64,000 nt of DNA from Ignavibacteriota bacterium (GTDB lineage: Bacteria > Bacteroidota > Ignavibacteria > UBA10030): NCBI GenBank assembly GCA_963701295.1, contig OY969585.1, positions 2,432,001-2,496,000 of the forward strand, in the 5' to 3' direction. The position numbers and the translations under genes were made by a program. Positions 1 to 64,000 of this stretch are shown here, piece by piece (positions within the stretch are counted from its first letter, which is position 1; the number at the start of each line of letters is the position of its first letter). Under the pieces are notes generated by a model, which saw only the letters and a program-made list of their open reading frames with translations, was not told the DNA's origin and did no database searches.

Positions 1-600
1 ACCACGTTTCAGCCGCAACTTGCGACACACGTAGTCGAGTTTACCCGTCTGAGCAGTAAACAAATCTTCGCCGGGCGACAGAAAATATGCACACGAATAG
101 ACCAGGTTCTTATCAAGGAAGAGGGCGAAGAAATCATTCGAAGTGTTATAGTGATACGTTACAGCTTGGCGATCGCGTGTAGTCGAATGTTGAGCCCCGG
201 TGAGATGAACTGGCTGCCTACCGGCCCGTGGACCGTGGTGAGAAGGGAGGGTGAGAAGCATTGAAGCGATACGAATACGGTCAGCGATACTCAAGTGCAA
301 ACCTAAAAGATGTTCTGCCATGGGGAACGCTCTTTCGATGTTCCCCTCAATGTCGAAGTCATCAAAGATATAGGATTGACCGAGGGTATTTTCACTGGGC
401 CGCAGGAACATTGCCCGGAGGGCACCAGGATGTCGAAGAACCATCGTAAACCCTGTAGGTTGGTCAGCTTCTGCATCCCAAACAGATCCATCCCAAAATC
501 GGAATGAATAATCACGGGGATGATGATCCTTCAACAGGAATTGAAGGATCGACTTGCTTGTTTGTACAGCACGGTCACGAGTCTTGGTTTGAATAAGCAT
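1..600 (-). CDS. cfa: Cyclopropane-fatty-acyl-phospholipid synthase (5' part, runs off the left edge)
   Basis: Not in the ORF track. Manual translation from ATG at 600 (AAGGAG RBS) gives ...YHYNTSNDFFALFLDKNLVYSCAYF...AQTGKLDYVCRKLRLKRG, typical CFA synthase motifs. Confidence 0.9.
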   Translation of the reverse strand, partial: MLIQTKTRDRAVQTSKSILQFLLKDHHPRDYSFRFWDGSVWDAEADQPTGFTMVLRHPGALRAMFLRPSENTLGQSYIFDDFDIEGNIERAFPMAEHLLGLHLSIADRIRIASMLLTLPSHHGPRAGRQPVHLTGAQHSTTRDRQAVTYHYNTSNDFFALFLDKNLVYSCAYFLSPGEDLFTAQTGKLDYVCRKLRLKRG

Positions 601-1028
601 GGCAATTTCTCCTTCGTCTGATCGTTCAGAGGCAAGCAAATATCAGGATAACCCACCATCACTTCTATAATCTCTGTTAAATACTGACTGTGTTGAAGAA
701 TTTTGTGTTACCCAAGATTCCGGTAATTTTCTTCCCATCGAAGATCTCTGCGCACCAAATTTCTATAGTATGCTGCCACCTAATTTCTCAAGGATTCTGT
801 AATGAGATATCGTCTGGCCTATCATTGCCGGCATCCCTAGAACAAAAAAATCCACCTCCTCTTTCGAATCTGGAGGCTCTCAAAGAAGCGCCTTTCTGCA
901 CGAGTCCCCTCCCCTAGGACTTTCACATGTATTTATTAAAAGTTAGATAGGAGTTCGGTCAATGTCAATGTGAATGAGACGACATTTCCACAACTGAGAA
1001 AGAAAGGAGCAGTTCTTCCGCAACGTTC

Positions 1029-1121
1029 TCACACGTTCCTTCGTCTCGGCAAAGCCTTTCCAAGCGTCACAGCGATGACGGCAAGAACACGCAGGATTCG
1101 TTTCCAGTTGATCTTTCTCAT
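1029..1121 (-). CDS. 30-aa basic/hydrophobic small peptide
   Basis: MRKINWKRILRVLAVIAVTLGKALPRRRNV preceded by AAGGAG; below the ORF-track cutoff. Confidence 0.4.
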   Translation of the reverse strand: MRKINWKRILRVLAVIAVTLGKALPRRRNV

Positions 1122-1249
1122 AATGGTTCTCCTTTTACGAGTGAATAAACCACCCTATTCCTTCCTTATACCGCAGAATTCATCGGTGGATTATGGAATA
1201 AGAGGATAAGTAAAGGTAATATTTATCCATTCACTATTCGGAGGTCAGA

Positions 1250-1684
1250 ATGAGCGAACAAGAATACGAAGACTTGTGGCATTATAGCGAGCAGTTTACG
1301 CGAGACAAATTCCAGAGATCAGAGCTTGTTACTATGGCTTGGAAAGAAGGACAGCGGCTTGGCGAACGTTGCACACCAGGACTGATGAAATCAATGATGC
1401 ACTTCTGTTCGAAGAAACTAGACAGACAATCTGCGTTCCCTGTAAAGGATATGGGCAAAATAACTCTCGACGCTTGGAATCACGACCGAGTTCACATTGA
1501 CAGGCCAATGACACTCGGAGATTTTCTGTTTCCGTTCAAGATTAATCTGTTAGAAAATGCTATTACGAATAACTTTCTGGAATCTCTGACTGCCGAAGAA
1601 CGATCATTTCTCGACGATCTGATAGCAGGATATTCGGTGAAAGACATTTCAAAACGTACCCGCAACATTCCATCCCTCCAATAA
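1250..1684 (+). CDS. Hypothetical protein with C-terminal sigma-region-4/HTH-like segment, possibly truncated
   Basis: GGAGG RBS; C-terminus FLESLTAEERSFLDDLIAGYSVKDIS resembles an HTH. Confidence 0.45.
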   Translation: MSEQEYEDLWHYSEQFTRDKFQRSELVTMAWKEGQRLGERCTPGLMKSMMHFCSKKLDRQSAFPVKDMGKITLDAWNHDRVHIDRPMTLGDFLFPFKINLLENAITNNFLESLTAEERSFLDDLIAGYSVKDISKRTRNIPSLQ

Positions 1685-2334
1685 AAAGCTATTGCCTATC
1701 TGTAACGGTGGAGAAGAGCACGATGTGTTGCGCTTTTCTTTACAATATTGTCATCCTGCCATTGGCGAAATGGCAAATATGGAACCCTTTTTTAAGCCTT
1801 ACAGGAGATCCATCGAGCTGCTTCTGCTTCGAGATAGGACAGGAATCAATGTCGAAAGGGAGGGTCTTACGAATTTATAATAGAAAGTGGTTTCGCCAAA
1901 ATTTTTCTGGATTTTTTCATTCGACTTTGGCAAATCGATTTCGAAAATTCTTATTTATTTTTGAAAAAGGCCTTAATGCGAATTTAAAAAAGGTTGATAC
2001 CAGAGACCATCTCCTCGATGGGCGCTAACCTCCCATAGCCTCGGCATCTTGTAACGCGTCGTAGCTGATATTTTTTAGGCAAAATATATTTTACCTTATC
2101 AGGTAGCCAGTGCTTAATATTAGAAAAATACCAACTTATCATGAGCACATCAATCAGGGCAGGTCAAGACCATAGACTCTTATTAAAAGAAATTATGATG
2201 AAGTCCCTTGCATCATTCAATAATTCTGCTAACGTATTATATAGAAGAGAGACTGGGTTCTCGTGACAAACACAATTTCAGAGATATTGTTCTTCAGAGA
2301 TACTATTCTTAATTGATGTGGAATGGGAGTACTG

Positions 2335-5300
2335 ATGAAGAGATATTATTTGTTACTACTTGCTGTGATAGGAATTACGTTTGTTGCTTCGGCGAAAGAT
2401 CCTTCCCAAAAGCTCTCGCCCTTTTTTCAGCGTCTTCTGGATGCGAGATCAACGGCTTCACTCGCGAATAAAACGGGATATGCAAAACTTTCAGCAGAAC
2501 CAACAGTCACGACAACGGGCGATACACTCTACCGCGTGATCATCCACACCACGGATCCTTCATCGCTTCGAAACGAAGGAATTATTGTTAACACCGTCCG
2601 AAAGAATTTTGTAACGGCGCAGGCGACAAAGGGTCAGATTCGTCGCATTGCCGGGTTGAGTTCAATAAGTTTCATTCGTGAGGCTCGTAAACGAAAACCT
2701 ATAAACGATGTTGCCGCGGGTCTCAGCGGAGCGCGCTCGTTGCAAAACGGTTCAATTAATAATACGCAATATACCGGCGCCGGTGTTCTCATCAGCGATA
2801 TCGACACGGGTATCGATTGGAAACACCTCGACTTTCGCAATCCCACCGATACAACAAAAAGCCGCATCGTCTATTTGTGGGATCAAACACTGACGGCCGG
2901 ATCGGGCGATGCTACGGCAAAAGGATATGGAGTGCTCTATACCAACGCTCAAATAAATGCTGCAATTGCTTCCGGTTCTTCATCTGTGCGTTCTAGGGAT
3001 ATGCTTGGCCATGGAACGCACGTCGCCGGCATTATGGCCGGGAATGGCGCATCCATGCCTTCGAGGAAATATGCCGGTTTTGCTCCAAATGCAGATTTGC
3101 TGATCATTGAAACAAACTTTTCCGATGCAAGTATTATCGATGCGATGGATTGGGCCGATAGCATTGCCACGGCTCTCAACGAGCCGCTCGTCGTTAATCT
3201 CTCGCTTGGTTCGCAAATGAGTGCCCATGACGGTACAGAGGATGATGAGCAGGTTGTTGATGAGATTTCTATAAAAACGGGTCGCGCCTTTGCTATTTCT
3301 GCAGGCAACGACGGCGCGGACGGCATTCATATTTCCGGTTCTATTAATTCCCTTAGTACTGCGACGGTTACATTTTCTGTTCCCACATATACACCGAACC
3401 CCGGAACTCAAAATGACTATGTTCTTATTGATGGATGGATTAATAGCGATGATAACGTCACAGGATCGATCACTTCTCCCGATCCTGCAATAACCGTTAC
3501 AGCAACTCCGGAAACAGAATACTCTAATGATGGTGACGCAGGTTATATGGAAGTGGACAATTTTACTAGCCCGCTAAATAGTAAACGCGAAATTGTGACT
3601 TATATTTTTGATCATAACAGTTCAAAGAATCCACGTGCTGGCACGTGGACACTCAAATTATTAAATACTTCTTCTCACGCCGTAACATATAATGCCTGGT
3701 TCGATTCGGATTTTGGCACATCCGGATCGCTTGTGGCCGTGACGAACGCCGATAACAACTACACTGTCGCTTCACCGGGTGATGCAACCAGCGCTATTAC
3801 CGCAGCTGCATATGCAACTCGTTGGTATTGGAAGTCCACCGACGGCAGTGTCTACCTTGCATCAGGCATCAATACAAGCGATAGTATCGCTTACTTCAGC
3901 AGTATCGGTCCGCGAGCAGACGGTTATCAAAAACCGGATATTGCTGCGCCAGGCTTCTATGTAATCTCTGCTTTTCCGAACAGTTTTCTTTCCACAGCGA
4001 GTTATGCTTCTTCAGTAATGCCAGATAACAAACACTGGATAATGGCAGGAACCAGCATGGCGGCGCCGGGTGTAGCAGGAAGCATCGCGTTGCTCTTTCA
4101 AGCAAACGCGACCCTGACAGCATCAGCCGTGAAGAGCTTGCTTACATCTAACGCAATGATGGATGCTTTCACTGGATCGTTACTGCCAAATACTCGATGG
4201 GGCTATGGCAAATTGGATGTTGCTAAAGCGATGACAGCTCTCGTGGCGCCGAGCACAACAAACACAAGAAATATAATTTCCTATGACGATTGGAACCGAA
4301 CCACCAATGATGTCACGGATTTCAACAATTATGTGCAAGCCAGTGGAAGCGTGTCCGAAAAGTATGCTGTCCGCATAACTCCTACAACAGATTCCAAGTT
4401 AACAGGGATTCTATTCCACACCTACTCAACGGTGACATTGAATAATAATCTCATAGCTGAAGTCTGGTCGAACAATCAATTGGCCAATTTGCCGAGTGTT
4501 CTCATCGCCGGACCATTCACGATCAGTCCGAACGTAGTGGCGACTGCGGGATGGAACTATGTCGATATCCCCAAAGAGTCCACGTTTACGCTTGCAGCCA
4601 ATACAAGTTATCATCTCGTGTTTTATCCCGCGTCGGGGACAGCGGATATAATTTCGTTTACAAGGGACGCCAATGCGATTAGCGGGCGCAGTTCACATTA
4701 TTCGAGCGGTGCGTGGTCAGCATACATCAACGGCGATATACGCATTCGCGGTGTTGTGGTCGGAACAAACGGAGCATTGCCAGTAGAACTGAATTCATTC
4801 GCAGCGTCATCGTCTGGCAACGCGGTCGACCTGACGTGGACCACTGCAACCGAAACGAACAATTACGGTTTCAACATCGAGCGCGAGAAGATCGGAACCG
4901 ACGCTTCATGGAAAACGATCGGTTTCATTCCCGGCAATGGAACAAGTGCGATCACGCATCGCTACAGTTATATGGATAATAGCATCTCAATGGACGGTTC
5001 GTATCTTTACCGGCTCGGTCAGGTCGACAACAGCGGGGTATTGAAATACTCATCGGAACTCGAAGTTGCAATCAATCTCCCGAAACAATTTGCGGTCTGG
5101 CAAAACTATCCGAACCCGTTTAATTCATCGACAACCATTTCTTTTAATTTGCCGTCGCGGTCATTCATATCACTGAAAGTGTTCGATCTCATTGGAAGAG
5201 AGGTGGCAACAATTGTGTCAGAAGAACTGCAAGAGGGAAATTACTCTCGGCAATGGAATGCTTCTGATTTGCCTAGTGGCACTTATTTCTATCGTTTACA

Positions 5301-5346
5301 AGCTGGTTCGTTTACTGAAACAAAGAAACTTGTTTTACTGAAATGA
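2335..5346 (+). CDS. Secreted S8 subtilisin-like serine protease with T9SS C-terminal domain
   Basis: Signal peptide; DIDTG, HGTHVAG and GTSMAAP catalytic motifs; LPVEL..QNYPNPFN tail. Confidence 0.93.
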   Translation: MKRYYLLLLAVIGITFVASAKDPSQKLSPFFQRLLDARSTASLANKTGYAKLSAEPTVTTTGDTLYRVIIHTTDPSSLRNEGIIVNTVRKNFVTAQATKGQIRRIAGLSSISFIREARKRKPINDVAAGLSGARSLQNGSINNTQYTGAGVLISDIDTGIDWKHLDFRNPTDTTKSRIVYLWDQTLTAGSGDATAKGYGVLYTNAQINAAIASGSSSVRSRDMLGHGTHVAGIMAGNGASMPSRKYAGFAPNADLLIIETNFSDASIIDAMDWADSIATALNEPLVVNLSLGSQMSAHDGTEDDEQVVDEISIKTGRAFAISAGNDGADGIHISGSINSLSTATVTFSVPTYTPNPGTQNDYVLIDGWINSDDNVTGSITSPDPAITVTATPETEYSNDGDAGYMEVDNFTSPLNSKREIVTYIFDHNSSKNPRAGTWTLKLLNTSSHAVTYNAWFDSDFGTSGSLVAVTNADNNYTVASPGDATSAITAAAYATRWYWKSTDGSVYLASGINTSDSIAYFSSIGPRADGYQKPDIAAPGFYVISAFPNSFLSTASYASSVMPDNKHWIMAGTSMAAPGVAGSIALLFQANATLTASAVKSLLTSNAMMDAFTGSLLPNTRWGYGKLDVAKAMTALVAPSTTNTRNIISYDDWNRTTNDVTDFNNYVQASGSVSEKYAVRITPTTDSKLTGILFHTYSTVTLNNNLIAEVWSNNQLANLPSVLIAGPFTISPNVVATAGWNYVDIPKESTFTLAANTSYHLVFYPASGTADIISFTRDANAISGRSSHYSSGAWSAYINGDIRIRGVVVGTNGALPVELNSFAASSSGNAVDLTWTTATETNNYGFNIEREKIGTDASWKTIGFIPGNGTSAITHRYSYMDNSISMDGSYLYRLGQVDNSGVLKYSSELEVAINLPKQFAVWQNYPNPFNSSTTISFNLPSRSFISLKVFDLIGREVATIVSEELQEGNYSRQWNASDLPSGTYFYRLQAGSFTETKKLVLLK

Positions 5347-5424
5347 ACTGGCAATATAAACGTACATGTTGTCGAAGCTTTGCCACAATTGTAAGGTGGC
5401 TTTCAAAAATAACGCGGAGTATTT

Positions 5425-5625
5425 ATGAGTAAAGAAAAAAAAGCGAAGATCCTTTGGTTTATTGCTGGATTAATATTCTTAAGTGTCTGCTTGCATGATA
5501 TTTATTATTCTGGTTCATCGAATAAATCTATACTTATTATAGTCTTTGAAGGCATAGCAGGAATTGCTTCAATTATTAATGCAGTTACATTTAGAAGAAA
5601 GTATGTAGGTAAGAAACCTGCATAA
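5425..5625 (+). CDS. Small 2-TM membrane protein (relic cassette gene)
   Basis: GGAG RBS, two hydrophobic stretches; stop codon lies in GCATAAC, an R''-like box. Confidence 0.6.
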   Translation: MSKEKKAKILWFIAGLIFLSVCLHDIYYSGSSNKSILIIVFEGIAGIASIINAVTFRRKYVGKKPA

Positions 5626-5785
5626 CCGAATAAGAGTGTCCACAATATGTGGAACTTGTATACGTACATTCCAAATTTGGGAATGTAGTAAATGGACTTG
5701 GTTCGTGCGGTGGGATATTGAGATTTATCGTTGCGGCAGATTACTTCTTCGCCGTCTTTTGGGCGGAGCCGCCCATCCGTTAGGC
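5620..5785 (+). repeat. Degenerate attC site with 24-bp hairpin insertion
   Basis: Right half GGACTTGGTTCG...GCGGCAGATTA[24 bp]GCCGCCCATCCGTTAGGC matches the array attC family; left half is decayed. Confidence 0.7.
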
Positions 5786-5800
5786 GGCGGGAAATAAATC

Positions 5801-6421
5801 ATGAACATAAAAACTATCTCGATCTTTATTTTTGGCATAGCGTGTGGAGCTTTATTTAGTATTCTGATAATGAGGCTCACATTGTCACACTCTTACCAAC
5901 AAGAGAAGCCAATACAAAATATTCCTACGGCTAAGCCAACGATTGCCGATATGTGTGCTTTGCTGGATGCTCCACGAATGCCTCTTATGGTCGTCACTGG
6001 TTCAATCATCGACTTCAAAAATACTCAGTGGCAACTTCGGGGACTTAATAATACTATTATTTCTTTTGCTGATCTTCGTGGCAAAGTACTCTTCATAAAT
6101 TTTTGGGGAACATGGTGTGGACCCTGTGTTGCAGAGATGCCTTCTATCCAAGTATTGTATGATTCCCTAAAACACGATCCAGTTGAATTCCTTGCTATCT
6201 CAGATGAATCTATTTCAAAGATTCAAGAGTTTGCCAAACGCGAACAGCTTACTTTGCCACTTTTCCAGAGCATATCAAAGCCGCTTCCAGAATTTGATTT
6301 CAAAGTGTGGCCGGTAACAGCTATCGTAAACAAGTCTGGCACAATTGTATATGTTGAATCTGGAAGTGTGAAATGGGACGATCCATCTGTTATAAAATTT
6401 ATACGTAATCTTTGTAAGTAA
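5801..6421 (+). CDS. TlpA/ResA-family thiol-disulfide oxidoreductase (relic cassette gene)
   Basis: FINFWGTWCGPCVAEMP motif, N-terminal TM; preceded by an R' box and followed by a half attC. Confidence 0.9.
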   Translation: MNIKTISIFIFGIACGALFSILIMRLTLSHSYQQEKPIQNIPTAKPTIADMCALLDAPRMPLMVVTGSIIDFKNTQWQLRGLNNTIISFADLRGKVLFINFWGTWCGPCVAEMPSIQVLYDSLKHDPVEFLAISDESISKIQEFAKREQLTLPLFQSISKPLPEFDFKVWPVTAIVNKSGTIVYVESGSVKWDDPSVIKFIRNLCK

Positions 6422-6427
6422 TCCGCT

Positions 6428-6449
6428 GTTTAACCAGGCGCTCAGGCTT
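6428..6449 (+). repeat. Left-half attC relic
   Basis: GTTTAACCAGGCGCTCAGGCT versus array consensus CCTAACCAGGCGCTCAAGCT. Confidence 0.6.
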
Positions 6450-6594
6450 TAGCAGAGGCAAGCGTAATCAATTGACTTTTTAAACATCACATCTGACAAA
6501 TGCTATATTTTGATGCAGATTTCTTTTTATCCGGTTTTTTATTTTTACTGGTCTTCATGTATCTATAAACGAAGAGGGAAAAAGAGGATATACT

Positions 6595-7890
6595 ATGGCC
6601 CCCACAAAGAAAAAATCTATTGCAATGCGACCGTCTATCCGGAAGCTGGAATCGCTCATAGATGCTGCGAAGCAACTCAACACTACATTTGATCTGGATA
6701 AACTTCTTTCTATCATTCTCGGCCATGCCACGAAGAATCTCAATGCAGCGCGAGGAACGATCTATCTCATCGACGAACGGACACAGGAGATTTGGTCAAA
6801 AGTGGTGAAAGGCACTGGACTAGTCGAAATCAGATTGCCGATTGGGACTGGCATTTCTGGGACAGTCGCTAAAACCGGAAGAACAATCAACGTGAAAGAT
6901 GCAAGCAAAGATAAGCGATTCTATTCGGCTATTGATAATAAATCTGGTTTTCATACAAAAACGATGCTTTGCAGACCAATGAGAAATAGAAACGGCGTCA
7001 TTATAGGGGTCTTTCAGATTATAAACAAAAAACGTGGTGTTTTTAATCGGAACGATGAATTTTTCCTGGATGCGTTTTCAGAACACGCTTCTCTCGCCAT
7101 CAAAAATGCTAGACTCTTTCAAGCGGATCTTGAACATGTGCGGGTGGATAAAGAAATTCAAATCGCTGCTGAAATGCAGCAACAGCTTTTCCCGAAAGTA
7201 ATAATTCAAATCCCATCGTATGAACTCTCCGTCACGGTCCAACCTTGTGCATCAATCGGCGGTGATTCGTACGACATCATTCCACTCAAGGATGGGAAAT
7301 TTGCTATCACTATCGCTGACGTCTCTGGAAAAGGAATCCCAGCTGCTCTTTTAGTGTCGACTTTGCATGCCTTATTGCGAGTGTACCTTCAGTATCCAAT
7401 GGAATTGGTTGAGCTTGTTAGGAGATTGAATGCTCTCGTTTACAATAATAGTCCAGCAGAACGCTTTATCACTTTTTTTATCATGATTTTTGATCCGATT
7501 AATCATAAGTTCACCTATGTGAATGCCGGTCATAACCCGCCTTTCCTTTTCCGAAAAAGCAGAAACGATATTAACGAACTTATGGCGAGCGGTTTACCTC
7601 TGGGAATCGTGGAAGAACAGCAGTTTGAAACCCATCAGATAAACCTTCAACATGGCGATACGTTGGTTTTGTATACTGATGGAGTGACAGAGGCGGCAAA
7701 TAAAAAGCTTCAACAATATGGTGAACAGAAATTACGTGAATGTGTTCTTAGGAACTTCGAGACAACAGCCGAGACGATCAAAGGATGTATAGTGAGAGAC
7801 GTTCAAGGGTTCATTGGAAATTATCCGCTGTCCGATGATTTCACCTTAATGGGGCTGAAGAGAGACCCCGAGGCATCGTTCAAATTATGA
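6595..7890 (+). CDS. GAF + SpoIIE/PP2C phosphatase (RsbU-like)
   Basis: GAF region, then IGGDSYD, ADVSGKG, NAGHNPP, LYTDGVTEA and DDFT motifs. Confidence 0.92.
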   Translation: MAPTKKKSIAMRPSIRKLESLIDAAKQLNTTFDLDKLLSIILGHATKNLNAARGTIYLIDERTQEIWSKVVKGTGLVEIRLPIGTGISGTVAKTGRTINVKDASKDKRFYSAIDNKSGFHTKTMLCRPMRNRNGVIIGVFQIINKKRGVFNRNDEFFLDAFSEHASLAIKNARLFQADLEHVRVDKEIQIAAEMQQQLFPKVIIQIPSYELSVTVQPCASIGGDSYDIIPLKDGKFAITIADVSGKGIPAALLVSTLHALLRVYLQYPMELVELVRRLNALVYNNSPAERFITFFIMIFDPINHKFTYVNAGHNPPFLFRKSRNDINELMASGLPLGIVEEQQFETHQINLQHGDTLVLYTDGVTEAANKKLQQYGEQKLRECVLRNFETTAETIKGCIVRDVQGFIGNYPLSDDFTLMGLKRDPEASFKL

Positions 7891-7980
7891 CGCCGTTTAT
7901 ATTCTTTGAATTTGTTGTCACCGGTACTAGCCGGTGCAGATCTATCTATCGAGAGGACAGTCACGACGAAGCAACGATAT

Positions 7981-8100
7981 CCAAAACTGCGCTCAAGCTG
8001 ACGGAGTGAGCGTGCGTACGTTAAGTATGACTGGTATAGGTTTCGTTTACTACAAAATTGGAAGTTATCAATATGGCAGCTTAGTACCCATTCGTTAGGC
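7981..8100 (+). repeat. Degenerate attC site
   Basis: GCGCTCAAGCTGACGGAGTGAGCG...GGCAGCTTAGTACCCATTCGTTAGGC. Confidence 0.75.
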
Positions 8101-8149
8101 GGCTCACAAAGAATTCATAAAAGAATTGAACGTAGAAAAGGAAGATTTT

Positions 8150-8725
8150 ATGCGATGGAAGTATGGACGTATAGCCAGAGGAATGACCTTCGGGACACTA
8201 TTCGGCTTGCTCTGGTTACTTATTCCGTTTCAAGATAATAATCTTAACGGAACACCGTTAAGCTTGTCGGTGGTTTTTATGATCTTGCTTATTATAGGTT
8301 GTATTTATCTGTTTCACATTGCTGCGAGTGCACCGAAAGAATCCGAAGAAAATATGATTCTTTACAAATCCGAGCGGAGTAGAACAGGTAAGATGTTTGG
8401 TGTAGTGTTCTCAGCTGAGTTTGTGCTAATTGGGTTGGTCGCAAGTATATTGATTCCCAAAGGACTTTATGATTTATTCGTACCCATCATCGCTATTATT
8501 GTTGGTGTACACTTTTTTCCTCTTGCTAAATTATTCAAAGCGTATATTTATAATATTACCGGTGCTGTGGCTGTCATAGCTGGATTAGCTTCTTTTCTTG
8601 TGCGTACAGAACCTGCCCGGCAGGATTTTGTCGGATTTAGCATGGGTATCATCCTGTGGTTGACGGCGGCATACTCTTTTATACACGTGAGAAAAGAAAT
8701 GACGAATGTTAAGTTGAATAATTAA
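8150..8725 (+). CDS. Multi-pass membrane protein (DUF7010-like; relic cassette gene)
   Basis: About 6 TM segments, IVGVHFFPLA motif; lies between attC relics. Confidence 0.7.
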   Translation: MRWKYGRIARGMTFGTLFGLLWLLIPFQDNNLNGTPLSLSVVFMILLIIGCIYLFHIAASAPKESEENMILYKSERSRTGKMFGVVFSAEFVLIGLVASILIPKGLYDLFVPIIAIIVGVHFFPLAKLFKAYIYNITGAVAVIAGLASFLVRTEPARQDFVGFSMGIILWLTAAYSFIHVRKEMTNVKLNN

Positions 8726-8749
8726 CACTTAGAGAAAATTAAATCCGTT

Positions 8750-8787
8750 GCTTAACCAACCGCTCAAGCTGACCGAATGAGCATGGG
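8750..8787 (+). repeat. Left-half attC relic
   Basis: GCTTAACCAACCGCTCAAGCTGACCGAATGAGC, then similarity is lost. Confidence 0.7.
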
Positions 8788-9174
8788 TGTCAAAAGACAA
8801 AAAATAGAATACCACATTAAAGTTTTGCACATAAACTAGGAATCCTCACCAATTATATTCGATGAGGATTCTTCTTTAGACTTTGTAGCGGGGGAGACTT
8901 ATTCGGCTACTGATAGCTTGGTAGACGTTCACATAATGCATTACTGATATCCTAAATTGTAATCGTAACCATAATCGTAATTCAAATTAGCATTGATTTT
9001 GGCTTTGTTTATAACTAAGGTTACAATTACGATATATTCTTCATCTAGATAAATATCAAAATAGAAATTTGATCTTTTGTCCTATCAGTGAATCGTATTC
9101 GTAAAATCGTAATTTCGATACTCCGTTCAAGTTCGAGGCTGAAAACTTAAATATATATTTTGTACAAAGTTGAA

Positions 9175-9228
9175 AAAAAGAGGACGAAACTTTTCAGAAT
9201 CGGCCTTTCCGTAGCGGGGGAGGAAACT
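9175..9228 (+). repeat. Direct repeat, left boundary of galactan locus
   Basis: 22-bp identical core AACTTTTCAGAATCGGCCTTTC (9188-9209) also at 32160-32181, with similar flanks. Confidence 0.8.
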
Positions 9229-9368
9229 GTTCCGGACTCATACAAGAATTTTGCGTTCTTTTCAGCGAATGAATATGATTTCTAGACAAGGAGGATACAA
9301 GTCATCGTCTGATAAGGTTGGTACAAAGATTTCTGGATTTAATAGAAAGTAAATTTCATGTTTTGTTC

Positions 9369-10679
9369 TTAATTATTTCTACTACTATCCTGTAGAGATT
9401 CTGAAAAGAAATTCCGTGGTATTTCCTTAAAGTATTTCAGTTCATTGGTAAAACCGGTTCTTTCGATGCTCTTGACTTCGAAGAGAGCGATAAAATATTC
9501 CGGTACAGATTTGTTTATCTTATTGATATCTTCTATGAACTTCACCCGTAATGCAGAATTTGCCAGCATTTTCGTTCGTTCCAAACGGCCGCCATACCCA
9601 AACCCGACAATAAACATGAAATTTTCCTTCGAGAATCCAGGCATTTTAATCAATAATGAGTAATCAACATTGTACTTATTCTGCTGTTCGTAAGATGCTT
9701 CAACTCGGAGAAACATATTTACTACATTACTTTTTTCATCAATAATAAACAATCGCTCGTCTGGGGAATATTGATAACGAATAGGCGTTTTGTAAAAAAT
9801 TTTATTTAAAATTCGTAAATTTCTAAATTCGCCAATATAGATGATGTTATGATCTCGAATTTTATCAAGAGAGAGCAATGAAGACAAAGAGAGAGATACA
9901 TCATTTTGAAAATGATATACAATGTGAAGAATATCCACTAAATTATCGGCGGCACCGAATGGAATTCCTGTTATTTCGGACTTCACTAAGTTTGCTTTGG
10001 GATATTTTATTAAAAAATTGGATAAGTCATTCTCAGAAGATATTTTCCAATCCCGAACTTGACGGTAACGTTTAAATTCCGGATTGTACTCATCCAGCCA
10101 AAAATCATCTCCTAAAATGACACTCACAGGATAACCATTTTTAAAAAAAGAACCCCATACCTTATCCTGAGGATCGACAAAATACGACGTTTGAAAAGCT
10201 GAAGAGAGAAAGTTTACATTGGTTTGACGAAAAATGATAAAGAAATTAATGAATAACAGAACTACAATAACGGCTACTTCCCAGCGTTTTAATGATGAAA
10301 TGATACGATTCAATATCTTGGGATGTTCAATTTTTGAAGGTATGATCTGAATCTCATAATGTCCTTTAGGTATAACCAACCTGAATTTATCTTCTTTGCC
10401 TTCGTTCTTGTAATAGTTACCCAGTTTATTACGTAAAACTAGAATGTGATGACGTACTGTCGAATCTTTATTCGAATTAAAGCCCGAATCCTTACCGAAA
10501 ATATCAATGGCGATAGTGATTTCTTTTGGAATATTTTTTGACAGAGTGGACTGCGCAAGGTACGAAAGCAGGTTTGAATATATGGGCGAATCTTTAAAAT
10601 CCTTGCTTTGCAGTACGGCATTGACGATGGATTTTATTTCTTTATTGGAGGGTATATTTACATTATTTTGCTCTACCAT
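9369..10679 (-). CDS. Membrane-anchored one-component regulator (N-terminal winged-helix-like domain, single TM, periplasmic domain)
   Basis: LLSYL..KEITIAIDIFGK..F...DSTVR..I..LRNKL..YY..EG motif, then one TM; divergent from the TonB receptor. Confidence 0.7.
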   Translation of the reverse strand: MVEQNNVNIPSNKEIKSIVNAVLQSKDFKDSPIYSNLLSYLAQSTLSKNIPKEITIAIDIFGKDSGFNSNKDSTVRHHILVLRNKLGNYYKNEGKEDKFRLVIPKGHYEIQIIPSKIEHPKILNRIISSLKRWEVAVIVVLLFINFFIIFRQTNVNFLSSAFQTSYFVDPQDKVWGSFFKNGYPVSVILGDDFWLDEYNPEFKRYRQVRDWKISSENDLSNFLIKYPKANLVKSEITGIPFGAADNLVDILHIVYHFQNDVSLSLSSLLSLDKIRDHNIIYIGEFRNLRILNKIFYKTPIRYQYSPDERLFIIDEKSNVVNMFLRVEASYEQQNKYNVDYSLLIKMPGFSKENFMFIVGFGYGGRLERTKMLANSALRVKFIEDINKINKSVPEYFIALFEVKSIERTGFTNELKYFKEIPRNFFSESLQDSSRNN

Positions 10680-11076
10680 AAATTGCAATATATAACAAAC
10701 GCACCAAAAAGCAAACGCCAAATTTATCTATTAAAATATTTCTAAAATTGTTAATAAACGGTTTTATAACGGTTTTAGCTTTGCTAAAGCGCTTATAATG
10801 ATGTAAATAAAGCAAGATTTAATTTGGACCTGTTTAGTTTCTATATTCATTGGGTTCACTTTACCTTTTCAAAAATATTTCAATGTATACCAAGTAGTCC
10901 GGTAATGTTACGGAGTGCTCCAACTGAAAGTTTTTATGGAATTAAATATTAAAATGACGTGGCGTAAAGTGGGTTCTTTTAAATGTACAAATGTATGCGG
11001 GAACGATTATATATCTTGAGCATTAAAATTGTGACAAGAGAACATTTTTATCAGAAGGATTGATTTTTTTTGATTG

Positions 11077-11100
11077 TTTTTTGCAAACGTTTGCAAAAAA
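11077..11100. promoter_or_regulatory. LacI-family operator
   Basis: Perfect 24-bp palindrome TTTTTTGCAAACGTTTGCAAAAAA with central CG, upstream of the TonB receptor. Confidence 0.85.
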
Positions 11101-11226
11101 ATCTGAAATGCATTAAGCTAAAACCAAAAATTCACGTTGATTCCATAATTTATCATTACAAAATTGTTTCTGACTGAAAACGCATTTAGAATCAAAAACC
11201 TTTCAAGAAATCATAAGGAGAATAAA

Positions 11227-14200
11227 ATGGCTATTGGTACATTTCGTTTTCGGGTTTCACTTGTTTGTGCGATAATAATAACATTTTCTTTAACCTTTCA
11301 ATCTTTATACGCTGCCGGATCTGGGTCTATCAAAGGACATGTTTTTGATAAAGTAACAAGTGAACCTCTTATTGGAGCGAATGTTGTAGTTCTCAATACA
11401 AGTTTGGGAGCTTCTGCAAATATAGATGGTTTGATAACAATATATGGTGTACCGGCAGGACAGCAAACATTAAAGATATCCTATGTTGGATATAAGACGA
11501 TCACCGTACAAGTGACAGTTCCTGAAAATGGTGTAATTGAACAGGAATTCCGTTTATCACCTCAGGCAATTCAGGGACAAGAAGTAGTCGTTACGGCGCA
11601 GGCAAGCGGTCAAGATGCAGCCATCAATCAGCAGTTGACTTCAAATAACATTACAAATGTAGTTTCATCTGCGCGTATACAAGAACTTCCTGATGCCAAC
11701 GCTGCGGAATCCATTGGCAGATTGCCCGGTGTTTCAGTTGTACGGAACGGCGGTGAAGCCACGCAAGTGGTTATTCGTGGACTTGAACCAAAATATAATT
11801 CCATCACCATTGATGGAGTACCAATACCCTCAAACGATGTAGGCAGCTTTTCTGCCACCAATGGTGATTATTCTAAGCTTACGGACAATCCTGGTGGCCG
11901 TTCGGTAGACATGAGTATGATTTCATCTAGCTCGCTGGAAGGTATAGAAGTCTTCAAGACAGTTACACCTGATATGGATGCTGCAGCTATCGGAGGCACC
12001 GTCAACTTTGATATTCGTCGTGCAAAATCAAATCCCGATAACGCAGCTTCAATTTTTCTTCTTACGCAAGATGGTTATAATGATTTGATGAGTTCATCCA
12101 AAGACTATAAATTTGTCGCAAGCATCGAAAAAAGATTTTTTGATGATAAATTTGGCGTCTTTATACAGGGAATTGCACAAAGACAAAATTTGACTTCAGA
12201 TCAGCTCGGAGCATACTATTACAATTCAAGTCTAAATGTAAATATAAATCCCAATGCTATTGAGATGGGATATACAACTCTGACCTTTATCCCTTCAACC
12301 CAAAAACGATATGATGGAACAATAACATTTGATTATAAGATACCCAATGGTGAGTTGGCTCTTTTTAACGTCGTCAGTCATGGTACAAAGACATCAGAAC
12401 AGCATTCCGATCAGTATACCGTACAAAACTATACTCCTTTATCAGATCGAATTATTTTTGGTACATCATTGCAGGAGAACGATCTTAATGTTGTCTCAAA
12501 TATTCTGAGTTATAAACAGGAATTCGGGTCATTAAAAGTAGAAGCAAAACTATCGAATGCATATTCAGATAATTCTACGCCGTACGACTGGTATATGGAT
12601 TTCATACAACAAGGATCAGGAGCAAAAAATATTTCGGCTAATCTCCCTCCTGCAGATATTGTTCGCCAAGAACAGCCCTTGATCAATCTTGCTCAAATGT
12701 TCTGGACAAATAATACTGCGTGGAGCAGTTTCAACAAGCAGGATGATAAGCAAGCTATTCTTGATATTAAATATAATTTTAATCTTTCAGACCTCATATC
12801 CTTATCTGTAAAAGGAGGAGGCGCGTACAAATATACTACACGGTATTACGATTATGATTCTTGGTATGGCCATATAAATGATGGCAGTGCGTCGGTGGGC
12901 TTCCGACAATCTCTTGTACAAGCTCTTCCATGGTTGGCGCAGGCACCATATAATCTTGACCCAACAGGACGGAGTCCATTTCCTATCTCGGGATTTTATA
13001 ATAATAAAATGGATATTGGAAAATTCCTCAAAGGCGAGTATTCCATATACTCAGAAGTCAATGCAGATGTCATCGATCAAATTATTAGTAGAATGAAAAC
13101 GGTTGGAGCTCAACGGACAACGGTAGCAGATCAGCCGGATTTTCTTTATGATATGGTCCAAAGTACAGCAAATGATTATTCCGGATATGAAATCCGCAGC
13201 GCCGCGTATCTCATGGCTACGTTGAATATAGGTCCATGGATATCTGTAATTCCCGGTGTCCGATATCAAGCGCTGAGAACCTCCTATACTGCAGCTCACT
13301 TTATGAAATATGATGATACTAAAATTATCTATCCCCTTTCATATCCGTACACGATGGTAACAGATGAAGAATATCATGGATATTGGCTTCCTGATCTCAT
13401 AATAAAATATAATCCATCGGACGCGATCGGTTTTCGAGCATCATTCACAAACACAATAGCATATCCTGATTTCAACACCTTTGTTCCAAAAGAAGATATT
13501 GGTACTACGACGAAATTTATTACATGGAATAATACTTCATTAAAACCAGAACGGGCGTATAATTATGATTTTCAGGTATCCATCCATGATAATACTATTG
13601 GATTATTTGCTGTAAGCCCTTTTCTGAAAACAATTGATAATCAAATTTATAATCCTCAAAATATCCACCTTGATTCAAATCAAGTCAAAGCTTTTGGATT
13701 TCCTAGTTACACCAACCTTTATACTCTCAATACCTATATTAATAACCCTTTTCGGATAAACGATTGGGGGATTGAAACAGAATGGCAAACACATTTTTGG
13801 TATTTGCCGGGACCATTGAGCGGGTTAGTAATGAATATTAATTATACACATATATTTTCTAAGGCGAAGTATCCGTATACAAATACCGTGGTTGTTTTTG
13901 GTCATCCCGTCCAATATGTCGATACATCATTTATCGACCGGCTCATTCAACAACCTAACGATGTTGTGAATCTTTCGCTTGGCTATGACTACCGGAAATT
14001 TTCCATTCTTGCTTCTGTGATTTATCAATCAAATGTATTCTACCAAAGCAATTTCTATGAGAGTCTGCGTTCTGATAAAGCAAAATATCTCCGATGGGAT
14101 CTTGCCGTGAAACAAGGATTACCATGGTACGATATAGAGCTTTATTTGGATATCAATGACGTGAATAAGGAAGCCGACATTTATACCACAAGAGAAAATG

Positions 14201-14265
14201 GATTCCCTACGGCAGAATATAATTATGGTTTGACTGCGGACTTAGGAATTCGATTGAAATTTTAA
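11227..14265 (+). CDS. TonB-dependent receptor
   Basis: AAGGAG RBS, signal peptide, carboxypeptidase-reg-like domain, plug (NAAESIGRLPGVSV, IRGL), C-terminal Phe. Confidence 0.93.
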   Translation: MAIGTFRFRVSLVCAIIITFSLTFQSLYAAGSGSIKGHVFDKVTSEPLIGANVVVLNTSLGASANIDGLITIYGVPAGQQTLKISYVGYKTITVQVTVPENGVIEQEFRLSPQAIQGQEVVVTAQASGQDAAINQQLTSNNITNVVSSARIQELPDANAAESIGRLPGVSVVRNGGEATQVVIRGLEPKYNSITIDGVPIPSNDVGSFSATNGDYSKLTDNPGGRSVDMSMISSSSLEGIEVFKTVTPDMDAAAIGGTVNFDIRRAKSNPDNAASIFLLTQDGYNDLMSSSKDYKFVASIEKRFFDDKFGVFIQGIAQRQNLTSDQLGAYYYNSSLNVNINPNAIEMGYTTLTFIPSTQKRYDGTITFDYKIPNGELALFNVVSHGTKTSEQHSDQYTVQNYTPLSDRIIFGTSLQENDLNVVSNILSYKQEFGSLKVEAKLSNAYSDNSTPYDWYMDFIQQGSGAKNISANLPPADIVRQEQPLINLAQMFWTNNTAWSSFNKQDDKQAILDIKYNFNLSDLISLSVKGGGAYKYTTRYYDYDSWYGHINDGSASVGFRQSLVQALPWLAQAPYNLDPTGRSPFPISGFYNNKMDIGKFLKGEYSIYSEVNADVIDQIISRMKTVGAQRTTVADQPDFLYDMVQSTANDYSGYEIRSAAYLMATLNIGPWISVIPGVRYQALRTSYTAAHFMKYDDTKIIYPLSYPYTMVTDEEYHGYWLPDLIIKYNPSDAIGFRASFTNTIAYPDFNTFVPKEDIGTTTKFITWNNTSLKPERAYNYDFQVSIHDNTIGLFAVSPFLKTIDNQIYNPQNIHLDSNQVKAFGFPSYTNLYTLNTYINNPFRINDWGIETEWQTHFWYLPGPLSGLVMNINYTHIFSKAKYPYTNTVVVFGHPVQYVDTSFIDRLIQQPNDVVNLSLGYDYRKFSILASVIYQSNVFYQSNFYESLRSDKAKYLRWDLAVKQGLPWYDIELYLDINDVNKEADIYTTRENGFPTAEYNYGLTADLGIRLKF

Positions 14266-14448
14266 TAAAACTATATAAGCCACATGAAACCAATTCATAA
14301 CGGAATTGCGGAAAGGAGGATAACTTAAAACAGCAGTTATTCGAATGGATTCCGGTGAGGTCACTCGGTATTGAGCAAATTGATCGGACATCTATTGCAG
14401 TTAGTGCACAATTAACAAAATATAAACCTCAATGAAAGGATGTTTGTT

Positions 14449-16173
14449 ATGAAAAAGATATTCATTTCACTATTTTTTTCTGTGTCGCTGCTGTTGTCCT
14501 TAGCAGCAACAATGATCGCAGGAGTTCCTGATACCGTACGTATATATGCACATCCTTCAACATGGCCTACGGGATCATTCGATGACGTTATTAACAGTGA
14601 TACTATTGCTGGAGGTTACGTTAAACCGAATACAGTGTTTCTTCTGCAACAAACCGGCGGTATCGATACAGTGTATTACGTATCGGCTCCCATTACAGTA
14701 AAAGGCAACGTTACTGTTATCGGAAAAATAAATCCAGCGACTGGTCATCCACCGGTACTTGCACCGAATATTAACCAAGATAATAGTTCTATCGGTGATT
14801 ACTTTGAACCTCAGGGTAATGATACTCTTACATTAAAAGGATTATATTTCATAGGTACTCGTTCGGATGGCGCTGCGAATACTGGCCGTTTTGTTACTCC
14901 TTCTGGAGATAGCAATGTATTCGTTTTTGATCATTGCATCATTGAAAATATTACCGGTCCTCAACACACGCCAAACCTGATTGATACTTGGGCGCACGCT
15001 CATTGCAGTTTCTATATAACCAACTGTGAGTTTCGGAACAATCAAGATGACGCAGTAGGAAATCCTGGACTTGCATGGATCGAAGTCAGTGATCCGTTAG
15101 GCATTCCTTGCGATACGGCATATTTCCGTAATAATACCTTTTTCTTTACCGGTGGCCTAGTACTTGGTGGAGGAGGGTATGCATGCAATAAGTTGGATTT
15201 CCAGCATAATACAATTTTTATGTCAACCCAACAAGGCGTTTTCGAATTATATCATCTCACCAATGCAGTTATTACAAACAATGTCTTCTACAGCGTAGGT
15301 TCGGCAAGTCAACCCGTTTCGTGGGGTTGGACTCCAGGCAATTGGTTTACTGGTGCAATTGTTTTAGATACTCTTACAGCAGCGTTAAAAGGAGCTCCAT
15401 TGAACCTGACAGAAGCTGGCCGGCATATTACCATCACAAATAATGCTTATTTCTGGTCGGTTGCAATCCAAAATGTATGGTCAACGCTTAGTCTTTCTCC
15501 CCAACAATTTATTGGAGCCCGAGCTGGTATTCTTACAGATAAAACAACATGGCCCAATGTCAACGTAGCAAACAACGATAGCGTTGATCCAGGGTTTAAC
15601 TCTACACTTGTAGCAACATCAATCGCCAATATGATTACTTTGGTAGATACGGCTTATGGTGGTACTGCCAGTGGTAGTGCAGGTGGTTATCGTCCGTACG
15701 TTTATCCGCTGGCTGCACCAACTGATAGAATTACATGGACAAATGTTGCATCAAACTGGGCATCAACACAAGGGTATCCGGTTCCGGAAAATCTGCGCTA
15801 CTCCAGTACAACACTTCAAACTGCAGGAACCGATGGAAAAGCACTCGGCGACTTGAACTGGTTCCCGGAACAGGTTACGGGCGTTTCACGAACACCCAAT
15901 TCATTGCCAGGGAAGTTCGAGTTATGTCAAAACTATCCGAATCCATTTAACCCGAGCACAAAGATTTCGTATACACTCGAGATCAAAGGCATAACGAGAC
16001 TCTCAGTGTTCGACATCCTCGGCAGAGAAGTGGCAGTTCTGGTGAACGAGGTTCAAAATGCTGGATCTCATGACGTTACTTTTACCGCCAACAATTTAAG
16101 CAGCGGTGTTTATTTCTACAAACTCATGAGCTCCGAAACTACGACTACAATGAAAATGCTTTTGATGAAATAG
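14449..16173 (+). CDS. Secreted beta-helix-like protein with T9SS C-terminal domain (receptor partner)
   Basis: Signal peptide, NNTF/HNTI/NNVF repeats, LGDLNWFP, QNYPNPFNP tail. Confidence 0.75.
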   Translation: MKKIFISLFFSVSLLLSLAATMIAGVPDTVRIYAHPSTWPTGSFDDVINSDTIAGGYVKPNTVFLLQQTGGIDTVYYVSAPITVKGNVTVIGKINPATGHPPVLAPNINQDNSSIGDYFEPQGNDTLTLKGLYFIGTRSDGAANTGRFVTPSGDSNVFVFDHCIIENITGPQHTPNLIDTWAHAHCSFYITNCEFRNNQDDAVGNPGLAWIEVSDPLGIPCDTAYFRNNTFFFTGGLVLGGGGYACNKLDFQHNTIFMSTQQGVFELYHLTNAVITNNVFYSVGSASQPVSWGWTPGNWFTGAIVLDTLTAALKGAPLNLTEAGRHITITNNAYFWSVAIQNVWSTLSLSPQQFIGARAGILTDKTTWPNVNVANNDSVDPGFNSTLVATSIANMITLVDTAYGGTASGSAGGYRPYVYPLAAPTDRITWTNVASNWASTQGYPVPENLRYSSTTLQTAGTDGKALGDLNWFPEQVTGVSRTPNSLPGKFELCQNYPNPFNPSTKISYTLEIKGITRLSVFDILGREVAVLVNEVQNAGSHDVTFTANNLSSGVYFYKLMSSETTTTMKMLLMK

Positions 16174-16199
16174 CATTGGGTTTGTGATCTGTGAAATGT

Positions 16200-16240
16200 A
16201 CGTGTATAACAGCATTTCTGCTGTTATACACGTGTTTTTT
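16200..16240 (+). terminator. Intrinsic terminator
   Basis: 15-bp stem ACGTGTATAACAGCA/TGCTGTTATACACGT followed by a T run. Confidence 0.8.
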
Positions 16241-16428
16241 AGTAGATTTGTATGGAATGTGGCACACAGATCTTTGCAGTCTGAGCAACTCGTGGATATT
16301 ACACAGGAAGATTATTTCACCGTTGAGTTCTATGAGACTTAAATCAAGTTCTACGAAGTTAGAGGTCCGAACCATGACTTCAGTGTAGTATCGGTAGATG
16401 GAGGGATTGAAATCAATTATTTTTATAA

Positions 16429-16442
16429 TATAAACGATTACA
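16429..16442. promoter_or_regulatory. Weak LacI-type operator (autoregulation)
   Basis: TATAAACGATTACA immediately before the regulator start. Confidence 0.45.
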
Positions 16443-16446
16443 GGTA

Positions 16447-17460
16447 ATGAAATATACTTCAAAACATGCCACGATAATAGATATTGCCAAGAAACTGGGA
16501 ATTTCACCTTCAACAGTATCACGTGCATTAAGTGATCATCCCTATATCAAAAAAGAAACCAAGGCACAAGTCAAGAAAATAGCAAAAGAGTTACGATATT
16601 CTCCAAATCAGATGGCTCAAAGTTTAAAAAATAACCGTACTACTGCTATCGGTGTCATCGTTCCTGAAATTAAACACGATTTTTTTTCTTCAGCAATCAG
16701 TGGTATCGAAGATGTTGCCTATCGATCAGGCTATACTATTATTGTTTGTCAATCAAATGAAAGCTATGAAAGAGAAGTCCTCAATGCGAATCTGCTGATC
16801 AACCATCGCGTTGCAGGAGTGGTCGTTTCTATCTCGCAAAACACAAAAGATGGAGAACATTTTAATGATTTCCTGAGACGGAAAATTCCTTTAGTATTTT
16901 TTGACCGTGTATGTAATGATGTGATAGCAAGTAAAGTTGTGATTGATGATTACAAGAGCGCTTTTGATGCAGTTACATATCTCATCGGAAAAGGATATAA
17001 AAAAATTGCGCACTTTGCCGGACCAAAAGAATTAAGCATTTGCAAAAACAGGATGAGCGGTTATATAGATGCTTTAAAAAAAGTTCATATAACATCCCTA
17101 AATGGATTTGTCCGTTATGGTGGATTACATGAACAAGACGGATATAATTCCATGAATACTTTGTTGAAAGAAAATATGCTTCCGGATGCGATATTCGCTG
17201 TCAACGATCCTGTTGCGATCGGCGCTTATCAAAGAATTAAAGAGGCTAAATTGAACATTCCAGATGATATCGCCGTTATGGGATTTTCTAATAATAAAAT
17301 TACAAGTTTGATTGATCCGCAGCTGACAACTGTTGACCAGCCTTCGTTTGAAATGGGGAGAAAGTCTGCAGAAATATTGATCAATATGATAGAAGACAAA
17401 TTTATAGAACCAAAGACATATGTGTTAGATACGAAGCTTATTATTCGTGGATCTACATAA
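16447..17460 (+). CDS. LacI-family transcriptional regulator
   Basis: TIIDIAKKLGISPSTVSRAL HTH plus sugar-binding domain. Confidence 0.95.
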   Translation: MKYTSKHATIIDIAKKLGISPSTVSRALSDHPYIKKETKAQVKKIAKELRYSPNQMAQSLKNNRTTAIGVIVPEIKHDFFSSAISGIEDVAYRSGYTIIVCQSNESYEREVLNANLLINHRVAGVVVSISQNTKDGEHFNDFLRRKIPLVFFDRVCNDVIASKVVIDDYKSAFDAVTYLIGKGYKKIAHFAGPKELSICKNRMSGYIDALKKVHITSLNGFVRYGGLHEQDGYNSMNTLLKENMLPDAIFAVNDPVAIGAYQRIKEAKLNIPDDIAVMGFSNNKITSLIDPQLTTVDQPSFEMGRKSAEILINMIEDKFIEPKTYVLDTKLIIRGST

Positions 17461-17475
17461 TTATTTTACATTTTT

Positions 17476-17489
17476 TGCAAACGTTTGCA
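17476..17489. promoter_or_regulatory. LacI-family operator
   Basis: TGCAAACGTTTGCA, same core as at 11077, upstream of galK. Confidence 0.85.
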
Positions 17490-17554
17490 GGAGCTCGGCG
17501 ACTGCATTGCAATGATGTATTTAAAGACACGAAAGCAAACGAGATGAGTTGCTT

Positions 17555-18730
17555 ATGAATACTGTTTATAGAGTGGAAAAGAAATTCAAGGAACATTTTG
17601 CAGAACAGCCTCTCTTAGTGCGATCTCCCGGGAGAGTGAACCTCATCGGAGAACATACGGATTATAATTTAGGATATGTTCTCCCTGCGGCTATAGATAA
17701 GGCAATTTATTTTGCAATCACTCCTCGCAATGACAGATTATGTAATATCTTTGCACTTGACATGGGCGATGAATACAAGTTTACCTTAGATGATCTCCAA
17801 TTTACGCCAAAAGAATGGCCGAACTATTTCATGGGTGTTGTTGATCAGGTTATGAAGGCACAGTATCCAATACGAGGATTTAATTGCTACTTCGGTGGCG
17901 ATATTCCCATCGGTGCAGGATTGTCTTCTTCTGCTGCACTTGAAGCAGGCTTGGCTTTTGCCCTGAATACACTCTTCGACTTACAAATAGAGGATCTTTC
18001 TCTTGTGAAACTTGCACAAGCAGCAGAGAATGAATTTGTCGGTGTTCGATGTGGCATTATGGATCAATACATAAATATTTTTGGTGAGCAAGATAAAGTG
18101 CTTCGCATAGATTGTAAATCACTGGAATATAAATATTATCCTTTTGCCCATCCCAATGTATCCATTGTTCTCTTTGATACATACGTTTCTCATTCATTGG
18201 CTTCATCAGAATATAATAGAAGAAGAGAAGAGTGCAGTGAGGGAGTATCGGTAATAAAAAGATGTTGTCCAGAAGTGGTCTCTTTGCGGGACGTTTCTGT
18301 CGATTTGATAGAGAAAAGTAAGCCCTTCATGAATCCAACGATATATCGGCGATGTAAATATGTTGTCGAGGAGAATGATCGGGTTTTGAAAGCTTGTCAG
18401 GAGCTGGAAAATGGTGATTTAAAAGCCTTTGGCGCTTTTATGAATCAGACACATGAAGGATTGAAGCGTGACTATGAAGTGAGCTGTAAAGAACTCGACT
18501 TCTTGAAAACGTTAGTCGAAGACAAACCGCAGGTATATGGATCGCGGATGATGGGAGGCGGATTTGGGGGGTGCACAATCAACATTATAGAGAACGATGG
18601 AATAGAAGAGATCAGTACATATGTTGCTGAAAAGTATAGACAAGAATTCAATATCGATCTAAAAACATATATAACATCAATCAGCTCCGGAACGAACATC
18701 ATTACTGTGAATGAATATGCAAAAATCTGA
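17555..18730 (+). CDS. galK: Galactokinase
   Basis: PGRVNLIGEHTDYN, PIGAGLSSSAA, CGIMDQ, RMMGGGFGG. Confidence 0.97.
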   Translation: MNTVYRVEKKFKEHFAEQPLLVRSPGRVNLIGEHTDYNLGYVLPAAIDKAIYFAITPRNDRLCNIFALDMGDEYKFTLDDLQFTPKEWPNYFMGVVDQVMKAQYPIRGFNCYFGGDIPIGAGLSSSAALEAGLAFALNTLFDLQIEDLSLVKLAQAAENEFVGVRCGIMDQYINIFGEQDKVLRIDCKSLEYKYYPFAHPNVSIVLFDTYVSHSLASSEYNRRREECSEGVSVIKRCCPEVVSLRDVSVDLIEKSKPFMNPTIYRRCKYVVEENDRVLKACQELENGDLKAFGAFMNQTHEGLKRDYEVSCKELDFLKTLVEDKPQVYGSRMMGGGFGGCTINIIENDGIEEISTYVAEKYRQEFNIDLKTYITSISSGTNIITVNEYAKI

Positions 18731-19760
18731 ACTTTTTCATTCTCCTCATCGAAGGAAGAACATTTTAACAGGGGAATGGATATTGGTTTCTCCACAGAGA
18801 ACTCAACGCCCCTGGCAAGGTGAAATCTCTGCTTTAGCAAATGTTCCAAGCCGTGCGTATGAACCGGAGTGCTATTTATGTCCCGGGAATAAACGTGCCA
18901 ATGGCGATTTGAATCCTCAGTATACCGGCACATATGCTTTTACCAATGATTTCACAGCACTGGTTCCAGATATCCCAAAAGGAAATTTAGAAAAAAATGG
19001 CTTGTTGATTGCGAAATCCGAAAAGGGAATTTGCAGAGTTGTCAATTTTTCACCAAAACATAATGTGACTCTCGCAGAAATGAAGGAAAGCGAAATAGAG
19101 GATGTTATCACAATCTGGCAAGACGAATTCAAATCATTAGGTAAGCAACCGCATATCAACTATGTGCAAATATTTGAAAACAAAGGGTCAATAATGGGGA
19201 ACAGCAATCCCCATCCCCATGGACAAATCTGGGCGCAGGAAAGTATTCCACGAGAACCGGCAAAAGAACTTAGACAATTCAAATTATACTACGAGCAACA
19301 CAAACGGAATCTTTTGCTGGATTATCTCAAATTAGAGATACGTACAAAAGAGAGACTTGTCTACGAAAATGAATTATTTGTTGTACTCGTTCCATTCTGG
19401 GCAACCTGGCCATACGAGACGATTATCATTCCTAGAAGAAGAACTGCCTGCATTCTCGAGTTGAAGACAAAAGAAATAAAAGATTATGCCAATGCGTTAA
19501 GTAGCCTGACCATCAAATACGATAATCTTTTCAATACATCATTCCCTTATTCATCCGGACTTCATCAAGCGCCGACAACTGGCAAGATATATAAGGAATG
19601 GCAATTGCATATGCATTTCTATCCACCGCTTTTACGGTCAGCAAGTATTAAAAAATTTATGGTAGGGTATGAAATGCTCGCTGAACCTCAGAGGGATATC
19701 ACTCCAGAGTATAGCGCACACATCTTACATGAGTTGCCAACTGTTCATTATAAAAGATAA
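18711..19760 (+). CDS. galT: Galactose-1-phosphate uridylyltransferase
   Basis: CYLCPGN, FENKG..MGNSNPHPHGQ, KFMVGYE. Confidence 0.97.
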   Translation: MNMQKSELFHSPHRRKNILTGEWILVSPQRTQRPWQGEISALANVPSRAYEPECYLCPGNKRANGDLNPQYTGTYAFTNDFTALVPDIPKGNLEKNGLLIAKSEKGICRVVNFSPKHNVTLAEMKESEIEDVITIWQDEFKSLGKQPHINYVQIFENKGSIMGNSNPHPHGQIWAQESIPREPAKELRQFKLYYEQHKRNLLLDYLKLEIRTKERLVYENELFVVLVPFWATWPYETIIIPRRRTACILELKTKEIKDYANALSSLTIKYDNLFNTSFPYSSGLHQAPTTGKIYKEWQLHMHFYPPLLRSASIKKFMVGYEMLAEPQRDITPEYSAHILHELPTVHYKR

Positions 19761-19876
19761 AATGTGTTCAAAGAAGCAGATCCTACTGATGGTTCTCAGC
19801 ATTTTAATGGAAAGAAAATAATCATTTTCTCTTTCAATTTGAATAAAATGATATATAAAGATTAAGGAGTATATGG

Positions 19877-21712
19877 ATGGATAAGTTTATTCTTAATTTG
19901 ATCCACCGGCCTGAGCTGGTGCCTGAGTACATCGACACAAGTGCGCAGGAAGGACAAACGGCAGAGGTCAGTAAGGCAAACGTGGTCAAAGAATCCATTG
20001 ATATTTTCCGTTTGCAGCAGGAGATCGCTCATAAGAATGGGCTGAGGACAACCATTCAAATGACCTATTCCAGCCTCTATAATGATGAGTGTATCGCTCT
20101 TGTGAAAAAATATCATGATGAATTCAACGATGAGATCGGTCATACATTCCTCGGTGTGAATTGCAAAGAGTTCCGCGAGAAATACAAGTCGAAGGAACTG
20201 GCGATCTGGCTGTTTCCGATGGACATGAAGAAGAGGATCGTGATAGACTCCTTTGAACGTTTCAAAGAAGTGTTCAGCTTCTATCCGACGTCAACAGGCT
20301 CGTACTTCATGGATGCAGAGCTGATTAACTTCATCAAAGAAAAGTATCCGATGGTAAAGACCGCGGTAGCGACATGCTTTGAGGAAGGACCGAAAGTATT
20401 CCGTCATACTAACTCTTCATGGTATACGTTGTTGGATGGTTCTCCGTGGACAGCCTGGATCCCTTCAAAGAAGAATACTCATGCTATCGCAGAGGACGAA
20501 AATGATGATATCGGAATCGTAGCTATGCCTCATCTTTCGCGCGATCTGCTGGCGATCATGGATAATGCCGGAGATATGTTCGGCACACATCCGCAGAATA
20601 TCATACGCGGCCTGATCTATGACGGTGATCGTTTGCCGTATATGTATAATCTTGTCAACCATTACCAGGTGATGAAAAAATACAACAAGGGTTTCACTTA
20701 CAATCTTGTTTATGTCGGACCTGGCTGGATGGGTAAAGGAGGGCGCTGGGAAGCAGACTACAGGATCCTTAAGAAAAGTTATGAGGATTTCCTTGCCTAT
20801 TATGGAAAGCTGAAAAAAGAAGGCAAAGTGGAAGACATGACGATGACAGAATTCGCCGATTGGTTTCGCAAGAATCAGCCTCGCAGTGGACCGATATGCG
20901 GCCTCTGGAAGGACCTCATCTTTGGGACAAAGAATCAGGCTTTCTGGTACGCGGATTCAAAGTTCCGAGTTCAGATCGATTTGAAACAAGGAGGAGCTAT
21001 AACGGATCTTCGTCCTTATGCATCAAAATTAACACGTCCCTGCGGCGTTGGTACCAAGGCGCATCAGGATGCCTCATATCCGTACATCGTTCACTCTCGA
21101 TACCGCGCAGGCGCATTCACTCATTATGCTGGCGAAGGATCCATCAAAAGCGGCAAAGTCCGCTATGGTTCAGAAGAGGTAGATATCAGTTCATGCCGAA
21201 GCACCGGCGTTTACAGTGAAGGAAAAGGATGCAGAATCCTTGGTGTAAAGCCGGTCGAAATTGAATTCAATAAATTGACCATTAAACTGGTAACAACCTA
21301 TACATTCAAAGAAAACACAGGTGAGATTCTGATTAGCCGCAAGATCGTTGGATTAAGCGATCCGTCGGCAAAAGTGGAGGTGGATGAATTTCTCGCTTCC
21401 TGCTGGGGCACGAACGAGTATCCAGAAGATCTGACCGGATGTACACTCACTGTGATAGGTAAAGACAAATCACGCAATGCACTGAACTATGAATACAGGT
21501 GCAGAGAATATTCCGCAGAGAATGTGGAATGTGTGGAAGCTGTTATTCCGCAGGTTCAAACGAAAGTCAGCTTGATCCCATGCAGTGATTGCTGTAAAGG
21601 TTATTATGAGGAAGGGTATTCGTTCGCACCTAATATAAAAATTGGCATCATAAAAAAGATCGGACTTAATGAGGAGCTAGTGACATGTCTCAAGGTAGAA
21701 AAGGCAAAATAA
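19877..21712 (+). CDS. Unknown 611-aa cytoplasmic protein (possible carbohydrate-active enzyme)
   Basis: AAGGAG RBS, long ORF without signal peptide inside the sugar operon; family not recognised. Confidence 0.7.
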   Translation: MDKFILNLIHRPELVPEYIDTSAQEGQTAEVSKANVVKESIDIFRLQQEIAHKNGLRTTIQMTYSSLYNDECIALVKKYHDEFNDEIGHTFLGVNCKEFREKYKSKELAIWLFPMDMKKRIVIDSFERFKEVFSFYPTSTGSYFMDAELINFIKEKYPMVKTAVATCFEEGPKVFRHTNSSWYTLLDGSPWTAWIPSKKNTHAIAEDENDDIGIVAMPHLSRDLLAIMDNAGDMFGTHPQNIIRGLIYDGDRLPYMYNLVNHYQVMKKYNKGFTYNLVYVGPGWMGKGGRWEADYRILKKSYEDFLAYYGKLKKEGKVEDMTMTEFADWFRKNQPRSGPICGLWKDLIFGTKNQAFWYADSKFRVQIDLKQGGAITDLRPYASKLTRPCGVGTKAHQDASYPYIVHSRYRAGAFTHYAGEGSIKSGKVRYGSEEVDISSCRSTGVYSEGKGCRILGVKPVEIEFNKLTIKLVTTYTFKENTGEILISRKIVGLSDPSAKVEVDEFLASCWGTNEYPEDLTGCTLTVIGKDKSRNALNYEYRCREYSAENVECVEAVIPQVQTKVSLIPCSDCCKGYYEEGYSFAPNIKIGIIKKIGLNEELVTCLKVEKAK

Positions 21713-21918
21713 ATTATCGTTGTCCGAATTGTCTCTTTCGTGACATTGATTTTGACCTGCTTTATGATAAAGAAGCGGATCAGTTTTATTGCAGGCGGTG
21801 TAATTGGGAAGGAACGGAGCCAGATATACTTCTCCGTTATTCTTTCTATAAAAGTAAATACAAGGATATGCTTAAACGCTATACTGTCGAGGATATCCTG
21901 GCTAAGGATGAGGACTAA
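21685..21918 (+). CDS. Small Zn-ribbon protein
   Basis: CPNC...CRRC; GAGGAG RBS; overlaps the upstream gene end. Confidence 0.7.
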   Translation: MSQGRKGKINYRCPNCLFRDIDFDLLYDKEADQFYCRRCNWEGTEPDILLRYSFYKSKYKDMLKRYTVEDILAKDED

Positions 21919-21960
21919 GATATCATAGATTAGGATCGGTAATCTGAATTGAGATCAAAT

Positions 21961-24150
21961 ATGACAACACAAAAAAAATTAACAGGTCATTTCACGCTTC
22001 CTGCCCAGAAAGGAATGGACAAGGAAGTGAAGATGCTATGCGAAAAATGGGGAGTCGATGCGGTTCGCGACAGCGATGGGACCACGCTCTCGCCGGAGAT
22101 ACTCGGCATAGGACCAGATGTTTACTCCACCATCTGTCTTATAAGAGCTGACCAGGCATGGGCGAAATCCCATCCCGGTCAATGCCAACAGAAATTCCTT
22201 ATGTCGTTTCATGTTACATGTAATACTGACGGCGAACTGAGGATTAAAATTCAAAAGGGATACAGCAAGGAACAGTTCAGGATAGATACGGAACATGCTC
22301 CTGAAAAATACTGGGAAGTAATCGACCGTACCGCGAATAAAGTTGTAAATGTTCGAGATTGGCGGTATCTGGAAAGCGGCGAAGTTCTGATAAAGAATCC
22401 CATCAAGTGGCATGTTTACACTGTCAATTTTCTCGTATACCAGATCTGGGAATCGACCTCGATGTACAATTATATCACGAATAATTGGACAGGCGAGCAT
22501 CAGATGGGAGTCGATCCACGCCAGCCCCAGACGGGAGAACATTTGTTGGAATATCTTGACAAATGGCTTGAGACGCATCCCGATACGGATTATGTCCGCT
22601 TCACATCAATGATGTATCAATTCCCTCTGATAAAAAACGAGAAGAGAGAGAATGTCTACCAGGACTGGAGCGGGTATTTGGATCCGATGAGTGCTCTCGC
22701 ATTGGATGAGTTTGAAAAGCAAAAAGGGTACCGCCTGCGAAGCGAAGATATAGTCGATGAAGGTTATTTCAATGCGTCGTACAGGATTCCCAAGAAACAG
22801 TTCCTGGATTGGATGGGCTTTGTTCAGGAATTTGTACGTGCCTACACTAAAAAGTGTGTCGAGAAAGTTCACGGAGCCGATAAGAAAGCAATACTTTTTT
22901 TTTGTGACCATTGGATCGGAACAGAACCTTATCTGGATGGATTTGAAAAGCTTGGTTTCGATGGAATCATCGGGCCTTGTTTAAGCGGTGTAGAACTAAG
23001 AAGGATCTCTGACGTTCCTGGAAATATAATCAAAGAGGTCAGGCTGTATCCATATTTTTTTGAAGTGAATCTTCAGGATGAGCCGGTTTTCAAAGGCAAT
23101 GGCGACCCTGTCGAAGAATGCAAGAAGTGGTGGAAAAGTATCCGAAGAGCTTTACTTAGGCGCTGTGTCGATAGGATCGGGTTCGGCGGCTATCTCGATC
23201 TCGCTGTCAAATATCCTGATTTCTTGAATTATGTCGAGGAATTAGCCGACGAATTTAGAACCGTTCTTGACAGAACGAAAAAGACAATTCCTTGTAACGT
23301 TGCAAAGAAAGTGGCATTGTTAGATTGTTGGGGCAGGATGCGTTCGTGGATGCATAATGATAATTGGCCGCAGGGACATATTCCCGAGTTCTTAAGCGGT
23401 TTCCCTGCAGAGATTGAATTCATAAGTTTCGATGATATACATAAGAAGGGTATCAGTGAAGATATTGGGACCATCATCAATTGGGGCAGCGTCGGAAGTT
23501 CATGGAGCGGCGGCAAAAACTGGGCCGACCCGGAGGTCGTTGAGAAGATACGCGCCTGGGTTGATAACAGAGGCGGATTTATTGGTGTCGAGGATCCGAC
23601 AGCGTACGAATATCAGGGGCGATTTTTCCAGCTTGCAGATGTTCTTGGTGTGGAGAAGGAGATCGGCAATAGGCTTTCGTGGGCAAAAAATATTCGTCCC
23701 GATGTGAATCGCAAACATTTCATACTGGAAGATGCGGTGGATAAAATAGATCTCGGTACTATCAGATCATCTGTTCATTTGAATAGTGAGAGTGCTGAAT
23801 TATTGGCCGGCACTCCGAATGCTGTGCAATTATCAACGAACAAATTCGGTAGGGGCAGGTCTGTTTATTTTGCAAATTATTTACACAACGCTCAGAACAT
23901 GCGGATATTATACCGCGCCATCCTATGGGCATCCGGACAGGAAGATGGATTAAGAAAATGGTTTAGTACCGATATCAATACTGAATGTGCCTGCTATCCT
24001 GAAGTCGGACAGTTCGTTGTCATGAATAATTCCGAGCAGGATCGGAACACGACTGTTTACAATGCGGACGGAAGATCGGCAAATATCTTCTTGAAGCCGC
24101 TGGAAATGAAATGGTTCACATTGGATGAGTTCAATCGAATCTGTCAATGA
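21961..24150 (+). CDS. gnpA: GH112 beta-galactoside phosphorylase
   Basis: GHFTLP, WGVDAVRDSDGT, DHWIGTEP (catalytic Asp), PYFF, DRIGFGGYL; acceptor specificity uncertain. Confidence 0.88.
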   Translation: MTTQKKLTGHFTLPAQKGMDKEVKMLCEKWGVDAVRDSDGTTLSPEILGIGPDVYSTICLIRADQAWAKSHPGQCQQKFLMSFHVTCNTDGELRIKIQKGYSKEQFRIDTEHAPEKYWEVIDRTANKVVNVRDWRYLESGEVLIKNPIKWHVYTVNFLVYQIWESTSMYNYITNNWTGEHQMGVDPRQPQTGEHLLEYLDKWLETHPDTDYVRFTSMMYQFPLIKNEKRENVYQDWSGYLDPMSALALDEFEKQKGYRLRSEDIVDEGYFNASYRIPKKQFLDWMGFVQEFVRAYTKKCVEKVHGADKKAILFFCDHWIGTEPYLDGFEKLGFDGIIGPCLSGVELRRISDVPGNIIKEVRLYPYFFEVNLQDEPVFKGNGDPVEECKKWWKSIRRALLRRCVDRIGFGGYLDLAVKYPDFLNYVEELADEFRTVLDRTKKTIPCNVAKKVALLDCWGRMRSWMHNDNWPQGHIPEFLSGFPAEIEFISFDDIHKKGISEDIGTIINWGSVGSSWSGGKNWADPEVVEKIRAWVDNRGGFIGVEDPTAYEYQGRFFQLADVLGVEKEIGNRLSWAKNIRPDVNRKHFILEDAVDKIDLGTIRSSVHLNSESAELLAGTPNAVQLSTNKFGRGRSVYFANYLHNAQNMRILYRAILWASGQEDGLRKWFSTDINTECACYPEVGQFVVMNNSEQDRNTTVYNADGRSANIFLKPLEMKWFTLDEFNRICQ

Positions 24151-24166
24151 TTGTTGAAATGAAAAT

Positions 24167-26242
24167 ATGAATAATGATCGCAAAATAATATTTGGCGGAG
24201 ATTATTTCCCGGAACAATGGTCTGAGGAAATATGGAAAGAGGACATTCACCTCATGAAGCAAGCGAATGTCAACATGGTCAGTATTGGTATCTTCGCGTG
24301 GGCGCTGCTGCAGCCTGATGAGAACACATTTACATTCGGCTGGCTTGATAAGATCATGGATCTGCTGGCGGAAAATGGTATCGATGTCTGTTTGGGGACG
24401 TCAACGGCAGCCCAGCCTAACTGGCTGACGCAAAAATATGATGATATTCTCTTCATGAGGGAAACAGGAGAGCGGGTCGCTTGCGGCTCGAGGCAAACCT
24501 ATTGCATCAATAGTCCTAGTTATAGAAAAGCAGTTAGAAGACTTGCCAAAGAAATGGCGCTTCATTACAAAGGACACAGAGCATTGAAGCTGTGGCATAT
24601 CAATAATGAATATGCAAACAAGAACAGCATGTGTTTCTGTAAGAACTGCGAAAAATGTTTTCAGAAATGGCTGAAGGAAAAATATAAGACATTGACCGAT
24701 CTAAATGAATGTTGGGGTACAGTCTTCTGGAGCGAAAAATATTCTGATTGGAAGGAGATCAATACTCCGCGTGCAAGCGCCGGCGGCCGTAACGCAACGA
24801 AGCTGCTGGACTATAAACGATTCTTGAGCGAGAGTTTCTTCACACTGTACAAGGAAGAATACGATGTGATTCGAACAATCACACCGGATATTCCTGTCAC
24901 AACAAATTTTGAAGGTGACTGGAGCAAATTTAACCACTTCCATTTCAGGGATCATCTGGATGTTGCTTCACTGAATTTTTACCCGAATCCCGGTGATCCG
25001 AATTCCTATAAATGGGCTGCTCTCAGACATTCGATGATGCGTTCTCTGCTGGGCAAACCATTCATGGTGATGGAACAGGCTCCTTCACAGGTTGACTGGT
25101 ATCCTGTGAACATAGCCAAACCTCCCGGACTGATGCGTCTTTGGAGTTATCAGGCTTTGGCTCACGGATCTGATTCGGTGATGTTCTTTCAATGGAGAGC
25201 TTCTAAAAAAGGGGCAGAGAAGTACCACAGCGGCATGGTTCCTCACTATGGCGAGAACTCCCGTGTGTTCAAAGAGATTAGCGCTTTAGGTAATGAATTG
25301 AAGAAAGTTGAGGATATAGCTGGTTCTAAAGTGAATTCAGAAGTTGCTGTTCTTTTAGATAACGATTCCTGGTGGTCTATAGATAGCCCGTATGGCCGCG
25401 GTACAAAATCATTGGATAATGAAGTCTTCTGGTCGGCCAACGGCCAACCTTTTCCCACGGTCTTGGTAAGTTATTTTGGCGAACTGGAATATTATTTCAA
25501 TGCCTTTCACGACTTGAATGTTCCCGTAGATGTAATCGGTATCGATTACGATCTTTCAAAATACAAGATAGTCGTTGCACCGCTTTTGCATATGATCAAA
25601 CCCGGATTGAAAGAAGCCGTGCAGGACTTTGTCAAAAAAGGCGGCATATTCATCACAACTTATTTCTCGGGGGTCATCGATGAATTCGTCGGTGTTTTTT
25701 TAGATGGTTATCTTGGTCCATTAAAGGACGTGCTGGGAGTGAAAGTTGAAGAATATAATCCTCTGCCTCCCGGTGGTATAAATGGGATGATGATGACAGA
25801 AACTACCGAAGGCTTCCGTAAAGAATACGGCTGTTCTATTTGGTGTGATGTTGCTTATACGACAACCGCTAGAACACTCGCTGCTTTCACCGATGGCTAT
25901 TATTCAGGAGCGCCATCCCTTACAGAAAATAAATTCGGAGATGGAAAAGCATACTACGTGGCTACAAGGCCAGACAAAGATTTCATGCGTGACTTTTTAT
26001 CCAAGATCCTGAGCGAGCAGCATATCAAAGTGTCACTGCTGCCTGAAGAAGTTGAATTGGTGGTTCGTTCACAAAATGGCGAGGATTATAATTTTTATCT
26101 GAATCATGGAGAGACTGAAAAACAAGTTAAGCTGCCCGAAGGAAAGTATGAGGATCTGCTTACCGGTGCGGTATATGAAAGCATTTTGCATCTAGCTAAA
26201 TATGGGGTTTACATTCTAAGGACAAAGGAAAGAAAGTCGTAA
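24167..26242 (+). CDS. GH42 beta-galactosidase
   Basis: FGGDYFPEQW, WHINNEY, MVMEQ, FFQWR..GAEKYH. Confidence 0.95.
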   Translation: MNNDRKIIFGGDYFPEQWSEEIWKEDIHLMKQANVNMVSIGIFAWALLQPDENTFTFGWLDKIMDLLAENGIDVCLGTSTAAQPNWLTQKYDDILFMRETGERVACGSRQTYCINSPSYRKAVRRLAKEMALHYKGHRALKLWHINNEYANKNSMCFCKNCEKCFQKWLKEKYKTLTDLNECWGTVFWSEKYSDWKEINTPRASAGGRNATKLLDYKRFLSESFFTLYKEEYDVIRTITPDIPVTTNFEGDWSKFNHFHFRDHLDVASLNFYPNPGDPNSYKWAALRHSMMRSLLGKPFMVMEQAPSQVDWYPVNIAKPPGLMRLWSYQALAHGSDSVMFFQWRASKKGAEKYHSGMVPHYGENSRVFKEISALGNELKKVEDIAGSKVNSEVAVLLDNDSWWSIDSPYGRGTKSLDNEVFWSANGQPFPTVLVSYFGELEYYFNAFHDLNVPVDVIGIDYDLSKYKIVVAPLLHMIKPGLKEAVQDFVKKGGIFITTYFSGVIDEFVGVFLDGYLGPLKDVLGVKVEEYNPLPPGGINGMMMTETTEGFRKEYGCSIWCDVAYTTTARTLAAFTDGYYSGAPSLTENKFGDGKAYYVATRPDKDFMRDFLSKILSEQHIKVSLLPEEVELVVRSQNGEDYNFYLNHGETEKQVKLPEGKYEDLLTGAVYESILHLAKYGVYILRTKERKS

Positions 26243-27711
26243 TGGAAAAGTCAAAACTTAAATCTGAAGATAAAGTGCATTTTCGGGAAAAGATAGCGCT
26301 GGGTGTAGGTGGATTCAGCAATATGTTCGGTTATATCGGTATTAATACAGTTGCCAGAACTGCATATGTCATGATACTTGGATTAAACGCAGCATGGGTT
26401 GGTATAGCACTGACAATTCCTAGATTTTTAGATGCATTTATTGATCCTCTTATGGGTAAAATTTCTGACAATTTTCATTCTCGATGGGGACGGCGCCGAC
26501 CATTTATTGTTGTCGGAGCAATATTAATGGGAATCACTTTCGGTTTTATATGGATGGTCCCTGATGCATGGAGCCCTACATTGAAGATCATCTATTTTAT
26601 ACTTATGCAGATTCTCTTTTATACCTTTTATTCTGTTTTTGCTGTGCCATTTAAAGCTTTAACATACGAAATGACACCCGATTATAACGAGCGTAATCGT
26701 GTCATGGCATATGTTGCTTTTTTTCATAAGGCAGCAGAATTTTTATACGAATGGATCATCCCTCTGGCTGCAGTTATCAGCTCGGCGTATTTTGCATCAA
26801 AACTGCCCCCAGGTAGTAAAGTGGAAATGACAGGCGTCATTATAGTGGCATGGTTGGTTGGAATTATTATCATGAGTGGAATAGGCATGCTTCCGGGTCT
26901 GTTTGTACGAGAACGTTTTGCAAAAAAAATCGAACGTCAGGAAAAAGTAAAACTGTTCACAACCGCCCGAGAAGCATTCCAGAGCCGGCCATTCCAGATA
27001 CTGATCAGCATTATTATATTAAATACTCTGGCAGGTATTCTGGCTTCAAACATAGATCATTTTGTCATGGTCTATTATATGGCAAACGGCGATATTGCAC
27101 TTGGCAGCATATGGAAGGGCTTACTCTCATCGGGTTATGCTATCACCGGATTTGCATTTATTCCACTTATCACATGGATCGCAAATAAATTTGGTAAAAA
27201 ACAAGCCCTCTATATTGTTTACTCATTAAATGTTTTTGGCGGTATTATGAAATGGTTCATTTTTCAACCTGGCCACAATTTATATTATATCGGCACAGTT
27301 GCAATTGATCCGATTATTCTGATCGATCCACTTCTTTGTGGACCGATGTGGGTCGCTGTGAAGATCCTGCTTGAATCCATGATGGCAGATATATGCGATG
27401 AAGATGAATTGCGATACGGACAACGCCGTGAAGGTGTGTTCGGTGCGGTATTCTCATGGCTGGAGAAATCGGCATTATCACTTGCTTCTTTGGGCGTCGG
27501 CTTGACCATTTGGCTTGCCGGTTTTAGGAGTGAACTTGGCGGTGCTCAGGATCCCAATACATTCCTAATTATGCGCCTGTTCTTATCTGGTGCCACATCG
27601 ATCACAGCATTATTTGCAATTATTGCTTTAAAATTCTATCCTATTACTGCTGAACGTGCTCATGAAACACGCCGTAAGCTTGAAGAAAGAAGAGGTAATG
27701 TTACGGTCTGA
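26242..27711 (+). CDS. MFS GPH-family sugar:cation symporter
   Basis: DAFIDPLMGKISD..SRWGRRRPF, MADICD, RREG; about 12 TM. Confidence 0.92.
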   Translation: MEKSKLKSEDKVHFREKIALGVGGFSNMFGYIGINTVARTAYVMILGLNAAWVGIALTIPRFLDAFIDPLMGKISDNFHSRWGRRRPFIVVGAILMGITFGFIWMVPDAWSPTLKIIYFILMQILFYTFYSVFAVPFKALTYEMTPDYNERNRVMAYVAFFHKAAEFLYEWIIPLAAVISSAYFASKLPPGSKVEMTGVIIVAWLVGIIIMSGIGMLPGLFVRERFAKKIERQEKVKLFTTAREAFQSRPFQILISIIILNTLAGILASNIDHFVMVYYMANGDIALGSIWKGLLSSGYAITGFAFIPLITWIANKFGKKQALYIVYSLNVFGGIMKWFIFQPGHNLYYIGTVAIDPIILIDPLLCGPMWVAVKILLESMMADICDEDELRYGQRREGVFGAVFSWLEKSALSLASLGVGLTIWLAGFRSELGGAQDPNTFLIMRLFLSGATSITALFAIIALKFYPITAERAHETRRKLEERRGNVTV

Positions 27712-27770
27712 ATTGAGCGTTAGGGGAATCTCAATTTGATCATATCTAAGCAAAATAGTAAACTGTGAGC

Positions 27771-29417
27771 ATGATGAAATTCATACGCCTGATTCCCTCC
27801 GGAACTGCGCAGCGCAGCATATTGCATTATAGCATATCGCTTATTTTCGTGTGTGCTGCATATGATTCTCTGCTCAGTGCGAGCCAGATAAAAGATGACA
27901 ACCCTGCCACTGTAAGTGAATTTCAGGATTCCGTGATCGTCAACAGCGGATTTGAGTCGGATGCGCCGACGATTTTCCCTTATGGATGGATCACAGCTGC
28001 GGATCTAAATAATTCTGATGCGAGCCGCACTGTGGAGGGCGGATATTCCGGCAAATATGCGTTAGAACACAGAAAAGGGACAGCGTACAAAGTCACTACA
28101 TCGCAGACACTGACAGGTCTGTCGGATGGTTATTATTCTCTCTGGGCTTGGGTCAGAAATAGCGGAGGTCAAAACTTTTGTTTCCTTGCAATGCAGGCGG
28201 ACGGAGATATTCAAAGGATGACAAGCCTTCCGGTTGCGGATGAGTGGACGCATGTTGTTGTAAGGGGCGCCACTGTCAAAAATGGAAGATGCACGATTAG
28301 TCTGTCATCGGATGCGAATGCCGAAAATTGGTGTCAGGTAGATGATCTGCAGCTTGTAAGGGACAGTAAACCGTATACATTTTTAAAAGGCGGGGATATC
28401 TCTGAACTGAGCTATATAGAATCGATGGGAGGGAAATTTTTCGACAACGGTAAGGAAAAGGATTGTCTGCAGATACTCAAGGACCATGGATTCAATATAG
28501 TGCGCCTGAGGCTTTATAATGATCCGGGCAATCCAAATTTCAGTCCGTCTAAACGTCTTCCTGCAGGTTTTCAAAATCCGGCGGATATACTGGCCATGTC
28601 AAAGCGCGCGAAAGCCATAGGTTTCCAGATCGTTCTTACTTTTTATTACAGTGATTACTGGTCGAATGGGAAACCTCATGAGTGGGATTCATTGAGTTTC
28701 AACGATATTAAAACCGCTGTGTACGATTTCACATTCAATATCATGAACCAGATGCAGGCACAGGGAACGGTACCTGAATTTGTCTCGTTGGGGAATGAGA
28801 TCGCAGGCGGAATTCTCCTTCCGTCCGGACTATCGAGCGACTTCGGATCGATGAGCGATCTTCTTAAGGAGGGATATAAAGCTGTGAAAGCTGTATCTCC
28901 TTCCACAAAAATAATACTCCATCTTGATGACGGCGGCAATTCTGATAAGTACAGTTGGTTTTTCGGCCAATGCCGGGAACACGGTTTGCAGTTTGATATA
29001 ATTGGCGCTTCCTATTATCCCTTCTGGACTAAAAGGACCATTTCACAAATTCGCGATTGGGCGAACTATGTAAGCGCTAAATTTGACAAGGATATCATGA
29101 TCATGGAAACCGGGTACAATTGGAACCCGACAATCCTTGACGGAAAAATAGGACAACTCAACAATAACGGCCCATATGATTCTGTCTATCAGAGTTCGCC
29201 TGCCGGACAAAGGGATTTTCTCTATGATTGTTTCAACAGCTTGAAGACTGTGAATAATGGAAGTGTCATCGGGGTCTTATACTGGGACCCGGTGATGATT
29301 GCAGTGCCTGGCGTTGGATGGGAATTAGGCGGTCCCAATGCTGTCTCAAATTCTACATTGTTCGATTTCAATGGCAACGCACTTCCCGCACTGAAAGCGT
29401 TTCAGTATAATAACTGA
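27771..29417 (+). CDS. GH53 endo-1,4-beta-galactanase with N-terminal carbohydrate-binding module
   Basis: NSGFE CBM-like domain, then GGDIS, VRLRL, YSDYW, GNEI, SYYPFW, ETGY, FDFNGNALP. Confidence 0.92.
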   Translation: MMKFIRLIPSGTAQRSILHYSISLIFVCAAYDSLLSASQIKDDNPATVSEFQDSVIVNSGFESDAPTIFPYGWITAADLNNSDASRTVEGGYSGKYALEHRKGTAYKVTTSQTLTGLSDGYYSLWAWVRNSGGQNFCFLAMQADGDIQRMTSLPVADEWTHVVVRGATVKNGRCTISLSSDANAENWCQVDDLQLVRDSKPYTFLKGGDISELSYIESMGGKFFDNGKEKDCLQILKDHGFNIVRLRLYNDPGNPNFSPSKRLPAGFQNPADILAMSKRAKAIGFQIVLTFYYSDYWSNGKPHEWDSLSFNDIKTAVYDFTFNIMNQMQAQGTVPEFVSLGNEIAGGILLPSGLSSDFGSMSDLLKEGYKAVKAVSPSTKIILHLDDGGNSDKYSWFFGQCREHGLQFDIIGASYYPFWTKRTISQIRDWANYVSAKFDKDIMIMETGYNWNPTILDGKIGQLNNNGPYDSVYQSSPAGQRDFLYDCFNSLKTVNNGSVIGVLYWDPVMIAVPGVGWELGGPNAVSNSTLFDFNGNALPALKAFQYNN

Positions 29418-29557
29418 CAGCCTGATAAGTCCAGAGCTTTTTATTGACAATGCCTGCTTATTTTGCAGTCTGCAGAAGAAAAAGGATCCATACAAGTGCT
29501 CGCTGAATCGAAGACGTTACCCAGCGGTGATGTTGTGTTATTCTAAAGATAAGAAGA

Positions 29558-30642
29558 ATGGATAATGATATGAAAGTATTTCATAAAACTTCACCTCATG
29601 TAATTCTAAATCAACTAGGTATTACTGTTTTCCTTTTTTTAATGCTATGTATTGAGTCGAGAGCACAGAATTATGCGGTAGGGGCAGATCTATCTTTTAT
29701 GAAACAAGCGGAAGATAATGGATTTACTTTTAAAGAAAATGGACACATAGAACCTTGTCTCCAGATATTCAAAGATCATGGATATAATTGGATACGCTTG
29801 CGATTGTTTCATACACCGAAAGAATTACCGAACACTCTTGAGTATACCATTGCAGCAGCCAAACAGGCGAAAGCTCTTGGTTTTAGGTTCTTGCTCGATT
29901 ATCATTATTCCGATACTTGGGCGGATCCGAAAAAGCAGTTTATTCCAAAAGCCTGGGAAGGAAAATCTCATGCTGAATTGGTCAAAGCAGTATTTGAATA
30001 TACACAAGCTACGATGATTGCATTTCGCGACTCTGGAGCGTTTCCGGATATGGTAGAGGTTGGGAATGAAATTATCAATGGAATGCTCTGGCCGGATGGG
30101 AAACTGCCGGAGAATTGGAATAATTTTGCAGAATTGGTACAAGCAGGTATTAACGGAGTATATGCAAGCTGCGGAAACAATCCCTGCCCTAAAATAATGA
30201 TTCATATTGATCAGGGTGCGAATAAAAATGCTACAAAATATTTTTTTGATAAACTTAAATCTTATGGAATACAATACGACGTAATCGGACAATCCTATTA
30301 TCCGTGGTGGCATGGCAGTTTGCTCGACTTACGGGAATGTTTAGGCTTTACTGCAAACGAATATAAGAAAGACATAATTGTTGTAGAGACTGCGTATAAC
30401 TGGACACCCAAAGAATACATTAATAAAAACGCTCCATTTCCGGAATCTCCCAAAGGTCAAAAAGAATTTTGGGAGGAAGTTAATAGAATCGTTTTGGGTG
30501 TGCCAGATAACAGGGGCGCTGGCGTCTTCTGGTGGGAACCTGCTGTATTGCGCGGAGGTACCAGGTACCTAGAAGTTTTTTTGATGAGAAGGGAAATGTA
30601 TTACCTGTGATTAATGTGTTTGACAGGTTTATAAGAAAGTAG
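29558..30642 (+). CDS. GH53 endo-1,4-beta-galactanase with frameshift near the C-terminus
   Basis: GADLS, HYSDTWADP, GNEI, SYYPWW, ETAY, WWEP; the conserved FFDEKGNVLP tail is in another frame (30571-30642). Confidence 0.88.
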
Positions 30643-30728
30643 AATTCGAAAAAGACAAAACAATAAATAAGTTTATTTATCCGTTAACAAAAAACAGTTC
30701 TTAAGTTATAGGTTTAAGGAGAGACTTC

Positions 30729-32042
30729 ATGAAACAATCCAAAGTATTGTTTCTGATAAAACATTTACCGGTATCAATTCTCTTTCTTTTATTTCTAGTT
30801 CAACACCAGGAGGTACATTCACAATTTGCAAATGGCGCGGATATCGGTTGGCTATCGCAGATGGAGTCGGCCGGATATGTTTTTTACAACGATTCCGGAA
30901 TCCAAAAGAACTGCATGGAGATATTAAAAGAGAAAGGAATGAATGCACTCCGATTCAGAGTGTGGGTAAATCCAACCGGCGGCTATTGCAATAGGAAAGA
31001 CGTGGCATATATGGCTCATCGTGCAGACAGCATGGGATTCAGTGTGATGATAGATTTTCACTGCAGCGATACCTGGGCTGATCCGTCACATCAAGCTAAA
31101 CCGGCGGCATGGCTAAATGACACGTATCCCCAATTGCTCACAGATCTTTACAACCATATTTACGGCGTGTTGGATACACTCAAATCACTCGGCGTAGTTC
31201 CTAAATGGGTGCAGATCGGGAATGAAACTAACGACGGCATGTTATGGGAAGATGGAAGAGCATCGACACATATGAATAATTTTGCTGCAATGATCAAAAT
31301 CGGTTACGAAGCCGCTAAGGCTGTTGACAGCTCAATCCAGGTAATTGTTCATCTGTCAAACGGAAATGACAATGCGATGTTTAGACAGATGTTCGATGGC
31401 CTGAAAAGCAACGGCGCCAAGTGGGATATCATTGGAATGTCGGTGTATCCCTATTGGGCTAATTTGCCGTGGAATACTGATGATAGTTTGGCACTCATAA
31501 ACATGAAGGATATGATTGCCAGGTATCAAACGAAAGTCATGGTTTGTGAAACAGGCTATCTGTATAACCAGGCAATCACTGCGAATCATTTTCTTCTCGA
31601 CCTGATAGAGAGAACAAAATCAGTAGATGGATTGGGTGTTTTTTATTGGGAACCCGAATGTTATAGCTGGCAGAATTATCAACTCGGTGCATGGGATCCT
31701 CTAACAAAACGACCTACGGTTGCTTTAAATGCTTTTGTAGGTATAAGTACTACTTCGGTAAAACAAGAAAAGAATATTCTTATTTATGATCTCAATATTT
31801 ATCCTAATCCGTTTAATCCAACAACTACAATCGAGTTCACACTTGCTGAAGACAGCCATGTCTTATTAAAGGTGTACGATGTGTTGGGTCGAGAAGTGGC
31901 AATCTTGATACATCAAGACTTGAAAGCAGGTGAACCGCACAGTTCTGTCTTCAATGCTTCGCGACTTGCTTCTGGTATATACTTCTGCTGCCTGGAAACT
32001 GGGAAGAGTTCTTTGGTGAAGAAGCTGATGCTGTTGAAATAA
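30729..32042 (+). CDS. GH53 galactanase with T9SS C-terminal domain
   Basis: GADIG, RFRVWVNP, SDTWADP, QIGNE, YWEPE, YPNPFNP tail. Confidence 0.92.
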   Translation: MKQSKVLFLIKHLPVSILFLLFLVQHQEVHSQFANGADIGWLSQMESAGYVFYNDSGIQKNCMEILKEKGMNALRFRVWVNPTGGYCNRKDVAYMAHRADSMGFSVMIDFHCSDTWADPSHQAKPAAWLNDTYPQLLTDLYNHIYGVLDTLKSLGVVPKWVQIGNETNDGMLWEDGRASTHMNNFAAMIKIGYEAAKAVDSSIQVIVHLSNGNDNAMFRQMFDGLKSNGAKWDIIGMSVYPYWANLPWNTDDSLALINMKDMIARYQTKVMVCETGYLYNQAITANHFLLDLIERTKSVDGLGVFYWEPECYSWQNYQLGAWDPLTKRPTVALNAFVGISTTSVKQEKNILIYDLNIYPNPFNPTTTIEFTLAEDSHVLLKVYDVLGREVAILIHQDLKAGEPHSSVFNASRLASGIYFCCLETGKSSLVKKLMLLK

Positions 32043-32146
32043 ATCGAAGATCTCTCTGCAAAAAAAGTGTCTTAGTCGTTCCTGTTTATTTAGAGCCAAG
32101 GTTTTGCAGAAATTTGAGTTCTTGGGTTCGCAGCGGGGTGATGAAG

Positions 32147-32200
32147 AAAAAGAGGTCGTAACTTTTCAGAATCGGCCTTTCGTGTGCTGGGGCAGGAACT
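32147..32200 (+). repeat. Direct repeat, right boundary of galactan locus
   Basis: Second copy of the 9175-9228 repeat. Confidence 0.8.
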
Positions 32201-32488
32201 TACCGCTACTCACAACTTTTCATATAATCTTCGAAATGCCCATAAATCATACTCTCCCTTAATCATTGGTTAATGCCTTAGTTGGTTCATAATTACCCCA
32301 AAAGATAAGTGCTTTCCAAAGCCTTCTTTGTACAGATGATTTATGGATTTGCCCCTCTTAAAAGCGATTCAGAGCTTGATAGTGAAAAATAAATTGACAC
32401 ATAATTGACATATACTTCAGGAAAGTACGTAAGACTCTATAGGGTCAACATGGGTTCAATGTACTACTCTATCACAAAGCGAACCTAC

Positions 32489-32557
32489 TCATATTTGAAC
32501 AGCGAGAAGTGTTCTGATGGAATAACAGATATAATCTAATAATTTTTGTTCCGTCAT
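32489..32557 (-). pseudogene. intI: Integron integrase N-terminal stump
   Basis: MTEQKLLDYICYSIRTLLAVQI*, containing the KLLD and YSIRT motifs of IntI N-termini, with AGGGA RBS, divergent from attI. Confidence 0.6.
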
Positions 32558-32566
32558 ATTATTCCC

Positions 32567-32595
32567 TTGCGTTTTATTGGTGCAAACGATAAATT
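32567..32595 (+). promoter_or_regulatory. Candidate cassette promoter Pc
   Basis: TTGCGT-N17-TAAATT facing the array. Confidence 0.5.
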
Positions 32596-32711
32596 AAAAG
32601 CGTGTGCACATAAGATACAACGTCAAAGTATCTGAAGAAAGAGGGGAATTGTTGGGAGATATCGAAAATCTAAACACCTATAGTGCCAGAGCCCCTTTCA
32701 TAGTTACCAAA

Positions 32712-32827
32712 TTTGGCTGCAGACCTAGCAGTCTCTCAAATAATTTATTCATGTTAGGCTGCAATATGCAGTCTAACACTCAAAAAAGCGTATTAGGCTG
32801 CGGTATGCAGTCTAATCAGAGTTAGGC
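32712..32827 (+). other. Candidate attI site
   Basis: Simple site GTCTAAT-CAGA-GTTAGGC (crossover G|TT at 32821) preceded by palindromic direct repeats at 32712, 32753 and 32792; no attC arm upstream. Confidence 0.7.
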
Positions 32828-32845
32828 CGCAAACGGGAGGAATCA

Positions 32846-33415
32846 ATGAGGTCAACTATAACATTTCTTCTGATTTTCTCACTGCTAGTATTATCGCGAG
32901 CCACTAGCCAAGATTCGCTTGATAATCAATGGAAAGTTGCAGAGCGTCAAATCAAACGTTTGTCTCCATCAGCATTTGAGAAATTGCCCATTACCATAGT
33001 GGAGGAACTAATAAAAGACGATTACACTATTCCACAATGTTCTGAGCATCCTGACCCTCACAATGTAATTTCTGGTGAATTCAAAGTTAGCGGTAAAAAA
33101 GATTGGGCGGTTTTAGCTTCAAAGGATGGTGTGTCATCTATAATCATTTTTTGGGGTGGTGTAGCAAAAGATACCACACACCTACTTGCAGAGAGAGATA
33201 TTGGCTATCTTCAAGGTGGAGAGCATGAAATCGAATACTCTCGTTTGATAGAAGTCGTAGGTAAGGTCGAGATATCTAAAAACAAAAATATTTTGAATGA
33301 CTGCTCGACGATATTAATTGACCATGACGGAATCGAAAATTATTTTTGGAATAAGGCGTCTGCCATTTATTATCTCCATCAATGCAAATGGCTTGAATTC
33401 TTTGGGTCAGACTAA
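32846..33415 (+). CDS. Cassette: secreted hypothetical protein
   Basis: GGAGG RBS, signal peptide, followed by attC. Confidence 0.8.
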   Translation: MRSTITFLLIFSLLVLSRATSQDSLDNQWKVAERQIKRLSPSAFEKLPITIVEELIKDDYTIPQCSEHPDPHNVISGEFKVSGKKDWAVLASKDGVSSIIIFWGGVAKDTTHLLAERDIGYLQGGEHEIEYSRLIEVVGKVEISKNKNILNDCSTILIDHDGIENYFWNKASAIYYLHQCKWLEFFGSD

Positions 33416-33429
33416 ATTATCTGTTTGCG

Positions 33430-33587
33430 CCCTAACCAGCGGCTCAAGCTGACCGGATGAGCGTGGGAGCAATTTACATTGCGTGTAGAGGTTTTGTGCT
33501 TAATAATTTAATTGGTAGTGTGAACCTATTTTCTTGGGTGCATTACGAAACTATTCAACGCGGCAGCTTAGCCGCAGTCCGTTAGCC
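33430..33587 (+). repeat. attC 1
   Basis: CCCTAAC...GTTAGCC with pairing L boxes. Confidence 0.9.
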
Positions 33588-33629
33588 AGCGCAAACTTAT
33601 TACAGACATCAAATTAAATGGAGGTAATT

Positions 33630-34190
33630 ATGAAAACATTTATTATGGCATGTTTTGTATTAGCTTTTTCGGGTTGCAATTTTAAGAGTGATTATAAATT
33701 AATCACTTCACAGAATGGCAGAGTTTATAGAATCGATAAATCTTCTGGAGAAGTCAGCTTAGTCGAAGGATTCACAATTACCAAGCTTCAAGAACCAAAA
33801 ACTGAAGAAGAGTCCAAACAGGAGGAATTAAAACTATTCAAGGCAATTACGTGGCCTACAATCAAATTGCCCGGAACGACTATCACTCTTGTGTTAAGAA
33901 CAATTTGGAGGGAGGGCAATATTTATTATCAATTGAATGCCTCTCCCTATGAGGGAGATTTACAGCGTTCTGCAGAATCTTATCTATCAAGCAGTAGCTA
34001 CTTTTCAATAGAAATGCGTGATAAAGACGGTTTTATTCTTCTCAGAGTCCCAATATCAATTTCACGAATGAGTGGAATTGTTGATAATAATGGGAAGCGT
34101 GAGAGTATGGAAGCAAATGATAAAATTGAATGTACATCAGGAAAATATCTATCTTTTGTAGGTTGGAATTCGGGTTACTTCCTTAAATAA
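33630..34190 (+). CDS. Cassette: hypothetical lipoprotein
   Basis: GGAGG RBS; lipobox FSGC. Confidence 0.8.
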   Translation: MKTFIMACFVLAFSGCNFKSDYKLITSQNGRVYRIDKSSGEVSLVEGFTITKLQEPKTEEESKQEELKLFKAITWPTIKLPGTTITLVLRTIWREGNIYYQLNASPYEGDLQRSAESYLSSSSYFSIEMRDKDGFILLRVPISISRMSGIVDNNGKRESMEANDKIECTSGKYLSFVGWNSGYFLK

Positions 34191-34204
34191 ATTTTTTTTG
34201 CGCT

Positions 34205-34362
34205 GGCTAACCAGCAACTCAAGTTAACGAAATAAGTGTGGGTACATTAAGCATGGCTCGAAACGGTTTAGTATATTTTGAAGACTTTCAACTTGAAACT
34301 CGTTTCTTTTTCGACAAACTTGAAAGTTATCAGTGCGGCAGCTTAGTTGTCATCCGTTAGCC
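34205..34362 (+). repeat. attC 2
   Basis: GGCTAAC...GTTAGCC. Confidence 0.9.
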
Positions 34363-34390
34363 ATTGCGTTAGAATTCGACGAGATAAACA

Positions 34391-35041
34391 ATGATTAAAC
34401 AAAACACCTTTAAAAGAGCGGTGAGTCAGTTCAGCAAACTCGAAAAGCGATCAAATTTTTTCGCGCTAGCAAGCAATCTAATCCATAATAGCTTCGATGT
34501 GGAGGGTTACATCTTACTCTTAGCGACTTGGAATTTTGCTCTCTTTCGATACGCAGTGAAACAATTTGATATTGAGAAGTTCAAAAACTCACTCATTTCA
34601 TTAAAAGTCCCGTTTAGTAGACTTGAAAGCCTCAAAATCGAATCAGCCGATTTGGATAAATACGCGGCAGATATTAAAATAATCTTTACATCCCTTTCCA
34701 AAATCGAAGGCGTAAAGTTTACTGGTGCACCGAAATTGATGCATCTAAAAAATCCAGATTTATTCGTTATGTGGGACGAGTACATCAGAGGTGGAAAACC
34801 TAAAAAATATTATGACAATCTTGATATCGTAAAAACTGGTCAATGTGTTATTGAGAAATATGAAAAGGATGCAAACGGTTATTTTCATTTTCTTAAAGAC
34901 ATGCAATGCCGTTTTTCTCATCTTAGTTCACCATCGAAAATGAAGACAATGGCTAAAGCGATTGATGAGTTCAATTATGTAACAATTACTTTGCCAATCC
35001 AAAAAGCAATAAAGACTGTAAAACAATCTGGCGCTGGCTAA
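34391..35041 (+). CDS. Cassette: hypothetical protein, HhH-glycosylase-like motif
   Basis: GVKFTGAPKLMHLKNPDLFVMWD; stop codon lies in R''. Confidence 0.7.
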   Translation: MIKQNTFKRAVSQFSKLEKRSNFFALASNLIHNSFDVEGYILLLATWNFALFRYAVKQFDIEKFKNSLISLKVPFSRLESLKIESADLDKYAADIKIIFTSLSKIEGVKFTGAPKLMHLKNPDLFVMWDEYIRGGKPKKYYDNLDIVKTGQCVIEKYEKDANGYFHFLKDMQCRFSHLSSPSKMKTMAKAIDEFNYVTITLPIQKAIKTVKQSGAG

Positions 35042-35232
35042 CCAGCGGCTCAAGCTGACCGGATGAGCCGAGATACGTTAAGCATGGCGTGCGGTGGGTT
35101 TAAGTTTTTATAATTAACTTTTCAGTACCTCGTTGGTTGAGTATAAATAAATTTAGTTATCAGCATGAACTTGTTTTGTTATAAGCAATTTGAAACTTAT
35201 CAGCGCCGCAGCTTAGCGCCGTTCCGTTAGGG
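35036..35232 (+). repeat. attC 3
   Basis: GGCTAAC...GTTAGGG. Confidence 0.9.
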
Positions 35233-35257
35233 CGCGCAAAACGAAAAAAATAAATAT

Positions 35258-35812
35258 ATGATAAAATATTTAATTGTGTTGCTAGCATTTGTTCCAGCCT
35301 TTTTAATGGGACAGGTGGACAAATCCGATAGTTCAGGATCAAATGTTACAGATCAACAAGCTCAAATTAATATATACAAATTGAATGTTGGTTCAGGGTT
35401 TAGTTCAAAGAATCTTTTAGTATTTTTGTCATCTCTGATGTACAATGATGAGAATAGTTGTTATATACTTCGATATAGTTACTCAACAGAATTCAATTTC
35501 TTTGGTCCCATTCCAGATGAGACAACATGGGATATTGGTCTATTATATGGGTGGAGTTCAAGATATTTTGCGTTTGGAATTGGACTAAGTTATGTCAATT
35601 TGACCCAAAGAGGCGTTTTATTGCATAATTTATTTTTTGGCGGTGAATACCAGAAAATCACATTAGAAAGAGTTGGTGTGCCTATTCAAATTGAATTATC
35701 TGGTCCATTGTTTCCATTCCTTGGTGGTGCAATAATAGCATTCGCAAATTTAAATACGGTGAATAGTTACGTAGGATTAGTTGCTGCGATAGAAATTGGA
35801 AAATTAAAGTAG
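35258..35812 (+). CDS. Cassette: probable small outer-membrane beta-barrel protein
   Basis: Signal peptide, alternating beta-strand pattern. Confidence 0.65.
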   Translation: MIKYLIVLLAFVPAFLMGQVDKSDSSGSNVTDQQAQINIYKLNVGSGFSSKNLLVFLSSLMYNDENSCYILRYSYSTEFNFFGPIPDETTWDIGLLYGWSSRYFAFGIGLSYVNLTQRGVLLHNLFFGGEYQKITLERVGVPIQIELSGPLFPFLGGAIIAFANLNTVNSYVGLVAAIEIGKLK

Positions 35813-35828
35813 CATTCTTTTTTGTGCG

Positions 35829-36025
35829 CCCTAACCAGGCGCTCAAGCTGACGGAATAAGCGTGGGTGCGTTACGCATGGCTGGTGGTGGTTTTAGGTTT
35901 TTATAATTTACTTTTCAGTACTTCGTTGGTTGATTGCAGATTAATTTGGTTATCAGCATGAACTCATTTCGTTGGGTGCAAATTGAAAGTTGGTCATGCC
36001 GCAGCTTAGCGCCCATCCGTTAGCT
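35829..36025 (+). repeat. attC 4
   Basis: CCCTAAC...GTTAGCT. Confidence 0.9.
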
Positions 36026-36047
36026 GGCGCGCTCAGGAGTTAGTTTT

Positions 36048-36665
36048 ATGATTACCAAACATAACAACAAAATTACTCTACTTTTTGCTGCTATATTGCT
36101 TACTATTGTTGCAGTGAATTGTGACCATTCGACTCAACCTAAAGACGAAGTGGGCGATATCCTTCCTTTGAAAGTTGGTAATTCCTGGAATTACACAAGA
36201 ACATGGACAAGATTAGATAGTGTTGTAGTAGATTCTGTTACCATGGTAGTCCGTTCACGCGATACTGTATTAGGTGTCTCTGGTTATAATGTCGATAATT
36301 TGATTATAGGCCCAATTATCTTTTTAGAAATGTACATGCTTGACAATAGATCTGATGGACTTTACTATGTTTTATGGGCGCTTACCGAACCTCCCTCTAT
36401 ACCAAGTTTATCAAAAGCGTTACCTTTTCCAACCCATCTTGGCGAGGTGATCTCTTTTCACGGATATACTATTACAACAGAATCCATTAGTGACCAAATT
36501 ATGGTACCGGCAGGGACTTATAATTGTGTCAAGTATGTAGCAAGGACTGACTCAATTGTTATTGGAACAATATGGAGCAAGCCTAATCTCGGACTTGTTC
36601 GAACTTGGGCGAAATACGGATTAATTGAATACACGCATCAGCTCAATTCATACTCATTAAAATAG
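36048..36665 (+). CDS. Cassette: hypothetical lipoprotein
   Basis: Lipobox AVNC; PLKVGNSWNY and VPAGTY.C motifs. Confidence 0.8.
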   Translation: MITKHNNKITLLFAAILLTIVAVNCDHSTQPKDEVGDILPLKVGNSWNYTRTWTRLDSVVVDSVTMVVRSRDTVLGVSGYNVDNLIIGPIIFLEMYMLDNRSDGLYYVLWALTEPPSIPSLSKALPFPTHLGEVISFHGYTITTESISDQIMVPAGTYNCVKYVARTDSIVIGTIWSKPNLGLVRTWAKYGLIEYTHQLNSYSLK

Positions 36666-36672
36666 GCGCGCC

Positions 36673-36869
36673 AGCTAACCAGGCGCTCAAGCTGACGGAA
36701 TGAGCGTATGGACGTTAAGCATGGCGTGTGGTGGGTTTAAGTTTTTATTATTAACTTTTCAGTACCTCTTTGGTTGGGAGTAAATTAATTTGGTTATCAG
36801 CATAAACTTGTTTCGTTATCAGTATGTTGAAAATATTCAGCGCCGCAGCTTAGCGCCGGTCCGTTAGGC
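36673..36869 (+). repeat. attC 5
   Basis: AGCTAAC...GTTAGGC. Confidence 0.9.
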
Positions 36870-36881
36870 AGCCAAAATAAA

Positions 36882-37391
36882 ATGACTCCTGCACAAAAAA
36901 CGCCTTTTCTCATTCTTTTTAATGCATCTATGATATTGAGATCGGTCAGCAAAAGTAAATCGTTGGGTAAAAAGTTATCTGAAAACTATAAGAATAGAAA
37001 AATTAGAATATTTAGAAAAGAGACTTTCAGTGAATTTAAGAAACTTATTAAGAAAATCGATAAGAACAATTTAGAGCAAAAACACATACACGATTCTATT
37101 AAATGCATAAGTAAGAACAGTCATACTTCTTTTGGCCAAGCTCAAAAAGGGTTAAATGTACTTTTAAAGTATTACTGTCATTTGATTTACCATAACAAAA
37201 GAAAAAGAATTGTGAAAGAATTGGATTGCCCTCTTGATAGTTTTATCTTGAAAGAGTTGCATCAATCGATATTCTTAAATCATATGAACGAAGAAATGTA
37301 TATGGCGATCCAAAAAAGCATTCCCACAGCCTCTCGAATAGTATTTGACTATAGATGGGATAAGAAGAAAATCATAGAAGCTAAAATATAA
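36882..37391 (+). CDS. Cassette gene 1 of 2: basic hypothetical protein
   Basis: SFGQAQKGLNVLLKYY...CPLDS motif. Confidence 0.7.
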   Translation: MTPAQKTPFLILFNASMILRSVSKSKSLGKKLSENYKNRKIRIFRKETFSEFKKLIKKIDKNNLEQKHIHDSIKCISKNSHTSFGQAQKGLNVLLKYYCHLIYHNKRKRIVKELDCPLDSFILKELHQSIFLNHMNEEMYMAIQKSIPTASRIVFDYRWDKKKIIEAKI

Positions 37392-37411
37392 TTTCTATAA
37401 GGAAGGAAACT

Positions 37412-37921
37412 ATGAAAAACAAATATGGTTGTCGCCTATTTTCACTTTTTATCCTATTTATCCTTTTTTCTTTCCAGTCTAGATCCCAGCTTATTGATTC
37501 TCATTATTTAGGAAAATTGAAATATGGCATGAGTTTAATTGATGTCTCCAATCTTGATATTCAATTTTCTAATATTACTGGCGAGGGGCAAGAGAATGGA
37601 ACTGCAAAGATTCAGATCGTAACTGTGGATGTATATGACGGAGCAACCCTTTATCTAAAACATGAAAAGATTGACCATGTCGGTATAACATTCAGCTGGT
37701 GTAACTGCAGACCATATTTACCTGATGCTGTATCACCTCTTCTTTCTGAAGATTGCAAGAGAACTTTATCCAAAGTTGAAAATTATCTTACTTCTATATA
37801 TGGTAAACCTAAGATTAATAGTAATTTTGGTGTTAATAAAACATGGCTATCGTCAACTTCGAAAATTGAACTTGTCGTTAATGATGCAATGATAAATTTA
37901 TTTTTCAGCAAGCGAAAATGA
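37412..37921 (+). CDS. Cassette gene 2 of 2: secreted hypothetical protein
   Basis: RBS and signal peptide. Confidence 0.7.
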   Translation: MKNKYGCRLFSLFILFILFSFQSRSQLIDSHYLGKLKYGMSLIDVSNLDIQFSNITGEGQENGTAKIQIVTVDVYDGATLYLKHEKIDHVGITFSWCNCRPYLPDAVSPLLSEDCKRTLSKVENYLTSIYGKPKINSNFGVNKTWLSSTSKIELVVNDAMINLFFSKRK

Positions 37922-37955
37922 TGTATATAAAAATATTTATAATAAGATTTTGGCT

Positions 37956-38112
37956 GCCTAACCAGGCGCTCAAGCTGACGGAATGAGCTGGGAGCAATCA
38001 ACATGGCTAACAGAGGTTTTGTGTTTAATAATTCATTTGGTAGCGTGAACCTGTTTCGTTTAGTGCATATTGAAAATTATCAGCGCCGCAGCTTAGCGCC
38101 GGTCCGTTAGGT
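37956..38112 (+). repeat. attC 6
   Basis: GCCTAAC...GTTAGGT. Confidence 0.9.
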
Positions 38113-38161
38113 GGCGCATTTCCATTCAACCATTTTCTTTAAAATTAATTTAGAGAATACG

Positions 38162-38962
38162 ATGCTTTCTCAGGAAGATATCAGACAACAGTATCATAAA
38201 GGTGACCCTTATCTTAAATTTGATGGGGTAGCCAACGACAAAACTCCTAGAGAGCTACTTCCTTTAATTGATCTTATTCGCAAGGAAAGTGAATGGCGAA
38301 AAACACCATTAAGGATACGAAAAGATAATAATGGTCGTTATAAACCAATATTCATAAACGGTCTTTGCTTCGGTTTCGATGTTTTGGTAAGAGCAGATGA
38401 TGCCCAAATTAGAGCAATTGAGACTGGAAAAAAATGTACACATTATCCTTCAGGCGTTTACCCTTTAATAGTTCAAGGTTGTAACTATAACGATTTCGCA
38501 TTTCTGTCGACTGATGTGATTTCATACTGTGAAGCTAAAAAAGAATTAAATAATAACAACTATAATGAAGCTCTTTCTCAAATAAGAAATGCGTTTGAAT
38601 TAAAACCTCAAGAATCTCTTTATGCAACTCTCTTCTTTGAGATTCGACTCGAGATGAAAGATGAATTGTCAATTGATGAAGAATTAAAATATTTTGAAAA
38701 TGATATTGATTCAACTATTCATTCTGGCAGGGTATACAAATGGATACGATTTTTGGTTCAACAAAAGAAAGATGATAAGGCGTTACAACTGATTCAATTG
38801 ATCAATCGACTCCTTGATGAACAAATATTAGGTAAAAGAAAAAGCAAAATTTATGGTAGCCAAAAATCTAGTTGGTACAGTTACAAGAAAGAACAATTCA
38901 ACAAGAAAATAGAAAAAACAAAATTAAAACTCGAAACAAATTTGGTTTCAACAAAGAAATAA
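38162..38962 (+). CDS. Cassette gene 1 of 2: hypothetical protein with TPR-like C-terminal half
   Basis: YNEALSQIRNAFELKP helical repeat. Confidence 0.65.
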   Translation: MLSQEDIRQQYHKGDPYLKFDGVANDKTPRELLPLIDLIRKESEWRKTPLRIRKDNNGRYKPIFINGLCFGFDVLVRADDAQIRAIETGKKCTHYPSGVYPLIVQGCNYNDFAFLSTDVISYCEAKKELNNNNYNEALSQIRNAFELKPQESLYATLFFEIRLEMKDELSIDEELKYFENDIDSTIHSGRVYKWIRFLVQQKKDDKALQLIQLINRLLDEQILGKRKSKIYGSQKSSWYSYKKEQFNKKIEKTKLKLETNLVSTKK

Positions 38963-38969
38963 TCACAAA

Positions 38970-39473
38970 ATGGAACAACTAGAACGTACACGCAGATATC
39001 TGAAGCGATTGAGGGAGATTTATAACCAAGTTCCTTATATAACAGATACCCGTGAATATTATATTGATGATGTTTATTCCTTCTTCATACATTGTTATCA
39101 TATTAGAGATTGGATTATTCACCTAAATCTTCTTGGTTTAGGCGAGAAAGATGTAGATGCATTTATTAATGAACACAATGAATTACGAATATGTGCGGAT
39201 CTATGTAATGGAACAAAACATTGTGAGTTGAAACGTAAATTAAGAACTAGTCGGCAACCGCATTTAGCCAGTTGGACATTTTCTTCTGACGGCATGAACG
39301 ATAAAATGGAAACCACGAAAGGAAAGTTTTGTATTCTTTCAGGAGATAAATTTTATGATGCGTTAGAACTTGCAGAGAGTTGCATGAAACTTTGGGACGA
39401 ATATATCAGCGAGCTTTACAAAAGTGCTGAAAAAAATGCGCCACCTAACCAAGCGCTCAAGCTGACGGAATGA
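38970..39473 (+). CDS. Cassette gene 2 of 2: HEPN-like protein
   Basis: FFIHCYHIRDW and RICADLCNGTKH motifs; reads into the attC. Confidence 0.6.
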   Translation: MEQLERTRRYLKRLREIYNQVPYITDTREYYIDDVYSFFIHCYHIRDWIIHLNLLGLGEKDVDAFINEHNELRICADLCNGTKHCELKRKLRTSRQPHLASWTFSSDGMNDKMETTKGKFCILSGDKFYDALELAESCMKLWDEYISELYKSAEKNAPPNQALKLTE

Positions 39474-39637
39474 GCTGAGTGCGAAATTCATGGCTAATGG
39501 TGGGTTGACGTTTTTATTATTCAGTTTTTAGTACCTATAACTTTGATACTTATCAATTTGGTTATCAGCATGAACTTGTTTCGTTTTGTATATATTGAAA
39601 CTTATCAGCGCCGCAGCTTAGCGCCAGTCCGTTAGGC
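39443..39637 (+). repeat. attC 7
   Basis: ACCTAAC...GTTAGGC. Confidence 0.9.
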
Positions 39638-39660
39638 AGTGCACAGAAGGGATTCCTTTT

Positions 39661-40224
39661 ATGGAAGTTAATAAAGAACAAAATATTCCGAGAAGCTTTA
39701 AAAGCTTTCTCATAAAAAATCTCGACCGTGCTACAAATGCTGTCGGAATACTTACAATTCTTTCAACCATTGCTATCTTTGGATTATCGATGCTCGTTTT
39801 TGGATTGAACTATTCTACATGGATCACCGTTTTATATTTTGGCATATCGGGGACATGTGAGGTATTTCATATTCAAAAAAAGTCCGATCTTTACAAGAGA
39901 ATGCAAACAATCTCTGACAGTGACGATCTCATTCACAATATAGCTTCTGCAAAAAGAGTTGGCGATCCCAAAATAATTGAACAGATCAAATACGCCGGAT
40001 TTTTGTTTAATGCAATCGGTTTCGAGAAATTGCCAATTTCTGTTGGAATATCTCGCCCATTGTGTCCCAAGTGTAATCGCCCTGTTGTTATGGATGCGAA
40101 GGTAAAGTTTCCTGGACGCATTAAAATTAAATATTTCTGCATTTGCGGCTATGAAAAGTTTAGCGACAAAACTGAAAACGAATTGCGTGATCAGGTAGCA
40201 AGAGGATTGAATGCGCCTTCTTAG
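39661..40224 (+). CDS. Cassette gene 1 of 2: 2-TM protein with C-terminal Zn ribbon
   Basis: Two TM segments; CPKC...CICG. Confidence 0.7.
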   Translation: MEVNKEQNIPRSFKSFLIKNLDRATNAVGILTILSTIAIFGLSMLVFGLNYSTWITVLYFGISGTCEVFHIQKKSDLYKRMQTISDSDDLIHNIASAKRVGDPKIIEQIKYAGFLFNAIGFEKLPISVGISRPLCPKCNRPVVMDAKVKFPGRIKIKYFCICGYEKFSDKTENELRDQVARGLNAPS

Positions 40225-40245
40225 CACAACGCTTAACCAGAAAAA

Positions 40246-40935
40246 ATGGATAAATACATGAAAAAGATAGTAATCATGCTTCTAGTTCTTCACGGAATTC
40301 TTTTCTGTCAGGTTCCATATGTTCGAGAGGGTTCTGTTGGCACAGTCAAAATTAAAACAAAAAAAGAATCTCGCCCCGCGTTTACTTATTTACCACTTAA
40401 GGATTGGATCGGCGAACGATTTATTGTATTGCCTAAACCAAAGACGCTTCAACATAATTATATCGGTCCCTATTTTGGCGAAAAGGATAAGTACAGTGGA
40501 ATTCCTTATCGAATATTAGCGGGTAAAATAGCCACGGCTATTGAAGTAAACGAATACCATTATATCAAATTCAAGATAGAAAAGACCGGGGAAATATTTT
40601 ATGATGACACTTATTTAAGCGTTCATGAGGTTGCGCTCATAGACGATATAGATAGTGCGCGTGCAAGATGGGTCGGCAAAACATTAAAGTTCAAAGGGAA
40701 AGAACTTCATACTTACGATGCAAAAGTTGACAAGGAAGATGTGATCGAAGTTCCACTTCATACACCTGTGAAAGTCGTTGATATTGTTGCAGGTTGGTAT
40801 GACGCTATGCCTGTCAGATTTATTGTGCAATTACCAGACGGAAGAGAAGGATATGTTGATGTCAACATGAGTAATACAAATGTTTCAGATAAATGGTTTG
40901 ATAAAAACCGTTTTTGGTTCTTCTTCTGGGAATAA
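40246..40935 (+). CDS. Cassette gene 2 of 2: secreted hypothetical protein
   Basis: MKKIVIMLLV signal peptide. Confidence 0.75.
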   Translation: MDKYMKKIVIMLLVLHGILFCQVPYVREGSVGTVKIKTKKESRPAFTYLPLKDWIGERFIVLPKPKTLQHNYIGPYFGEKDKYSGIPYRILAGKIATAIEVNEYHYIKFKIEKTGEIFYDDTYLSVHEVALIDDIDSARARWVGKTLKFKGKELHTYDAKVDKEDVIEVPLHTPVKVVDIVAGWYDAMPVRFIVQLPDGREGYVDVNMSNTNVSDKWFDKNRFWFFFWE

Positions 40936-40956
40936 AAATAATACCTGTTGTGCACT

Positions 40957-41151
40957 GCCTAACCAAGCGCTCAAGCTGACGGAATTAGCTGAGGTACGTT
41001 AAGCATGGCTTGCGGTGGGTTTCGTTTTCATTATTCAGTTTTTAGTACCTATAACTTTGATACTTATTAATTTGGTTAACAGCATGAACTTGTTTCGTTA
41101 TCAGAAATATGAAACTTATCAGCGCCGCAGCTTAGCGCCGGTCCGTTAGGG
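40957..41151 (+). repeat. attC 8
   Basis: GCCTAAC...GTTAGGG. Confidence 0.9.
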
Positions 41152-41173
41152 CGCAAACCCAAAGGAGCATTTT

Positions 41174-41692
41174 ATGTCACGAATATTATTCTTTGGAACA
41201 ATTCTTTTTTTAGTGAGCCTATCCTATTCGCAACAACAAAAATATAGTCAAGAGGAATTGTTCACTATTCGTGCAAGTGCTCCACCAAAATTATGGGAGC
41301 TTTTCAATAGCATCGGATTAAATAAGGATTATGAAGTTTATGTTGGCAAACTTAATCCTTTTTATCTTTGGGGCGATTTTGATGGAGACGGAAAAGAAGA
41401 TTTTGTAGTTCAGCTACTTTCCAAAGGAATTCCATCGAATTTGCGAATCGCTGTTTTGCTTGGTGTCGGCAAAGTAATCTTTATTGAACGTGATGATAGC
41501 TTAAGATATCCAGGTCTAACCGCTTGGTATGTTGTTCCAAAAAGTGAAACAATTTCTCAAAGTCCGTACGAAAAAACAAATACTTCACCGAATCTTGTTG
41601 GTGACGGTTTTGAAATTGTAAAGGTTGAATCATCAAGTTCCTTGATCTATTGGAATGGTAGACGCTTTGTTTCGTATTGGCGCGGAGATTAA
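41174..41692 (+). CDS. Cassette: secreted protein with GDFDGDG motif
   Basis: AAGGAG RBS, signal peptide. Confidence 0.8.
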   Translation: MSRILFFGTILFLVSLSYSQQQKYSQEELFTIRASAPPKLWELFNSIGLNKDYEVYVGKLNPFYLWGDFDGDGKEDFVVQLLSKGIPSNLRIAVLLGVGKVIFIERDDSLRYPGLTAWYVVPKSETISQSPYEKTNTSPNLVGDGFEIVKVESSSSLIYWNGRRFVSYWRGD

Positions 41693-41701
41693 AAGTTTGC
41701 G

Positions 41702-41897
41702 CCCTAACCAGGCGCTCAAGCTGACGGAATGAGCGTACTGCAATTTGCATGGCTGATGGTGGGTTTAGGTTTTTATTATTACCTTTTCAGTACCTCGTTG
41801 GTTAGGGATTAATTAATTTGGTTATCAGTGTAAACTTGTTTCGTTTTGTGTATTTTGATAATTATCAGCGCCGCAGCTTAGCGCCAGTCCGTTAGGG
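41702..41897 (+). repeat. attC 9
   Basis: CCCTAAC...GTTAGGG. Confidence 0.9.
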
Positions 41898-41932
41898 CGC
41901 AAGCGTCAAAAACTTAAACGGACAAACATATC

Positions 41933-42331
41933 ATGAAGAAAGAACATACAATCGTCAGAAAGCTTCTTGCAACTCAAAAATGGTCAGAGGAAACCGCACG
42001 TCTAGCCTATCGTGCTCGCTACAAATGCGAGTATTGCGGCTTGGATCTACTTTCTTCTCCAGATATATACAGATTATGGCAAGTAGATCATATCGTTCCA
42101 AAATCTAAAGGCGGTTCAGACGCCATTTCAAATAAAGCCACTGCTTGCATGCCGTGCAACATTTACTTCAAGCGTAAGTGGAATCCAAGAAATAATGTCG
42201 GCCCCAAAGCCACGCGCAAACAATTGATTTTAGCAGTTCAACAATATGTTCGAGAAAAGAAAGCGGAAACAGAGAAAGAACTAATTGAAGTCCATCAAAT
42301 TGTCGGATACAATAAAAAGCTTGCGCCCTAA
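41933..42331 (+). CDS. Cassette: HNH endonuclease
   Basis: CEYCG...VDHIVPKSKGG..N..ACMPCN. Confidence 0.88.
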   Translation: MKKEHTIVRKLLATQKWSEETARLAYRARYKCEYCGLDLLSSPDIYRLWQVDHIVPKSKGGSDAISNKATACMPCNIYFKRKWNPRNNVGPKATRKQLILAVQQYVREKKAETEKELIEVHQIVGYNKKLAP

Positions 42332-42399
42332 CCAGTTTAAAAAGGAAAGAGTCAAGTAAATAATATACTCCCGATGCGTTCCGCGCAATCGGAATGCAG

Positions 42400-42655
42400 A
42401 GTTCTTTAACATTAAGGACGACCGAATCCGTGCCGATGCCGCGTTCTCTATCGAATAGACAGGCGATTACCAGAGCAATGCCGTCCAAACCAGTTTACGG
42501 ATTTACATTCACTCATTGAAGAAACGATGGTGAAAGCGTATCTCGTCGAGCGAGATGTTCCAGATATTACCACGGCACAGCGCACTCTCTTCCCAATCCA
42601 GCGAACGATCCCGACGCAGTCGGGATCAGTTAGGAAAGCGGGCTTGAGAGGCGCG
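42400..42655 (-). ncRNA. Bridge (seek) RNA, copy 1; ends approximate
   Basis: Guide segments matching the attC target (42629-34, 42598-603) and the IS circle junction (42563-72, 42490-97) sit in two stem-closed internal loops. Confidence 0.8.
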
Positions 42656-43631
42656 GCCACTGCTGAGATTTATGCCGGCTGATCGGCTGACCTTTGAGAC
42701 CTTTATATATTGTTTTGTTTTTTAAGACATAGTAAACAATCTTCGCAAGTTCTTTGGCAACGACGGTTCGCGCAGTCGCCTCATTGGAGCGACGAGCTAA
42801 TTTCTGGAATAAGCGTTTGTATTCCGGATAGTACTGAATAGCATGAACAGCGGCATCGGAGAAGGCGATTTTGAGATACTTATTGCCGTCTTTGCTGGAG
42901 CGATGGTGCACAGAGCGATTGGAGTTATCGGCAGCAGGGACGAGTCGGCAGTAAGAGACAAACTTTTTATCGGAGTCGAATCGTTCAATGCCGTCGATTT
43001 CAAGATACACCGTGAATGCGGTGAGCTTGCCGATACCTGGAATGTGCAAGAGCCGTTGAATATCGTCGTTGGGAATCAGCACAGGATGGAGAGATTTTTC
43101 CAGCGAGAGGATCTGAGCAGTAAAAGTGTCTCTGGTATGTTGCAAGACAGCAAGTTGAAAACGATACGGATCCGGAACAGAGCCGTTAAATTTGGTCTGA
43201 ATACTGTAGAGACGCAGAAGACTGGCAGTTCGTTGCTGAACGAGCCGTAGACGAATACGCATGGTATCGCGCAGGCCGCGTAGTTCTCGGCTGATTTTGT
43301 GAGCCCGTGGAATGAGTCCCTGTCGTAAGAGAAGAGCAAGAGTTTGCGAATCGACTTTATCTGTTTTAACTTTAGCATAACTGATGGCTTTGAGATATTT
43401 GGCGTGAGCAAGGACAAGCTCGATGCCGTGATCGCTGAGAAGATCGTTGAGCCAGTACCATCCTGTGGTAGACTCAACGACTGCGTGATGAGGACCGGGC
43501 AGAGAGTGGAAGTAATCAAGAACACGTTCATTGTTATTCTCGACACGTTGTCGCTTGATGACAGCACCAGTGTCATCAACAGTGGTGATAAAACAATTAT
43601 CAGAATGCAAATCGATACCTGAGTAATACAT
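42630..43631 (-). CDS. IS110-family DEDD recombinase/transposase
   Basis: MYYSGIDLH, VVESTT, KTDKVDS, IPGIG, catalytic-Ser region DNSN; AAGGAG RBS. Confidence 0.95.
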   Translation of the reverse strand: MYYSGIDLHSDNCFITTVDDTGAVIKRQRVENNNERVLDYFHSLPGPHHAVVESTTGWYWLNDLLSDHGIELVLAHAKYLKAISYAKVKTDKVDSQTLALLLRQGLIPRAHKISRELRGLRDTMRIRLRLVQQRTASLLRLYSIQTKFNGSVPDPYRFQLAVLQHTRDTFTAQILSLEKSLHPVLIPNDDIQRLLHIPGIGKLTAFTVYLEIDGIERFDSDKKFVSYCRLVPAADNSNRSVHHRSSKDGNKYLKIAFSDAAVHAIQYYPEYKRLFQKLARRSNEATARTVVAKELAKIVYYVLKNKTIYKGLKGQPISRHKSQQWPRLSSPLS

Positions 43632-43888
43632 GGGAATCTCCTTAGATTGTGGATGTTGGTGACCTAGAGAATTATCAATGTACATAATCGGGAGATTCCT
43701 TTTTGGTAATATCCAGCGGCTCAAGCTGACCGGATGAGCGTTGGTGCGTTAAGCATGGCGAGCATAGGTTTCGGTTCTTAATAATAAACTTTTCAGCGTG
43801 AACTTGTTTCGTTTGGTACATTTTGAAAGTATTCAGCGCGGCAGCTTAGCCGCCATCCGTTAGCTGCCACCACAAATAAGAGGATATT

Positions 43889-44323
43889 ATGAGAAATAAA
43901 GTTCTTCTATTTATTATTATCTATTTCATTGGATGTTCGAGTACCAAGCACACTACGATAAATAATCCAAATTTTTCTCCTGATAATATTATTTTCTTCG
44001 GTGACACGCTTGGATATAATATCATACATTTTGACACCATTTATTCTGAAACTGCTCCTTCTATATTAAATCGAATAAATCCAATTTATCCTAATAAATT
44101 AGAGCAAGATGGAATTGAGGGAGATGTCTTTGTTAGAATGTTGATTTCTGATGTTGGAGTAGTTAAAGCAATTGAGGTTTCAAAAGATAGTGACCAGCCA
44201 TTCATTCAGGCTGCTGTAGACGCCTTTATGAAGTGGACATTTAAACCAGCTATGCAAAACGATAAGCCAATATGGGTGTGGGTATCATTACCGCAACATT
44301 TTAGGCTTCATAATAGTAATTAG
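43889..44323 (+). CDS. Cassette: TonB C-terminal domain lipoprotein
   Basis: Lipobox FIGC; PIYP...GIEGDV..KWTFKPA..KPI. Confidence 0.85.
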   Translation: MRNKVLLFIIIYFIGCSSTKHTTINNPNFSPDNIIFFGDTLGYNIIHFDTIYSETAPSILNRINPIYPNKLEQDGIEGDVFVRMLISDVGVVKAIEVSKDSDQPFIQAAVDAFMKWTFKPAMQNDKPIWVWVSLPQHFRLHNSN

Positions 44324-44328
44324 GTGGC

Positions 44329-44482
44329 AGCTAACCAGCAGCTCAAGCTGACTGAATGAGCTCGCTGCAAACTTCATGGCGAGCATAGGTCGGTACAGGA
44401 TTGAAAGAACCAGTATGAACTTGTTTCGTTTAGTGCATGTTGAAAGTTTTCAGCGCAGCAGCTTAGCTGCCATCCGTTAGGC
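44329..44482 (+). repeat. attC 11
   Basis: AGCTAAC...GTTAGGC. Confidence 0.9.
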
Positions 44483-44506
44483 GGCAGTCAATAAAGGAGA
44501 TATAAT

Positions 44507-44914
44507 ATGAAACTAGTACCTTGGACAGAACGATTTTCCGTCGGTGTAAAGGAAATCGATCTTCAACATCGCAGCTTGCTTGACATTATAAATCAACTCA
44601 TCGTCTCTATTGAGAAGGAGAATGACTGGAAAACGACATCTGTCATTCTTGACTCCCTTATCAATTACGCCTACAACCATTTCGCAACTGAAGAACGATA
44701 TATGAAGGAAGCTGAATATCCTGAATTATTATGGCATGTTGGGTTGCATCTTGAGTTCATAAAAAAGGTATTTGAGCTTTCTCAGGAAGTCTCGTTGAAA
44801 GGAATAGAAATACAACGAGAGATGCTTACATTTTTAACGGAATGGTATACTAATCATGTTCTTGGAGTTGACAGAAAATATATGTCTAGCCTTTCTGCGA
44901 AAGGAATAAAATAA
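44507..44914 (+). CDS. Cassette: bacteriohemerythrin
   Basis: W...SVGV..ID.QH, HFATEE..M, H...H, W...HVL..D. Confidence 0.93.
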   Translation: MKLVPWTERFSVGVKEIDLQHRSLLDIINQLIVSIEKENDWKTTSVILDSLINYAYNHFATEERYMKEAEYPELLWHVGLHLEFIKKVFELSQEVSLKGIEIQREMLTFLTEWYTNHVLGVDRKYMSSLSAKGIK

Positions 44915-44927
44915 ATTTACAACTGCC

Positions 44928-45082
44928 GCCTAACCAGCGGCTCAAGCTGACCGAATGAGCGTTGGTACGTTAAGCATGGCGTACAGAGGTCAGTACAAAA
45001 TTGAAATAACCAGCGTGAACTCATTTCGTTGGGTACATATTGAAAGTTGGTCACGCGGCAGCTTAGCCGCAGTCCGTTAGGC
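44928..45082 (+). repeat. attC 12
   Basis: GCCTAAC...GTTAGGC. Confidence 0.9.
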
Positions 45083-45131
45083 GCCCAAAAAGAGATACAC
45101 CTAAAAACATAATTATAATTTGAGGAGATAT

Positions 45132-46067
45132 ATGAAATTATTTAATGCTTTAATTCTTTCCGCGATTGCCTTTTTAGGCACGAGTTGCACTCCACCAACT
45201 ACGACAGTGCGTACGGACGCGCTTGTTATGAATATTCGTTCTTTTGATTGTTCATTAAACGATCAATTTTTGACTTTTGAAAATGATACAGTCAGAATCG
45301 TTTACGTGCTTTGGGCAGAACGTGGAAAGTTGAATATCTATATTCATAATAAATTATCAAAGCCTCTATACATTGATTGGAAGAAATGTTCATATATAAC
45401 TGGAAGCACCAAGCATGATTATTGGCAAGAGACAACTACTTTTGTTACAAATAATTCATCATCTTCTTTTGTTAGTGGATATTCTATTACAGATTTCCTT
45501 TTTAAACAATATCATTCTAAATTAAAAGGTTCTTCCAATGCCTTATCATATAGTTCTACGAGTACTTCTGGTACCTCAATAACGCGCATAGAAAAGCCTG
45601 AACGCATAACATTTATACCACCAGGTACAACTATTGCAGTTGGTCTTTTTACATTGTACGAAAATGATAATATCAACATTCCGACGAATCAATATATTTC
45701 AAATGACACAACCGTAATAGTGAAGAGTCAAGTCGTTAAAGTCACACGGACATATAAGCTTAGACCAGATCGTACTTATCAAGATGATTCACTTGTAAAT
45801 GGACCAGTAAAAGTGAGATTATCCTATATTAATTATGATTTAGAAAATTCACCATTCTCTTTCCGGTCATTTATTACTTATTCAACAGATGAAAAATTTC
45901 TAGCAGAAGCATATGCAAATAATTCTTTCTATTTAGCTCGTATCACACAAATGCCTATTTCTACATTTGAGTTAAAAGCATCTGCAGATTCAACAAGCCA
46001 GGATGATAGAAGTATGTGGGCAGACTCCAGGTCTTTCTATGTATTTAGAAATATTGAAATTAAGTAG
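45132..46067 (+). CDS. Cassette: hypothetical lipoprotein
   Basis: GAGGAG RBS; lipobox GTSC. Confidence 0.8.
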   Translation: MKLFNALILSAIAFLGTSCTPPTTTVRTDALVMNIRSFDCSLNDQFLTFENDTVRIVYVLWAERGKLNIYIHNKLSKPLYIDWKKCSYITGSTKHDYWQETTTFVTNNSSSSFVSGYSITDFLFKQYHSKLKGSSNALSYSSTSTSGTSITRIEKPERITFIPPGTTIAVGLFTLYENDNINIPTNQYISNDTTVIVKSQVVKVTRTYKLRPDRTYQDDSLVNGPVKVRLSYINYDLENSPFSFRSFITYSTDEKFLAEAYANNSFYLARITQMPISTFELKASADSTSQDDRSMWADSRSFYVFRNIEIK

Positions 46068-46082
46068 TAATATATTTTGGGC

Positions 46083-46240
46083 GCCTAACCAGCAACTCAA
46101 GCTGACAGAATGAGCGTGTTGCGTTAAGCATGGCTAATAGAGGTTCAGATGTTTAATAATAAACTTATCAGCGTGAACTTGTTTCGTTTTCAGCAACTTG
46201 CGGGTTATCAGTGCCGCAGCTTAGTTGCCATCCGTTAGGC
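46083..46240 (+). repeat. attC 13
   Basis: GCCTAAC...GTTAGGC. Confidence 0.9.
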
Positions 46241-46547
46241 TGCACAGGCAGCGCGCTTTGTGTGAGTTGTGTTTTAAAGTATTGTGGTTACCTATTTGGG
46301 TTTTATATTTCTTTCTACTGGCAAAAGTTTCTAAGGGCGAAGTGCAGACTAAAATGTTGGTTGCTTTCTATACGGTTACGTTGTCAACAAGTTTTGATTT
46401 GAACGAGAATAAAAAAGCAGTGCAAGTTAAGTTCCAAAAAGCATCTCGGTGATGCGCTGCCTGTGCTCAGAAAAATTCGAGTTATGAAAGAGTCGGAATA
46501 TTTTGTCTATGAAGAAAGTTTGTACAACAAAGTAACAATAGCCTAAC
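46234..46547. other. Gene-less cassette A (structured, candidate ncRNA)
   Basis: No credible ORF; 13-bp stem 46242-46254/46454-46466. Confidence 0.7.
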
Positions 46548-46700
46548 CAGGCACTCAAGCTGACGGTTGCCAGCTGGGTGCAATTAACATGGCTAAGCAT
46601 AGGGTCTGGTGCAAATGATAAAACTTTCGTTGTGGGACTTGTTTCGTTGGTTGCATGACGAAAGTTATCAACGCCGCAGCTTAGTGCCCGTCCGTTATGT
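46541..46700 (+). repeat. attC 14
   Basis: GCCTAAC...GTTATGT. Confidence 0.9.
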
Positions 46701-46983
46701 TGCACAGGCAGCGCACACAGTATGTGTTACTTGCGGGGTTGGGTAATCGCGTTCTAACGGCTTTAAGTTTTAGTTACATTGTACAGATTTAGATTTTGGT
46801 TGCTTTCTATAAGTTACGTTGTCAACAAGTTTTGTTTTGTACGAGAATAAAAGCAGTGCAAGTTAAGTTCCTCAAAAGAATCTCGGCGATGCGCTGCCTG
46901 TGCTCAGAATAATTAAAGTTTTTTTGGTGTTAGCAAGTATTGTTTTGTTGAAAGTTTGTACAACAAAGAAACTATAACATAAC
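46694..46983. other. Gene-less cassette B (homolog of A)
   Basis: 14-bp stem 46702-46715/46890-46903; shares a conserved core with A. Confidence 0.7.
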
Positions 46984-47136
46984 CAGCAACTCAAGCTGAC
47001 GGTTGGAACGTGGGATTTAAATTCATGGCGCTAAACACACGTTATTATTATGGCGCGAATATAGACGTGTGGCTTGGTTCGTTGATTGCATGACTCGTAA
47101 TTATCAACGCCGCAGCTTAGCGCCGGTCCGTTAGGC
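46977..47136 (+). repeat. attC 15 (chimeric arms)
   Basis: ACATAAC...GTTAGGC; left arm CAACTCAAG does not match right arm CTTAGCGCC. Confidence 0.85.
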
Positions 47137-47166
47137 GGCAGCAAAAGCAAAAGAGGAGGAATACAA

Positions 47167-47688
47167 ATGGAATCTATTTGGGTATTAATTCTATTACAAG
47201 CAATCATTTTCGGATTCTTCTGCTCCTTTATTGCAAAAGAAAAGAAGCGCGATTCTGGCAGTTGGTTCATGCTTGGCTTTTTCTTTAGCTTTCTTGCCGT
47301 TCTCGCTTTAGTTGCAATTCCGAAACAAGAACAAAAAACTCCTGTGAATGCAACAAGTGCAGTTAATGCGAAGTCTTCCAAGACGATATGTCCATTTTGC
47401 AAAGAAGAGATTCAACCAGACGCAATTCTTTGCAAACATTGTCGGAGTGATCTAACCCAAACGAAACCAATTTCTATCGTTCCTCAATCCGTGGCGAAAG
47501 AATTTTCATCCGGTAAGTCGAAAAAGGTTATTTGTCCAAAGTGCAATTTCACAGAGGAAGTTACATATCAAAAAGTATTGTCTAACGGTGCTTTCCAAAA
47601 GTTTGAGGCACATCTGGATTCTGGCTGGGAACCGCATCTCATTTGTCCAGAGTGTCGAAAGAAGTTTGCATTCAACGCAAATAGATAA
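47167..47688 (+). CDS. Cassette: membrane protein with Zn ribbons
   Basis: 2 TM, CPFC..CKHC, CPKC..CPEC. Confidence 0.85.
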   Translation: MESIWVLILLQAIIFGFFCSFIAKEKKRDSGSWFMLGFFFSFLAVLALVAIPKQEQKTPVNATSAVNAKSSKTICPFCKEEIQPDAILCKHCRSDLTQTKPISIVPQSVAKEFSSGKSKKVICPKCNFTEEVTYQKVLSNGAFQKFEAHLDSGWEPHLICPECRKKFAFNANR

Positions 47689-47776
47689 AATAAATAGCTG
47701 CCACCTAACCAGTTTAAAAAGGAAAGAGTCAAGTAAATAATATACTCCCGATGCGTTCCGCGCAATCGGAATGCAG

Positions 47777-48032
47777 AGTTCTTTAACATTAAGGACGACC
47801 GAATCCGTGCCGATGCCGCGTTCTCTATCGAATAGACAGGCGATTACCAGAGCAATGCCGTCCAAACCAGTTTACGGATTTACATTCACTCATTGAAGAA
47901 ACGATGGTGAAAGCGTATCTCGTCGAGCGAGATGTTCCAGATATTACCACGGCACAGCGCACTCTCTTCCCAATCCAGCGAACGATCCCGACGCAGTCGG
48001 GATCAGTTAGGAAAGCGGGCTTGAGAGGCGCG
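47777..48032 (-). ncRNA. Bridge (seek) RNA, copy 2; ends approximate
   Basis: Same sequence as copy 1. Confidence 0.8.
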
Positions 48033-49008
48033 GCCACTGCTGAGATTTATGCCGGCTGATCGGCTGACCTTTGAGACCTTTATATATTGTTTTGTTTTTT
48101 AAGACATAGTAAACAATCTTCGCAAGTTCTTTGGCAACGACGGTTCGCGCAGTCGCCTCATTGGAGCGACGAGCTAATTTCTGGAATAAGCGTTTGTATT
48201 CCGGATAGTACTGAATAGCATGAACAGCGGCATCGGAGAAGGCGATTTTGAGATACTTATTGCCGTCTTTGCTGGAGCGATGGTGCACAGAGCGATTGGA
48301 GTTATCGGCAGCAGGGACGAGTCGGCAGTAAGAGACAAACTTTTTATCGGAGTCGAATCGTTCAATGCCGTCGATTTCAAGATACACCGTGAATGCGGTG
48401 AGCTTGCCGATACCTGGAATGTGCAAGAGCCGTTGAATATCGTCGTTGGGAATCAGCACAGGATGGAGAGATTTTTCCAGCGAGAGGATCTGAGCAGTAA
48501 AAGTGTCTCTGGTATGTTGCAAGACAGCAAGTTGAAAACGATACGGATCCGGAACAGAGCCGTTAAATTTGGTCTGAATACTGTAGAGACGCAGAAGACT
48601 GGCAGTTCGTTGCTGAACGAGCCGTAGACGAATACGCATGGTATCGCGCAGGCCGCGTAGTTCTCGGCTGATTTTGTGAGCCCGTGGAATGAGTCCCTGT
48701 CGTAAGAGAAGAGCAAGAGTTTGCGAATCGACTTTATCTGTTTTAACTTTAGCATAACTGATGGCTTTGAGATATTTGGCGTGAGCAAGGACAAGCTCGA
48801 TGCCGTGATCGCTGAGAAGATCGTTGAGCCAGTACCATCCTGTGGTAGACTCAACGACTGCGTGATGAGGACCGGGCAGAGAGTGGAAGTAATCAAGAAC
48901 ACGTTCATTGTTATTCTCGACACGTTGTCGCTTGATGACAGCACCAGTGTCATCAACAGTGGTGATAAAACAATTATCAGAATGCAAATCGATACCTGAG
49001 TAATACAT
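48007..49008 (-). CDS. IS110-family DEDD recombinase/transposase
   Basis: Protein identical to copy 1 in the ORF track. Confidence 0.95.
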   Translation of the reverse strand: MYYSGIDLHSDNCFITTVDDTGAVIKRQRVENNNERVLDYFHSLPGPHHAVVESTTGWYWLNDLLSDHGIELVLAHAKYLKAISYAKVKTDKVDSQTLALLLRQGLIPRAHKISRELRGLRDTMRIRLRLVQQRTASLLRLYSIQTKFNGSVPDPYRFQLAVLQHTRDTFTAQILSLEKSLHPVLIPNDDIQRLLHIPGIGKLTAFTVYLEIDGIERFDSDKKFVSYCRLVPAADNSNRSVHHRSSKDGNKYLKIAFSDAAVHAIQYYPEYKRLFQKLARRSNEATARTVVAKELAKIVYYVLKNKTIYKGLKGQPISRHKSQQWPRLSSPLS

Positions 49009-49267
49009 GGGAATCTCCTTAGATTGTGGATGTTGGTGACCTAGAGAATTATCAATGTACATAATCGGGAGATTCCTTTTTGGTAATATCCAGCAACTCA
49101 AGCTGACCAAATGAGCGTGTTACGTTAAGCATGGCGTGTAGAGGTTTGGATGTTTAATAATAAACTTTTCAGCATGAACTTGTTTCGTTTTCAGCAACTT
49201 GTGGCTTTTCGTTGCCGCAGCTTAGTTGCCATCCGTTAGGCGGCAATAATAATGAAAGGATTCTATA

Positions 49268-49744
49268 ATGAGTGAAGACGTAAATATTCCTACACCTGAG
49301 ATAAATAAATTAGCATCTTTGAGTGACAGATTTTTTGCGTCATTAGTAGATGCATTTATTATGGGCTTAATCATTTTTGTACCACTTTTAATAATTTATG
49401 GATTAGATGGTATGCTTGAGTTGCAGGTTCAATATGGCTTTTTATATATCGCTATTGTGTTTGCGATTGGTCAAGTCATATTTCTTCTAGTCCAAGGTCG
49501 ATTGCTTTTTAAGTACGGACAGACAATTGGAAAAAGGTACTTGGAAATTAAAATAACCGATCTGAATGGTAATCTGCCACCGTTTAGCACAATATATGGG
49601 CTTCGGTATTTATCTATGTCAATAATTCCTATAATACCATTTATTGGGGGTCTTCTAGGTCTAGTAGACATATTGTGTATTTTTAGAAAAGACAGAAGAT
49701 GTATTCATGATTTAATTGCTGGAACAAAAGTTATTGCCGCCTAA
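49268..49744 (+). CDS. Cassette: RDD-family membrane protein
   Basis: RFFASLVD, GQTIGK, R, HDLIAGT.V. Confidence 0.92.
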   Translation: MSEDVNIPTPEINKLASLSDRFFASLVDAFIMGLIIFVPLLIIYGLDGMLELQVQYGFLYIAIVFAIGQVIFLLVQGRLLFKYGQTIGKRYLEIKITDLNGNLPPFSTIYGLRYLSMSIIPIIPFIGGLLGLVDILCIFRKDRRCIHDLIAGTKVIAA

Positions 49745-49896
49745 CCAGCGGCTCAAGCTGACCGGATGAGCGTGGTACGTTAAGCATGGCTTGTAGAGGT
49801 TTTGGTTTTTAATAATAAACTTTTCAGCATGAACTTGTTTCGTTTAGTTTATTTTGAAAATTATCAGTGCGGCAGCTTAGCCGCTATCCGTTAGGC
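49739..49896 (+). repeat. attC 17
   Basis: GCCTAAC...GTTAGGC. Confidence 0.9.
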
Positions 49897-50088
49897 GGCG
49901 CGGTCGGTGCGCGCAGTAAAATGTTTATTAAGATGGTTTCGTTTTAAATTATTTCTTCGTGGTGTTTAATAAATAAGTACAGTAAAGTTTTGTTTGCACC
50001 GCCCGCGCTCGTTTGTTGGATGGTAAAAATAAAACGGAATAATTGTTTAGTTAAAATTGTTCATCGCAAAATTAAAGTATCGCCTAAC
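49890..50088. other. Gene-less cassette C
   Basis: No ORF of 60 aa or more; 12/13-bp stem 49898-49910/49996-50008. Confidence 0.7.
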
Positions 50089-50239
50089 CAGCAACTCAAG
50101 CTGACGGATTGAGCGTGGGAGCAATCAACATGGCTAATAGAGGTTTGGTGCTTAATAATTCGGTTAGTAGCGTGAACCAGTTTCGTTTTGTGAATTACCA
50201 AAGTCATCAACGCCGCAGCTTAGTTGCGGTCCGTTAGGG
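50082..50239 (+). repeat. attC 18
   Basis: GCCTAAC...GTTAGGG. Confidence 0.9.
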
Positions 50240-50266
50240 CGCAGTTAAAATAAAGAGTACCATAAA

Positions 50267-53251
50267 ATGAGGCATTTATTAATATTATTAGTATTGCTAT
50301 CTATTTATATAGCCAGATCACAAACTCTGTCACTTCAAAAAGCATACCTATCATTTCCGGCTACGGGACAGCCGTATTGTATTACACATACGGATCTTAA
50401 TCACGATGGAATCGAAGATATTATTTCTGGTAATGCAGGTGGTATAAATGTGTCCGTTTTCTATGGGAGCAGAACAGCTCCCTATTATCAATCTGCTCGA
50501 CCTTTTGGAGATTCGATAAATACCGTTAGTTGTATAACAACAGGGGATATTAATCAAGATGGTTGGCCGGATATTGTGTATGGAACATACAATCTTATTC
50601 AAGATACAGTAAGCAATAAAGTGATAATATTGCAATCGTCATCCGGTGGATTAAATTTTAATCAAACTCTAGAATTCTCGTTTACCGAAAAACCAAATGC
50701 AATTTCTATCTTTGATGTTAATGAAGATTCACTTAACGATATTGTTGTTGCTCATGGTCATACGATTTCAATCTATACAGCTTCAACTACTGCAGGGCAA
50801 TTTAATTCACCTATAAATATCATTTTAACATTATCTGATTCAGCTTCTTCAATCAAATATGCCGCTATACAACAAATGCGTGCTATTGACATGAATGGAG
50901 ATGGATACAAAGACTTAGTAGTTACCGATGGGTCTAGTTTGTATGTACTTACATTAATAAAAAGTTTCCCATATTTATCTTTGCATGCACAATTTAGTAT
51001 TCCCCTTCATCAGAATGAGACCGGTCAAGATTTTGCAGTAGGGGACATTAACAATGATGGAACTAATGATGTTGTTGTCCTTTGCCGGCAAATGTATGCC
51101 GATAGTGTAGCAGTGTTCTTTAATGATGGCAAGGGAATTCTTTCTTTCAATAAAAAATATGTCTTGGGTCCACCAAATACTGATCTCGGTGAAAATCATA
51201 TTGTTCTAGCGGATCTGAATAATGACAATCGCCTTGATATTGCAACATCTAATATGTTATACACAGGGCAAAAACCAATGATAAGTGTTATGTTACAAGA
51301 TCCCAATTCGTTTGGATTTCTGCCTAGCACTCAATATGTATTGGATGCAACAAGCATAGATTTAATCATAGTTGATGCAAATAACGACGGCAATAAAGAT
51401 ATTGTTACTGTAGATCCAGATAACGCAGATATAGCACTTGTGCTTGCCAATAAAACACCGGGTGACTATTCTTCCATTGAATATTTCAATGTCCCTTTTG
51501 TACCATTTGCCATTACTTCTGGAGACATAAATTGCGATGGATATCCAGATATTATTACAACTGGTTGGGGTGATACAACTGGTGATAACTATCTCTCTCT
51601 TATACTCTCAGCAAATCAATCCGATAAATTTGATTCACCAAAGAATTTGCTCCTATCGCATACTATGTATGATCCATCAGCACGAAAGATAGAAACTGCT
51701 GATATTAATAATGATAGTTTACTTGACGTTGTTATAAGCTACCTTCTTATTCCTGGAATTCTCACTCTTCCAGGATCTGGCACAGCTGATCTATTTAATT
51801 TAGGTAGTTACTGGCCAACATCAGGCCAAGCAAATGATGATTTTGGAATTTTCGATATCGATCAGAATGATACTACAGACATTATTGTGAATAATTCAAG
51901 AAACTTCGACATAGAATACTTAAAAGGAGAGGGTAGCGGTATTTTTGATTTACCCAAAACATTATTTAGTGATACTCTAAAATCTAAATTTACCATCTGT
52001 GATGTAAATCGAGATGGTAGATTGGATATAGTTGCCCTAGAAGGAGATAATCTCGTAAGTTATGTCAATAAAGGGAACGACATATTTGATAAAGTAATAA
52101 GTAAAAGCATAAACAAGACTGTTGTAGATATGATTGCGATTGATCTCAATGGAGACGGCAATCCAGATATTGTTATTGCATTTGGCGACAACTCACAGAC
52201 ACTCGTTGTCCAGTTAGCAAGTGATTCTCTGGGTCATTTTAGTCCTCCAATTTCATTAACGGTTCCAGGACACCAAGGGACCCATAATGTGGGAATTGCG
52301 GATATGAATGGAGATGGTCTTCTAGATATCGTTACTGAGACCTTTTCAGATATTTGTGTTTTCACTGCTCTTCCTGGAGGTGGATTTTCAAGTCCATTAT
52401 TATTTCCAACTGGTACAGGAGAATGGAAATTATGTATAGACGATTTTAATGGTGATCTAAAACCCGATGTTTGCATTTGTAATGGATTCTTGGTTAAATA
52501 TGTTAAGAACTTGACTCCTGGTACTCCATCTGGGGTGATAACAAAAGCTTATATTAATTCCCCGTCAATACAGACCCCTTTCTACTTTTCAACAGGCAAC
52601 ATAAATCGATTCGGTAAGGTTATATTAGACAATTATGATGGATCGACCATCGCTATCCGAACTCACTCGGCTGCACAACCGCCAAATGTTTCGACACAAA
52701 GTAAAGTAGTTAAACGTTATTATGAAATATCGACTAATGGAAAGATTTCATCCGGTCAAATCACATTACCGTATGAATTGAGTGAAGTATCCATCGTAGG
52801 GCTAAAACCTAAGGGATTGCATTTATTTCATTATATGAACGGCGTATGGCAACTTGAACAAAGCAAAGTCAACATTGCAAATCAAACTCTTACGGCATTA
52901 ACAATTAAACTAGATGGAATCTGGGTTATGTGTGATCCAAACGATCATCCAATAACAGAGGTATTTAATGGCAATACAAACCTACCATATAAATGTTCAC
53001 TGTTACAAAACTATCCTAACCCTTTTAATCCATCCACAACTTTTTCTTTTAGTCTTGCATCAAAATCTTTTGTGTCGCTGAAAGTATTTGATATGTTAGG
53101 AAGGGAAGTTGCAATCATTATCTCAGAAGATATGTCAGCAGGAAGTTACACGCGTGAATGGAACGCAACAAATATTTCAAGTGGTGTCTACTTTTATCGT
53201 TTGCAGGCAGGTCTATTCACAGAAACCAAGAAATTGATTTTATTACGTTAA
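50267..53251 (+). CDS. Cassette: FG-GAP/VCBS repeat protein with T9SS C-terminal domain
   Basis: Many D.N.DG..D repeats; QNYPNPFNP tail. Confidence 0.9.
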   Translation: MRHLLILLVLLSIYIARSQTLSLQKAYLSFPATGQPYCITHTDLNHDGIEDIISGNAGGINVSVFYGSRTAPYYQSARPFGDSINTVSCITTGDINQDGWPDIVYGTYNLIQDTVSNKVIILQSSSGGLNFNQTLEFSFTEKPNAISIFDVNEDSLNDIVVAHGHTISIYTASTTAGQFNSPINIILTLSDSASSIKYAAIQQMRAIDMNGDGYKDLVVTDGSSLYVLTLIKSFPYLSLHAQFSIPLHQNETGQDFAVGDINNDGTNDVVVLCRQMYADSVAVFFNDGKGILSFNKKYVLGPPNTDLGENHIVLADLNNDNRLDIATSNMLYTGQKPMISVMLQDPNSFGFLPSTQYVLDATSIDLIIVDANNDGNKDIVTVDPDNADIALVLANKTPGDYSSIEYFNVPFVPFAITSGDINCDGYPDIITTGWGDTTGDNYLSLILSANQSDKFDSPKNLLLSHTMYDPSARKIETADINNDSLLDVVISYLLIPGILTLPGSGTADLFNLGSYWPTSGQANDDFGIFDIDQNDTTDIIVNNSRNFDIEYLKGEGSGIFDLPKTLFSDTLKSKFTICDVNRDGRLDIVALEGDNLVSYVNKGNDIFDKVISKSINKTVVDMIAIDLNGDGNPDIVIAFGDNSQTLVVQLASDSLGHFSPPISLTVPGHQGTHNVGIADMNGDGLLDIVTETFSDICVFTALPGGGFSSPLLFPTGTGEWKLCIDDFNGDLKPDVCICNGFLVKYVKNLTPGTPSGVITKAYINSPSIQTPFYFSTGNINRFGKVILDNYDGSTIAIRTHSAAQPPNVSTQSKVVKRYYEISTNGKISSGQITLPYELSEVSIVGLKPKGLHLFHYMNGVWQLEQSKVNIANQTLTALTIKLDGIWVMCDPNDHPITEVFNGNTNLPYKCSLLQNYPNPFNPSTTFSFSLASKSFVSLKVFDMLGREVAIIISEDMSAGSYTREWNATNISSGVYFYRLQAGLFTETKKLILLR

Positions 53252-53261
53252 GGTAATTGCG

Positions 53262-53420
53262 CCCTAACCAGGCGCTCAAGCTGACGGAATAAGCGTGGTA
53301 CTATTTAACATTGCGTGCAAAGTTTTTGATGTTTAATAATTCATTTATCAGCGTGAACTCAGTTCGTTGGTCGCAATACGAAACTTATCAGCGCCGCAGC
53401 TTAGCGCCGGTCCGTTAGGC
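53262..53420 (+). repeat. attC 19
   Basis: CCCTAAC...GTTAGGC. Confidence 0.9.
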
Positions 53421-53432
53421 AGCGGGTAAAAG

Positions 53433-53801
53433 ATGAAACTCAACATCACAAATAGCACAGAAAGATTTGATAATACAAAATTCTCCAACGAGATAGTCGA
53501 TGGACAGAGTCTTCCGCTGTTCAGTACGTACACATGTCCGCGTTGTCATGAAAAGATTGGGTTCACGAAAGAAGATTTTGAAAAGAGGTCGATGCTAAAC
53601 TTCTCTAACCTTTCGTTGGATATTCAATCACAGTTCGGGAATTGGGCTGAGAAAAACGACATGAAACATCATCATTTTCTCGATTGGAGTTGTCCAAAGT
53701 GCTATCTCCCAGCGCGCGTGTACATACAACATTAGGCTGGGGGGAGACATGGTGATGCGGGAGTTAATTTGTTAAGTGTTCTAGAAATCACAGAGAAATA
53801 A
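53433..53801 (+). pseudogene. Cassette: Zn-binding hypothetical with in-frame TAG at 53733
   Basis: CPRC/CPKC; frame continues AGGRHGDAGVNLLSVLEITEK to a TAA abutting the attC. Confidence 0.6.
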
Positions 53802-53807
53802 CCCGCT

Positions 53808-53965
53808 GCCTAACCCGCGGCTCAAGCTGACCGGATGAGCGCACTGCAAAATTCATGGCGTGCAACGGTCTGGATGTAATTTGAAAGCAATCTACTTGGA
53901 ACTCGGTTCGTTTAGTACTATTTTGAAAATTATCAGTGCGGCAGCTTAGCCGCCATCCGTTATGT
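53808..53965 (+). repeat. attC 20
   Basis: GCCTAAC...GTTATGT. Confidence 0.9.
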
Positions 53966-54248
53966 TGCACAGGCAGCGCACACAGTATGTGTTACTTGCG
54001 GGGTTGGGTAATCGCGTTCTAACGGCTTTAAGTTTTAGTTACATTGTACAGATTTAGATTTTGGTTGCTTTCTATAAGTTACGTTGTCAACAAGTTTTGT
54101 TTTGTACGAGAATAAAAGCAGTGCAAGTTAAGTTCCTCAAAAGAATCTCGGCGATGCGCTGCCTGTGCTCAGAATAATTAAAGTTTTTTTGGTGTTAGCA
54201 AGTATTGTTTTGTTGAAAGTTTGTACAACAAAGAAACTATAACATAAC
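53959..54248. other. Gene-less cassette B' (duplicate of 46694-46983)
   Basis: Appears identical to B, including most of its attC. Confidence 0.8.
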
Positions 54249-54401
54249 CAGCAACTCAAGCTGACGGTTGGAACGTGGGATTTAAATTCATGGCGCTAAA
54301 CACACGTTATTATTATGGCGCGAATATAGACGTGTGGCTTGGTTCGTTGATTGCATGACTCGTAATTATCAACGCCGCAGCTTAGTTGCCATCCGTTAGG
54401 G
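54242..54401 (+). repeat. attC 21
   Basis: ACATAAC...GTTAGGG. Confidence 0.9.
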
Positions 54402-54477
54402 CGCACAAATTACGAGTGGCATAATTATACAAGTTGTGTTTTGTACATCTGCAAATAATTGATTTAATGGAGTCGAC

Positions 54478-55155
54478 GTGAAAATCAGTTCTGTCCGAAT
54501 TCTTGGTTCGTTAGGGATTGGAGGAGCATTGCTCATGTTCATTGGTGATATGTGTTTGTATGGACATCTCGGTAGCGGTGGTGATTTTTGGACGAATCTT
54601 CCTCTTGTTATTTCAAATGAATCCGATATTCAAATCATTGCCGGTGGATTTATTGGTCCGATTGCCGCCCTTCTGTACTGTCTTGGCTTCTTTTCTATAT
54701 ATAAAATGATTTCCCCGAAAAGCCCAATATTGGCCATCATCGTGGCGGGAGGTGCCGTTGCATCGATTGTCATCATGGGCGCATATCATGCCATGTGGGG
54801 CATTCGGGCCTTATTGATAAAAGTTGGCTTGCCTTCGGGCGATTTTCATGAATTGTATAACCAGATCAAGCAATATACGCTCCTTTTCTACGACGCTGCG
54901 GGTGTTGTTGGAGGAATAACTTCTCTGCTTTTGTTTTTTGCTGTCTTATCCAGAAAATCGCTCTACCCCAGATGGACAGCTGTTGTGAATCCTGGATTTC
55001 TTTTCCTTTTTAGCCCATTAGCGGGTCTCATTCCCGCTCCTCTCGGAGCAATTGTTTATGGTGGGTGTTTGAACCTTGTGTTTGTAGTCTTCTTTTCAGT
55101 AACGGTCTTTTCAACTCGATCAATTATCTATGCAGACCAGATGCACAGTGCATAA
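54478..55155 (+). CDS. Cassette: multi-pass membrane protein (DUF6796-like)
   Basis: About 6 TM; GD near N-terminus, YPRW...NP motif. Confidence 0.75.
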   Translation: MKISSVRILGSLGIGGALLMFIGDMCLYGHLGSGGDFWTNLPLVISNESDIQIIAGGFIGPIAALLYCLGFFSIYKMISPKSPILAIIVAGGAVASIVIMGAYHAMWGIRALLIKVGLPSGDFHELYNQIKQYTLLFYDAAGVVGGITSLLLFFAVLSRKSLYPRWTAVVNPGFLFLFSPLAGLIPAPLGAIVYGGCLNLVFVVFFSVTVFSTRSIIYADQMHSA

Positions 55156-55176
55156 CATACAAAACAACCATGTGCG

Positions 55177-55371
55177 CCCTAACCAGGCGCTCAAGCTGAC
55201 GGAATGAGCGTTGGTGCAAAATTCATGGCTAATGGTGGGTTTAAGCTTTTATTATTCAGTTTTTAGTGCCTATAACTTTGATACTTATTAATTTGGTTAT
55301 CAGCATGAACTTGTTTCGTTGGTTGCAATATGAAATTATCAGCGCCGCAGCTTAGCGCCGGTCCGTTAGGG
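55177..55371 (+). repeat. attC 22
   Basis: CCCTAAC...GTTAGG. Confidence 0.9.
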
Positions 55372-55457
55372 CGCAACAATATTTTATTATCAGTGCATTT
55401 GTAAACGATTAATATATTAATATAAATGAAGCAATCTAAATTTCTAAAGGAGTTGGT

Positions 55458-56117
55458 ATGCACATTCATCTTCCTAAGGGAAACCTTGGATCTCTCCGAG
55501 GCTTTCTACTGGAATTGTTCACGATAACCTGCGGCATCTTGATCGCTATTTCGCTCGAAAGTGCGGTGGAGTCGATTCACCATCACCACCTGCTGCGCGA
55601 GGCGCGTGACAACATCCGCTCTGAACTGCGAGACAACCTCCGGTCAATAGATAGTGCGACAAAAGAAATTCCTGGCGAACTTGAAATGCTACAGAAGGTG
55701 GTTGCTCTTTGCATGCAAGAACGATCCCATCGCGGATCGGTTGACCTTCGCAAAGTAAAAAACATCAATCTCGGTTTCACTAGTTTCACAATAAGCTCGA
55801 ATAGTTGGAGCACAGCGCAATCTATTGGAGCAGTCAGCCTTATGGACTATGAAGAGATCAAAAAATACACATCGGCCTATGAGACGCAAACTATGACTAC
55901 CTCCCTTGAGCAACAGACGCTGGAAAAGTGGCTACAGTTGCAGCGCATTGGGATCATCTTGGGCGATAAAACGAATCTAAAGGACTTCTCGAATGATGAT
56001 CTTGCCGATATCGAACGCACTGCCAGCGAAGCTTTCTCTTTTACGTCTACTTTGCAGCAATTCGGTCAATCGCTGACAAAGAAGTATAACCAAATTCTAA
56101 ATTCGTCACAGGAGTAA
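55458..56117 (+). CDS. Cassette: single-TM helical protein, paralog 1
   Basis: ELFTITCGILIAISLE membrane anchor; AAGGAG RBS. Confidence 0.8.
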   Translation: MHIHLPKGNLGSLRGFLLELFTITCGILIAISLESAVESIHHHHLLREARDNIRSELRDNLRSIDSATKEIPGELEMLQKVVALCMQERSHRGSVDLRKVKNINLGFTSFTISSNSWSTAQSIGAVSLMDYEEIKKYTSAYETQTMTTSLEQQTLEKWLQLQRIGIILGDKTNLKDFSNDDLADIERTASEAFSFTSTLQQFGQSLTKKYNQILNSSQE

Positions 56118-56154
56118 TATATTTTCCTGTTATGATAAAATTATCATTGTTGCG

Positions 56155-56309
56155 CCCTAACCAGGCACTCAAGCTGACGAAATGGGCGTGGGAGCAAATT
56201 ACATGGCGAATAAAGTTCTGGTGGAATAAGAAAGATCCTGCGTGAACTCAGTTCGTTGGGTGCATGTTGAAAGTTTTCGTTGTCGCAGCTTAGCGCCAGT
56301 CCGTTAGGC
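56155..56309 (+). repeat. attC 23
   Basis: CCCTAAC...GTTAGGC. Confidence 0.9.
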
Positions 56310-56338
56310 CGCAACATCACTAATCTAGAACATATAAT

Positions 56339-58459
56339 ATGAAAAAAACATCCCTTTTTCTTTTGTTGTTATTTAATATTTCTTTTCTGAATTCTAAAAA
56401 TTTTATGTGGAAGCAAACAAACGGGCCACAAGGTGGATCCATTGCAACAATTTGTTTTGTTGATAGCATTGTTTTTGTCGGAGGAGTAGGTGGTGTATTT
56501 AAAAGTACTATCGATGGGGATTATTGGAAATTTATGGGACTTCCTAATGTTGAAGTTAAAAAAATTGTTGTCAGTGGAAATATATTGTTTGCCGGAACAG
56601 CACGTAATGGAGTTTATTTTAGTAAAGATTATGGAACGAGTTGGGAAGAAAACAAAAATAGTTCTTCAGATTTTGGTAATATTGTTGATATGGCAGTAAA
56701 GGATACCTTTATTTTTGTTGCCACTAATGGATATGGAATATTCAGAAGGTCATTGTCTGATTCAAATTGGTCGGCTGTAAATACCGGCATTGATAACTTA
56801 AATTTCAAGACAATCATTGTAAGTAACGATGTTATTATCGCTTCTGCAGCAGGTGCGTCTGGTTCGGGTATGTTTCGAAGCACCAATAACGGTGAACAAT
56901 GGAAAAGAGTCGATCCTAATCCATATGCATGGATGGCGGACGCAATCTGTAAATACAATGATACGCTCTATGCTGCGAGGTTTTCAAACCAGGCGAAAGT
57001 TTACATCAGCATTGACGATGGTCTAACCTGGTTACTTCCTTCGGCAGCGTCTCCACCCAATGACATTATTACAAATTTATATGCGGATAAATCTGGACTT
57101 TACGCAGGTATATACAACAACGGGGTCTATCGCTCTACAAACGGAGGAATAAGTTGGGCAAATTTAAATACTGGTCTCTATAATTTATCACCGACTCAAT
57201 TAAATGGTAAGGACGGACTCATTTATTATGGATCTTATGATGGTATCAAAATCTCATCAGACTATGGTACAACATGGCAAACCAAAAATTTTGAACTAAA
57301 CAATAGTTCAGTATCGTGTATTAATTCGATTGGGCAATACACGTTTGCTGGTACTAATGGTGCTGGATTGTTTTATACTTCTGATCTTGGCGCGTCCTGG
57401 AAACAAACAATTAATTCCAATGTTTTTCCATTTGTAAAGAATATTATAAATGTCAATGATACGATCTTTTTAGTCTCAAGCGATTGGACATATGATTGCA
57501 AAGTCATCATGAGTAGTGATAGTGGGTCTTCATGGGTTCAACGTAATAACGGTATTGACGGAGGTGAAATTACTTCTATTGCTTGGTCTAAAGGGTTTTT
57601 ATACGCAAGCACATCATATGGACTTTTTAAGAGTAGCAATAGAGGATTACAATGGACGTTATTGACAAATGGATTGCCAAATAATGGACGGCCAAACGTA
57701 TCAAGTGTTGCTGCGATGGACTCTTTTGTAGTAGCAGCAAATGGAGAAAATCAAATTTATCGAAGCATTGATGCAGGAGAGCACTGGACTGCGGTTTCTG
57801 TACCAGATCAGCTTACTCCTCCGATCATAAAGGTTTCTGTAGTGGATACAGTTATCTATGCTGGTTGTTCAGAAGTGAATGTGGTATTTAATAGTTATGA
57901 TAAAGGCGCAACATGGAGGCCATTTAATATTCCATACTTCAACGGAAATGTTGAAGATATTACTGGAAATAAGGATTCTTTATTTATTGCAGTAACTTAT
58001 TCTGGAATCATAGCACAGTGTGGCAATGTTGGTGCAAAATTAATTAGTTCAGATATCATGAATCCTGATATCAGAAGTGTTTACTACTCAAATGGAAGAC
58101 TTTGGGTAGGTACCTGGGGATCTGGAATTTTTAGAAATATCGATTCCTCTGAAGTCACGTATAGTCCTTCAACAAGCGATCCAACAAATTTTCCTAAATC
58201 GATTGTACTCAAACAAAATTATCCCAACCCTTTTAATCCATCAACAACGATATCATTTTCATTACCTGCGAAAGCAGTTGTATCGTTGAAAATATATGAC
58301 ATAATAGGAAGAGATATAGAAACACTTGTTTTCAAAGAATTGTCTGCTGGGATTCATTCAGTACAATGGAACGCCAAGAGATTGACAAGTGGAATTTACT
58401 TCTATCGCTTACAAACTGCTTCATTTGTTCAGACAAAGAAGTTGTTATTATTAAAATAA
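56339..58459 (+). CDS. Cassette: BNR/Asp-box beta-propeller protein with T9SS C-terminal domain
   Basis: Repeated S.D.G.(T/S)W motifs; QNYPNPFNP tail. Confidence 0.9.
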   Translation: MKKTSLFLLLLFNISFLNSKNFMWKQTNGPQGGSIATICFVDSIVFVGGVGGVFKSTIDGDYWKFMGLPNVEVKKIVVSGNILFAGTARNGVYFSKDYGTSWEENKNSSSDFGNIVDMAVKDTFIFVATNGYGIFRRSLSDSNWSAVNTGIDNLNFKTIIVSNDVIIASAAGASGSGMFRSTNNGEQWKRVDPNPYAWMADAICKYNDTLYAARFSNQAKVYISIDDGLTWLLPSAASPPNDIITNLYADKSGLYAGIYNNGVYRSTNGGISWANLNTGLYNLSPTQLNGKDGLIYYGSYDGIKISSDYGTTWQTKNFELNNSSVSCINSIGQYTFAGTNGAGLFYTSDLGASWKQTINSNVFPFVKNIINVNDTIFLVSSDWTYDCKVIMSSDSGSSWVQRNNGIDGGEITSIAWSKGFLYASTSYGLFKSSNRGLQWTLLTNGLPNNGRPNVSSVAAMDSFVVAANGENQIYRSIDAGEHWTAVSVPDQLTPPIIKVSVVDTVIYAGCSEVNVVFNSYDKGATWRPFNIPYFNGNVEDITGNKDSLFIAVTYSGIIAQCGNVGAKLISSDIMNPDIRSVYYSNGRLWVGTWGSGIFRNIDSSEVTYSPSTSDPTNFPKSIVLKQNYPNPFNPSTTISFSLPAKAVVSLKIYDIIGRDIETLVFKELSAGIHSVQWNAKRLTSGIYFYRLQTASFVQTKKLLLLK

Positions 58460-58466
58460 AGTTGCG

Positions 58467-58624
58467 CCCTAACAAGGCGCTCAAGCTGACGGTTGCCAGC
58501 TGGGTGCAATTTACATGGCGAGCATAGGTTTAGTTCTTAATAATTTAATTATCAGCGTGAACTCAATTCGTTGGGTGCAGGTTGAAAGTTGGTCACGCCG
58601 CAGCTTAGCGCCATACCGTTAGGG
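58467..58624 (+). repeat. attC 24
   Basis: CCCTAAC...GTTAGGG. Confidence 0.9.
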
Positions 58625-58703
58625 CGCAACAAAAATTTCTTTTTCGGTGCATTTTTACACCATTTATGTAAATGAAGTAATCTAGATTTCAAAAGGAGTC
58701 GAC

Positions 58704-59363
58704 ATGCACATTCATCTTCCTAAGGGAAACCTTGAATCTATCCGAGGTTTTCTTCTTGAATTGTTCACGATAACCTGTGGTATCTTGATCGCTATTTCGC
58801 TCGAAAGTGCGGTGGAGTCGATTCACCATCACCACCTGTTGCGCGAGGCACGTAGCAACATACTATCTGAAATGCGAGACAACCACCGGATAATAGATAG
58901 TACAACAAAGAAAATTCCTGATGAACTTGAAATGTTGCAGAAGGTGGTTTCTCTTTGTATGCAGGAAAGAGCCCATCGCGGTTCGGTTGACCTTCGCAAA
59001 GTAAAAAACCTCAATCTCGGTTTCACTGGTTTCTCAATAAGTTCCAATAATTGGAGCACTGCACAATCGATTGGAGCGGTCAATCTCATGAACTATGAAG
59101 AGATCAAGAAATATACATCAGTCTATGAAATCCAAACTTTGGCTACCTCCCTTCATCAACAGACACTGGATAAGTGGCTACAGTTGCAACGCATTCTGAT
59201 TCTCTTGGCCGGAAAAACAAATCTAAAGGATTTCTCGGATAATGATCTGGCTGAGGTTGAACGCACTGCCAGCGAGGCTTACTCTTTTACGTCTACTTTG
59301 CAGCAAGCCGGTCAATCGCTTACAAAGAAGTATGGCCAAATTCTAATTTCGTTACAGGAGTAA
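58704..59363 (+). CDS. Cassette: single-TM helical protein, paralog 2
   Basis: Same length as, and highly similar to, 55458-56117. Confidence 0.8.
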   Translation: MHIHLPKGNLESIRGFLLELFTITCGILIAISLESAVESIHHHHLLREARSNILSEMRDNHRIIDSTTKKIPDELEMLQKVVSLCMQERAHRGSVDLRKVKNLNLGFTGFSISSNNWSTAQSIGAVNLMNYEEIKKYTSVYEIQTLATSLHQQTLDKWLQLQRILILLAGKTNLKDFSDNDLAEVERTASEAYSFTSTLQQAGQSLTKKYGQILISLQE

Positions 59364-59401
59364 TTCATTCTCTTATTAAAGTAAAATTATCATTTGTTGC
59401 G

Positions 59402-59560
59402 CCCTAACCAACGCATCAAGCTGACGGCTAAAGCGTAGGTGCAATTTACATTGCGCATAAAGTATTTGTGTTTAATAATTCGGTTGGTCGCGTGAACCTG
59501 TTTCCTTGGGTGCACAACGAAACTTGGGCACGCCGCAGCTTATGTGCCGATCCGTTAGGC
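59402..59560 (+). repeat. attC 25
   Basis: CCCTAAC...GTTAGGC. Confidence 0.9.
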
Positions 59561-59578
59561 GGCGGAGGGAAAAACAAA

Positions 59579-60427
59579 ATGCGTATAATAACATTTGGTT
59601 CTATTCTTTCTATCTTTATCCTCACGTCCACTCTAGACGCACAAACAAATTTTGTCTTTCCATTTGATACCACTGACAGATGGGAATATGATATAAAATC
59701 TATGTTCGATTCTCCCTATCAAAGTGCTGGTCATACTACAATCCGTTTCCGCAAAGATACCCTCATGCCTAATGGTAAAACATACAGGACTTTTGCAGAT
59801 GATCGGAGTCCTTTTTTCTTTTTACGTAAAGATAGTCTGAAGATTTTCCAATACAGTGGATCGGATTCCAGCGAATTTGTTCGATATGACTTTTCGAAGA
59901 GGGCAGGCGATACCGTTCAGAAGTTGACACAATATTCGTCAATTGTTCTTAGTGCCGATCAACTGATTTCCGTTTTTGGCACTTTGCGAAGGACAATGAG
60001 CTTTCAAGGAAGCTTCGTAGATGATGATGTTGTTGATACCATAGGTATCTTATCTTTTACTCCGCAGGCAACTGATATTTGGTATCAGCTTACAGGTGCT
60101 TATGTAAATGGTCGCACCTTTGGTGTTTTAACTTCTGTTTTAAATAAAACCGATGAGATAACTAAAGCAATGTTCCTTCAACAGAATTATCCTAATCCAT
60201 TTAATCCATCGACTACACTTTCCTTTGAACTTCCTTTTCAAACAAGAGTATCTTTGACAATCTACGATTTGATGGGGAAGACGATTATCGTTTTACTCAA
60301 TAAAGAGTTAAAACCAGGTATTCATTCTGTAGCTTGGAATGCTTCGAGATATAGCAGTGGTGTGTATTTTTATATTCTTCAAGGGAAAGGTTTTCGAATT
60401 ACAAAACAAATGTTATTAATAAAATAG
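59579..60427 (+). CDS. Cassette: secreted protein with T9SS C-terminal domain
   Basis: Likely start MRIITF after GGAGG; QNYPNPFNP tail. Confidence 0.85.
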   Translation: MRIITFGSILSIFILTSTLDAQTNFVFPFDTTDRWEYDIKSMFDSPYQSAGHTTIRFRKDTLMPNGKTYRTFADDRSPFFFLRKDSLKIFQYSGSDSSEFVRYDFSKRAGDTVQKLTQYSSIVLSADQLISVFGTLRRTMSFQGSFVDDDVVDTIGILSFTPQATDIWYQLTGAYVNGRTFGVLTSVLNKTDEITKAMFLQQNYPNPFNPSTTLSFELPFQTRVSLTIYDLMGKTIIVLLNKELKPGIHSVAWNASRYSSGVYFYILQGKGFRITKQMLLIK

Positions 60428-60435
60428 CATCCGCT

Positions 60436-60459
60436 GCCTAACCAGGTGCTCAAGCTGAC
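60436..60459 (+). repeat. attC 26, truncated (left arm only)
   Basis: GCCTAACCAGGTGCTCAAGCTGAC followed by unrelated DNA. Confidence 0.85.
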
Positions 60460-60708
60460 ATTTTCAAAATCATAGAGGGACACATCACGCGTATAGACCA
60501 CAGGTGATTTTGTCATCTCATCAGATGCCTTAAGGGTCGTGACGGGATGGCGAAAGGGTCAAGATGGATCACTGGAAGGTCTCCGAAGGGTCAAAATAAG
60601 TCGTCAACAGGTCACAAATATATAACAAAAGTATAACAAAAGGATGACAATATAGTCACGCCGTAAATTCTTTGTTTTATAGTAGTTGAATCAATTGAGT
60701 CCTCGATT

Positions 60709-60853
60709 GAGCTTGCCAAAATGAAAATTGATTCGAAATCAGACGTGCAAATTCAAAATTATCTCAAGGTCAAACGTGCAAATTGAAAATTAGCACGAAG
60801 TCGGGTGTGCAAATTCAATATCTATCCCAAGTCAGCACTGCAAATTTGATTTT
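60709..60853. repeat. Degenerate 31-bp tandem repeat (about 4.7 units)
   Basis: TGCAAATT(C/G)AA core recurring every 31 bp. Confidence 0.75.
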
Positions 60854-61004
60854 CCATCATCATTCGTTACATTATCAAAATAATTCGTAACCAAACTGCA
60901 CACATTTAGAAAGAAATTCAATCAAGAGAGATAAATAGTGGAGGAAGTGTGTAAGAAGTTAGTAACCAAAAATGTTCTATCACAAACCCATAGGAGAAAT
61001 ACAC

Positions 61005-61508
61005 ATGAACACAATAGCTAGGCGGCTTGGATTGTTAGTATTCACGCTTTACATCGCGTGTATCGTATTCGCAAATGCTCAAATAAATCCTCATGGCAAA
61101 CCAATGGATACTAAGGTGGGGGCAATTGAGCACTATGCCCTCTGGCAAGATCATGGCGGGTGGCATCTCCGGACGATGACAAAGAAATTCGAACACCACT
61201 TCCGCGGAGTTATATCAGTAAAGGGAGGAGAATTCGTTGAGGTAAAGGGCTTCAAACTTGAACGGAGAGGACCACAAAGAGACTTATTCATCGAAGGCCC
61301 AGAGCACCATGTTATCAATTTTGACTTCTCGACCAAAGGGGGGATTGATGGTGTGGATTTCCGCGTAAAGGGAAAGGAACCTATGCTCTCCTTCACATTA
61401 ATGATCGGAGAGAAAGAGCCGAAATTTGAACCAGGCCGAATCTTCATCGGGAAAAATGGAAATCATCCATCATTCAACCCGTTCGAACTTCCTGCACACG
61501 GCAAGTAG
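61005..61508 (+). CDS. Secreted hypothetical protein
   Basis: AGGAG RBS, signal peptide; W.D.GGWHLR and DGVDF motifs. Confidence 0.8.
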   Translation: MNTIARRLGLLVFTLYIACIVFANAQINPHGKPMDTKVGAIEHYALWQDHGGWHLRTMTKKFEHHFRGVISVKGGEFVEVKGFKLERRGPQRDLFIEGPEHHVINFDFSTKGGIDGVDFRVKGKEPMLSFTLMIGEKEPKFEPGRIFIGKNGNHPSFNPFELPAHGK

Positions 61509-61744
61509 AAACAACAAGGTTTAATAATCCCTGTAGCCTATGTGATACTGTGGAAGAGGTAGTATAATGTGTTCGAGTTCAAATGCACGATCAATAAAGA
61601 CCTCGTTAAAGTCGCACATTAGAGTCTGTAATTCTATCTGCAATGAATGAACTTGGATCGTTGTGGCAGTTTAGTTGCAGATAGGTATCTGCTTCGATTT
61701 TCTAATAGATCAATTTGCTAAAAAGAAGAAAGGATCACGTTTTA

Positions 61745-62521
61745 ATGTCAACTCGTGGACTTCATTGGATTATAGTCTTTTGTTGTATATGTCTGTATTC
61801 CTGCCATCATGCCACTGAAAATAATTCTCCTATTACATTTAATCATTCACTACCGGCGCTGACCGTGCCATGGACAAGTCAAAACTCTATAGTTTGTTTT
61901 GGCACAAGTCTTACTTATGGTTATGGCGCGGGAGGGAAGGGAGAACCACCAGGCCCAATTTGGGCAGGTTCTACAGGAAACAATACCGCTGTTGTCGATT
62001 CATCGTATCCGAGGTTTCTTCAGGAAGAGCTACGGATTAACGTTTTTAACCAAGGATATGTGGGAGCTCGGGCATCCTATGGAATAACTTTGCTTAACGA
62101 TAGTGTCCTTTCAAAAAAACCTGTACTCGTTTTCTTGGAATTCAGAGCAGATGAGTTTTTACAAGGAGTTGCAGCACATGATGTAGATTCTGTTTTGAGT
62201 TTGCTTGTTGTTGACATTGCACAGTCGGGTTCGCAAGTTATTCTTCTGAGTTTTGTCAATCCAGACATGACGAGGTTCATGGGAAGCGGATACTGGACAA
62301 CTCAGGATTCAATCCGAGCAATTGAATATTATAACATGTTATCTAATCTGTCAATTCGTTATTCGCTTCCATTCATTGATTATCCGCTTCGGGGAGTGTT
62401 TGGCTATCCACAATTGATGTCTGACAACTTACATCCCAACGGTGCTGGTTACAAAATAATGGAAGAGAATATTTTTCAAGCACTTAGTGCAACATTTCAA
62501 AAAAACGGAATGCTAAAATAG
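61745..62521 (+). CDS. SGNH/GDSL hydrolase lipoprotein
   Basis: Lipobox LYSC; FGTSLTYG (block I), DNLHPN (block V). Confidence 0.88.
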   Translation: MSTRGLHWIIVFCCICLYSCHHATENNSPITFNHSLPALTVPWTSQNSIVCFGTSLTYGYGAGGKGEPPGPIWAGSTGNNTAVVDSSYPRFLQEELRINVFNQGYVGARASYGITLLNDSVLSKKPVLVFLEFRADEFLQGVAAHDVDSVLSLLVVDIAQSGSQVILLSFVNPDMTRFMGSGYWTTQDSIRAIEYYNMLSNLSIRYSLPFIDYPLRGVFGYPQLMSDNLHPNGAGYKIMEENIFQALSATFQKNGMLK

Positions 62522-62526
62522 CTGCC

Positions 62527-62707
62527 GCCTAACCTGCGGATCAAGCTGACGGTAAAAGCGCGAGTGCATTTTGCATTGCGCGTAGAGGTCAAGTGCAGAA
62601 TTGAAAGTGAAGTGAATGAACTTGGTTCGTTTAGTACATTATGGAAATTATCAGCGCCGCAGCTTACTTGTCCGCCGTCTTTTGGGCGGAGCGCCAGTCC
62701 GTTAGGC
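62527..62707 (+). repeat. attC 27 with 24-bp hairpin insertion
   Basis: GCCTAAC...GCAGCTTA[62667-62690]GCGCCAGTCCGTTAGGC. Confidence 0.88.
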
Positions 62708-62738
62708 GTATTTTTTAATAAAATAAAAGGAATATTCT

Positions 62739-63413
62739 ATGAAAAACTTCTTTTGGGCTCTATTTGCTTTTTGTGTTGTTACCGCACATGCTCAGCAAAA
62801 TCAAAAATATATAACTATAAATGGAACATCCGAGCTTATACGCTCAGCTGATCAAATTAATTTTACTGTTCAAATAAAAATAATTGACGTGACTGTTGAG
62901 GAAAGTAAAAGAACTAATGACAAATATCTAAATGAATTATTGACAATATTAAAAAATATAGGATTCAATTCTAACGATATAGAAGTATCATCAATAATAC
63001 TTGGAAAAAATTATGAGGTTATAAGCGGAGAAAGAAAACAAAAAGGGTTTTACACAGAAGTACATGTCTCTTTCTTACTTAGGGATTTATCAAAATATTA
63101 TGAACTTACCAATAGAATAGCATCAAGTAATGCTTTTGAAATTGTAAACTCAAGTTATAATATTTCGGATTATGAACTTCAGTATAAATTGGCATATGAA
63201 AAAGCTTTGAAAGCAGCTAAGGATAAAGCAGAATACATGACACAAACCTTAGGACTAAAATTGGGAGATGTTTTAGAAATTGATGAAAATAATAATTGGC
63301 AAAGTTATTCTGCTACATCGAATACTATTACAAGAGAAAATTCACCAACTAGTGATATTTCTGGGAAAGTTACAATCCGAAGAAGCGTAAGAGTCAAGTT
63401 TGCTATAAATTAA
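62739..63413 (+). CDS. Cassette: SIMPL (DUF541) protein
   Basis: Signal peptide; ITING.S, AL.AAK.KA.....LG..LG.V..I.E. Confidence 0.9.
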   Translation: MKNFFWALFAFCVVTAHAQQNQKYITINGTSELIRSADQINFTVQIKIIDVTVEESKRTNDKYLNELLTILKNIGFNSNDIEVSSIILGKNYEVISGERKQKGFYTEVHVSFLLRDLSKYYELTNRIASSNAFEIVNSSYNISDYELQYKLAYEKALKAAKDKAEYMTQTLGLKLGDVLEIDENNNWQSYSATSNTITRENSPTSDISGKVTIRRSVRVKFAIN

Positions 63414-63419
63414 AAATAC

Positions 63420-63576
63420 ACCTAACCAGGCGCTCAAGCTGACGGAGTGAGCGTAGGTGCATTTTGCATTGCGCGTAGAGGTCAAGTGCAGAATTGAAAG
63501 TGAAGTGAATGAACTTGGTTCGTTTAGTACATTATGGAAGTTATCAGTGCTGCAGCTTAGCGCCGATCCGTTAGGC
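63420..63576 (+). repeat. attC 28
   Basis: ACCTAAC...GTTAGGC. Confidence 0.9.
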
Positions 63577-63655
63577 AGACGCATCAAAATATGTTTTTGT
63601 AATATCTATTTGAGGGCAGGTCACCACAGACGCTTTCCTTGATCTACCTTTGATG

Positions 63656-64000
63656 TTACTTCAGCAACATCATCTTCTTTGTTAACACTGTGCTTCCAGC
63701 TTCTAATTTATAGAAATAAACACCGCTAGCAAAGTTCTTTGCATCAAAAGTAATGGTCTGAGATCCAGCATTCCTCGTTCCATTTACCAATACTGCAACT
63801 TGCTCTCCTAATAAATTATAAACTGCAAGCCTTACTTTCTCAGTTTTTGCAAGTTCGAAAGTAATTTTTGTGGATGGGTTGAAAGGATTCGGATAGTTCT
63901 GTTCCAGTTTGTAGCTACTGACGACAGACGATGGTTTCCCATTTACGCCCGTAACAATCGCGGAACCCAGCTTTGCATAACCCCAAATGCCTGCATTTGC
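63656..64000 (-). CDS. 3' end of a T9SS C-terminal domain protein (partial)
   Basis: Manual translation ...YKLEQNYPNPFNPS...TKKMMLLK*; not in the ORF track. Confidence 0.88.
   Translation of the reverse strand, partial: ANAGIWGYAKLGSAIVTGVNGKPSSVVSSYKLEQNYPNPFNPSTKITFELAKTEKVRLAVYNLLGEQVAVLVNGTRNAGSQTITFDAKNFASGVYFYKLEAGSTVLTKKMMLLK

Follow-up and report, generated by a model that had tools for sequence, protein, structure and literature searches.

The gene cassettes of the integron array described here carry ends that pair with each other well beyond the 7-bp R box. It appears that these ends form a longer R-arm pairing, likely an IntI-bound duplex arm on the excised circle, and that the 5′ end of each cassette is likely copied from the 3′ end instead of having come to match it through chance mutations. 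From the sequence evidence, this reading is given a probability of roughly 0.55. The window is a stretch of 64,000 nt from an Ignavibacteriota bacterium (UBA10030; assembly GCA_963701295.1, contig OY969585.1, positions 2,432,001–2,496,000 of the forward strand). The cassette span analysed runs from 32821 to 60442 and contains 22 gene cassettes and four gene-less cassettes (Table 1). The wider genus set comprises 305 cassettes with measured end runs, and the gene-less cassettes in the genus set number 39.

Table 1. Cassettes, recombination sites and insertion sequences of the array; lengths refer to the pairing of each cassette's start with its own end.
Feature	Position	Strand	Details
attI copy at array head	32753..32827	+	four 11-bp arms, type RTTAGRCTGCN; crossover G|TT at 32821/32822
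Gene cassette	32821..33436	+	14 bp, single mismatch at position 7
Example attC, 158 nt	33430..33587	+	R″, 5-nt spacer, L″ + extra base, long terminal region, L′, 8-nt spacer, R′
Gene cassette	33581..34211	+	perfect 15-bp end pair
Gene cassette	34356..35042	+	8 bp, decayed pair
Gene cassette	35226..35835	+	10 bp perfect; 16 bp with one mismatch
Gene cassette	36019..36679	+	14 bp
Two-gene cassette	36863..37962	+	16 bp
Two-gene cassette	38106..39449	+	16 bp
Two-gene cassette	39631..40963	+	15 bp
Gene cassette	41145..41708	+	14 bp
HNH nuclease cassette	41891..42332	+	14 bp; attC interrupted by IS
IS110/IS1111-type element	42333..43712	-	inserted directly after R″; ends approximate
TonB_C cassette	43859..44335	+	13 bp
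Hemerythrin cassette	44476..44934	+	13 bp; arm identical in three homologues
Gene cassette	45076..46089	+	15 bp
Gene-less cassette	46234..46547	+	8 bp; internal pairing 46242-46254/46454-46466 (73-nt loop-out)
Gene-less cassette	46694..46983	+	8 bp; internal pairing 46702-46714/46891-46903
Zinc-ribbon cassette	47130..47709	+	13 bp, one mismatch; attC split by IS
Second, identical IS copy	47710..49089	-	attC position as in first copy
RDD cassette	49235..49745	+	15 bp; coding 3′ arm spans conserved Val-Ile codons
Gene-less cassette	49890..50088	+	8 bp; internal pairing 49898-49910/49996-50008 (one mismatch)
FG-GAP/T9SS cassette, 3 kb	50233..53268	+	11 bp; 15 bp with one mismatch
Gene cassette	53414..53814	+	14 bp
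Gene-less cassette	53959..54248	+	8 bp; internal pairing 53967-53979/54156-54168
DUF6796 cassette	54395..55183	+	13 bp
Gene cassette	55365..56161	+	16 bp; homologue of 58618 cassette, position 16 base differs at both ends
BNR/T9SS cassette	56303..58473	+	13 bp with one mismatch
Gene cassette	58618..59408	+	16 bp
T9SS cassette	59554..60442	+	13 bp with one mismatch; attC truncated after L″

Within the span, 15 of the 22 gene cassettes show a perfect run of 13–16 bp (median 14), and a further six attain this length when one mismatch is allowed, leaving a single decayed gene cassette. This agrees with the sequence-only reading, which had described complementarity of about 13–16 bp. The four pairs that it quoted lie where it placed them, with perfect runs of 15, 16, 16 and 15 bp, and the pair at 49235/49731 is indeed inside coding sequence, as the stop codon of the ORF is the TAA of R″. 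The perfect run over all 22 gene cassettes has a mean of 12.4 bp, compared with 6.6 bp for mismatched start/end pairs, which reach at least 13 bp in 6/462 cases. A mean as high as the observed one came from 0 of 100,000 permutations. The ends of a cassette pair with each other past 7 nt and the ends of different cassettes do not; the extension is cassette-specific, as had been proposed along with a comparison against shuffled end pairs. The mismatched pairs and the permutation rule out chance or a common consensus as the cause of the match. The identity of a transposon or MITE terminal inverted repeat was also rejected, as this needs one repeat common to all copies and 74 distinct sequences were found at positions 5–13 across 83 cassettes. 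The match marks the three two-gene cassettes as single units, as had been claimed, with no hidden attC half inside.

Novelty of pairing beyond the R box as such is not supported. The available text of Bouvier 2009 (PMC2727003), citing Rowe-Magnus 2003 and Sundstrom 1991, notes in one sentence that self-pairing reaches 9–11 nt in most cassettes, and that sentence gives neither a function nor an origin. The bare observation is thus an extension of a pairing published since at least 2009. As far as that text goes, the two share pairing of a cassette's own ends past the 7-nt boxes, the G|TT crossover register and a canonical IntI, whereas the published 9–11 nt contrast with runs of at least 12 bp in 233/305 cassettes of the genus set (range 12–17, mode 15). 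The remaining 72/305, about a quarter, have runs below 12 bp. By an equal measure, ten class 1 cassettes reach 4–12 bp and other lineages 8–12 bp, making the pairing described here a longer, lineage-specific variant of a known pairing in a canonical integron. A single pair on a Kovacikia plasmid is doubtful. A hard ceiling at 16 bp was rejected: in this genome 0/11 runs go beyond it, but 7/41 continue to 17 in the genus. Depletion past 16 bp is not significant (p 0.08 and 0.12), so the claim is limited to a signal that ends at 15–16.

By its sequence features, the system is a canonical integron, with IntI, an attI at the array head, and R″-L″/L′-R′ attC sites with extrahelical bases and a bottom-strand bias. 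The integrase scores 453 bits against TIGR02249 (cut-off 265), aligns to IntI4 (2A3V) over residues 7–318 with only one 1-residue gap, and contains the I2 region, the IntI-specific insertion. The sole intI of the genome is separated from the window by approximately 1.07 Mb, so that its action on the window array would be in trans. This integrase would serve seven attI copies, and the copy at the head of the array has the same sequence as the site beside intI, which is divergent from that gene. The other attC sites of the array measure 154–197 nt, and lengths are mainly 150–159 or 190–199 nt with a central spacer of 5/8. A typical attC has 57–141 nt and a central spacer of 5–6 nt (PMC5027507); the sites described here are a size variant and not a defining failure. 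Once two extra bases are removed, a perfect 15-bp L stem is present in 269/387 attC sites. The 52 L-stem mismatches in this set comprise 32 bottom-strand G:T, 6 top-strand G:T and 14 others. The cassette arms carry no fixed mismatch, and no Rfam family matched in the window.

The paired run is divided into two parts, GC-rich first and A/T-rich thereafter in the genus set, which bears out the GC-then-A/T pattern of the earlier reading. Positions 1–11 have the consensus GTTAGGCNGCA; the arm of the genome's attI sites is identical to it, and it is present in 13/13 attI left arms found in the genus. The attI arms of 32753–32827 were scored against the cassette-arm profile; at most 0.7% of random genome 16-mers score equally high. 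Since this consensus is shared with attI, positions 1–11 are likely an integrase-binding arm, the putative binding site of the right-hand IntI monomer. The arm of XerCD/dif-type recombinases is 11 bp. Both systems place an 11-bp arm beside a short spacer, whereas here the arm comes from one folded strand and is lengthened by 1–5 private base pairs. IntI is akin to XerCD (PMC4792948).

Positions 12–16 have no consensus and extend further where the inner part is weaker. Run length drops with rising inner GC (rho −0.27; −0.40 over 70 arm types), and the stem energy has an SD of 1.78 against 2.21 in shuffles, with 0/5000 shuffles as low. The circle joins a cassette's own two arms and the array joins those of neighbours; thus, the circle site folds better. 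In computed folds of 19 intact attC sites, the circle was favoured in 18/19, by a mean of −6.6 kcal/mol, and positions 8–11 were paired at 0.94 in the circle compared with 0.32 in the array. Restricting the stem to the circle, as had been proposed, went too far, as 4/19 array hybrids also pair (probability ≥0.9), the neighbours having the same arm type.

In the preferred reading, the matching ends would form a duplex arm for the integrase in the excised circle, on its folded bottom strand. The right-hand IntI monomer would bind positions 1–11, positions 12–16 would clamp the arm against fraying, and the better-folding circle site may favour integration over excision. The 3′ end of the bottom strand, corresponding to the cassette start, would fold back onto the R″ arm, and a polymerase would fill it in, either at cassette birth or in a circle stage later on. 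The products of this copying would then be filtered by selection on stem stability. A more specific, tentative proposal is that fold-back copying writes the cassette 5′ end from the 3′ end of the gene itself, with a single bottom strand self-priming 12–16 nt from the crossover, followed by fill-in to AAC and closure into a circle. If this were true, the terminal match would be a scar of cassette creation that marks which end is the template, and its length would be a ruler specific to the lineage.

Three signs in the sequences suggest templated copying: bottom-strand G:T is not in excess, an indel recurs in mirrored form in homologues, and a 5′ arm outside coding sequence mirrors conserved codons. 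The 30 single arm mismatches comprise 8 bottom-strand G:T, 6 top-strand G:T and 16 others. This differs from the L stem (Fisher p 0.003; only p 0.06 for bottom versus top G:T taken alone), which is an imperfect control as it is also under selection in the array. A pair of cassettes with 76% identity shows one substitution and one 1-nt indel between its members, each of them mirrored at the two ends. The RDD cassette has a non-coding 5′ arm whose sequence mirrors the codons of a Val present in 117/117 homologues with the motif, and a 79%-identical cassette mirrors 16 bp. This case reveals which arm can adapt and not its way of adapting. Also in favour of copying, the 40 cassettes with a wholly coding 3′ arm pair equally far as the others; against it, the stop codon is fully mirrored in only 12/38 cases. 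Homologues within the set exist for only 22/302 cassettes, which keeps the number of mirrored changes small, at a single clear family plus one terminal base that may be due to chance.

The extension had also been read as a record of how cassettes are made. Some of these signs fit, but plain selection is also compatible with the match. Selection without copying, in which every cassette has to go through a circle, circles with longer R arms integrate better and point mutations build and maintain the match stepwise, is a possible though less probable account. It predicts the dependence on inner GC better than copying does, and the narrow spread of stem energy also fits. The limit is sharp and lineage-specific, of the kind expected from a protein footprint (11–12 bp in one other lineage, 8–11 bp in another), and dispersed cassettes of the same genome at C1:2.385–2.44 Mb have decayed to runs of 4–8 bp. 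Arm decay has no direction, with single mismatches divided evenly between the 3′ arm (16) and the 5′ arm (14). However, stepwise compensation in the bottom-strand hairpin should enrich G:T in the arm, and no such enrichment is seen there, in contrast to the L stem. The diverse sequences at positions 5–13 would each need several separate mutations, and the mirrored indel and substitution would amount to four matched events.

An unlikely alternative is that the two inner arms travel together. The 3′ arm, attC and 5′ arm are contiguous in the circle (~190 bp); an exchange between circles by recombination would therefore replace the two inner arms together, and new cassettes would inherit a pre-matched inner arm. 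The inner positions do fall into recurring types, and a 2.1-kb family has several inner types around a common outer part, but the gene-specific match at positions 12–16, such as the RDD codons, is left unexplained. It is very improbable that the ends form an RNA stem closing each cassette transcript for processing or protection, with the DNA reaction being incidental. Both arms do lie on one top-strand transcript, on either side of the ORF; against this, top-strand G:U is not in excess (6/30), the arms are up to 3 kb apart, and the match has an exact register with the crossover and a consensus in common with attI.

The gene-less cassettes had been described as having 8 bp only. All four in the span have exactly 8 bp, but this is true of one family, in which the arm runs on into an internal stem. 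Gene-less cassettes as such do not lack the extension, since 14/39 in the genus set have 10–17 bp. A promoter scan of two gene-less cassettes gave 2 matches against 1.3 expected, and the RNA fold of one has a z of −1.56.

Research on attC has focused on the L box, the extrahelical bases and the apical stem, with the outer arm neglected. The match offers a measurable handle on this arm, through its lineage-dependent length, the consensus in common with attI and the signs of copying from the gene end. End-to-end copying, if it occurs, may be a clue to cassette making. In practice, the match allows true boundaries of cassettes to be recognised, as well as cassettes that hold several genes or have decayed.

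The array resembles sedentary chromosomal integrons and CALINs in its homogeneous attC family, co-oriented and gene-less cassettes and attC-targeting IS. It differs from them in its attC sites of 150–200 nt (published 57–141) with a 5/8-nt spacer, and in having its own attI and no intI, with seven attI copies for one integrase. Both IS copies in the window encode a DEDD transposase (PF01548 and PF02371) and have short inverted repeats close to either end, and 10/10 copies examined occupy an identical attC site. By their DEDD transposase, subterminal inverted repeats and fixed attC site, the two copies fit the IS1111-attC group described in PMC11187229.

Pairing length was counted from the G of the GTT crossover. 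Perfect own-end pairing of 13-16 bp is present in 15 of the 22 gene cassettes between 32821 and 60442, compared with 6 of 462 mismatched start/end pairs from the same span, and none of 100,000 permutations reached the real mean. At positions 8-13, own ends match at 5.7 of 6 bases versus 3.0 for mismatched pairs. Across the whole genome, 47 of 83 cassettes (a count leaving out one false start) pair over at least 12 bp versus 1.2% of mismatched pairs. The long terminal repeats proposed by the sequence-only reading, and its expectation that own ends would outpair shuffled ones, are thus borne out. The pairing is genuine and specific to each cassette; it lengthens an already published feature, here within a canonical integron. 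According to Bouvier et al. 2009 (PMC2727003), most cassettes self-pair past the 7-nt boxes over 9-11 consecutive nucleotides, so that pairing beyond the R box, presented earlier as new, was already in print.

A genus set of 60 regions from 10 same-genus genomes, picked for dense attC clusters and so biased to intact arrays, gave 396 cassettes together with the own genome. Removal of duplicates left 392: 305 with a gene, 39 gene-less and 48 set aside (24 of these for a hidden attC half). At least 12 bp are paired in 233 of the 305 gene cassettes (mode 15, maximum 17), in a scan that misses cassettes whose attC holds an IS. Related cassettes do not count as independent, but homologues within the set are rare, at 22 of 302 sense-strand gene cassettes. 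Matching exceeds the level expected from composition strongly up to position 13, less at 14-15 and no longer by 16-17.

In other lineages, searched with a finder blind to the outer arm and after removal of four false sites, intI loci yielded 66 cassettes from 22 of 80 loci with a mean pairing of 9.1 bp versus 6.0 mismatched; two of these loci (L011 and L038) carry the attC family of the window and are not independent. Larger sets come from two compared genomes: in G031, 18 of 37 cassettes pair over 11-12 bp and one over more; in G032, 25 of 28 pair over 8-11 bp and none over more. Ten class 1 cassettes range from 4 to 12 bp. Cassettes of the RDD family pair over 10 bp in three cases with other attC families versus 15 and 16 bp with the window's family. 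Arm length therefore tracks the attC family, not the gene. Rowe-Magnus 2003 reportedly discusses the own-end match of cassettes, so longer arms or the genesis argument may already be in print. A literature search that covered few subscription papers returned nothing on 13-16-bp arms, their function or their copying. The outer arm is unmentioned in the accessible parts of PMC5371416, PMC5027507, PMC7439510, PMC11641012, PMC8352920, PMC8946536, PMC3458562, PMC12614218, PMC4792948 and PMC3053210.

The information content of the arms is high through position 10 and about zero from position 12 onward, with the consensus GTTAGGCNGCA. Read inverted, the left attI arm is ATTAGACTGCA, 4 nt from the crossover, in each of the 13 attI copies that the genus yielded, and all four arms of the window attI outscore 99% of random genome 16-mers at positions 5-11. 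As the 5' arm of a cassette becomes the right arm of attI once integrated, the consensus is best read as a putative integrase site. Xer arms, too, are 11 bp long. The bottom strand of 19 intact sites was folded with DNA parameters. The excised circle, in which a cassette's own arms pair, folds more stably than the hybrid attC built from neighbours' arms in 18 of the 19, with a mean computed gain of 6.6 kcal/mol. The hybrid pairs too in four sites, because neighbours there have a common arm type; the proposed circle-only stem survives as a preference but not as an exclusive state.

According to PMC5027507, a bottom-strand hairpin under selection accumulates G:T pairs on that strand. Single mismatches in the L stem (the attC's own L''/L' stem, used as control; n=52) comprise 32 bottom-strand G:T pairs, 6 top-strand and 14 others. 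In the outer arm (n=30) these are 8, 6 and 16, without a bottom excess (Fisher, arm versus L stem: p 0.003 for bottom versus the rest, p 0.06 for bottom versus top). At locus L137, two adjacent 76%-identical cassettes have an identical substitution and 1-nt indel difference at both ends. The 3' arm is wholly coding in 40 cassettes, with pairing length equal to that elsewhere. The RDD cassette at 49235 has the Val-Ile codons of a conserved motif as its outer 3' arm, and its non-coding 5' arm mirrors them; this Val is present in all 117 homologues having the motif (120 examined). From these four observations, the 5' arm appears to follow the 3' arm.

Selection alone, without copying, is considered the less likely source of the match, although stability tuning suits it: runs are longer where the inner stem is weaker, and the energy of the whole stem varies less than in shuffles. 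Copying plus selection is favoured at slightly better than even (about 0.55). In the simplest route, the single bottom strand would fold back and be filled in, which would copy the 5' arm from the 3' arm. Symmetric arm decay (16 versus 14) and the scarcity of mirrored changes speak against copying. The interest lies in an arm length differing by lineage, the putative attI-arm link and the hints of copying.

Gene-less cassettes had been said to pair over 8 bp only. Exactly 8 bp are found in all four of the span and in all 11 short cassettes of the genome, but 14 of the 39 in the genus set have ordinary arms of 10-17 bp. In the 8-bp family, the 5' arm runs gaplessly into a 13-15-bp stem with about 72 nt looped out, its internal partner lying 80-87 nt from the cassette end. 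Folding gave this stem and a fully paired attC in three of the four window cases; the fourth has an identical outer junction and a misfolded L stem. Of 87 cassettes whose runs are at most 9 bp, a screen for the internal stem flagged 25, one of them probably a chance hit; among 305 whose runs are longer it flagged none. In a 125-bp relative, precisely the looped-out segment is missing, a single case that could be an assembly artefact. The first cassette past attI at G000:C1:224172 and at locus L090 is 860 bp long, with a start like that of the gene-less family and 8 bp of pairing; it may be a gene-carrying member.

Coordinates of array features (window positions, or G000:C1 for the contig in genome coordinates)
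Feature	Coordinates	Remark
attI crossovers	G000:C1 224172, 1796973, 2464821, 2834104, 3172046, 3446565, 3566442	
Window attI copy, region	32560-32830	
8-bp gene-less family	46234-46547, 46694-46983, 49890-50088, 53959-54248	end pair 8-9 bp; relative at L118:12987 (compared locus)
Large type IX cargo cassettes	50267-53251, 56339-58459, 59468-60427	
Duplicated cassettes	46660-46983, 53925-54248	97% identical
Duplicated cassettes	55365-56161, 58618-59408	86-88% identical
IS1111-type insertions	42333-43712, 47710-49089	
attC with additional sequence	62527-62707	hairpin region 62660-62700
Decayed small attC cluster	7970-8800	cassette 8094-8756 pairs over 4 bp only

The co-oriented array runs from 32821 to past 63570, and at its head stands a copy of the attI found beside intI. 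The genome holds one integron integrase above the family cut-off, about 1.07 Mb from the window, which aligns nearly end to end with Vibrio IntI4. The seven genomic copies of this attI each head a separate array, and about 270 bp upstream of the intI-linked attI are also common to two satellite copies (83-86%). The arrangement may represent a multi-locus integron with its integrase acting in trans, for which the literature search gave no paper recognisable by title. The attC family also occurs in records titled Bacteroidota. Its sites come in two sizes, near 155 and near 195 nt, have a 5/8-nt central spacer and exceed the published range of 57-141 nt. One attC measures about 181 nt, versus 157 nt for its 90%-identical twin at 63420; its L' half contains additional sequence, including a small GC hairpin. 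The attC past 60442 breaks off after L''. The next 2 kb or so (60442-62500) hold two ORFs; no recognisable cassette start lies between 60442 and the end at 62533. The separate decayed cluster has an upstream attC half without R''.

Several window proteins carry a type IX secretion tail, and such cargo with FG-GAP or BNR repeats occupies large cassettes of up to 3 kb. A cassette family of about 2.1 kb has 11 members spread across the genus. Two cassette pairs are duplicated inside the array. The IS1111-type element has nine identical and two diverged copies in the genome, inserted directly after R'' in 10 of 10 examined. Downstream of its transposase lie about 290 nt of non-coding sequence, the expected place for a guide RNA.

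Follow-up and report, generated by a model that had tools for sequence, protein, structure and literature searches.

RNA-guided targeting of attC sites by insertion sequences has already been published. In the available portions of PMC11187229, seekRNAs matching both strands of the target are reported to co-purify with ISKpn4 and ISPst6. These two elements belong to the IS1111-attC group (ISKpn4, ISPst6, ISPa25, and ISPa21), which is described there as lying at the R''-L'' end of attC in the orientation opposite to the cassettes, with an RNA downstream of the gene, inverted repeats, a defined guide order, and a length of about 1.4 kb. The element reported here resembles the group in all of these respects. 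The same portions note IS110-side groups with a downstream non-coding region. In IS621 and ISCro4 (PDB 8wt6 and 9t56), as far as the available portions of PMC11208160, PMC11208158, and PMC13626964 go, the guides follow the order LTG-RTG-LDG-RDG (left and right target guides, then left and right donor guides), the guided DNA is a 14-nt window around a 2-nt core (for IS621, PMC11208158 and PMC11208160), AU forms a handshake against donor A6-T7, there is a junction promoter, and the recombinase has a DEDD domain and a serine. The present element is alike in these traits as well, with dinucleotides that are handshake-like and a junction promoter that is predicted. The PMC11208158 excerpt describes the handshake guide arrangement for IS621 after strand exchange, and the PMC11208160 excerpt predicts donor-binding bases in multi-loops of 3' RNAs.

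The window analysed here is a stretch of 64,000 nucleotides from a 3.64-Mb Ignavibacteriota genome. An IS110-family element of 1381 bp (one CC core counted) lies at positions 42334-43714 on the minus strand. The genome has nine copies of it (family A) with zero differences inside the element; the second identical copy in the window lies at 47709-49093 (minus strand, approximate ends) within a CCAGCA attC. Two further, diverged copies (family B) encode a recombinase with 89% amino acid identity to that of family A. The recombinase gene (42630-43631, minus strand; 333 amino acids plus stop) is preceded by an AAGGAG ribosome site and is flanked by non-coding stretches of 296 bp downstream and 81 bp upstream. 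Its product matches PF01548 and PF02371 of Pfam and NF033542 of NCBIfam above cut-off, identifying it as an IS110 transposase. It has the DEDD RuvC-like domain and the PF02371 domain with the catalytic serine (D7/E53/D91/D94 and S237 by alignment), and the serine motif is SN, not SG. Insertion is site-specific, with a short shared core and no further duplication, as in the IS110 family in the broad sense. No close characterised relative was named by the Pfam look-up, the protein searches, or the PDB search. The original prediction had called the recombinase compact; its 333 residues fall inside the 330-350 amino acids stated for IS1111 transposases in the available part of PMC11187229. Subterminal inverted repeats, AAAAAGGAA at 42339-42347 and TTCCTTTTT at 43696-43704 (plus strand), pair with each other. 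They are 9 bp long here and up to 13 bp in relatives, and would be 15 bp apart in the predicted circle, compared with about 10 bp in the IS1111-attC group.

As for the insertion site, the element splits an attC. The left half (42323-42333, plus strand) has the R'' box GCGCCCTAAC, and the right part (43715-43865, plus strand) has the spacer AGCG, the L'' box GCTCAAGC at 43719-43726, L' at 43844-43850, and R' (GTTAGCT) at 43859-43865. All 11 copies of families A and B occupy the same attC position, between R'' and L'', in the orientation opposite to the cassettes. The fixed site is the last C of the R'' TAAC plus the next base. This insertion nucleotide is unlike that of ISKpn4, ISPst6, and ISPa21 (the ISKpn4 insertion point is tabulated in the available part of PMC13604230): the ISPa21 insertion point follows TAACAATTCA and lies about 5 nt deeper in the site, while the present element lies nearer R''. 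Long attC sites, most of them 145-200 bp, number about 100 in the genome and fall into at least eight arrays (G000:C1 near 0.23, 1.16, 1.80, 2.38-2.50, 2.82, 3.13-3.17, 3.44, and 3.53-3.56 Mb), with one intact integrase gene. The phrase "this integron" in the original prediction is not supported: the sole intact intI (C1:3566721) is about 1.09 Mb away, beside another array with two element copies. C1:581744 holds a short fragment of intI that is nearly identical, and some cassette ends recur across several arrays. About ten scars were also seen, in which, after an R''-like box, nothing but the initial tens of bases of the right end of the element is present (G000:C1 162893, 693239, 1810043, 2271822, 2382025, 2384978, 2387519, 3157483, 3160836, and 3333610). 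Several of them continue into the L'-R' half of an attC, and most bear an older CCAT or CCAC end.

Downstream of the recombinase gene, a bridge-type RNA of about 190 nt is predicted at 42475-42663 (minus strand), beginning within the last codons of the gene. The four guide words of the original prediction were found on the minus strand where it had placed them: CCTAAC at 42634-42629, CGCTGG at 42603-42598, TGGTAATATC at 42572-42563, and TAAACTGG at 42497-42490. When the 260-nt RNA region was dinucleotide-shuffled 5000 times, all four never occurred together, and three of them did so twice. On the minus strand, the left target guide spans 42628-42635, including CCUAAC. The right target guide (42596-42604) reads UCGCUGG at 42604-42598, for positions 14-8 of the target, followed by a handshake-like AU (42597-42596) complementary to donor A6-T7. 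The left donor guide (42562-42569) is UAAUAUC-U, for positions 2-9. The right donor guide (42488-42496) is AAACUGG, for positions 14-8, followed by UU (42489-42488) complementary to target A6-A7. Guide-DNA matching among homologues is high at left positions 2-8 and right positions 8-14, and falls before 2 and after 14; right-target positions 13-14 match in just 66% and 56%. The 10-nt match proposed for the left donor guide is not supported, its conservation being restricted to positions 2-8. The handshake dinucleotides are complementary here and in most homologues (AU in 124 of the 133 parsed, UU in 120 of 129). Because these bases do not vary and were in part set by the parser, they amount to a resemblance to IS621 rather than to evidence of covariation. 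In the left guides the last base is U, at position 9, which can only wobble with a CC core and mismatches a CA core. The stop codon of the recombinase gene (TAA, 42632-42630) lies within the left target guide, as had been noticed, and likewise in 110 of 126 elements. In family B, UCA stands where the family A stop sits and the reading frame extends four codons further. Both family B copies have target guides that fit poorly, and the right donor guide has changed from ACUGG to AAUGG; the end of one copy follows this change and that of the other does not. The family B left target guide, CCUCAC, is a poor fit to both occupied sites. These two copies (G000:C1 2396320-2397800 and 2408629-2410100) have 1222 bp plus 91 bp of right flank in common, and are unlike in the distal right end and the left flank. 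This pattern suggests recombination between copies.

The single-sequence fold of the RNA is by itself unremarkable (z -1.61), and no Rfam family matched within the window at gathering thresholds. The structure becomes clearer in comparison. In an alignment of 50 homologous RNAs, 99.1% of the cells pair in 15 pairs, with two-sided changes in nine of them; since the structure was derived by RNAalifold from the same alignment, this pairing figure leans towards it. None of 500 shuffles reached the observed level, and slid controls paired in 26-45%. The target arm (42580-42654, minus strand) has a 9-bp stem (42654-42646 with 42589-42580) with two-sided changes in 8 of 9 pairs, a CCC/GGG helix, and an apical hairpin (42627-42607) of variable sequence. 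The closing stem of the original prediction (42640-42654 with 42580-42594) is present as pairing but consists of two helices, GCGCCUCUC (42654-42646) with 42589-42580 and CCC (42642-42640) with GGG (42594-42592). An outer stem joins the 5' start to the 3' end, GCAGUG (42663-42658) with CAUUGC (42480-42475), and forms in most homologues (mean -9.2 kcal/mol versus -7.9 in shuffles, 0/5000). The donor arm has an apical stem, GGA/UCC with A-U and G-C variants, around a variable two-hairpin insert (42499-42561, minus strand); its A-U pair is G-C in 21 of the 50 homologues. The UGCCGU/ACGGCA stem proposed to close the donor loop forms in this copy and is fully formed in just 3 of 50 homologues. Beyond three closely similar sequences this stem is weak; its mean of -4.3 kcal/mol was also reached by 0/5000 shuffles, driven by a few rows. 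The alternatives for the lower closure, CC/GG and GGC/GCC, are both on invariant bases. The supposedly unusually large donor loop turned out to be a variable apical insert of 12-68 nt (59 here) between normally sized guides. L035, L058, and L074 have natural minimal RNAs with 12-13 nt between the donor guides, which may be useful as compact scaffolds. In L011, L013, L122, L123, and L139, short palindromic repeats are inserted into the RNA, some within guides or stems. Assembled contigs of relatives (four RNA and four DNA runs) span the RNA region and are uninformative on ends, strand, and level; the end-to-end joint is not among the contig matches listed, which is no evidence either way.

Do the guides change together with the DNA they match? 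The original prediction had named this as a check. I collected homologues from 74 genome loci (mostly Ignavibacteriota and Bacteroidota) and 80 metagenome loci. Guides and junctions were parsed by conserved motif anchors, so that invariance at positions 5-9 and in the handshake is partly built in. Seven loci in which a palindrome disrupts guide parsing (L011, L013, L122, L123, L139, L142, and L156) were excluded from the statistics, as were loci without an end or an anchor. Across the homologues, changes in the flanks are accompanied by changes in both target guides and in the right donor guide. In the genome set (46 guide sets), guide-DNA identity was 0.99 for the right donor guide versus 0.74 after shuffling guides, 0.79 versus 0.61 for the right target guide, and 0.88 versus 0.81 for the left target guide, with 0/3000 shuffles reaching the observed value in each case. 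The corresponding values in the metagenome set were 0.96/0.78, 0.88/0.65, and 0.94/0.91 (0-1 of 3000). Because kin are not independent, a tree was also computed from the coding DNA that precedes the RNA, and elements with different guides were paired so that no two pairs shared any part of their tree paths; for each pair, own and cross matches were compared (means of 200 draws). Own outnumbered cross matches by 14.3:2.0 of 27 pairs for the right target guide (median p 0.004; worst draw p 0.096), by 12.4:0.6 of 23 for the left target guide (median p 0.001; worst draw p 0.057), and by 10.6:0 of 13 for the right donor guide (median p 0.001). The left donor guide is nearly invariant and was tied in 14 of 16 pairs. 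Crossed and slid controls were null or reversed in this multi-column test. Single-column pair tests, which are underpowered, all pointed in the expected direction, none reaching p 0.05, and one control leaned likewise. The target loop is predicted to pair with both target strands and covaries with the target. The donor loop is predicted to pair with both strands of the end junctions, its right guide covarying and its left guide being near-invariant.

The donor loop is the point at which a seek-type arrangement would differ. In such an arrangement, only the target loop guides, the ends are recognised by the protein via the subterminal inverted repeats, and the donor "guides" are end-derived duplications or of minor importance. 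Inverted repeats of 9-13 bp do exist, the tree test yields no information on the left donor guide, the donor-loop closing helix rests on invariant bases, and in the available part of PMC11187229 an 82-nt target-matching seekRNA of ISEc11 is predominant and reported to be sufficient for transposition. However, the right donor guide follows five different versions of the right end (AGTTT, ATTTT, ACTTT, TCTTT, and GCTTA; 42 of 45 guide sets exact), wins all decided independent pairs, and mirrors the target loop in position and flanks, which makes the seek-type arrangement quite improbable. As a separate observation, the distal right end of L179 (G385:C1 about 52000-52700) is tandemly duplicated from the right donor guide onward; the guide sequence there equals the true end sequence, and the duplication possibly arose by recombination at the guide itself. 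With guides in both loops, the IS110-family recombinase and its downstream two-loop RNA appear to be programmed for attC and for the element's own ends, as originally predicted.

The target guides appear to be tuned to attC subtypes. Among 100 empty attC sites found by pattern, the spacer is CAGG in 53, CAGC in 28, and other in 19. The family A right target guide spells CCAGCG, and eight of the nine copies lie in sites with a CAGC spacer, a type that makes up 28 of the 100 empty sites (one-sided Fisher p 5e-4). With the duplicated cassette counted once, the figure is 7/8 (p 1.5e-3). The remaining copy occupies a CAGGC site. The left target guide had no in-genome enrichment (8/9 versus 72/100 empty sites, p 0.25). 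Relatives with CGCCUGG guides are mostly in CAGG sites (21/24), and those with CGACUGG-type guides have T at the corresponding site position in 21 of 21 cases. In the homologue set, TCAA is found in the L'' register in 100 of 138 right flanks, and relatives at about 42% identity also occupy TAAC-AAGCG attC-like sites. L178 (G292:C17) and the Alteromonas locus L088, at about 30% identity, have TAAC-type left guides and much larger target arms. The flank of L178 is attC-like. That of L088 is not: it was considered as attC-targeting for its guide, and was not counted since its flank is without an L'' box.

The left junction (left target-core-right donor) reads CCTAA-CC-AGTTTAAAAAGG from 42327, with the CC core at 42332-42333, and the right junction (left donor-core-right target) reads TGGTAATAT-CC-AGCGGCTCAAGC up to 43726, with the core at 43713-43714 (plus strand). 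A CCAG core had been proposed. However, in 91 of 107 elements the left and right junctions disagree at positions 10-11; thus, the shared core is 2 nt, and CCAG is a coincidence of family A. The left/right cores of the 107 elements, a set that retains mis-parsed loci having both junctions, are CC/CC in 69, CA/CA in 20, CC/CA in 15, CC/CT in 2, and CA/CC in 1, and so are not of the CT type of IS621. One subclade of 22 elements has a CA core at the right junction in 21 of them, with a variable core at the left. This might fit a target core at the left and a donor core at the right, as from top-strand cutting after position 9. Single-strand copy-out is reported for IS621 in the available part of a preprint (10.64898/2026.08.31.748434), and the core pattern might, by analogy, fit an IS621-like copy-out too. 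Joining of the ends would also bring TTGACT (42350-42355, minus strand), a predicted -35 box, to 17 bp from GATATT (43713-43708). The TTGACT-17-GATATT arrangement arises on joining in 103 of 107 elements, although both motifs are parser anchors and their invariance is partly built in. A promoter scan of the linear element found no minus-strand promoter.

Was the element correctly called IS1111-type? Its layout is IS1111-like, with a long downstream non-coding region and subterminal inverted repeats. By descent it is not: the recombinase groups with the ISGsu4 family, outside the IS4321/ISEc11/ISPa21 clade. Full-length kinship to the tight IS1111 cluster, as used in the available part of PMC11187229, is lacking, with 21-24% identity to IS4321, ISEc11, and ISKpn2. 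The IS110 element flanked by smr and qacEdelta1 on plasmid pME-1a was taken to be ISPa21, following the available part of PMC7232449. The recombinase tree has 24 rows and long branches, with ISPa21 as the sole IS1111-attC representative and IS1111 itself absent; L042, L080, and L083 (no usable ORF) and L071 (frameshifted) were left out. In this tree, ISPa21 nests with IS4321, ISEc11, and ISKpn2 (support 100/99), the present recombinase lies outside, and the sister group to the present clade is the ISGsu4 family with Alteromonas L088 (95/92). The ISGsu4 family (plasmid loci L075, L086, L087, and L092; name taken from the RefSeq/GenBank product line) contains the nearest named relatives, at 30-35% identity. 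Similar motifs occur in their non-coding region at the 3' side, and inspection by eye gives a CA core; in contrast, the flanks are not attC-like in the four loci read. No paper on ISGsu4-family RNA or targets was found in the literature searched. Protein similarity to IS621 and ISCro4 is weak (E 1e-5 to 7e-8). Judging from the available portions of the papers on those two elements, the RNA here differs in lying 3' of the gene, in being read from the opposite donor strand, and in having both arms hang from an outer stem. The core is CC, CA, or CT here rather than CT, and U9 of the left guides wobbles or mismatches.

If the element were a divergent offshoot of the known IS1111-attC group, or had taken its guide RNA from there, it would share the site class, orientation, downstream RNA, inverted repeats, and guide order, all of which are indeed alike, and the group is represented in the tree by a single member. 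Such an origin is nevertheless very improbable, for the recombinase is 21.6% identical to ISPa21 versus 31% to the ISGsu4 family, forcing ISPa21 and the present clade together costs 90 lnL (AU p 2.8e-8), and the insertion nucleotide and guide words differ. The present element further differs from the group in its shorter target guides, its readable and covarying donor loop, and an RNA that overlaps the stop codon. The lineage, a sister to the ISGsu4 family, likely came to target attC independently of the ISKpn4/ISPa21 group. In the literature searched, no attC-targeting IS110 element outside the IS1111-attC group was found; an earlier entry in the ISfinder catalogue is possible. The mechanism is likely that of the known bridge RNAs, and the lineage and the insertion register appear to be new.

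The fixed site, the orientation, the guide-DNA complementarity, and the covariation can be read directly from the sequences compared, and the observation is real and well supported by this comparative evidence. The element is very probably an IS insertion whose predicted two-loop bridge RNA, at the 3' side, steers the DEDD/serine recombinase to a fixed attC position. It seems to work like a bridge recombinase and is IS1111-like in layout, while falling outside IS1111 and IS1111-attC by descent. By analogy to IS621, the joined ends of a circular form would make the TTGACT-17-GATATT promoter and transcribe gene and RNA together. The target loop would pair with the attC bottom strand at positions 2-8 and with the top strand at positions 8-14, and the donor loop would pair with the circle junction in the same manner. 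Strand exchange would take place at the 2-nt core, after which AU and UU would pair with the incoming strands. The circle would insert at one fixed position of double-stranded attC, with the spacer subtype (CAGC here) selected by the right guide. An uninterrupted neighbouring attC folds into a long bottom-strand hairpin (z -3.3), from which the top-strand spacer read by the right guide is absent; thus, the target would be a duplex, in contrast to that of the integron integrase. The integron integrase crossover falls at R', not R''. It is exceedingly improbable that the target is a folded single-stranded attC or that the integrase places the element, since the right guide covaries with the top-strand spacer missing from the hairpin and the insertion is in R'', not at the R' crossover, even though attC sites do fold, lopsided core inheritance (CC/CA 15, CC/CT 2, CA/CC 1) suggests a single-strand step somewhere, and a duplication of one cassette with its element is bounded by integrase crossover points.

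This duplication deserves description of its own. Positions 41887-43864 of the window are exactly duplicated at G000:C1 about 234180-236160, and comprise a short ORF, the element, and the split attC. The short ORF (41933-42331) has a candidate HNH-like HIVP/ACxxCN motif, seen by eye. Both boundaries of the duplicated cassette are at attC R' GTT boxes, and an element-free copy is absent. The separation of R'' and L'' by the insertion would be expected to disable the attC. Either the split attC still recombined, or two cassette copies were separately targeted (rough chance about 1 in 5). A broader reading, which I regard as doubtful when taken as a whole, is that the element is a separate RNA-guided integron parasite in a sequence arms race. 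In this reading, the right guide would have been repeatedly retuned among CAGC, CAGG, CAGT, and CATG, the resident guide would miss the commonest spacer, CAGG (53/100 empty sites), the lopsided cores would reflect top-strand-only exchange finished by the host, and the element would travel within a cassette that can still recombine through its split attC.

The chemistry itself is not new. As a lead for tools, the family may offer a natural bridge recombinase that has amplified recently, uses a core other than CT, and occurs with numerous natural variants of its guides; a design caveat is that the left target guide overlaps the stop codon. For elements of IS1111 layout, published accounts disagree on whether a donor loop exists, and the present locus would contribute, for this layout, an RNA of bridge type that has handshake-like bases and whose donor loop covaries. 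For the biology of the family, it appears to be a convergent second route to attC, reached independently of the known family, at another nucleotide and with guides tuned to attC subtypes.

What the first reader, a model, noticed from the sequence alone, without database searches (positions are those of the whole stretch)
46234..46983. Family of gene-less cassettes with conserved sequence inside a long-range stem
Seen: cassettes A (46234-46547), B (46694-46983) and B' (53959-54248) lack credible ORFs. They share GCACAGGCAGCGC right after R' pairing with GCGCTGCCTGTGC about 190-210 nt later, a conserved roughly 100-nt core (TTGGTTGCTTTCTATA..GTTACGTTGTCAACAAGTTTTG...GCAGTGCAAGTTAAGTTCC) with small indels, and a conserved tail GAAAGTTTGTACAACAAAG, while other parts diverge. 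Known: ORF-less cassettes occur in other integrons with mostly unknown function. Inference: a mobile structured ncRNA or ssDNA element (regulatory RNA, decoy, promoter cassette or cassette-building scaffold).
Basis: partly seen in the sequence, partly recalled or inferred. Interest (0 to 1): 0.8.

Follow-up and report, generated by a model that had tools for sequence, protein, structure and literature searches.

The report
Clamped gene-less integron cassette superfamily
These gene-free DNA units are real mobile integron cassettes built around a conserved 13-base-pair clamp that likely works on single-stranded DNA to help them spread, and a sister branch wraps the same frame around unrelated genes, which may help show how bacteria package genes into cassettes.

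Summary
Observation confirmed, with corrections. A, B and B' are gene-less cassettes of a chromosomal integron; B and B' are identical. The genome holds 8 copies, and I collected 50 distinct homologs. They belong to a wider set (76 sequences, six families, two genera) sharing one frame: 8-bp paired ends, a 13-bp GC stem at nt 9-21, a free loop (33-4,030 nt), and a right arm 79-87 nt from the end. The stem covaries. The 'core' does not covary and is only moderately conserved. I found no conserved peptide, Rfam match, reverse transcriptase or conserved sigma-70 promoter, so a structured ncRNA is not supported. One family carries unrelated genes (restriction-modification, lipoproteins, unknowns) inside the same frame. 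Best reading (0.5, inferred): a single-stranded-DNA clamp that holds the cassette's ends together and favours self-propagation. Copies are duplicated (6/13 against 0/93), clustered, and often first behind attI. Gene-less cassettes are a known kind; I did not find the frame or its cargo branch in the papers searched. The scan already reported this family elsewhere in this genome (e1-7611664) and a similar clamp in another genome (e1-9797590). No function was tested.

The parts
46234..46547 (+). Gene-less cassette A (family F1, 314 bp, crossover GTT to TAAC)
   Evidence: identical copy at G000:C1:3166342-3166655
46234..46241 (+). R' box plus 1 nt; complementary to 46540-46547 (8-bp end duplex)
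   Evidence: sequence; columns 5 and 7 covary
46242..46254 (+). Left arm of the 13-bp clamp of A
46255..46453 (+). Loop of A (199 nt, T/G-rich on top strand; no conserved pairing or ORF)
46454..46466 (+). Right arm of the clamp of A
46467..46539 (+). Fixed-length tail of A (73 nt; 71-79 nt in 75 of 76 members)
46083..46240 (+). attC upstream of A
46541..46700 (+). attC of A
46694..46983 (+). Gene-less cassette B (F1, 290 bp); arms 46702-46714 and 46891-46903
46977..47136 (+). attC of B
53959..54248 (+). Gene-less cassette B' (identical to B); arms 53967-53979 and 54156-54168
49890..50088 (+).
32753..32827 (+). attI-type site heading this array; near-identical to the site beside the genome's only intI

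Best explanation
A, B and B' are gene-less integron cassettes of a clamped-cassette superfamily whose 13-bp stem likely forms on the single-stranded (probably bottom) strand and is predicted to hold the cassette's own two ends together, which would favour its re-insertion and spread as a largely selfish unit. Shown: the frame (8-bp end duplex, 13-bp stem directly stacked on it, tail of 71-79 nt, loop of any length), its covariation, exact-boundary copies in several arrays, and a sister family carrying unrelated genes in the loop. Inferred: in ssDNA the stem extends the short end duplex to about 21 bp, standing in for the 10-16-bp end repeats that most gene cassettes of this genome have, with the tail looped out. 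The integrase would meet a well-paired crossover whatever the loop holds, so the short empty forms are copied to new attI/attC sites more often than gene cassettes. Not explained: why the tail keeps its length, and why 22 loop positions are invariant in F1.
For: Frame: 12 of 13 hits of a motif-free genome scan are these cassettes; shuffled genomes gave 1 and 2 hits. In 76 distinct members of six families, 941 of 988 stem cells are Watson-Crick, with alternative pair types at positions 1, 3, 5, 6, 9, 11 and 13; the right arm ends 79-87 nt from the end in 75 of 76, while loops run 33-4,030 nt. Strand: internal stem mismatches are A.C on top (G.T on bottom) in 9 distinct arm types and G.T on top in 1 (p 0.02). 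Folding model of attC-cassette-attC on the bottom strand: the clamp forms with P 1.0, and pairing of the cassette's own R boxes averages 0.65 against 0.27 with the right arm shuffled, higher in 10 of 11 contexts. A natural 125-bp member lacks the tail and has a 21-bp end repeat with one mismatch, as expected if the tail loops out of that fold. Mobility in G000: 6 of 13 clamped cassettes have a copy at 97% identity or more, against 0 of 93 others; 4 adjacent clamped pairs against 1.06 expected (p 0.013); 2 of 7 attI-proximal cassettes are clamped. Across sources, 10 of 73 with visible upstream DNA follow attI. attC recombines as folded bottom-strand ssDNA, and short cassettes excise more readily in some settings (PMC5371416, passages).
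Against: In an opened-circle model attC folds nearly as well without the clamp (median R pairing 0.99 against 0.98). The full cross-cassette ('inside-out') site forms only at 0.22 against 0.13, so own-end pairing could as well hinder excision. These are equilibrium models with 1-3 shuffles each, and several of the 11 contexts hold identical cassettes. The strand bias is reversed at the terminal pair (G.T 7, A.C 1) and absent from gene-cassette end duplexes (G.T 9, A.C 6, other 12); mutation bias could contribute. Short length alone could explain the duplication. attI-proximal cassettes may assemble more easily than mid-array ones. Within F1 alone the stem's covarying pair did not pass my tree-based null (E about 2). 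No recombination was measured.
Confidence: 0.5

Rival explanations
1. Gene-packaging vector: the frame is a device by which new DNA is wrapped into a cassette; F1-F4 and F6 are empty forms and F5 the loaded form.
For: Seven complete F5 cassettes (745-4,148 bp, five genomes) share about 67 nt of left end and 165 nt of right end, in six of them with an inner 17-bp inverted repeat, around different genes. Among 12 cargo proteins only one pair is related. Homologs of one cargo (methylase plus MvaI/BcnI nuclease region, 62-73% DNA identity) in 10 loci of other families have no F5 ends or attC match. F5 tails resemble F2 tails (median z 3.1). Unrelated ordinary cassettes also share end 11-mers (52 pairs against 12.4 expected). 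De novo cassette formation is described as largely unknown (PMC5371416).
Against: None of 50 F1 members, nor any F2-F4 or F6 member found, holds a gene. No empty F5 was seen in genomes or RNA contigs. F5 cargo joins at the inner repeat, which the empty families lack. No donor was close enough to map a junction. Shared end 11-mers do not go with shared attC type (p 0.67).
Confidence: 0.17
2. Regulatory or decoy RNA closed by the 13-bp stem, as with the cassette-encoded sRNA-Xcc1.
For: Homologs are present as contigs in RNA libraries of three peat studies. 22 of 175 loop columns are invariant in 49 sequences. The top strand has the lower folding energy.
Against: No interior covariation (RNAalifold finds only short marginal helices inside). 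No Rfam match. Loops of the families differ, and the stem also encloses multi-kb genes. RNA contigs run through the right arm into the tail (records 3 and 22). Internal mismatches disfavour a top-strand duplex. Contigs give no strand or ends and may include DNA.
Confidence: 0.13
3. Promoter or transcription-modulating cassette that re-starts or dampens transcription in the array, as shown for Vibrio and Treponema gene-less cassettes.
For: Most tested Vibrio gene-less cassettes had promoter activity (10.1101/2023.11.21.568050, passages), as did some oral ones (PMC6557892, passages). Here they often sit first in arrays, and the tail is promoter-sized.
Against: A sigma-70 model trained on this genome (TTG..-17-TAnnnT) scores 9 or more in 5 of 70 top strands and 7 of 70 bottom strands, at scattered places, against 28% of 1,070 gene-upstream regions. 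Top strands sit at the median 20th percentile of dinucleotide shuffles (the 70 include two mis-parsed duplicates dropped). It does not explain the stem. Alternative sigma factors were not modelled.
Confidence: 0.13
4. Invertible switch or recombinase site pair: the arms are crossover sites and the loop flips.
For: Inverted repeats 85-205 nt apart with matched changes in both arms. F5 inner flanks are A-rich where empty loops are T/G-rich.
Against: All 8 own-genome and 11 congener F1 copies found by BLAST have one orientation. F5 keeps F2-like sequence before and after the right arm in the same orientation. No strand-changing joint among those listed (15 of 24 shown; 4). The metagenome pattern could only find one orientation.
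Confidence: 0.04
5. A small conserved peptide is encoded.
For: A has an open 32-codon ATG frame through the core.
Against: Lengths fall in all three classes modulo 3 (9, 22, 18). The most shared start column is used by 29 of 49 sequences, with ORF lengths of 15-91 codons. The core is frameshifted between A and B.
Confidence: 0.03

Closest known systems
Paralogous non-coding cassettes of Vibrio chromosomal integrons (Boucher et al. 2006, PMC1382264; passages read)
   Same: No ORF, full-length homologs only in close relatives, paralogs within arrays, proposed to be selfish or regulatory.
   Different: The paper has 0 occurrences of 'inverted repeat' or 'secondary structure'. Here there is a fixed internal stem and tail shared by families with dissimilar loops, and a gene-carrying sister family.
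Promoter-bearing gene-less cassettes of Vibrionaceae (Blanco et al., 10.1101/2023.11.21.568050; passages) and of oral Treponema (PMC6557892; passages)
   Same: Gene-less cassettes with a normal attC inside large arrays.
   Different: No conserved sigma-70 promoter here and activity untested. No hairpin or inverted-repeat frame is mentioned in the passages searched.
sRNA-Xcc1, cassette-encoded sRNA of Xanthomonas campestris (seen only as cited in PMC8876359 and PMC6557892)
   Same: Gene-less cassette that could yield an RNA.
   Different: No Rfam match, no interior covariation and no discrete transcript shown here.
Retron msr-msd (features recalled, not from a call)
   Same: About 200 nt enclosed by a 13-nt inverted repeat.
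   Different: No reverse transcriptase in the genome, no conserved G after the stem, no conserved internal hairpin.
Non-autonomous passenger-gene carriers such as mobile insertion cassettes and MITE-derived composites (recalled)
   Same: F5 has fixed ends around variable genes.
   Different: The ends are integron crossover sites with attC; no copies of the empty families outside arrays; no transposase-type ends or target duplications seen.

Membership tests
Integron gene cassette (gene-less type) | Unit bounded by R' (GTT) and R'' (AAC) and followed by an attC with paired L boxes | tested here: met
Integron gene cassette (gene-less type) | Array headed by attI, with an integron integrase in the genome | tested here: met
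   attI-type site at 32753-32827; one TIGR02249 hit above cut-off, about 1.07 Mb from this array
Integron gene cassette (gene-less type) | Same unit at different places with exact boundaries | tested here: met
   8 copies in 3 arrays with different neighbours
Integron gene cassette (gene-less type) | Excision and insertion by the integrase | not testable with these tools
   needs a recombination assay
Promoter cassette (Vibrio/Treponema type) | Conserved match to the host's primary promoter consensus | tested here: not met
Promoter cassette (Vibrio/Treponema type) | Measured promoter activity or transcription start | not testable with these tools
   only contigs were available
Structured cassette-encoded sRNA | Covarying interior structure or known RNA family | tested here: not met
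Structured cassette-encoded sRNA | Discrete strand-specific transcript | tested here: inconclusive
   homologs in RNA contigs of 3 studies, no strand or ends, no silent-stretch control laid
Retron msr-msd | Cognate reverse transcriptase | tested here: not met
   0 PF00078 matches in G000, 99.3% complete
Retron msr-msd | Invariant branching G after the 5' arm and a conserved msd hairpin (recalled features) | tested here: not met
   the base after the arm varies (12 parsimony changes) and no hairpin covaries
Invertible (phase-variable) segment | Both orientations occur | tested here: not met
   0 inverted among 19 BLAST-found copies; pattern searches were orientation-biased
MITE / mobile insertion cassette | Copies outside cassette arrays with target duplications | tested here: not met
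   73 of 73 with visible upstream DNA follow attC, a degenerate attC or attI; one truncated F5 piece lies outside an array in G007

The most novel reading that the evidence does not exclude
The clamp-and-tail frame is a reusable gene-packaging vector of integrons: a self-propagating empty cassette whose ssDNA fold keeps the recombination ends together whatever lies in the loop, so that foreign genes (restriction-modification operons, lipoproteins) become cassettes by entering it. It would be a tractable model for how integron cassettes are created.
Probability: 0.22. Interest if true: 0.85.

Novelty: new variant of a known kind. Interest (0 to 1): 0.55.

Why it matters
Gene-less cassettes fill 6-49% of Vibrio arrays (PMC1382264) and are explained so far mainly as promoters. 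Here a lineage keeps a precise, covarying DNA frame rather than a promoter or RNA fold, which points to selection on recombination itself. The same frame around unrelated genes gives a concrete substrate for the open question of cassette genesis: its parts (stem, tail, inner repeat) can be mutated and assayed with the cognate integrase.

Tried and rejected
Rfam: nothing at gathering score in the window or six sister loci; two sub-threshold eukaryotic hits. Plasmid and phage collections: no match to B. Viral contigs: 7 pattern hits, none confirmed by the profile; two further scans empty. Of 88 metagenome pattern hits, 47 gave a profile hit; 3 of those were 34-39-nt chance-level matches and were dropped. 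Of 5 pattern matches outside the genus in 401 class genomes, 1 was real (G038) and 4 lacked a partner arm. One of 6 genome-contig hits was chance. Bacteroidetes-type promoter: not enriched in this genome. attC homology of loops or tails: only weak F2-tail hits, E 0.05-0.6. Most between-family tail comparisons were not significant. The cargo protein of the own-genome F5 has only 2 relatives and no Pfam family. RNA-run depth was not used to rank expression, and no silent-stretch control was laid; parts without cover mean nothing. A full circular folding run did not finish and was replaced by opened-circle models. Paper searches listed no paper that by title or abstract describes this frame; subscription journals are mostly not covered and supplements were not read. 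No covariance model was built, since no interior structure was supported.

Full report
Setting. The window is G000:C1:2432001-2496000 of a closed 3.64-Mb genome. Window proteins carry T9SS tails, and records of congeners are titled Ignavibacteriae. The genome has one integron integrase above cut-off, 177 attC-profile hits in several arrays, and seven arrays headed by a near-identical attI-type site. The array in the window starts at such a site (32753-32827).

Observation. A, B and B' are as described. B and B' are identical, and the genome holds 8 copies of 5 distinct sequences in 3 arrays. A fourth gene-less cassette in the window (49890-50088) has a different sequence but the same layout.

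Family F1. BLAST found homologs in 5 of 15 congeners and in none of the 85 other relatives searched. A metagenome pattern scan gave 88 loci; 44 hold real homologs, and each one with flanking DNA in view is bounded by attC or attI. After merging, 50 distinct full-length F1 sequences remained (243-316 bp, pairwise identity 63-98%, median 77%). No match was confirmed in plasmids, phages or viral contigs.

What is conserved. With a tree-based null of my own, only the end pair 5-286 covaries significantly; the first stem pair 9-210 ranks second (E about 2), and no interior pair shows consistent pairing. On 14 sequences the named structure (8-bp end duplex plus 13-bp stem) is 98.3% paired with four pairs changed on both sides, far above slid controls. 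The loop still holds 22 invariant columns of 175, which I cannot explain. Its top-strand composition (T 0.38, C 0.13) matches that of the attC variable region (T 0.36, C 0.14). No peptide is conserved, Rfam is empty, and the genome has no PF00078 reverse transcriptase.

Superfamily. A motif-free scan of the genome for 'GTT end 8-mer, 13-nt arm, partner 60-105 nt before the matching end' returned 12 gene-less cassettes and one chance hit; two shuffled genomes gave 1 and 2 hits. Pattern searches in relatives added more. The cleaned set has 76 distinct members (two mis-parsed duplicates dropped, one member added): F1 50, F2 6, F3 5, F4 6, F5 7, F6 2. F6 lies in another genus with a different attC sequence; it was the only real match among 5 outside the genus in 401 class genomes. 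941 of 988 stem cells are Watson-Crick, with swapped pair types at seven positions. The right arm ends 79-87 nt before the cassette end in 75 of 76. The exception is a 125-bp member with no tail and a 21-bp terminal repeat. One further 185-bp F4-type cassette has lost part of its right arm and was left out of the set. Gene-less cassettes with plain end repeats and no clamp also occur.

Gene-carrying branch. The first cassette behind the attI at G000:C1:224158 (860 bp) has the frame with a 154-aa ORF in the loop. Its first 67 and last 165 nt recur around other DNA in six more complete cassettes from four other genomes (745-4,148 bp). Six of the seven have an inner 17-bp inverted repeat next to the cargo; G009's is degenerate. 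Cargoes include methylase and restriction-nuclease genes, a weak SieB-like hit, lipoprotein-like and unknown genes; among 12 cargo proteins only one pair is related. Homologs of one cargo in 10 loci of other families have neither F5 ends nor attC. A partial F5 lies at an assembly gap (G011:C40) and a truncated one outside an array (G007). An RNA-run contig carries the F5 right end on other DNA, and no empty F5 joint was seen.

Promoter test. The host uses TTG..-17-TAnnnT promoters. A model trained on 368 sites finds no shared site in the cassettes. Scores of 9 or more occur in 5 of 70 top and 7 of 70 bottom strands, against 28% of 1,070 gene-upstream regions, and top strands lie at the median 20th percentile of dinucleotide shuffles. 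Other sigma factors were not modelled. Published gene-less cassettes often show activity without clear cause (10.1101/2023.11.21.568050, passages), so this rival stays open.

RNA test. Five RNA runs from three peat studies hold small shares of the stretch. In the four laid, contigs cover cassette interiors, and two run through the right arm into the tail. Contigs give no strand, ends or level and may contain DNA; this shows presence only.

Mechanism. attC sites recombine as folded bottom-strand ssDNA (PMC5371416, PMC7439510; passages). 52 of the non-clamped cassettes among 87 parsed here have 10-16-bp end repeats; clamped ones have 8 bp plus the stacked stem. Internal stem mismatches favour G.T on the bottom strand 9 to 1, but the terminal pair shows the reverse and gene-cassette ends show no bias. 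In bottom-strand models of attC-cassette-attC the clamp always forms and raises own-end pairing from 0.27 to 0.65 (10 of 11 contexts), while a complete cross-cassette site rises only from 0.13 to 0.22. In opened-circle models it changes little. Mobility is higher: 6 of 13 against 0 of 93 have near-identical copies, 4 adjacent pairs against 1.06 expected, 2 of 7 first positions, and 10 of 73 overall follow attI. I commit to an ssDNA clamp that favours self-propagation (0.5). The steps from fold to higher recombination are inferred, and short length alone could give the same pattern.

Known and new. Genus-restricted, paralogous non-coding cassettes, proposed as selfish or regulatory, are described for Vibrio (PMC1382264, passages; review PMC8876359, passages). 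De novo cassette formation is called largely unknown (PMC5371416; PMC8352920, one passage). Eight searches listed nothing that by title or abstract describes this frame; I read only passages of seven papers and no supplements. Verdict: new variant of a known kind, interest 0.55; the gene-packaging reading has probability about 0.22 and would deserve 0.85.

Noticed in passing
window 32753-32827; G000:C1 near 224158, 1796959, 2834118, 3172060, 3446579, 3566456: Seven arrays around the chromosome each begin with a near-identical attI-type site, but only one has intI beside it: a dispersed multi-attI integron served in trans (inferred).
   Followed up: partly
window 42630-43724 and 48007-49110 (minus strand): Two IS110-family transposases, each inserted just after the R'' box of an attC, with about 300 nt of non-coding DNA beyond the gene's 3' end. 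Resembles attC-targeting IS1111-type elements (recalled); a guide-RNA region was not tested.
   Followed up: no
G000 gene cassettes, e.g. window 45076-46089 and 53414-53814: Most gene cassettes have 10-16-bp GC-rich complementary ends, and unrelated genes share the same first 11 nt more often than column shuffles give (52 pairs against 12.4).
   Followed up: partly
attC sites, e.g. window 46083-46240: attC sites are long (most 149-199 nt), with T/G-rich top-strand variable regions holding scattered conserved motifs and modular 35-40-nt insertions. The bottom strand had the lower folding energy in only 10 of 40.
   Followed up: partly
G000:C1:225026-261402: This array is oriented against the GC-skew pattern of the other large arrays, so its bottom strand would be the lagging-strand template.
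   Followed up: no
L124:1501-1625 (G005:C59): 125-bp tail-less F3 cassette with a 21-bp terminal inverted repeat.
   Followed up: partly
L202 (G007:C4:46460-47597, minus strand): Truncated F5 piece with a 295-aa ORF, between two non-cassette genes that look like restriction-modification genes and outside any array.
   Followed up: partly
L003:1977-2227, L034, L062, L223: Other gene-less T/G-rich cassettes (about 110-270 bp) with plain end repeats and no internal clamp.
   Followed up: no
window 50267-53251 and 56339-58459: Large secreted proteins with T9SS tails (FG-GAP repeats; BNR/sortilin-like) carried as single cassettes of 2-3 kb.
   Followed up: no

Follow-up and report, generated by a model that had tools for sequence, protein, structure and literature searches.

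A gene-less integron cassette with a strict stem-and-tail geometry belongs to a much-duplicated cassette family confined so far to one genus

Cassette C is an ORF-less integron gene cassette at positions 49890-50088 (plus strand) of the window, the whole 64,000-nucleotide stretch of DNA analysed here. It may well be an empty member of a mobile, much-duplicated and probably selfish lineage that carries a candidate single-stranded DNA junction on its bottom strand, extending the attC stem; to this reading we give slightly less than even confidence. Its geometry, a 13-bp stem beginning directly after R' and followed by a tail of almost constant length, recurs in a family of cassettes, a few of which carry genes.

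The genome is a single contig of 3.64 Mb with several cassette arrays and one integron integrase (TIGR02249 profile match, 453 bits), which lies 1.1 Mb away from the array containing C. This array is headed by an attI-like site (32760..32830, plus strand) of the same sequence type as the attI beside the integrase, and its attC sites are about 150-200 nt long. C sits between an RDD-family cassette and an FG-GAP repeat cassette (Pfam) and is bounded by attC sites with R''/L''/L'/R' boxes and the GTTRRRY core; the integrase and attI are present in the genome and members of the family are inserted at attI, as befits integron gene cassettes. Relatives that share these cassettes bear the label Bacteroidota or Ignavibacteriota. 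Several arrays without an integrase beside them start with a copy of the attI found next to the integrase: that of the window (32760-32830) and those at 224171, 1796974, 2834103, 3172046 and 3446564 of this genome (G000). Of a second attI type, 27 copies are spread over 10 of 16 genus genomes, most of them with no integrase next to them. GC skew puts the origin of this genome near 1.0 Mb and the terminus near 2.7 Mb; by the same skew, the attC bottom strands of most arrays lie on the template for the leading strand, with the opposite arrangement in the array at 225-261 kb. In the accessible text of PMC5371416, a bottom strand on the leading-strand template is the low-excision orientation. Genome-wide, attC loops differ in which optional blocks they contain, of about 30 nt and 38 nt and in mosaic combinations, one block being a small GC hairpin. 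Two identical IS110/IS1111-type elements (42327-43713 and 47702-49090) are inserted at the R'' end of attC sites in the window; the genome holds nine identical copies and two at 82-83%, with 11 ends at attC, and they fit the IS1111-attC group cited in the accessible part of PMC11187229. Very large cassettes (up to 994 aa) occupy 50267-53251, which has a secretion-system C-terminal sorting domain (Pfam), and 56339-58459 and 59468-60427, which end in a similar motif.

C starts with the R' core of the upstream attC (49738..49897), which is part of the RDD-family cassette. Its R' 8-mer (49890..49897) is complementary to its own R'' 8-mer (50081-50088), the first element of C's own attC (50081..50240); the following cassette begins at 50233. 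Immediately after R', at offset 8, stands the 5' arm of the stem (49898..49910), with the motif GCRC-N5-GYGC, followed by an 85-nt loop (49911..49995; 64-85 nt in C homologues) with G>C and T>A on the top strand and no conserved fold, the 3' arm (49996..50008) and a TC dinucleotide (50009-50010). The arms form 12 of 13 pairs, with a single central T.C mismatch. The 72-nt AT-rich part of the tail (50009..50080) would bulge out on one side, between R stem and 13-bp stem. All these features are on the plus strand. A preliminary description had placed the cassette, its arms, the TC and an 80-nt tail at these very letters and had called C gene-less, and the sequence agrees on every count: the longest ORF is 20 aa. 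Folded alone, C is modest (z -1.8 for the top strand, -1.7 for the bottom strand). One sequencing run (X1, contigs), which may be the source sample, contains C without difference.

The same frame is found in cassettes A (46234..46547; arms 46242-46254 and 46454-46466) and B (46694..46983; arms 46702-46714 and 46891-46903), the latter with a second, identical copy at 53959..54248, all on the plus strand. Measured to the end of R'', the tail is 80 nt in C, 81 in A and 80 in B. C had been described as unrelated in sequence to A and B, which is true of the loop and tail: these do not align with the A and B families (best local-alignment z 3.2 or less; no blastn match). It is not true of the stem, whose arms are shared in swapped order, C's 3' arm being identical to A's 5' arm, and C's 5' arm to A's 3' arm, at 10 of 13 positions each. 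The TC after the stem, likewise, is present in C but is not a feature of the class, since AA or CA takes its place in other families.

The arm motif at offset 8 is present in all 11 cassettes of this genome that measure 320 nt or less and in none of the 111 others parsed; a stricter parse, including two further first-position members, gives 13 framed cassettes of 105. The motif finds at least 73 distinct ORF-less members in the genus genomes and the metagenome matches listed. The metagenome members are among at least 127 matches listed; six matches of 57-62% GC with long ORFs and three arm mismatches, contigs with open ends and cassettes over 50% GC were left out. Tails measure 79-87 nt in 72 of the 73 and loops 64-297 nt; when the end is left free to 700 nt, 62 of 63 tails fall in the range. 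A scan that ignores the motif gives a similar picture: in 423 distinct cassettes with a GC content of at most 50%, the 13-mer at offset 8 finds its complement 79-89 nt before the cassette end in 74, 8 nt before it in five and elsewhere in 11 matches. Stem position and tail length, whose random scatter among ORF-less cassettes of related arrays would have spoken against a class, are thus not random.

Judged by the covariation of its arms in sequence comparisons, the 13-bp stem is a real pairing. Two-sided changes occur at eight of its 13 positions (1, 3, 5, 6, 9, 10, 11 and 13), some of them breaking the arm motif; mismatches cluster at positions 6-8, and the arms match perfectly in 24 of 73 members. 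The junction obeys a rule: in 72 of 72, the base at offset 8 has exactly one partner, the arm in 55 cases and the tail base next to R'' in 17. Most of the 17 junctions with a broken arm pair are one lineage and one is a separate event in family A, i.e., at least two lineages. Consensus folding of seven family alignments recovers only the R ends and the 13-bp stem, with no conserved loop or tail fold, and neither the stem-to-stem distances nor AA/TT autocorrelation have a 10-11-bp helical signal. A word shared with attC-loop ends was considered as a fixed element of all tails and rejected: it is found in D, J and part of B, at different places, and not in C.

The framed members are one homologous mosaic family, not independent solutions, as far as sequence comparison tells. 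All four arm combinations occur in it, and cassette k27 is itself a mosaic, with a C-type head and end and a B-type tail start. The proposal that geometry rather than sequence is conserved, and that it defines a functional class of empty cassettes, is partly supported: the geometry is conserved, but the arm motif is shared and the members have a common origin. The family is so far confined to one genus, being present in four of six other genus genomes; the 394 other genomes of the class (401 in all) yield two single matches, not shown to be members, and 690 end-paired segments yield no new family with this geometry. C is single in this genome and has nine homologues elsewhere among the matches listed; C homologues differ by 1-nt indels, and chance ORFs of 50-92 aa occur in some family members. 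Of the 13 framed cassettes of this genome, 10 have a paralogue at 85% or more, compared with 8 of its 92 other cassettes (p=3e-7). Framed cassettes are repeated in several arrays, and identical copies in different arrays, with different neighbours, imply that they move. They occupy the first position behind attI at 8 of 47 attI-like sites, counted from the site listing, against roughly 5% expected (p=0.003), an excess which may come from repeat collapse in short-read assemblies; in the complete genome alone, the figures are 2 of about 9 first positions and 11 of about 96 others.

Common descent raises the question of whether the geometry does anything at all. It could be a functionless legacy of one ancestor, with the stems kept complementary by template switching at the quasi-palindrome; all members are homologous and mosaic and belong to one genus, and exact loss of a tail is what template switching can produce. 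Such a loss is seen in one C homologue (G005:C59), from which exactly the 72-nt bulge is absent with both flanks kept. This copy is nested in the family and 92% identical to its nearest, tailed member, and so probably derives from a tailed form; since it sits in an array, the tail is dispensable for staying there. However, about ten block indels are found in loops and none in tails except this exact full loss (p about 0.04), and tails that can no longer be aligned still keep their length. We regard the functionless account as quite improbable.

Each arm is a near-palindrome with a 5-nt centre, as are the invertible repeats of Bacteroides, and the arms could accordingly be the inverted repeats of an invertible segment or of a MITE. 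Invertible DNA segments are found in both orientations and have matching repeat centres, and a MITE leaves copies at varied sites outside its host element. Here, by contrast, 62 of 63 loops have G>C on the top strand, the family alignments are all in one orientation, perfect arms are restricted to the minority given above, and no strand-changing joint is listed among the 63 contigs that match C. As to a MITE, all arm pairs in this genome lie within cassettes, at offset 8. We consider either origin very improbable.

On the reading that we prefer, the bottom DNA strand would form the 13-bp stem, stacked directly on the R'/R'' pair of the cassette's attC. The R' and R'' ends of a cassette meet in the excised circle, and there the stem would extend the attC stem, leaving a single-stranded bulge of 71-79 nt and a loop with content free to vary. 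The structure would then act in the single-stranded, excised or re-inserting form that is handled by IntI, and the empty versions would persist mainly as selfish, readily copied cassettes. As a guess, a single-strand-binding or replication-restart protein might dock on the bulge of fixed length; the footprint of an SSB tetramer is about 65 nt. Mismatches outside position 1 comprise about 11 bottom-strand wobble events versus 2 on the top strand (p=0.02), a small count made by eye on kin that are not independent, and changes in loop and tail have no such bias (per site, G>A 0.37, C>T 0.37, T>C 0.14, A>G 0.25). IntI recombines the bottom strand, according to the accessible text of PMC8946536. 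In favour of this reading, too, ordinary cassettes close their ends as well, mostly by 8-16 bp.

Folding models do not make the stem necessary to C. In its modelled circle, the R boxes pair at 0.89 in the native sequence and at 0.86-0.90 with the 3' arm shuffled, i.e., there is little gain; among eight cassettes so modelled, a gain appears in B (0.97 versus 0.69-0.81), F and the tail-less copy only. Both strands fold the stem equally in the models, and folding of the linear array predicts own-end pairing for gene-bearing cassettes too. The stem as an equilibrium stabiliser of attC is thus rejected for C, and because the computed gain is so small, its action at the junction is put forward as a candidate role. 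Two further observations weigh against the bottom-strand junction: the tail can be lost, and three ORF-less families of the same genus lack the 13-bp stem (L194, L204 and L059; seven cassettes of 214-218, 251 and 252-270 nt). These are G/T-rich on the top strand and are closed by 11-12 contiguous pairs, like gene-bearing cassettes. In two short variants the stem has decayed.

The tail is AT-rich and, at about 80 nt, approximately as long as the footprint of one RNA polymerase. It could be a promoter module, and the whole a promoter or silencer cassette like the gene-less cassettes of Vibrio, among which promoter activity is common (PMC11014356, accessible text). The genome has Rho and sigma-54, and a C-poor top strand could let untranslated RNA escape Rho. 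The housekeeping promoters of this genome have the consensus TTG-N20-TAnaTT, with Bacteroidota-like spacing, and 795 upstream regions contain 191 sense and 47 antisense matches to the corresponding matrix. In the framed family, however, scores above 8 with this matrix are reached by 4 of the 73 top strands and 2 of the 73 bottom strands, with 4.6 expected from shuffles and none in C; no sigma-70 match is found around C, and a promoter would leave the junction rule unexplained. The GG-N10-GC spacing of sigma-54 promoters is present in 12 of 73 heads, including that of C, which is the background level. A promoter or silencer role is in our estimate rather unlikely. Diffuse transcription from AT-rich DNA is reported for Vibrio in the accessible text of PMC11014356, and by analogy AT-rich framed cassettes may be transcribed in this way.

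The same junction can form in a top-strand transcript, and the cassette could encode a non-coding RNA with ends closed by the stem, released from the array transcript by processing; the accessible part of PMC8876359 cites sRNA cassettes in Xanthomonas. Yet the seven alignments hold no conserved loop or tail fold, C has no Rfam match (a search of 44-56 kb returned one chance snoRNA match), the mismatch bias favours the bottom strand, and kilobases of genes can replace the loop. One RNA run has no contig on C, although assembled contigs cannot show absence. We judge an RNA product improbable.

The replacement of the loop is seen in seven complete gene-bearing cassettes from five genomes, this one included, which have the same head, a related arm pair and an 83-84-nt tail but measure 745-4148 nt. 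Their cargo is unrelated, often multi-gene, reversed or truncated, and includes a methylase and an MvaI/BcnI nuclease (Pfam). With these cassettes framed and the three stemless ORF-less families unframed, emptiness, which had been taken to define the class, does not do so: the geometry marks a cassette frame, mostly in empty copies. In six of the seven, an inner inverted repeat of 14-16 bp encloses the cargo; in four, a 9-nt direct repeat, complete or nearly so, stands at either edge of the cargo. The inner repeat also frames unrelated genes directly inside R'/R'' in other genera of the order, the same side always being 5'. These order-wide frames comprise about 45 nt at each end, of two fixed side types, with a conserved 14-bp inner inverted repeat around unrelated genes; they are located at L294, L296, L303, L315, L318 and L323-L342 and, in this genome (G000), at 3566442-3564807.

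The frame may thus be a cassette-making vector: new DNA enters the loop, and empty forms are the precursors of gene-bearing ones. The steps by which cassettes form de novo are called largely unknown in the accessible text of PMC5371416. The same frame around unrelated cargo, with its inner and direct repeats, and the recurrence of the inner repeat around other genes across the order speak for this possibility. But no empty inner site was found in 277 genomes, and C, A, B, D, E and F are all without the inner repeat. Homology among inner-framed cassettes extends past the repeat, so that the cargo edge is not sharp, and the gene-bearing branch could have had a single origin, an inner-framed cassette nested in a loop, its cargo being exchanged thereafter by ordinary recombination. 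The inner repeat is not an inward-facing transposon end, given that homology runs past it and that its sides are fixed as 5' and 3'. We hold the vector account to be unlikely, and equally so its specific form, in which empty members are unloaded vectors and a single-stranded frame with a ready attC takes foreign DNA at a palindromic inner site, leaving the 9-nt duplication. The selfish bottom-strand junction and the vector are not mutually exclusive.

Among openly searchable papers, we found no published description of such a stem-and-tail frame. The closest parallels are the paralogous non-coding cassettes of Vibrio, which, in the accessible text of PMC1382264, are also ORF-less, repeated in arrays, homologous over their full length and confined to a lineage; their selfish, promoter or RNA roles are left open there. 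By the definition used in that text, C is non-coding, having no ORF over 150 bp, and the family is paralogous and lineage-confined (10 of 13 with paralogues, one genus). Stem, palindrome and secondary structure go unmentioned in the accessible text of PMC1382264, whereas the family described here has a fixed stem and junction, a conserved tail length and a branch that carries genes. The promoter cassettes of Vibrionaceae (PMC11014356) and Treponema (PMC6557892), as far as their accessible texts go, are similarly gene-less, AT-rich and placed inside large arrays; at 491-666 bp they are longer, and decayed genes are among them. The accessible text of PMC11014356 has no hairpin or inverted repeat, while the framed family has no conserved host promoter motif. 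With attC sites that have long variable terminal structures (accessible texts of PMC5371416 and PMC8946536), the frame shares a hairpin closing a long loop and block-wise length variants. The top-strand skew, G>C and T>A, is common to attC loops (+0.24) and cassette loops (+0.28), the tails of the frame also having G>C on this strand, and attC-like words are shared by D, J and some B tails but absent from C. Unlike attC, the frame has no L box or extrahelical bases, and it faces the cassette body.

In some arrays, up to half is made up of gene-less cassettes (PMC1382264, accessible text). Such cassettes are now interpreted as promoters, selfish DNA or RNAs, with no structural feature to work from; the frame supplies one. 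The stem, the junction rule and the tail length can each be altered in standard integrase assays, with the natural tail-less variant as a control. The gene-bearing branch, with unrelated cargo in the same frame, is a lead on how cassettes are made; if the vector account is true, genes would become cassettes without needing an attC of their own. The strict geometry is real, lends itself to testing and bears on the genesis of cassettes; so far it is known from one genus, with a candidate role.
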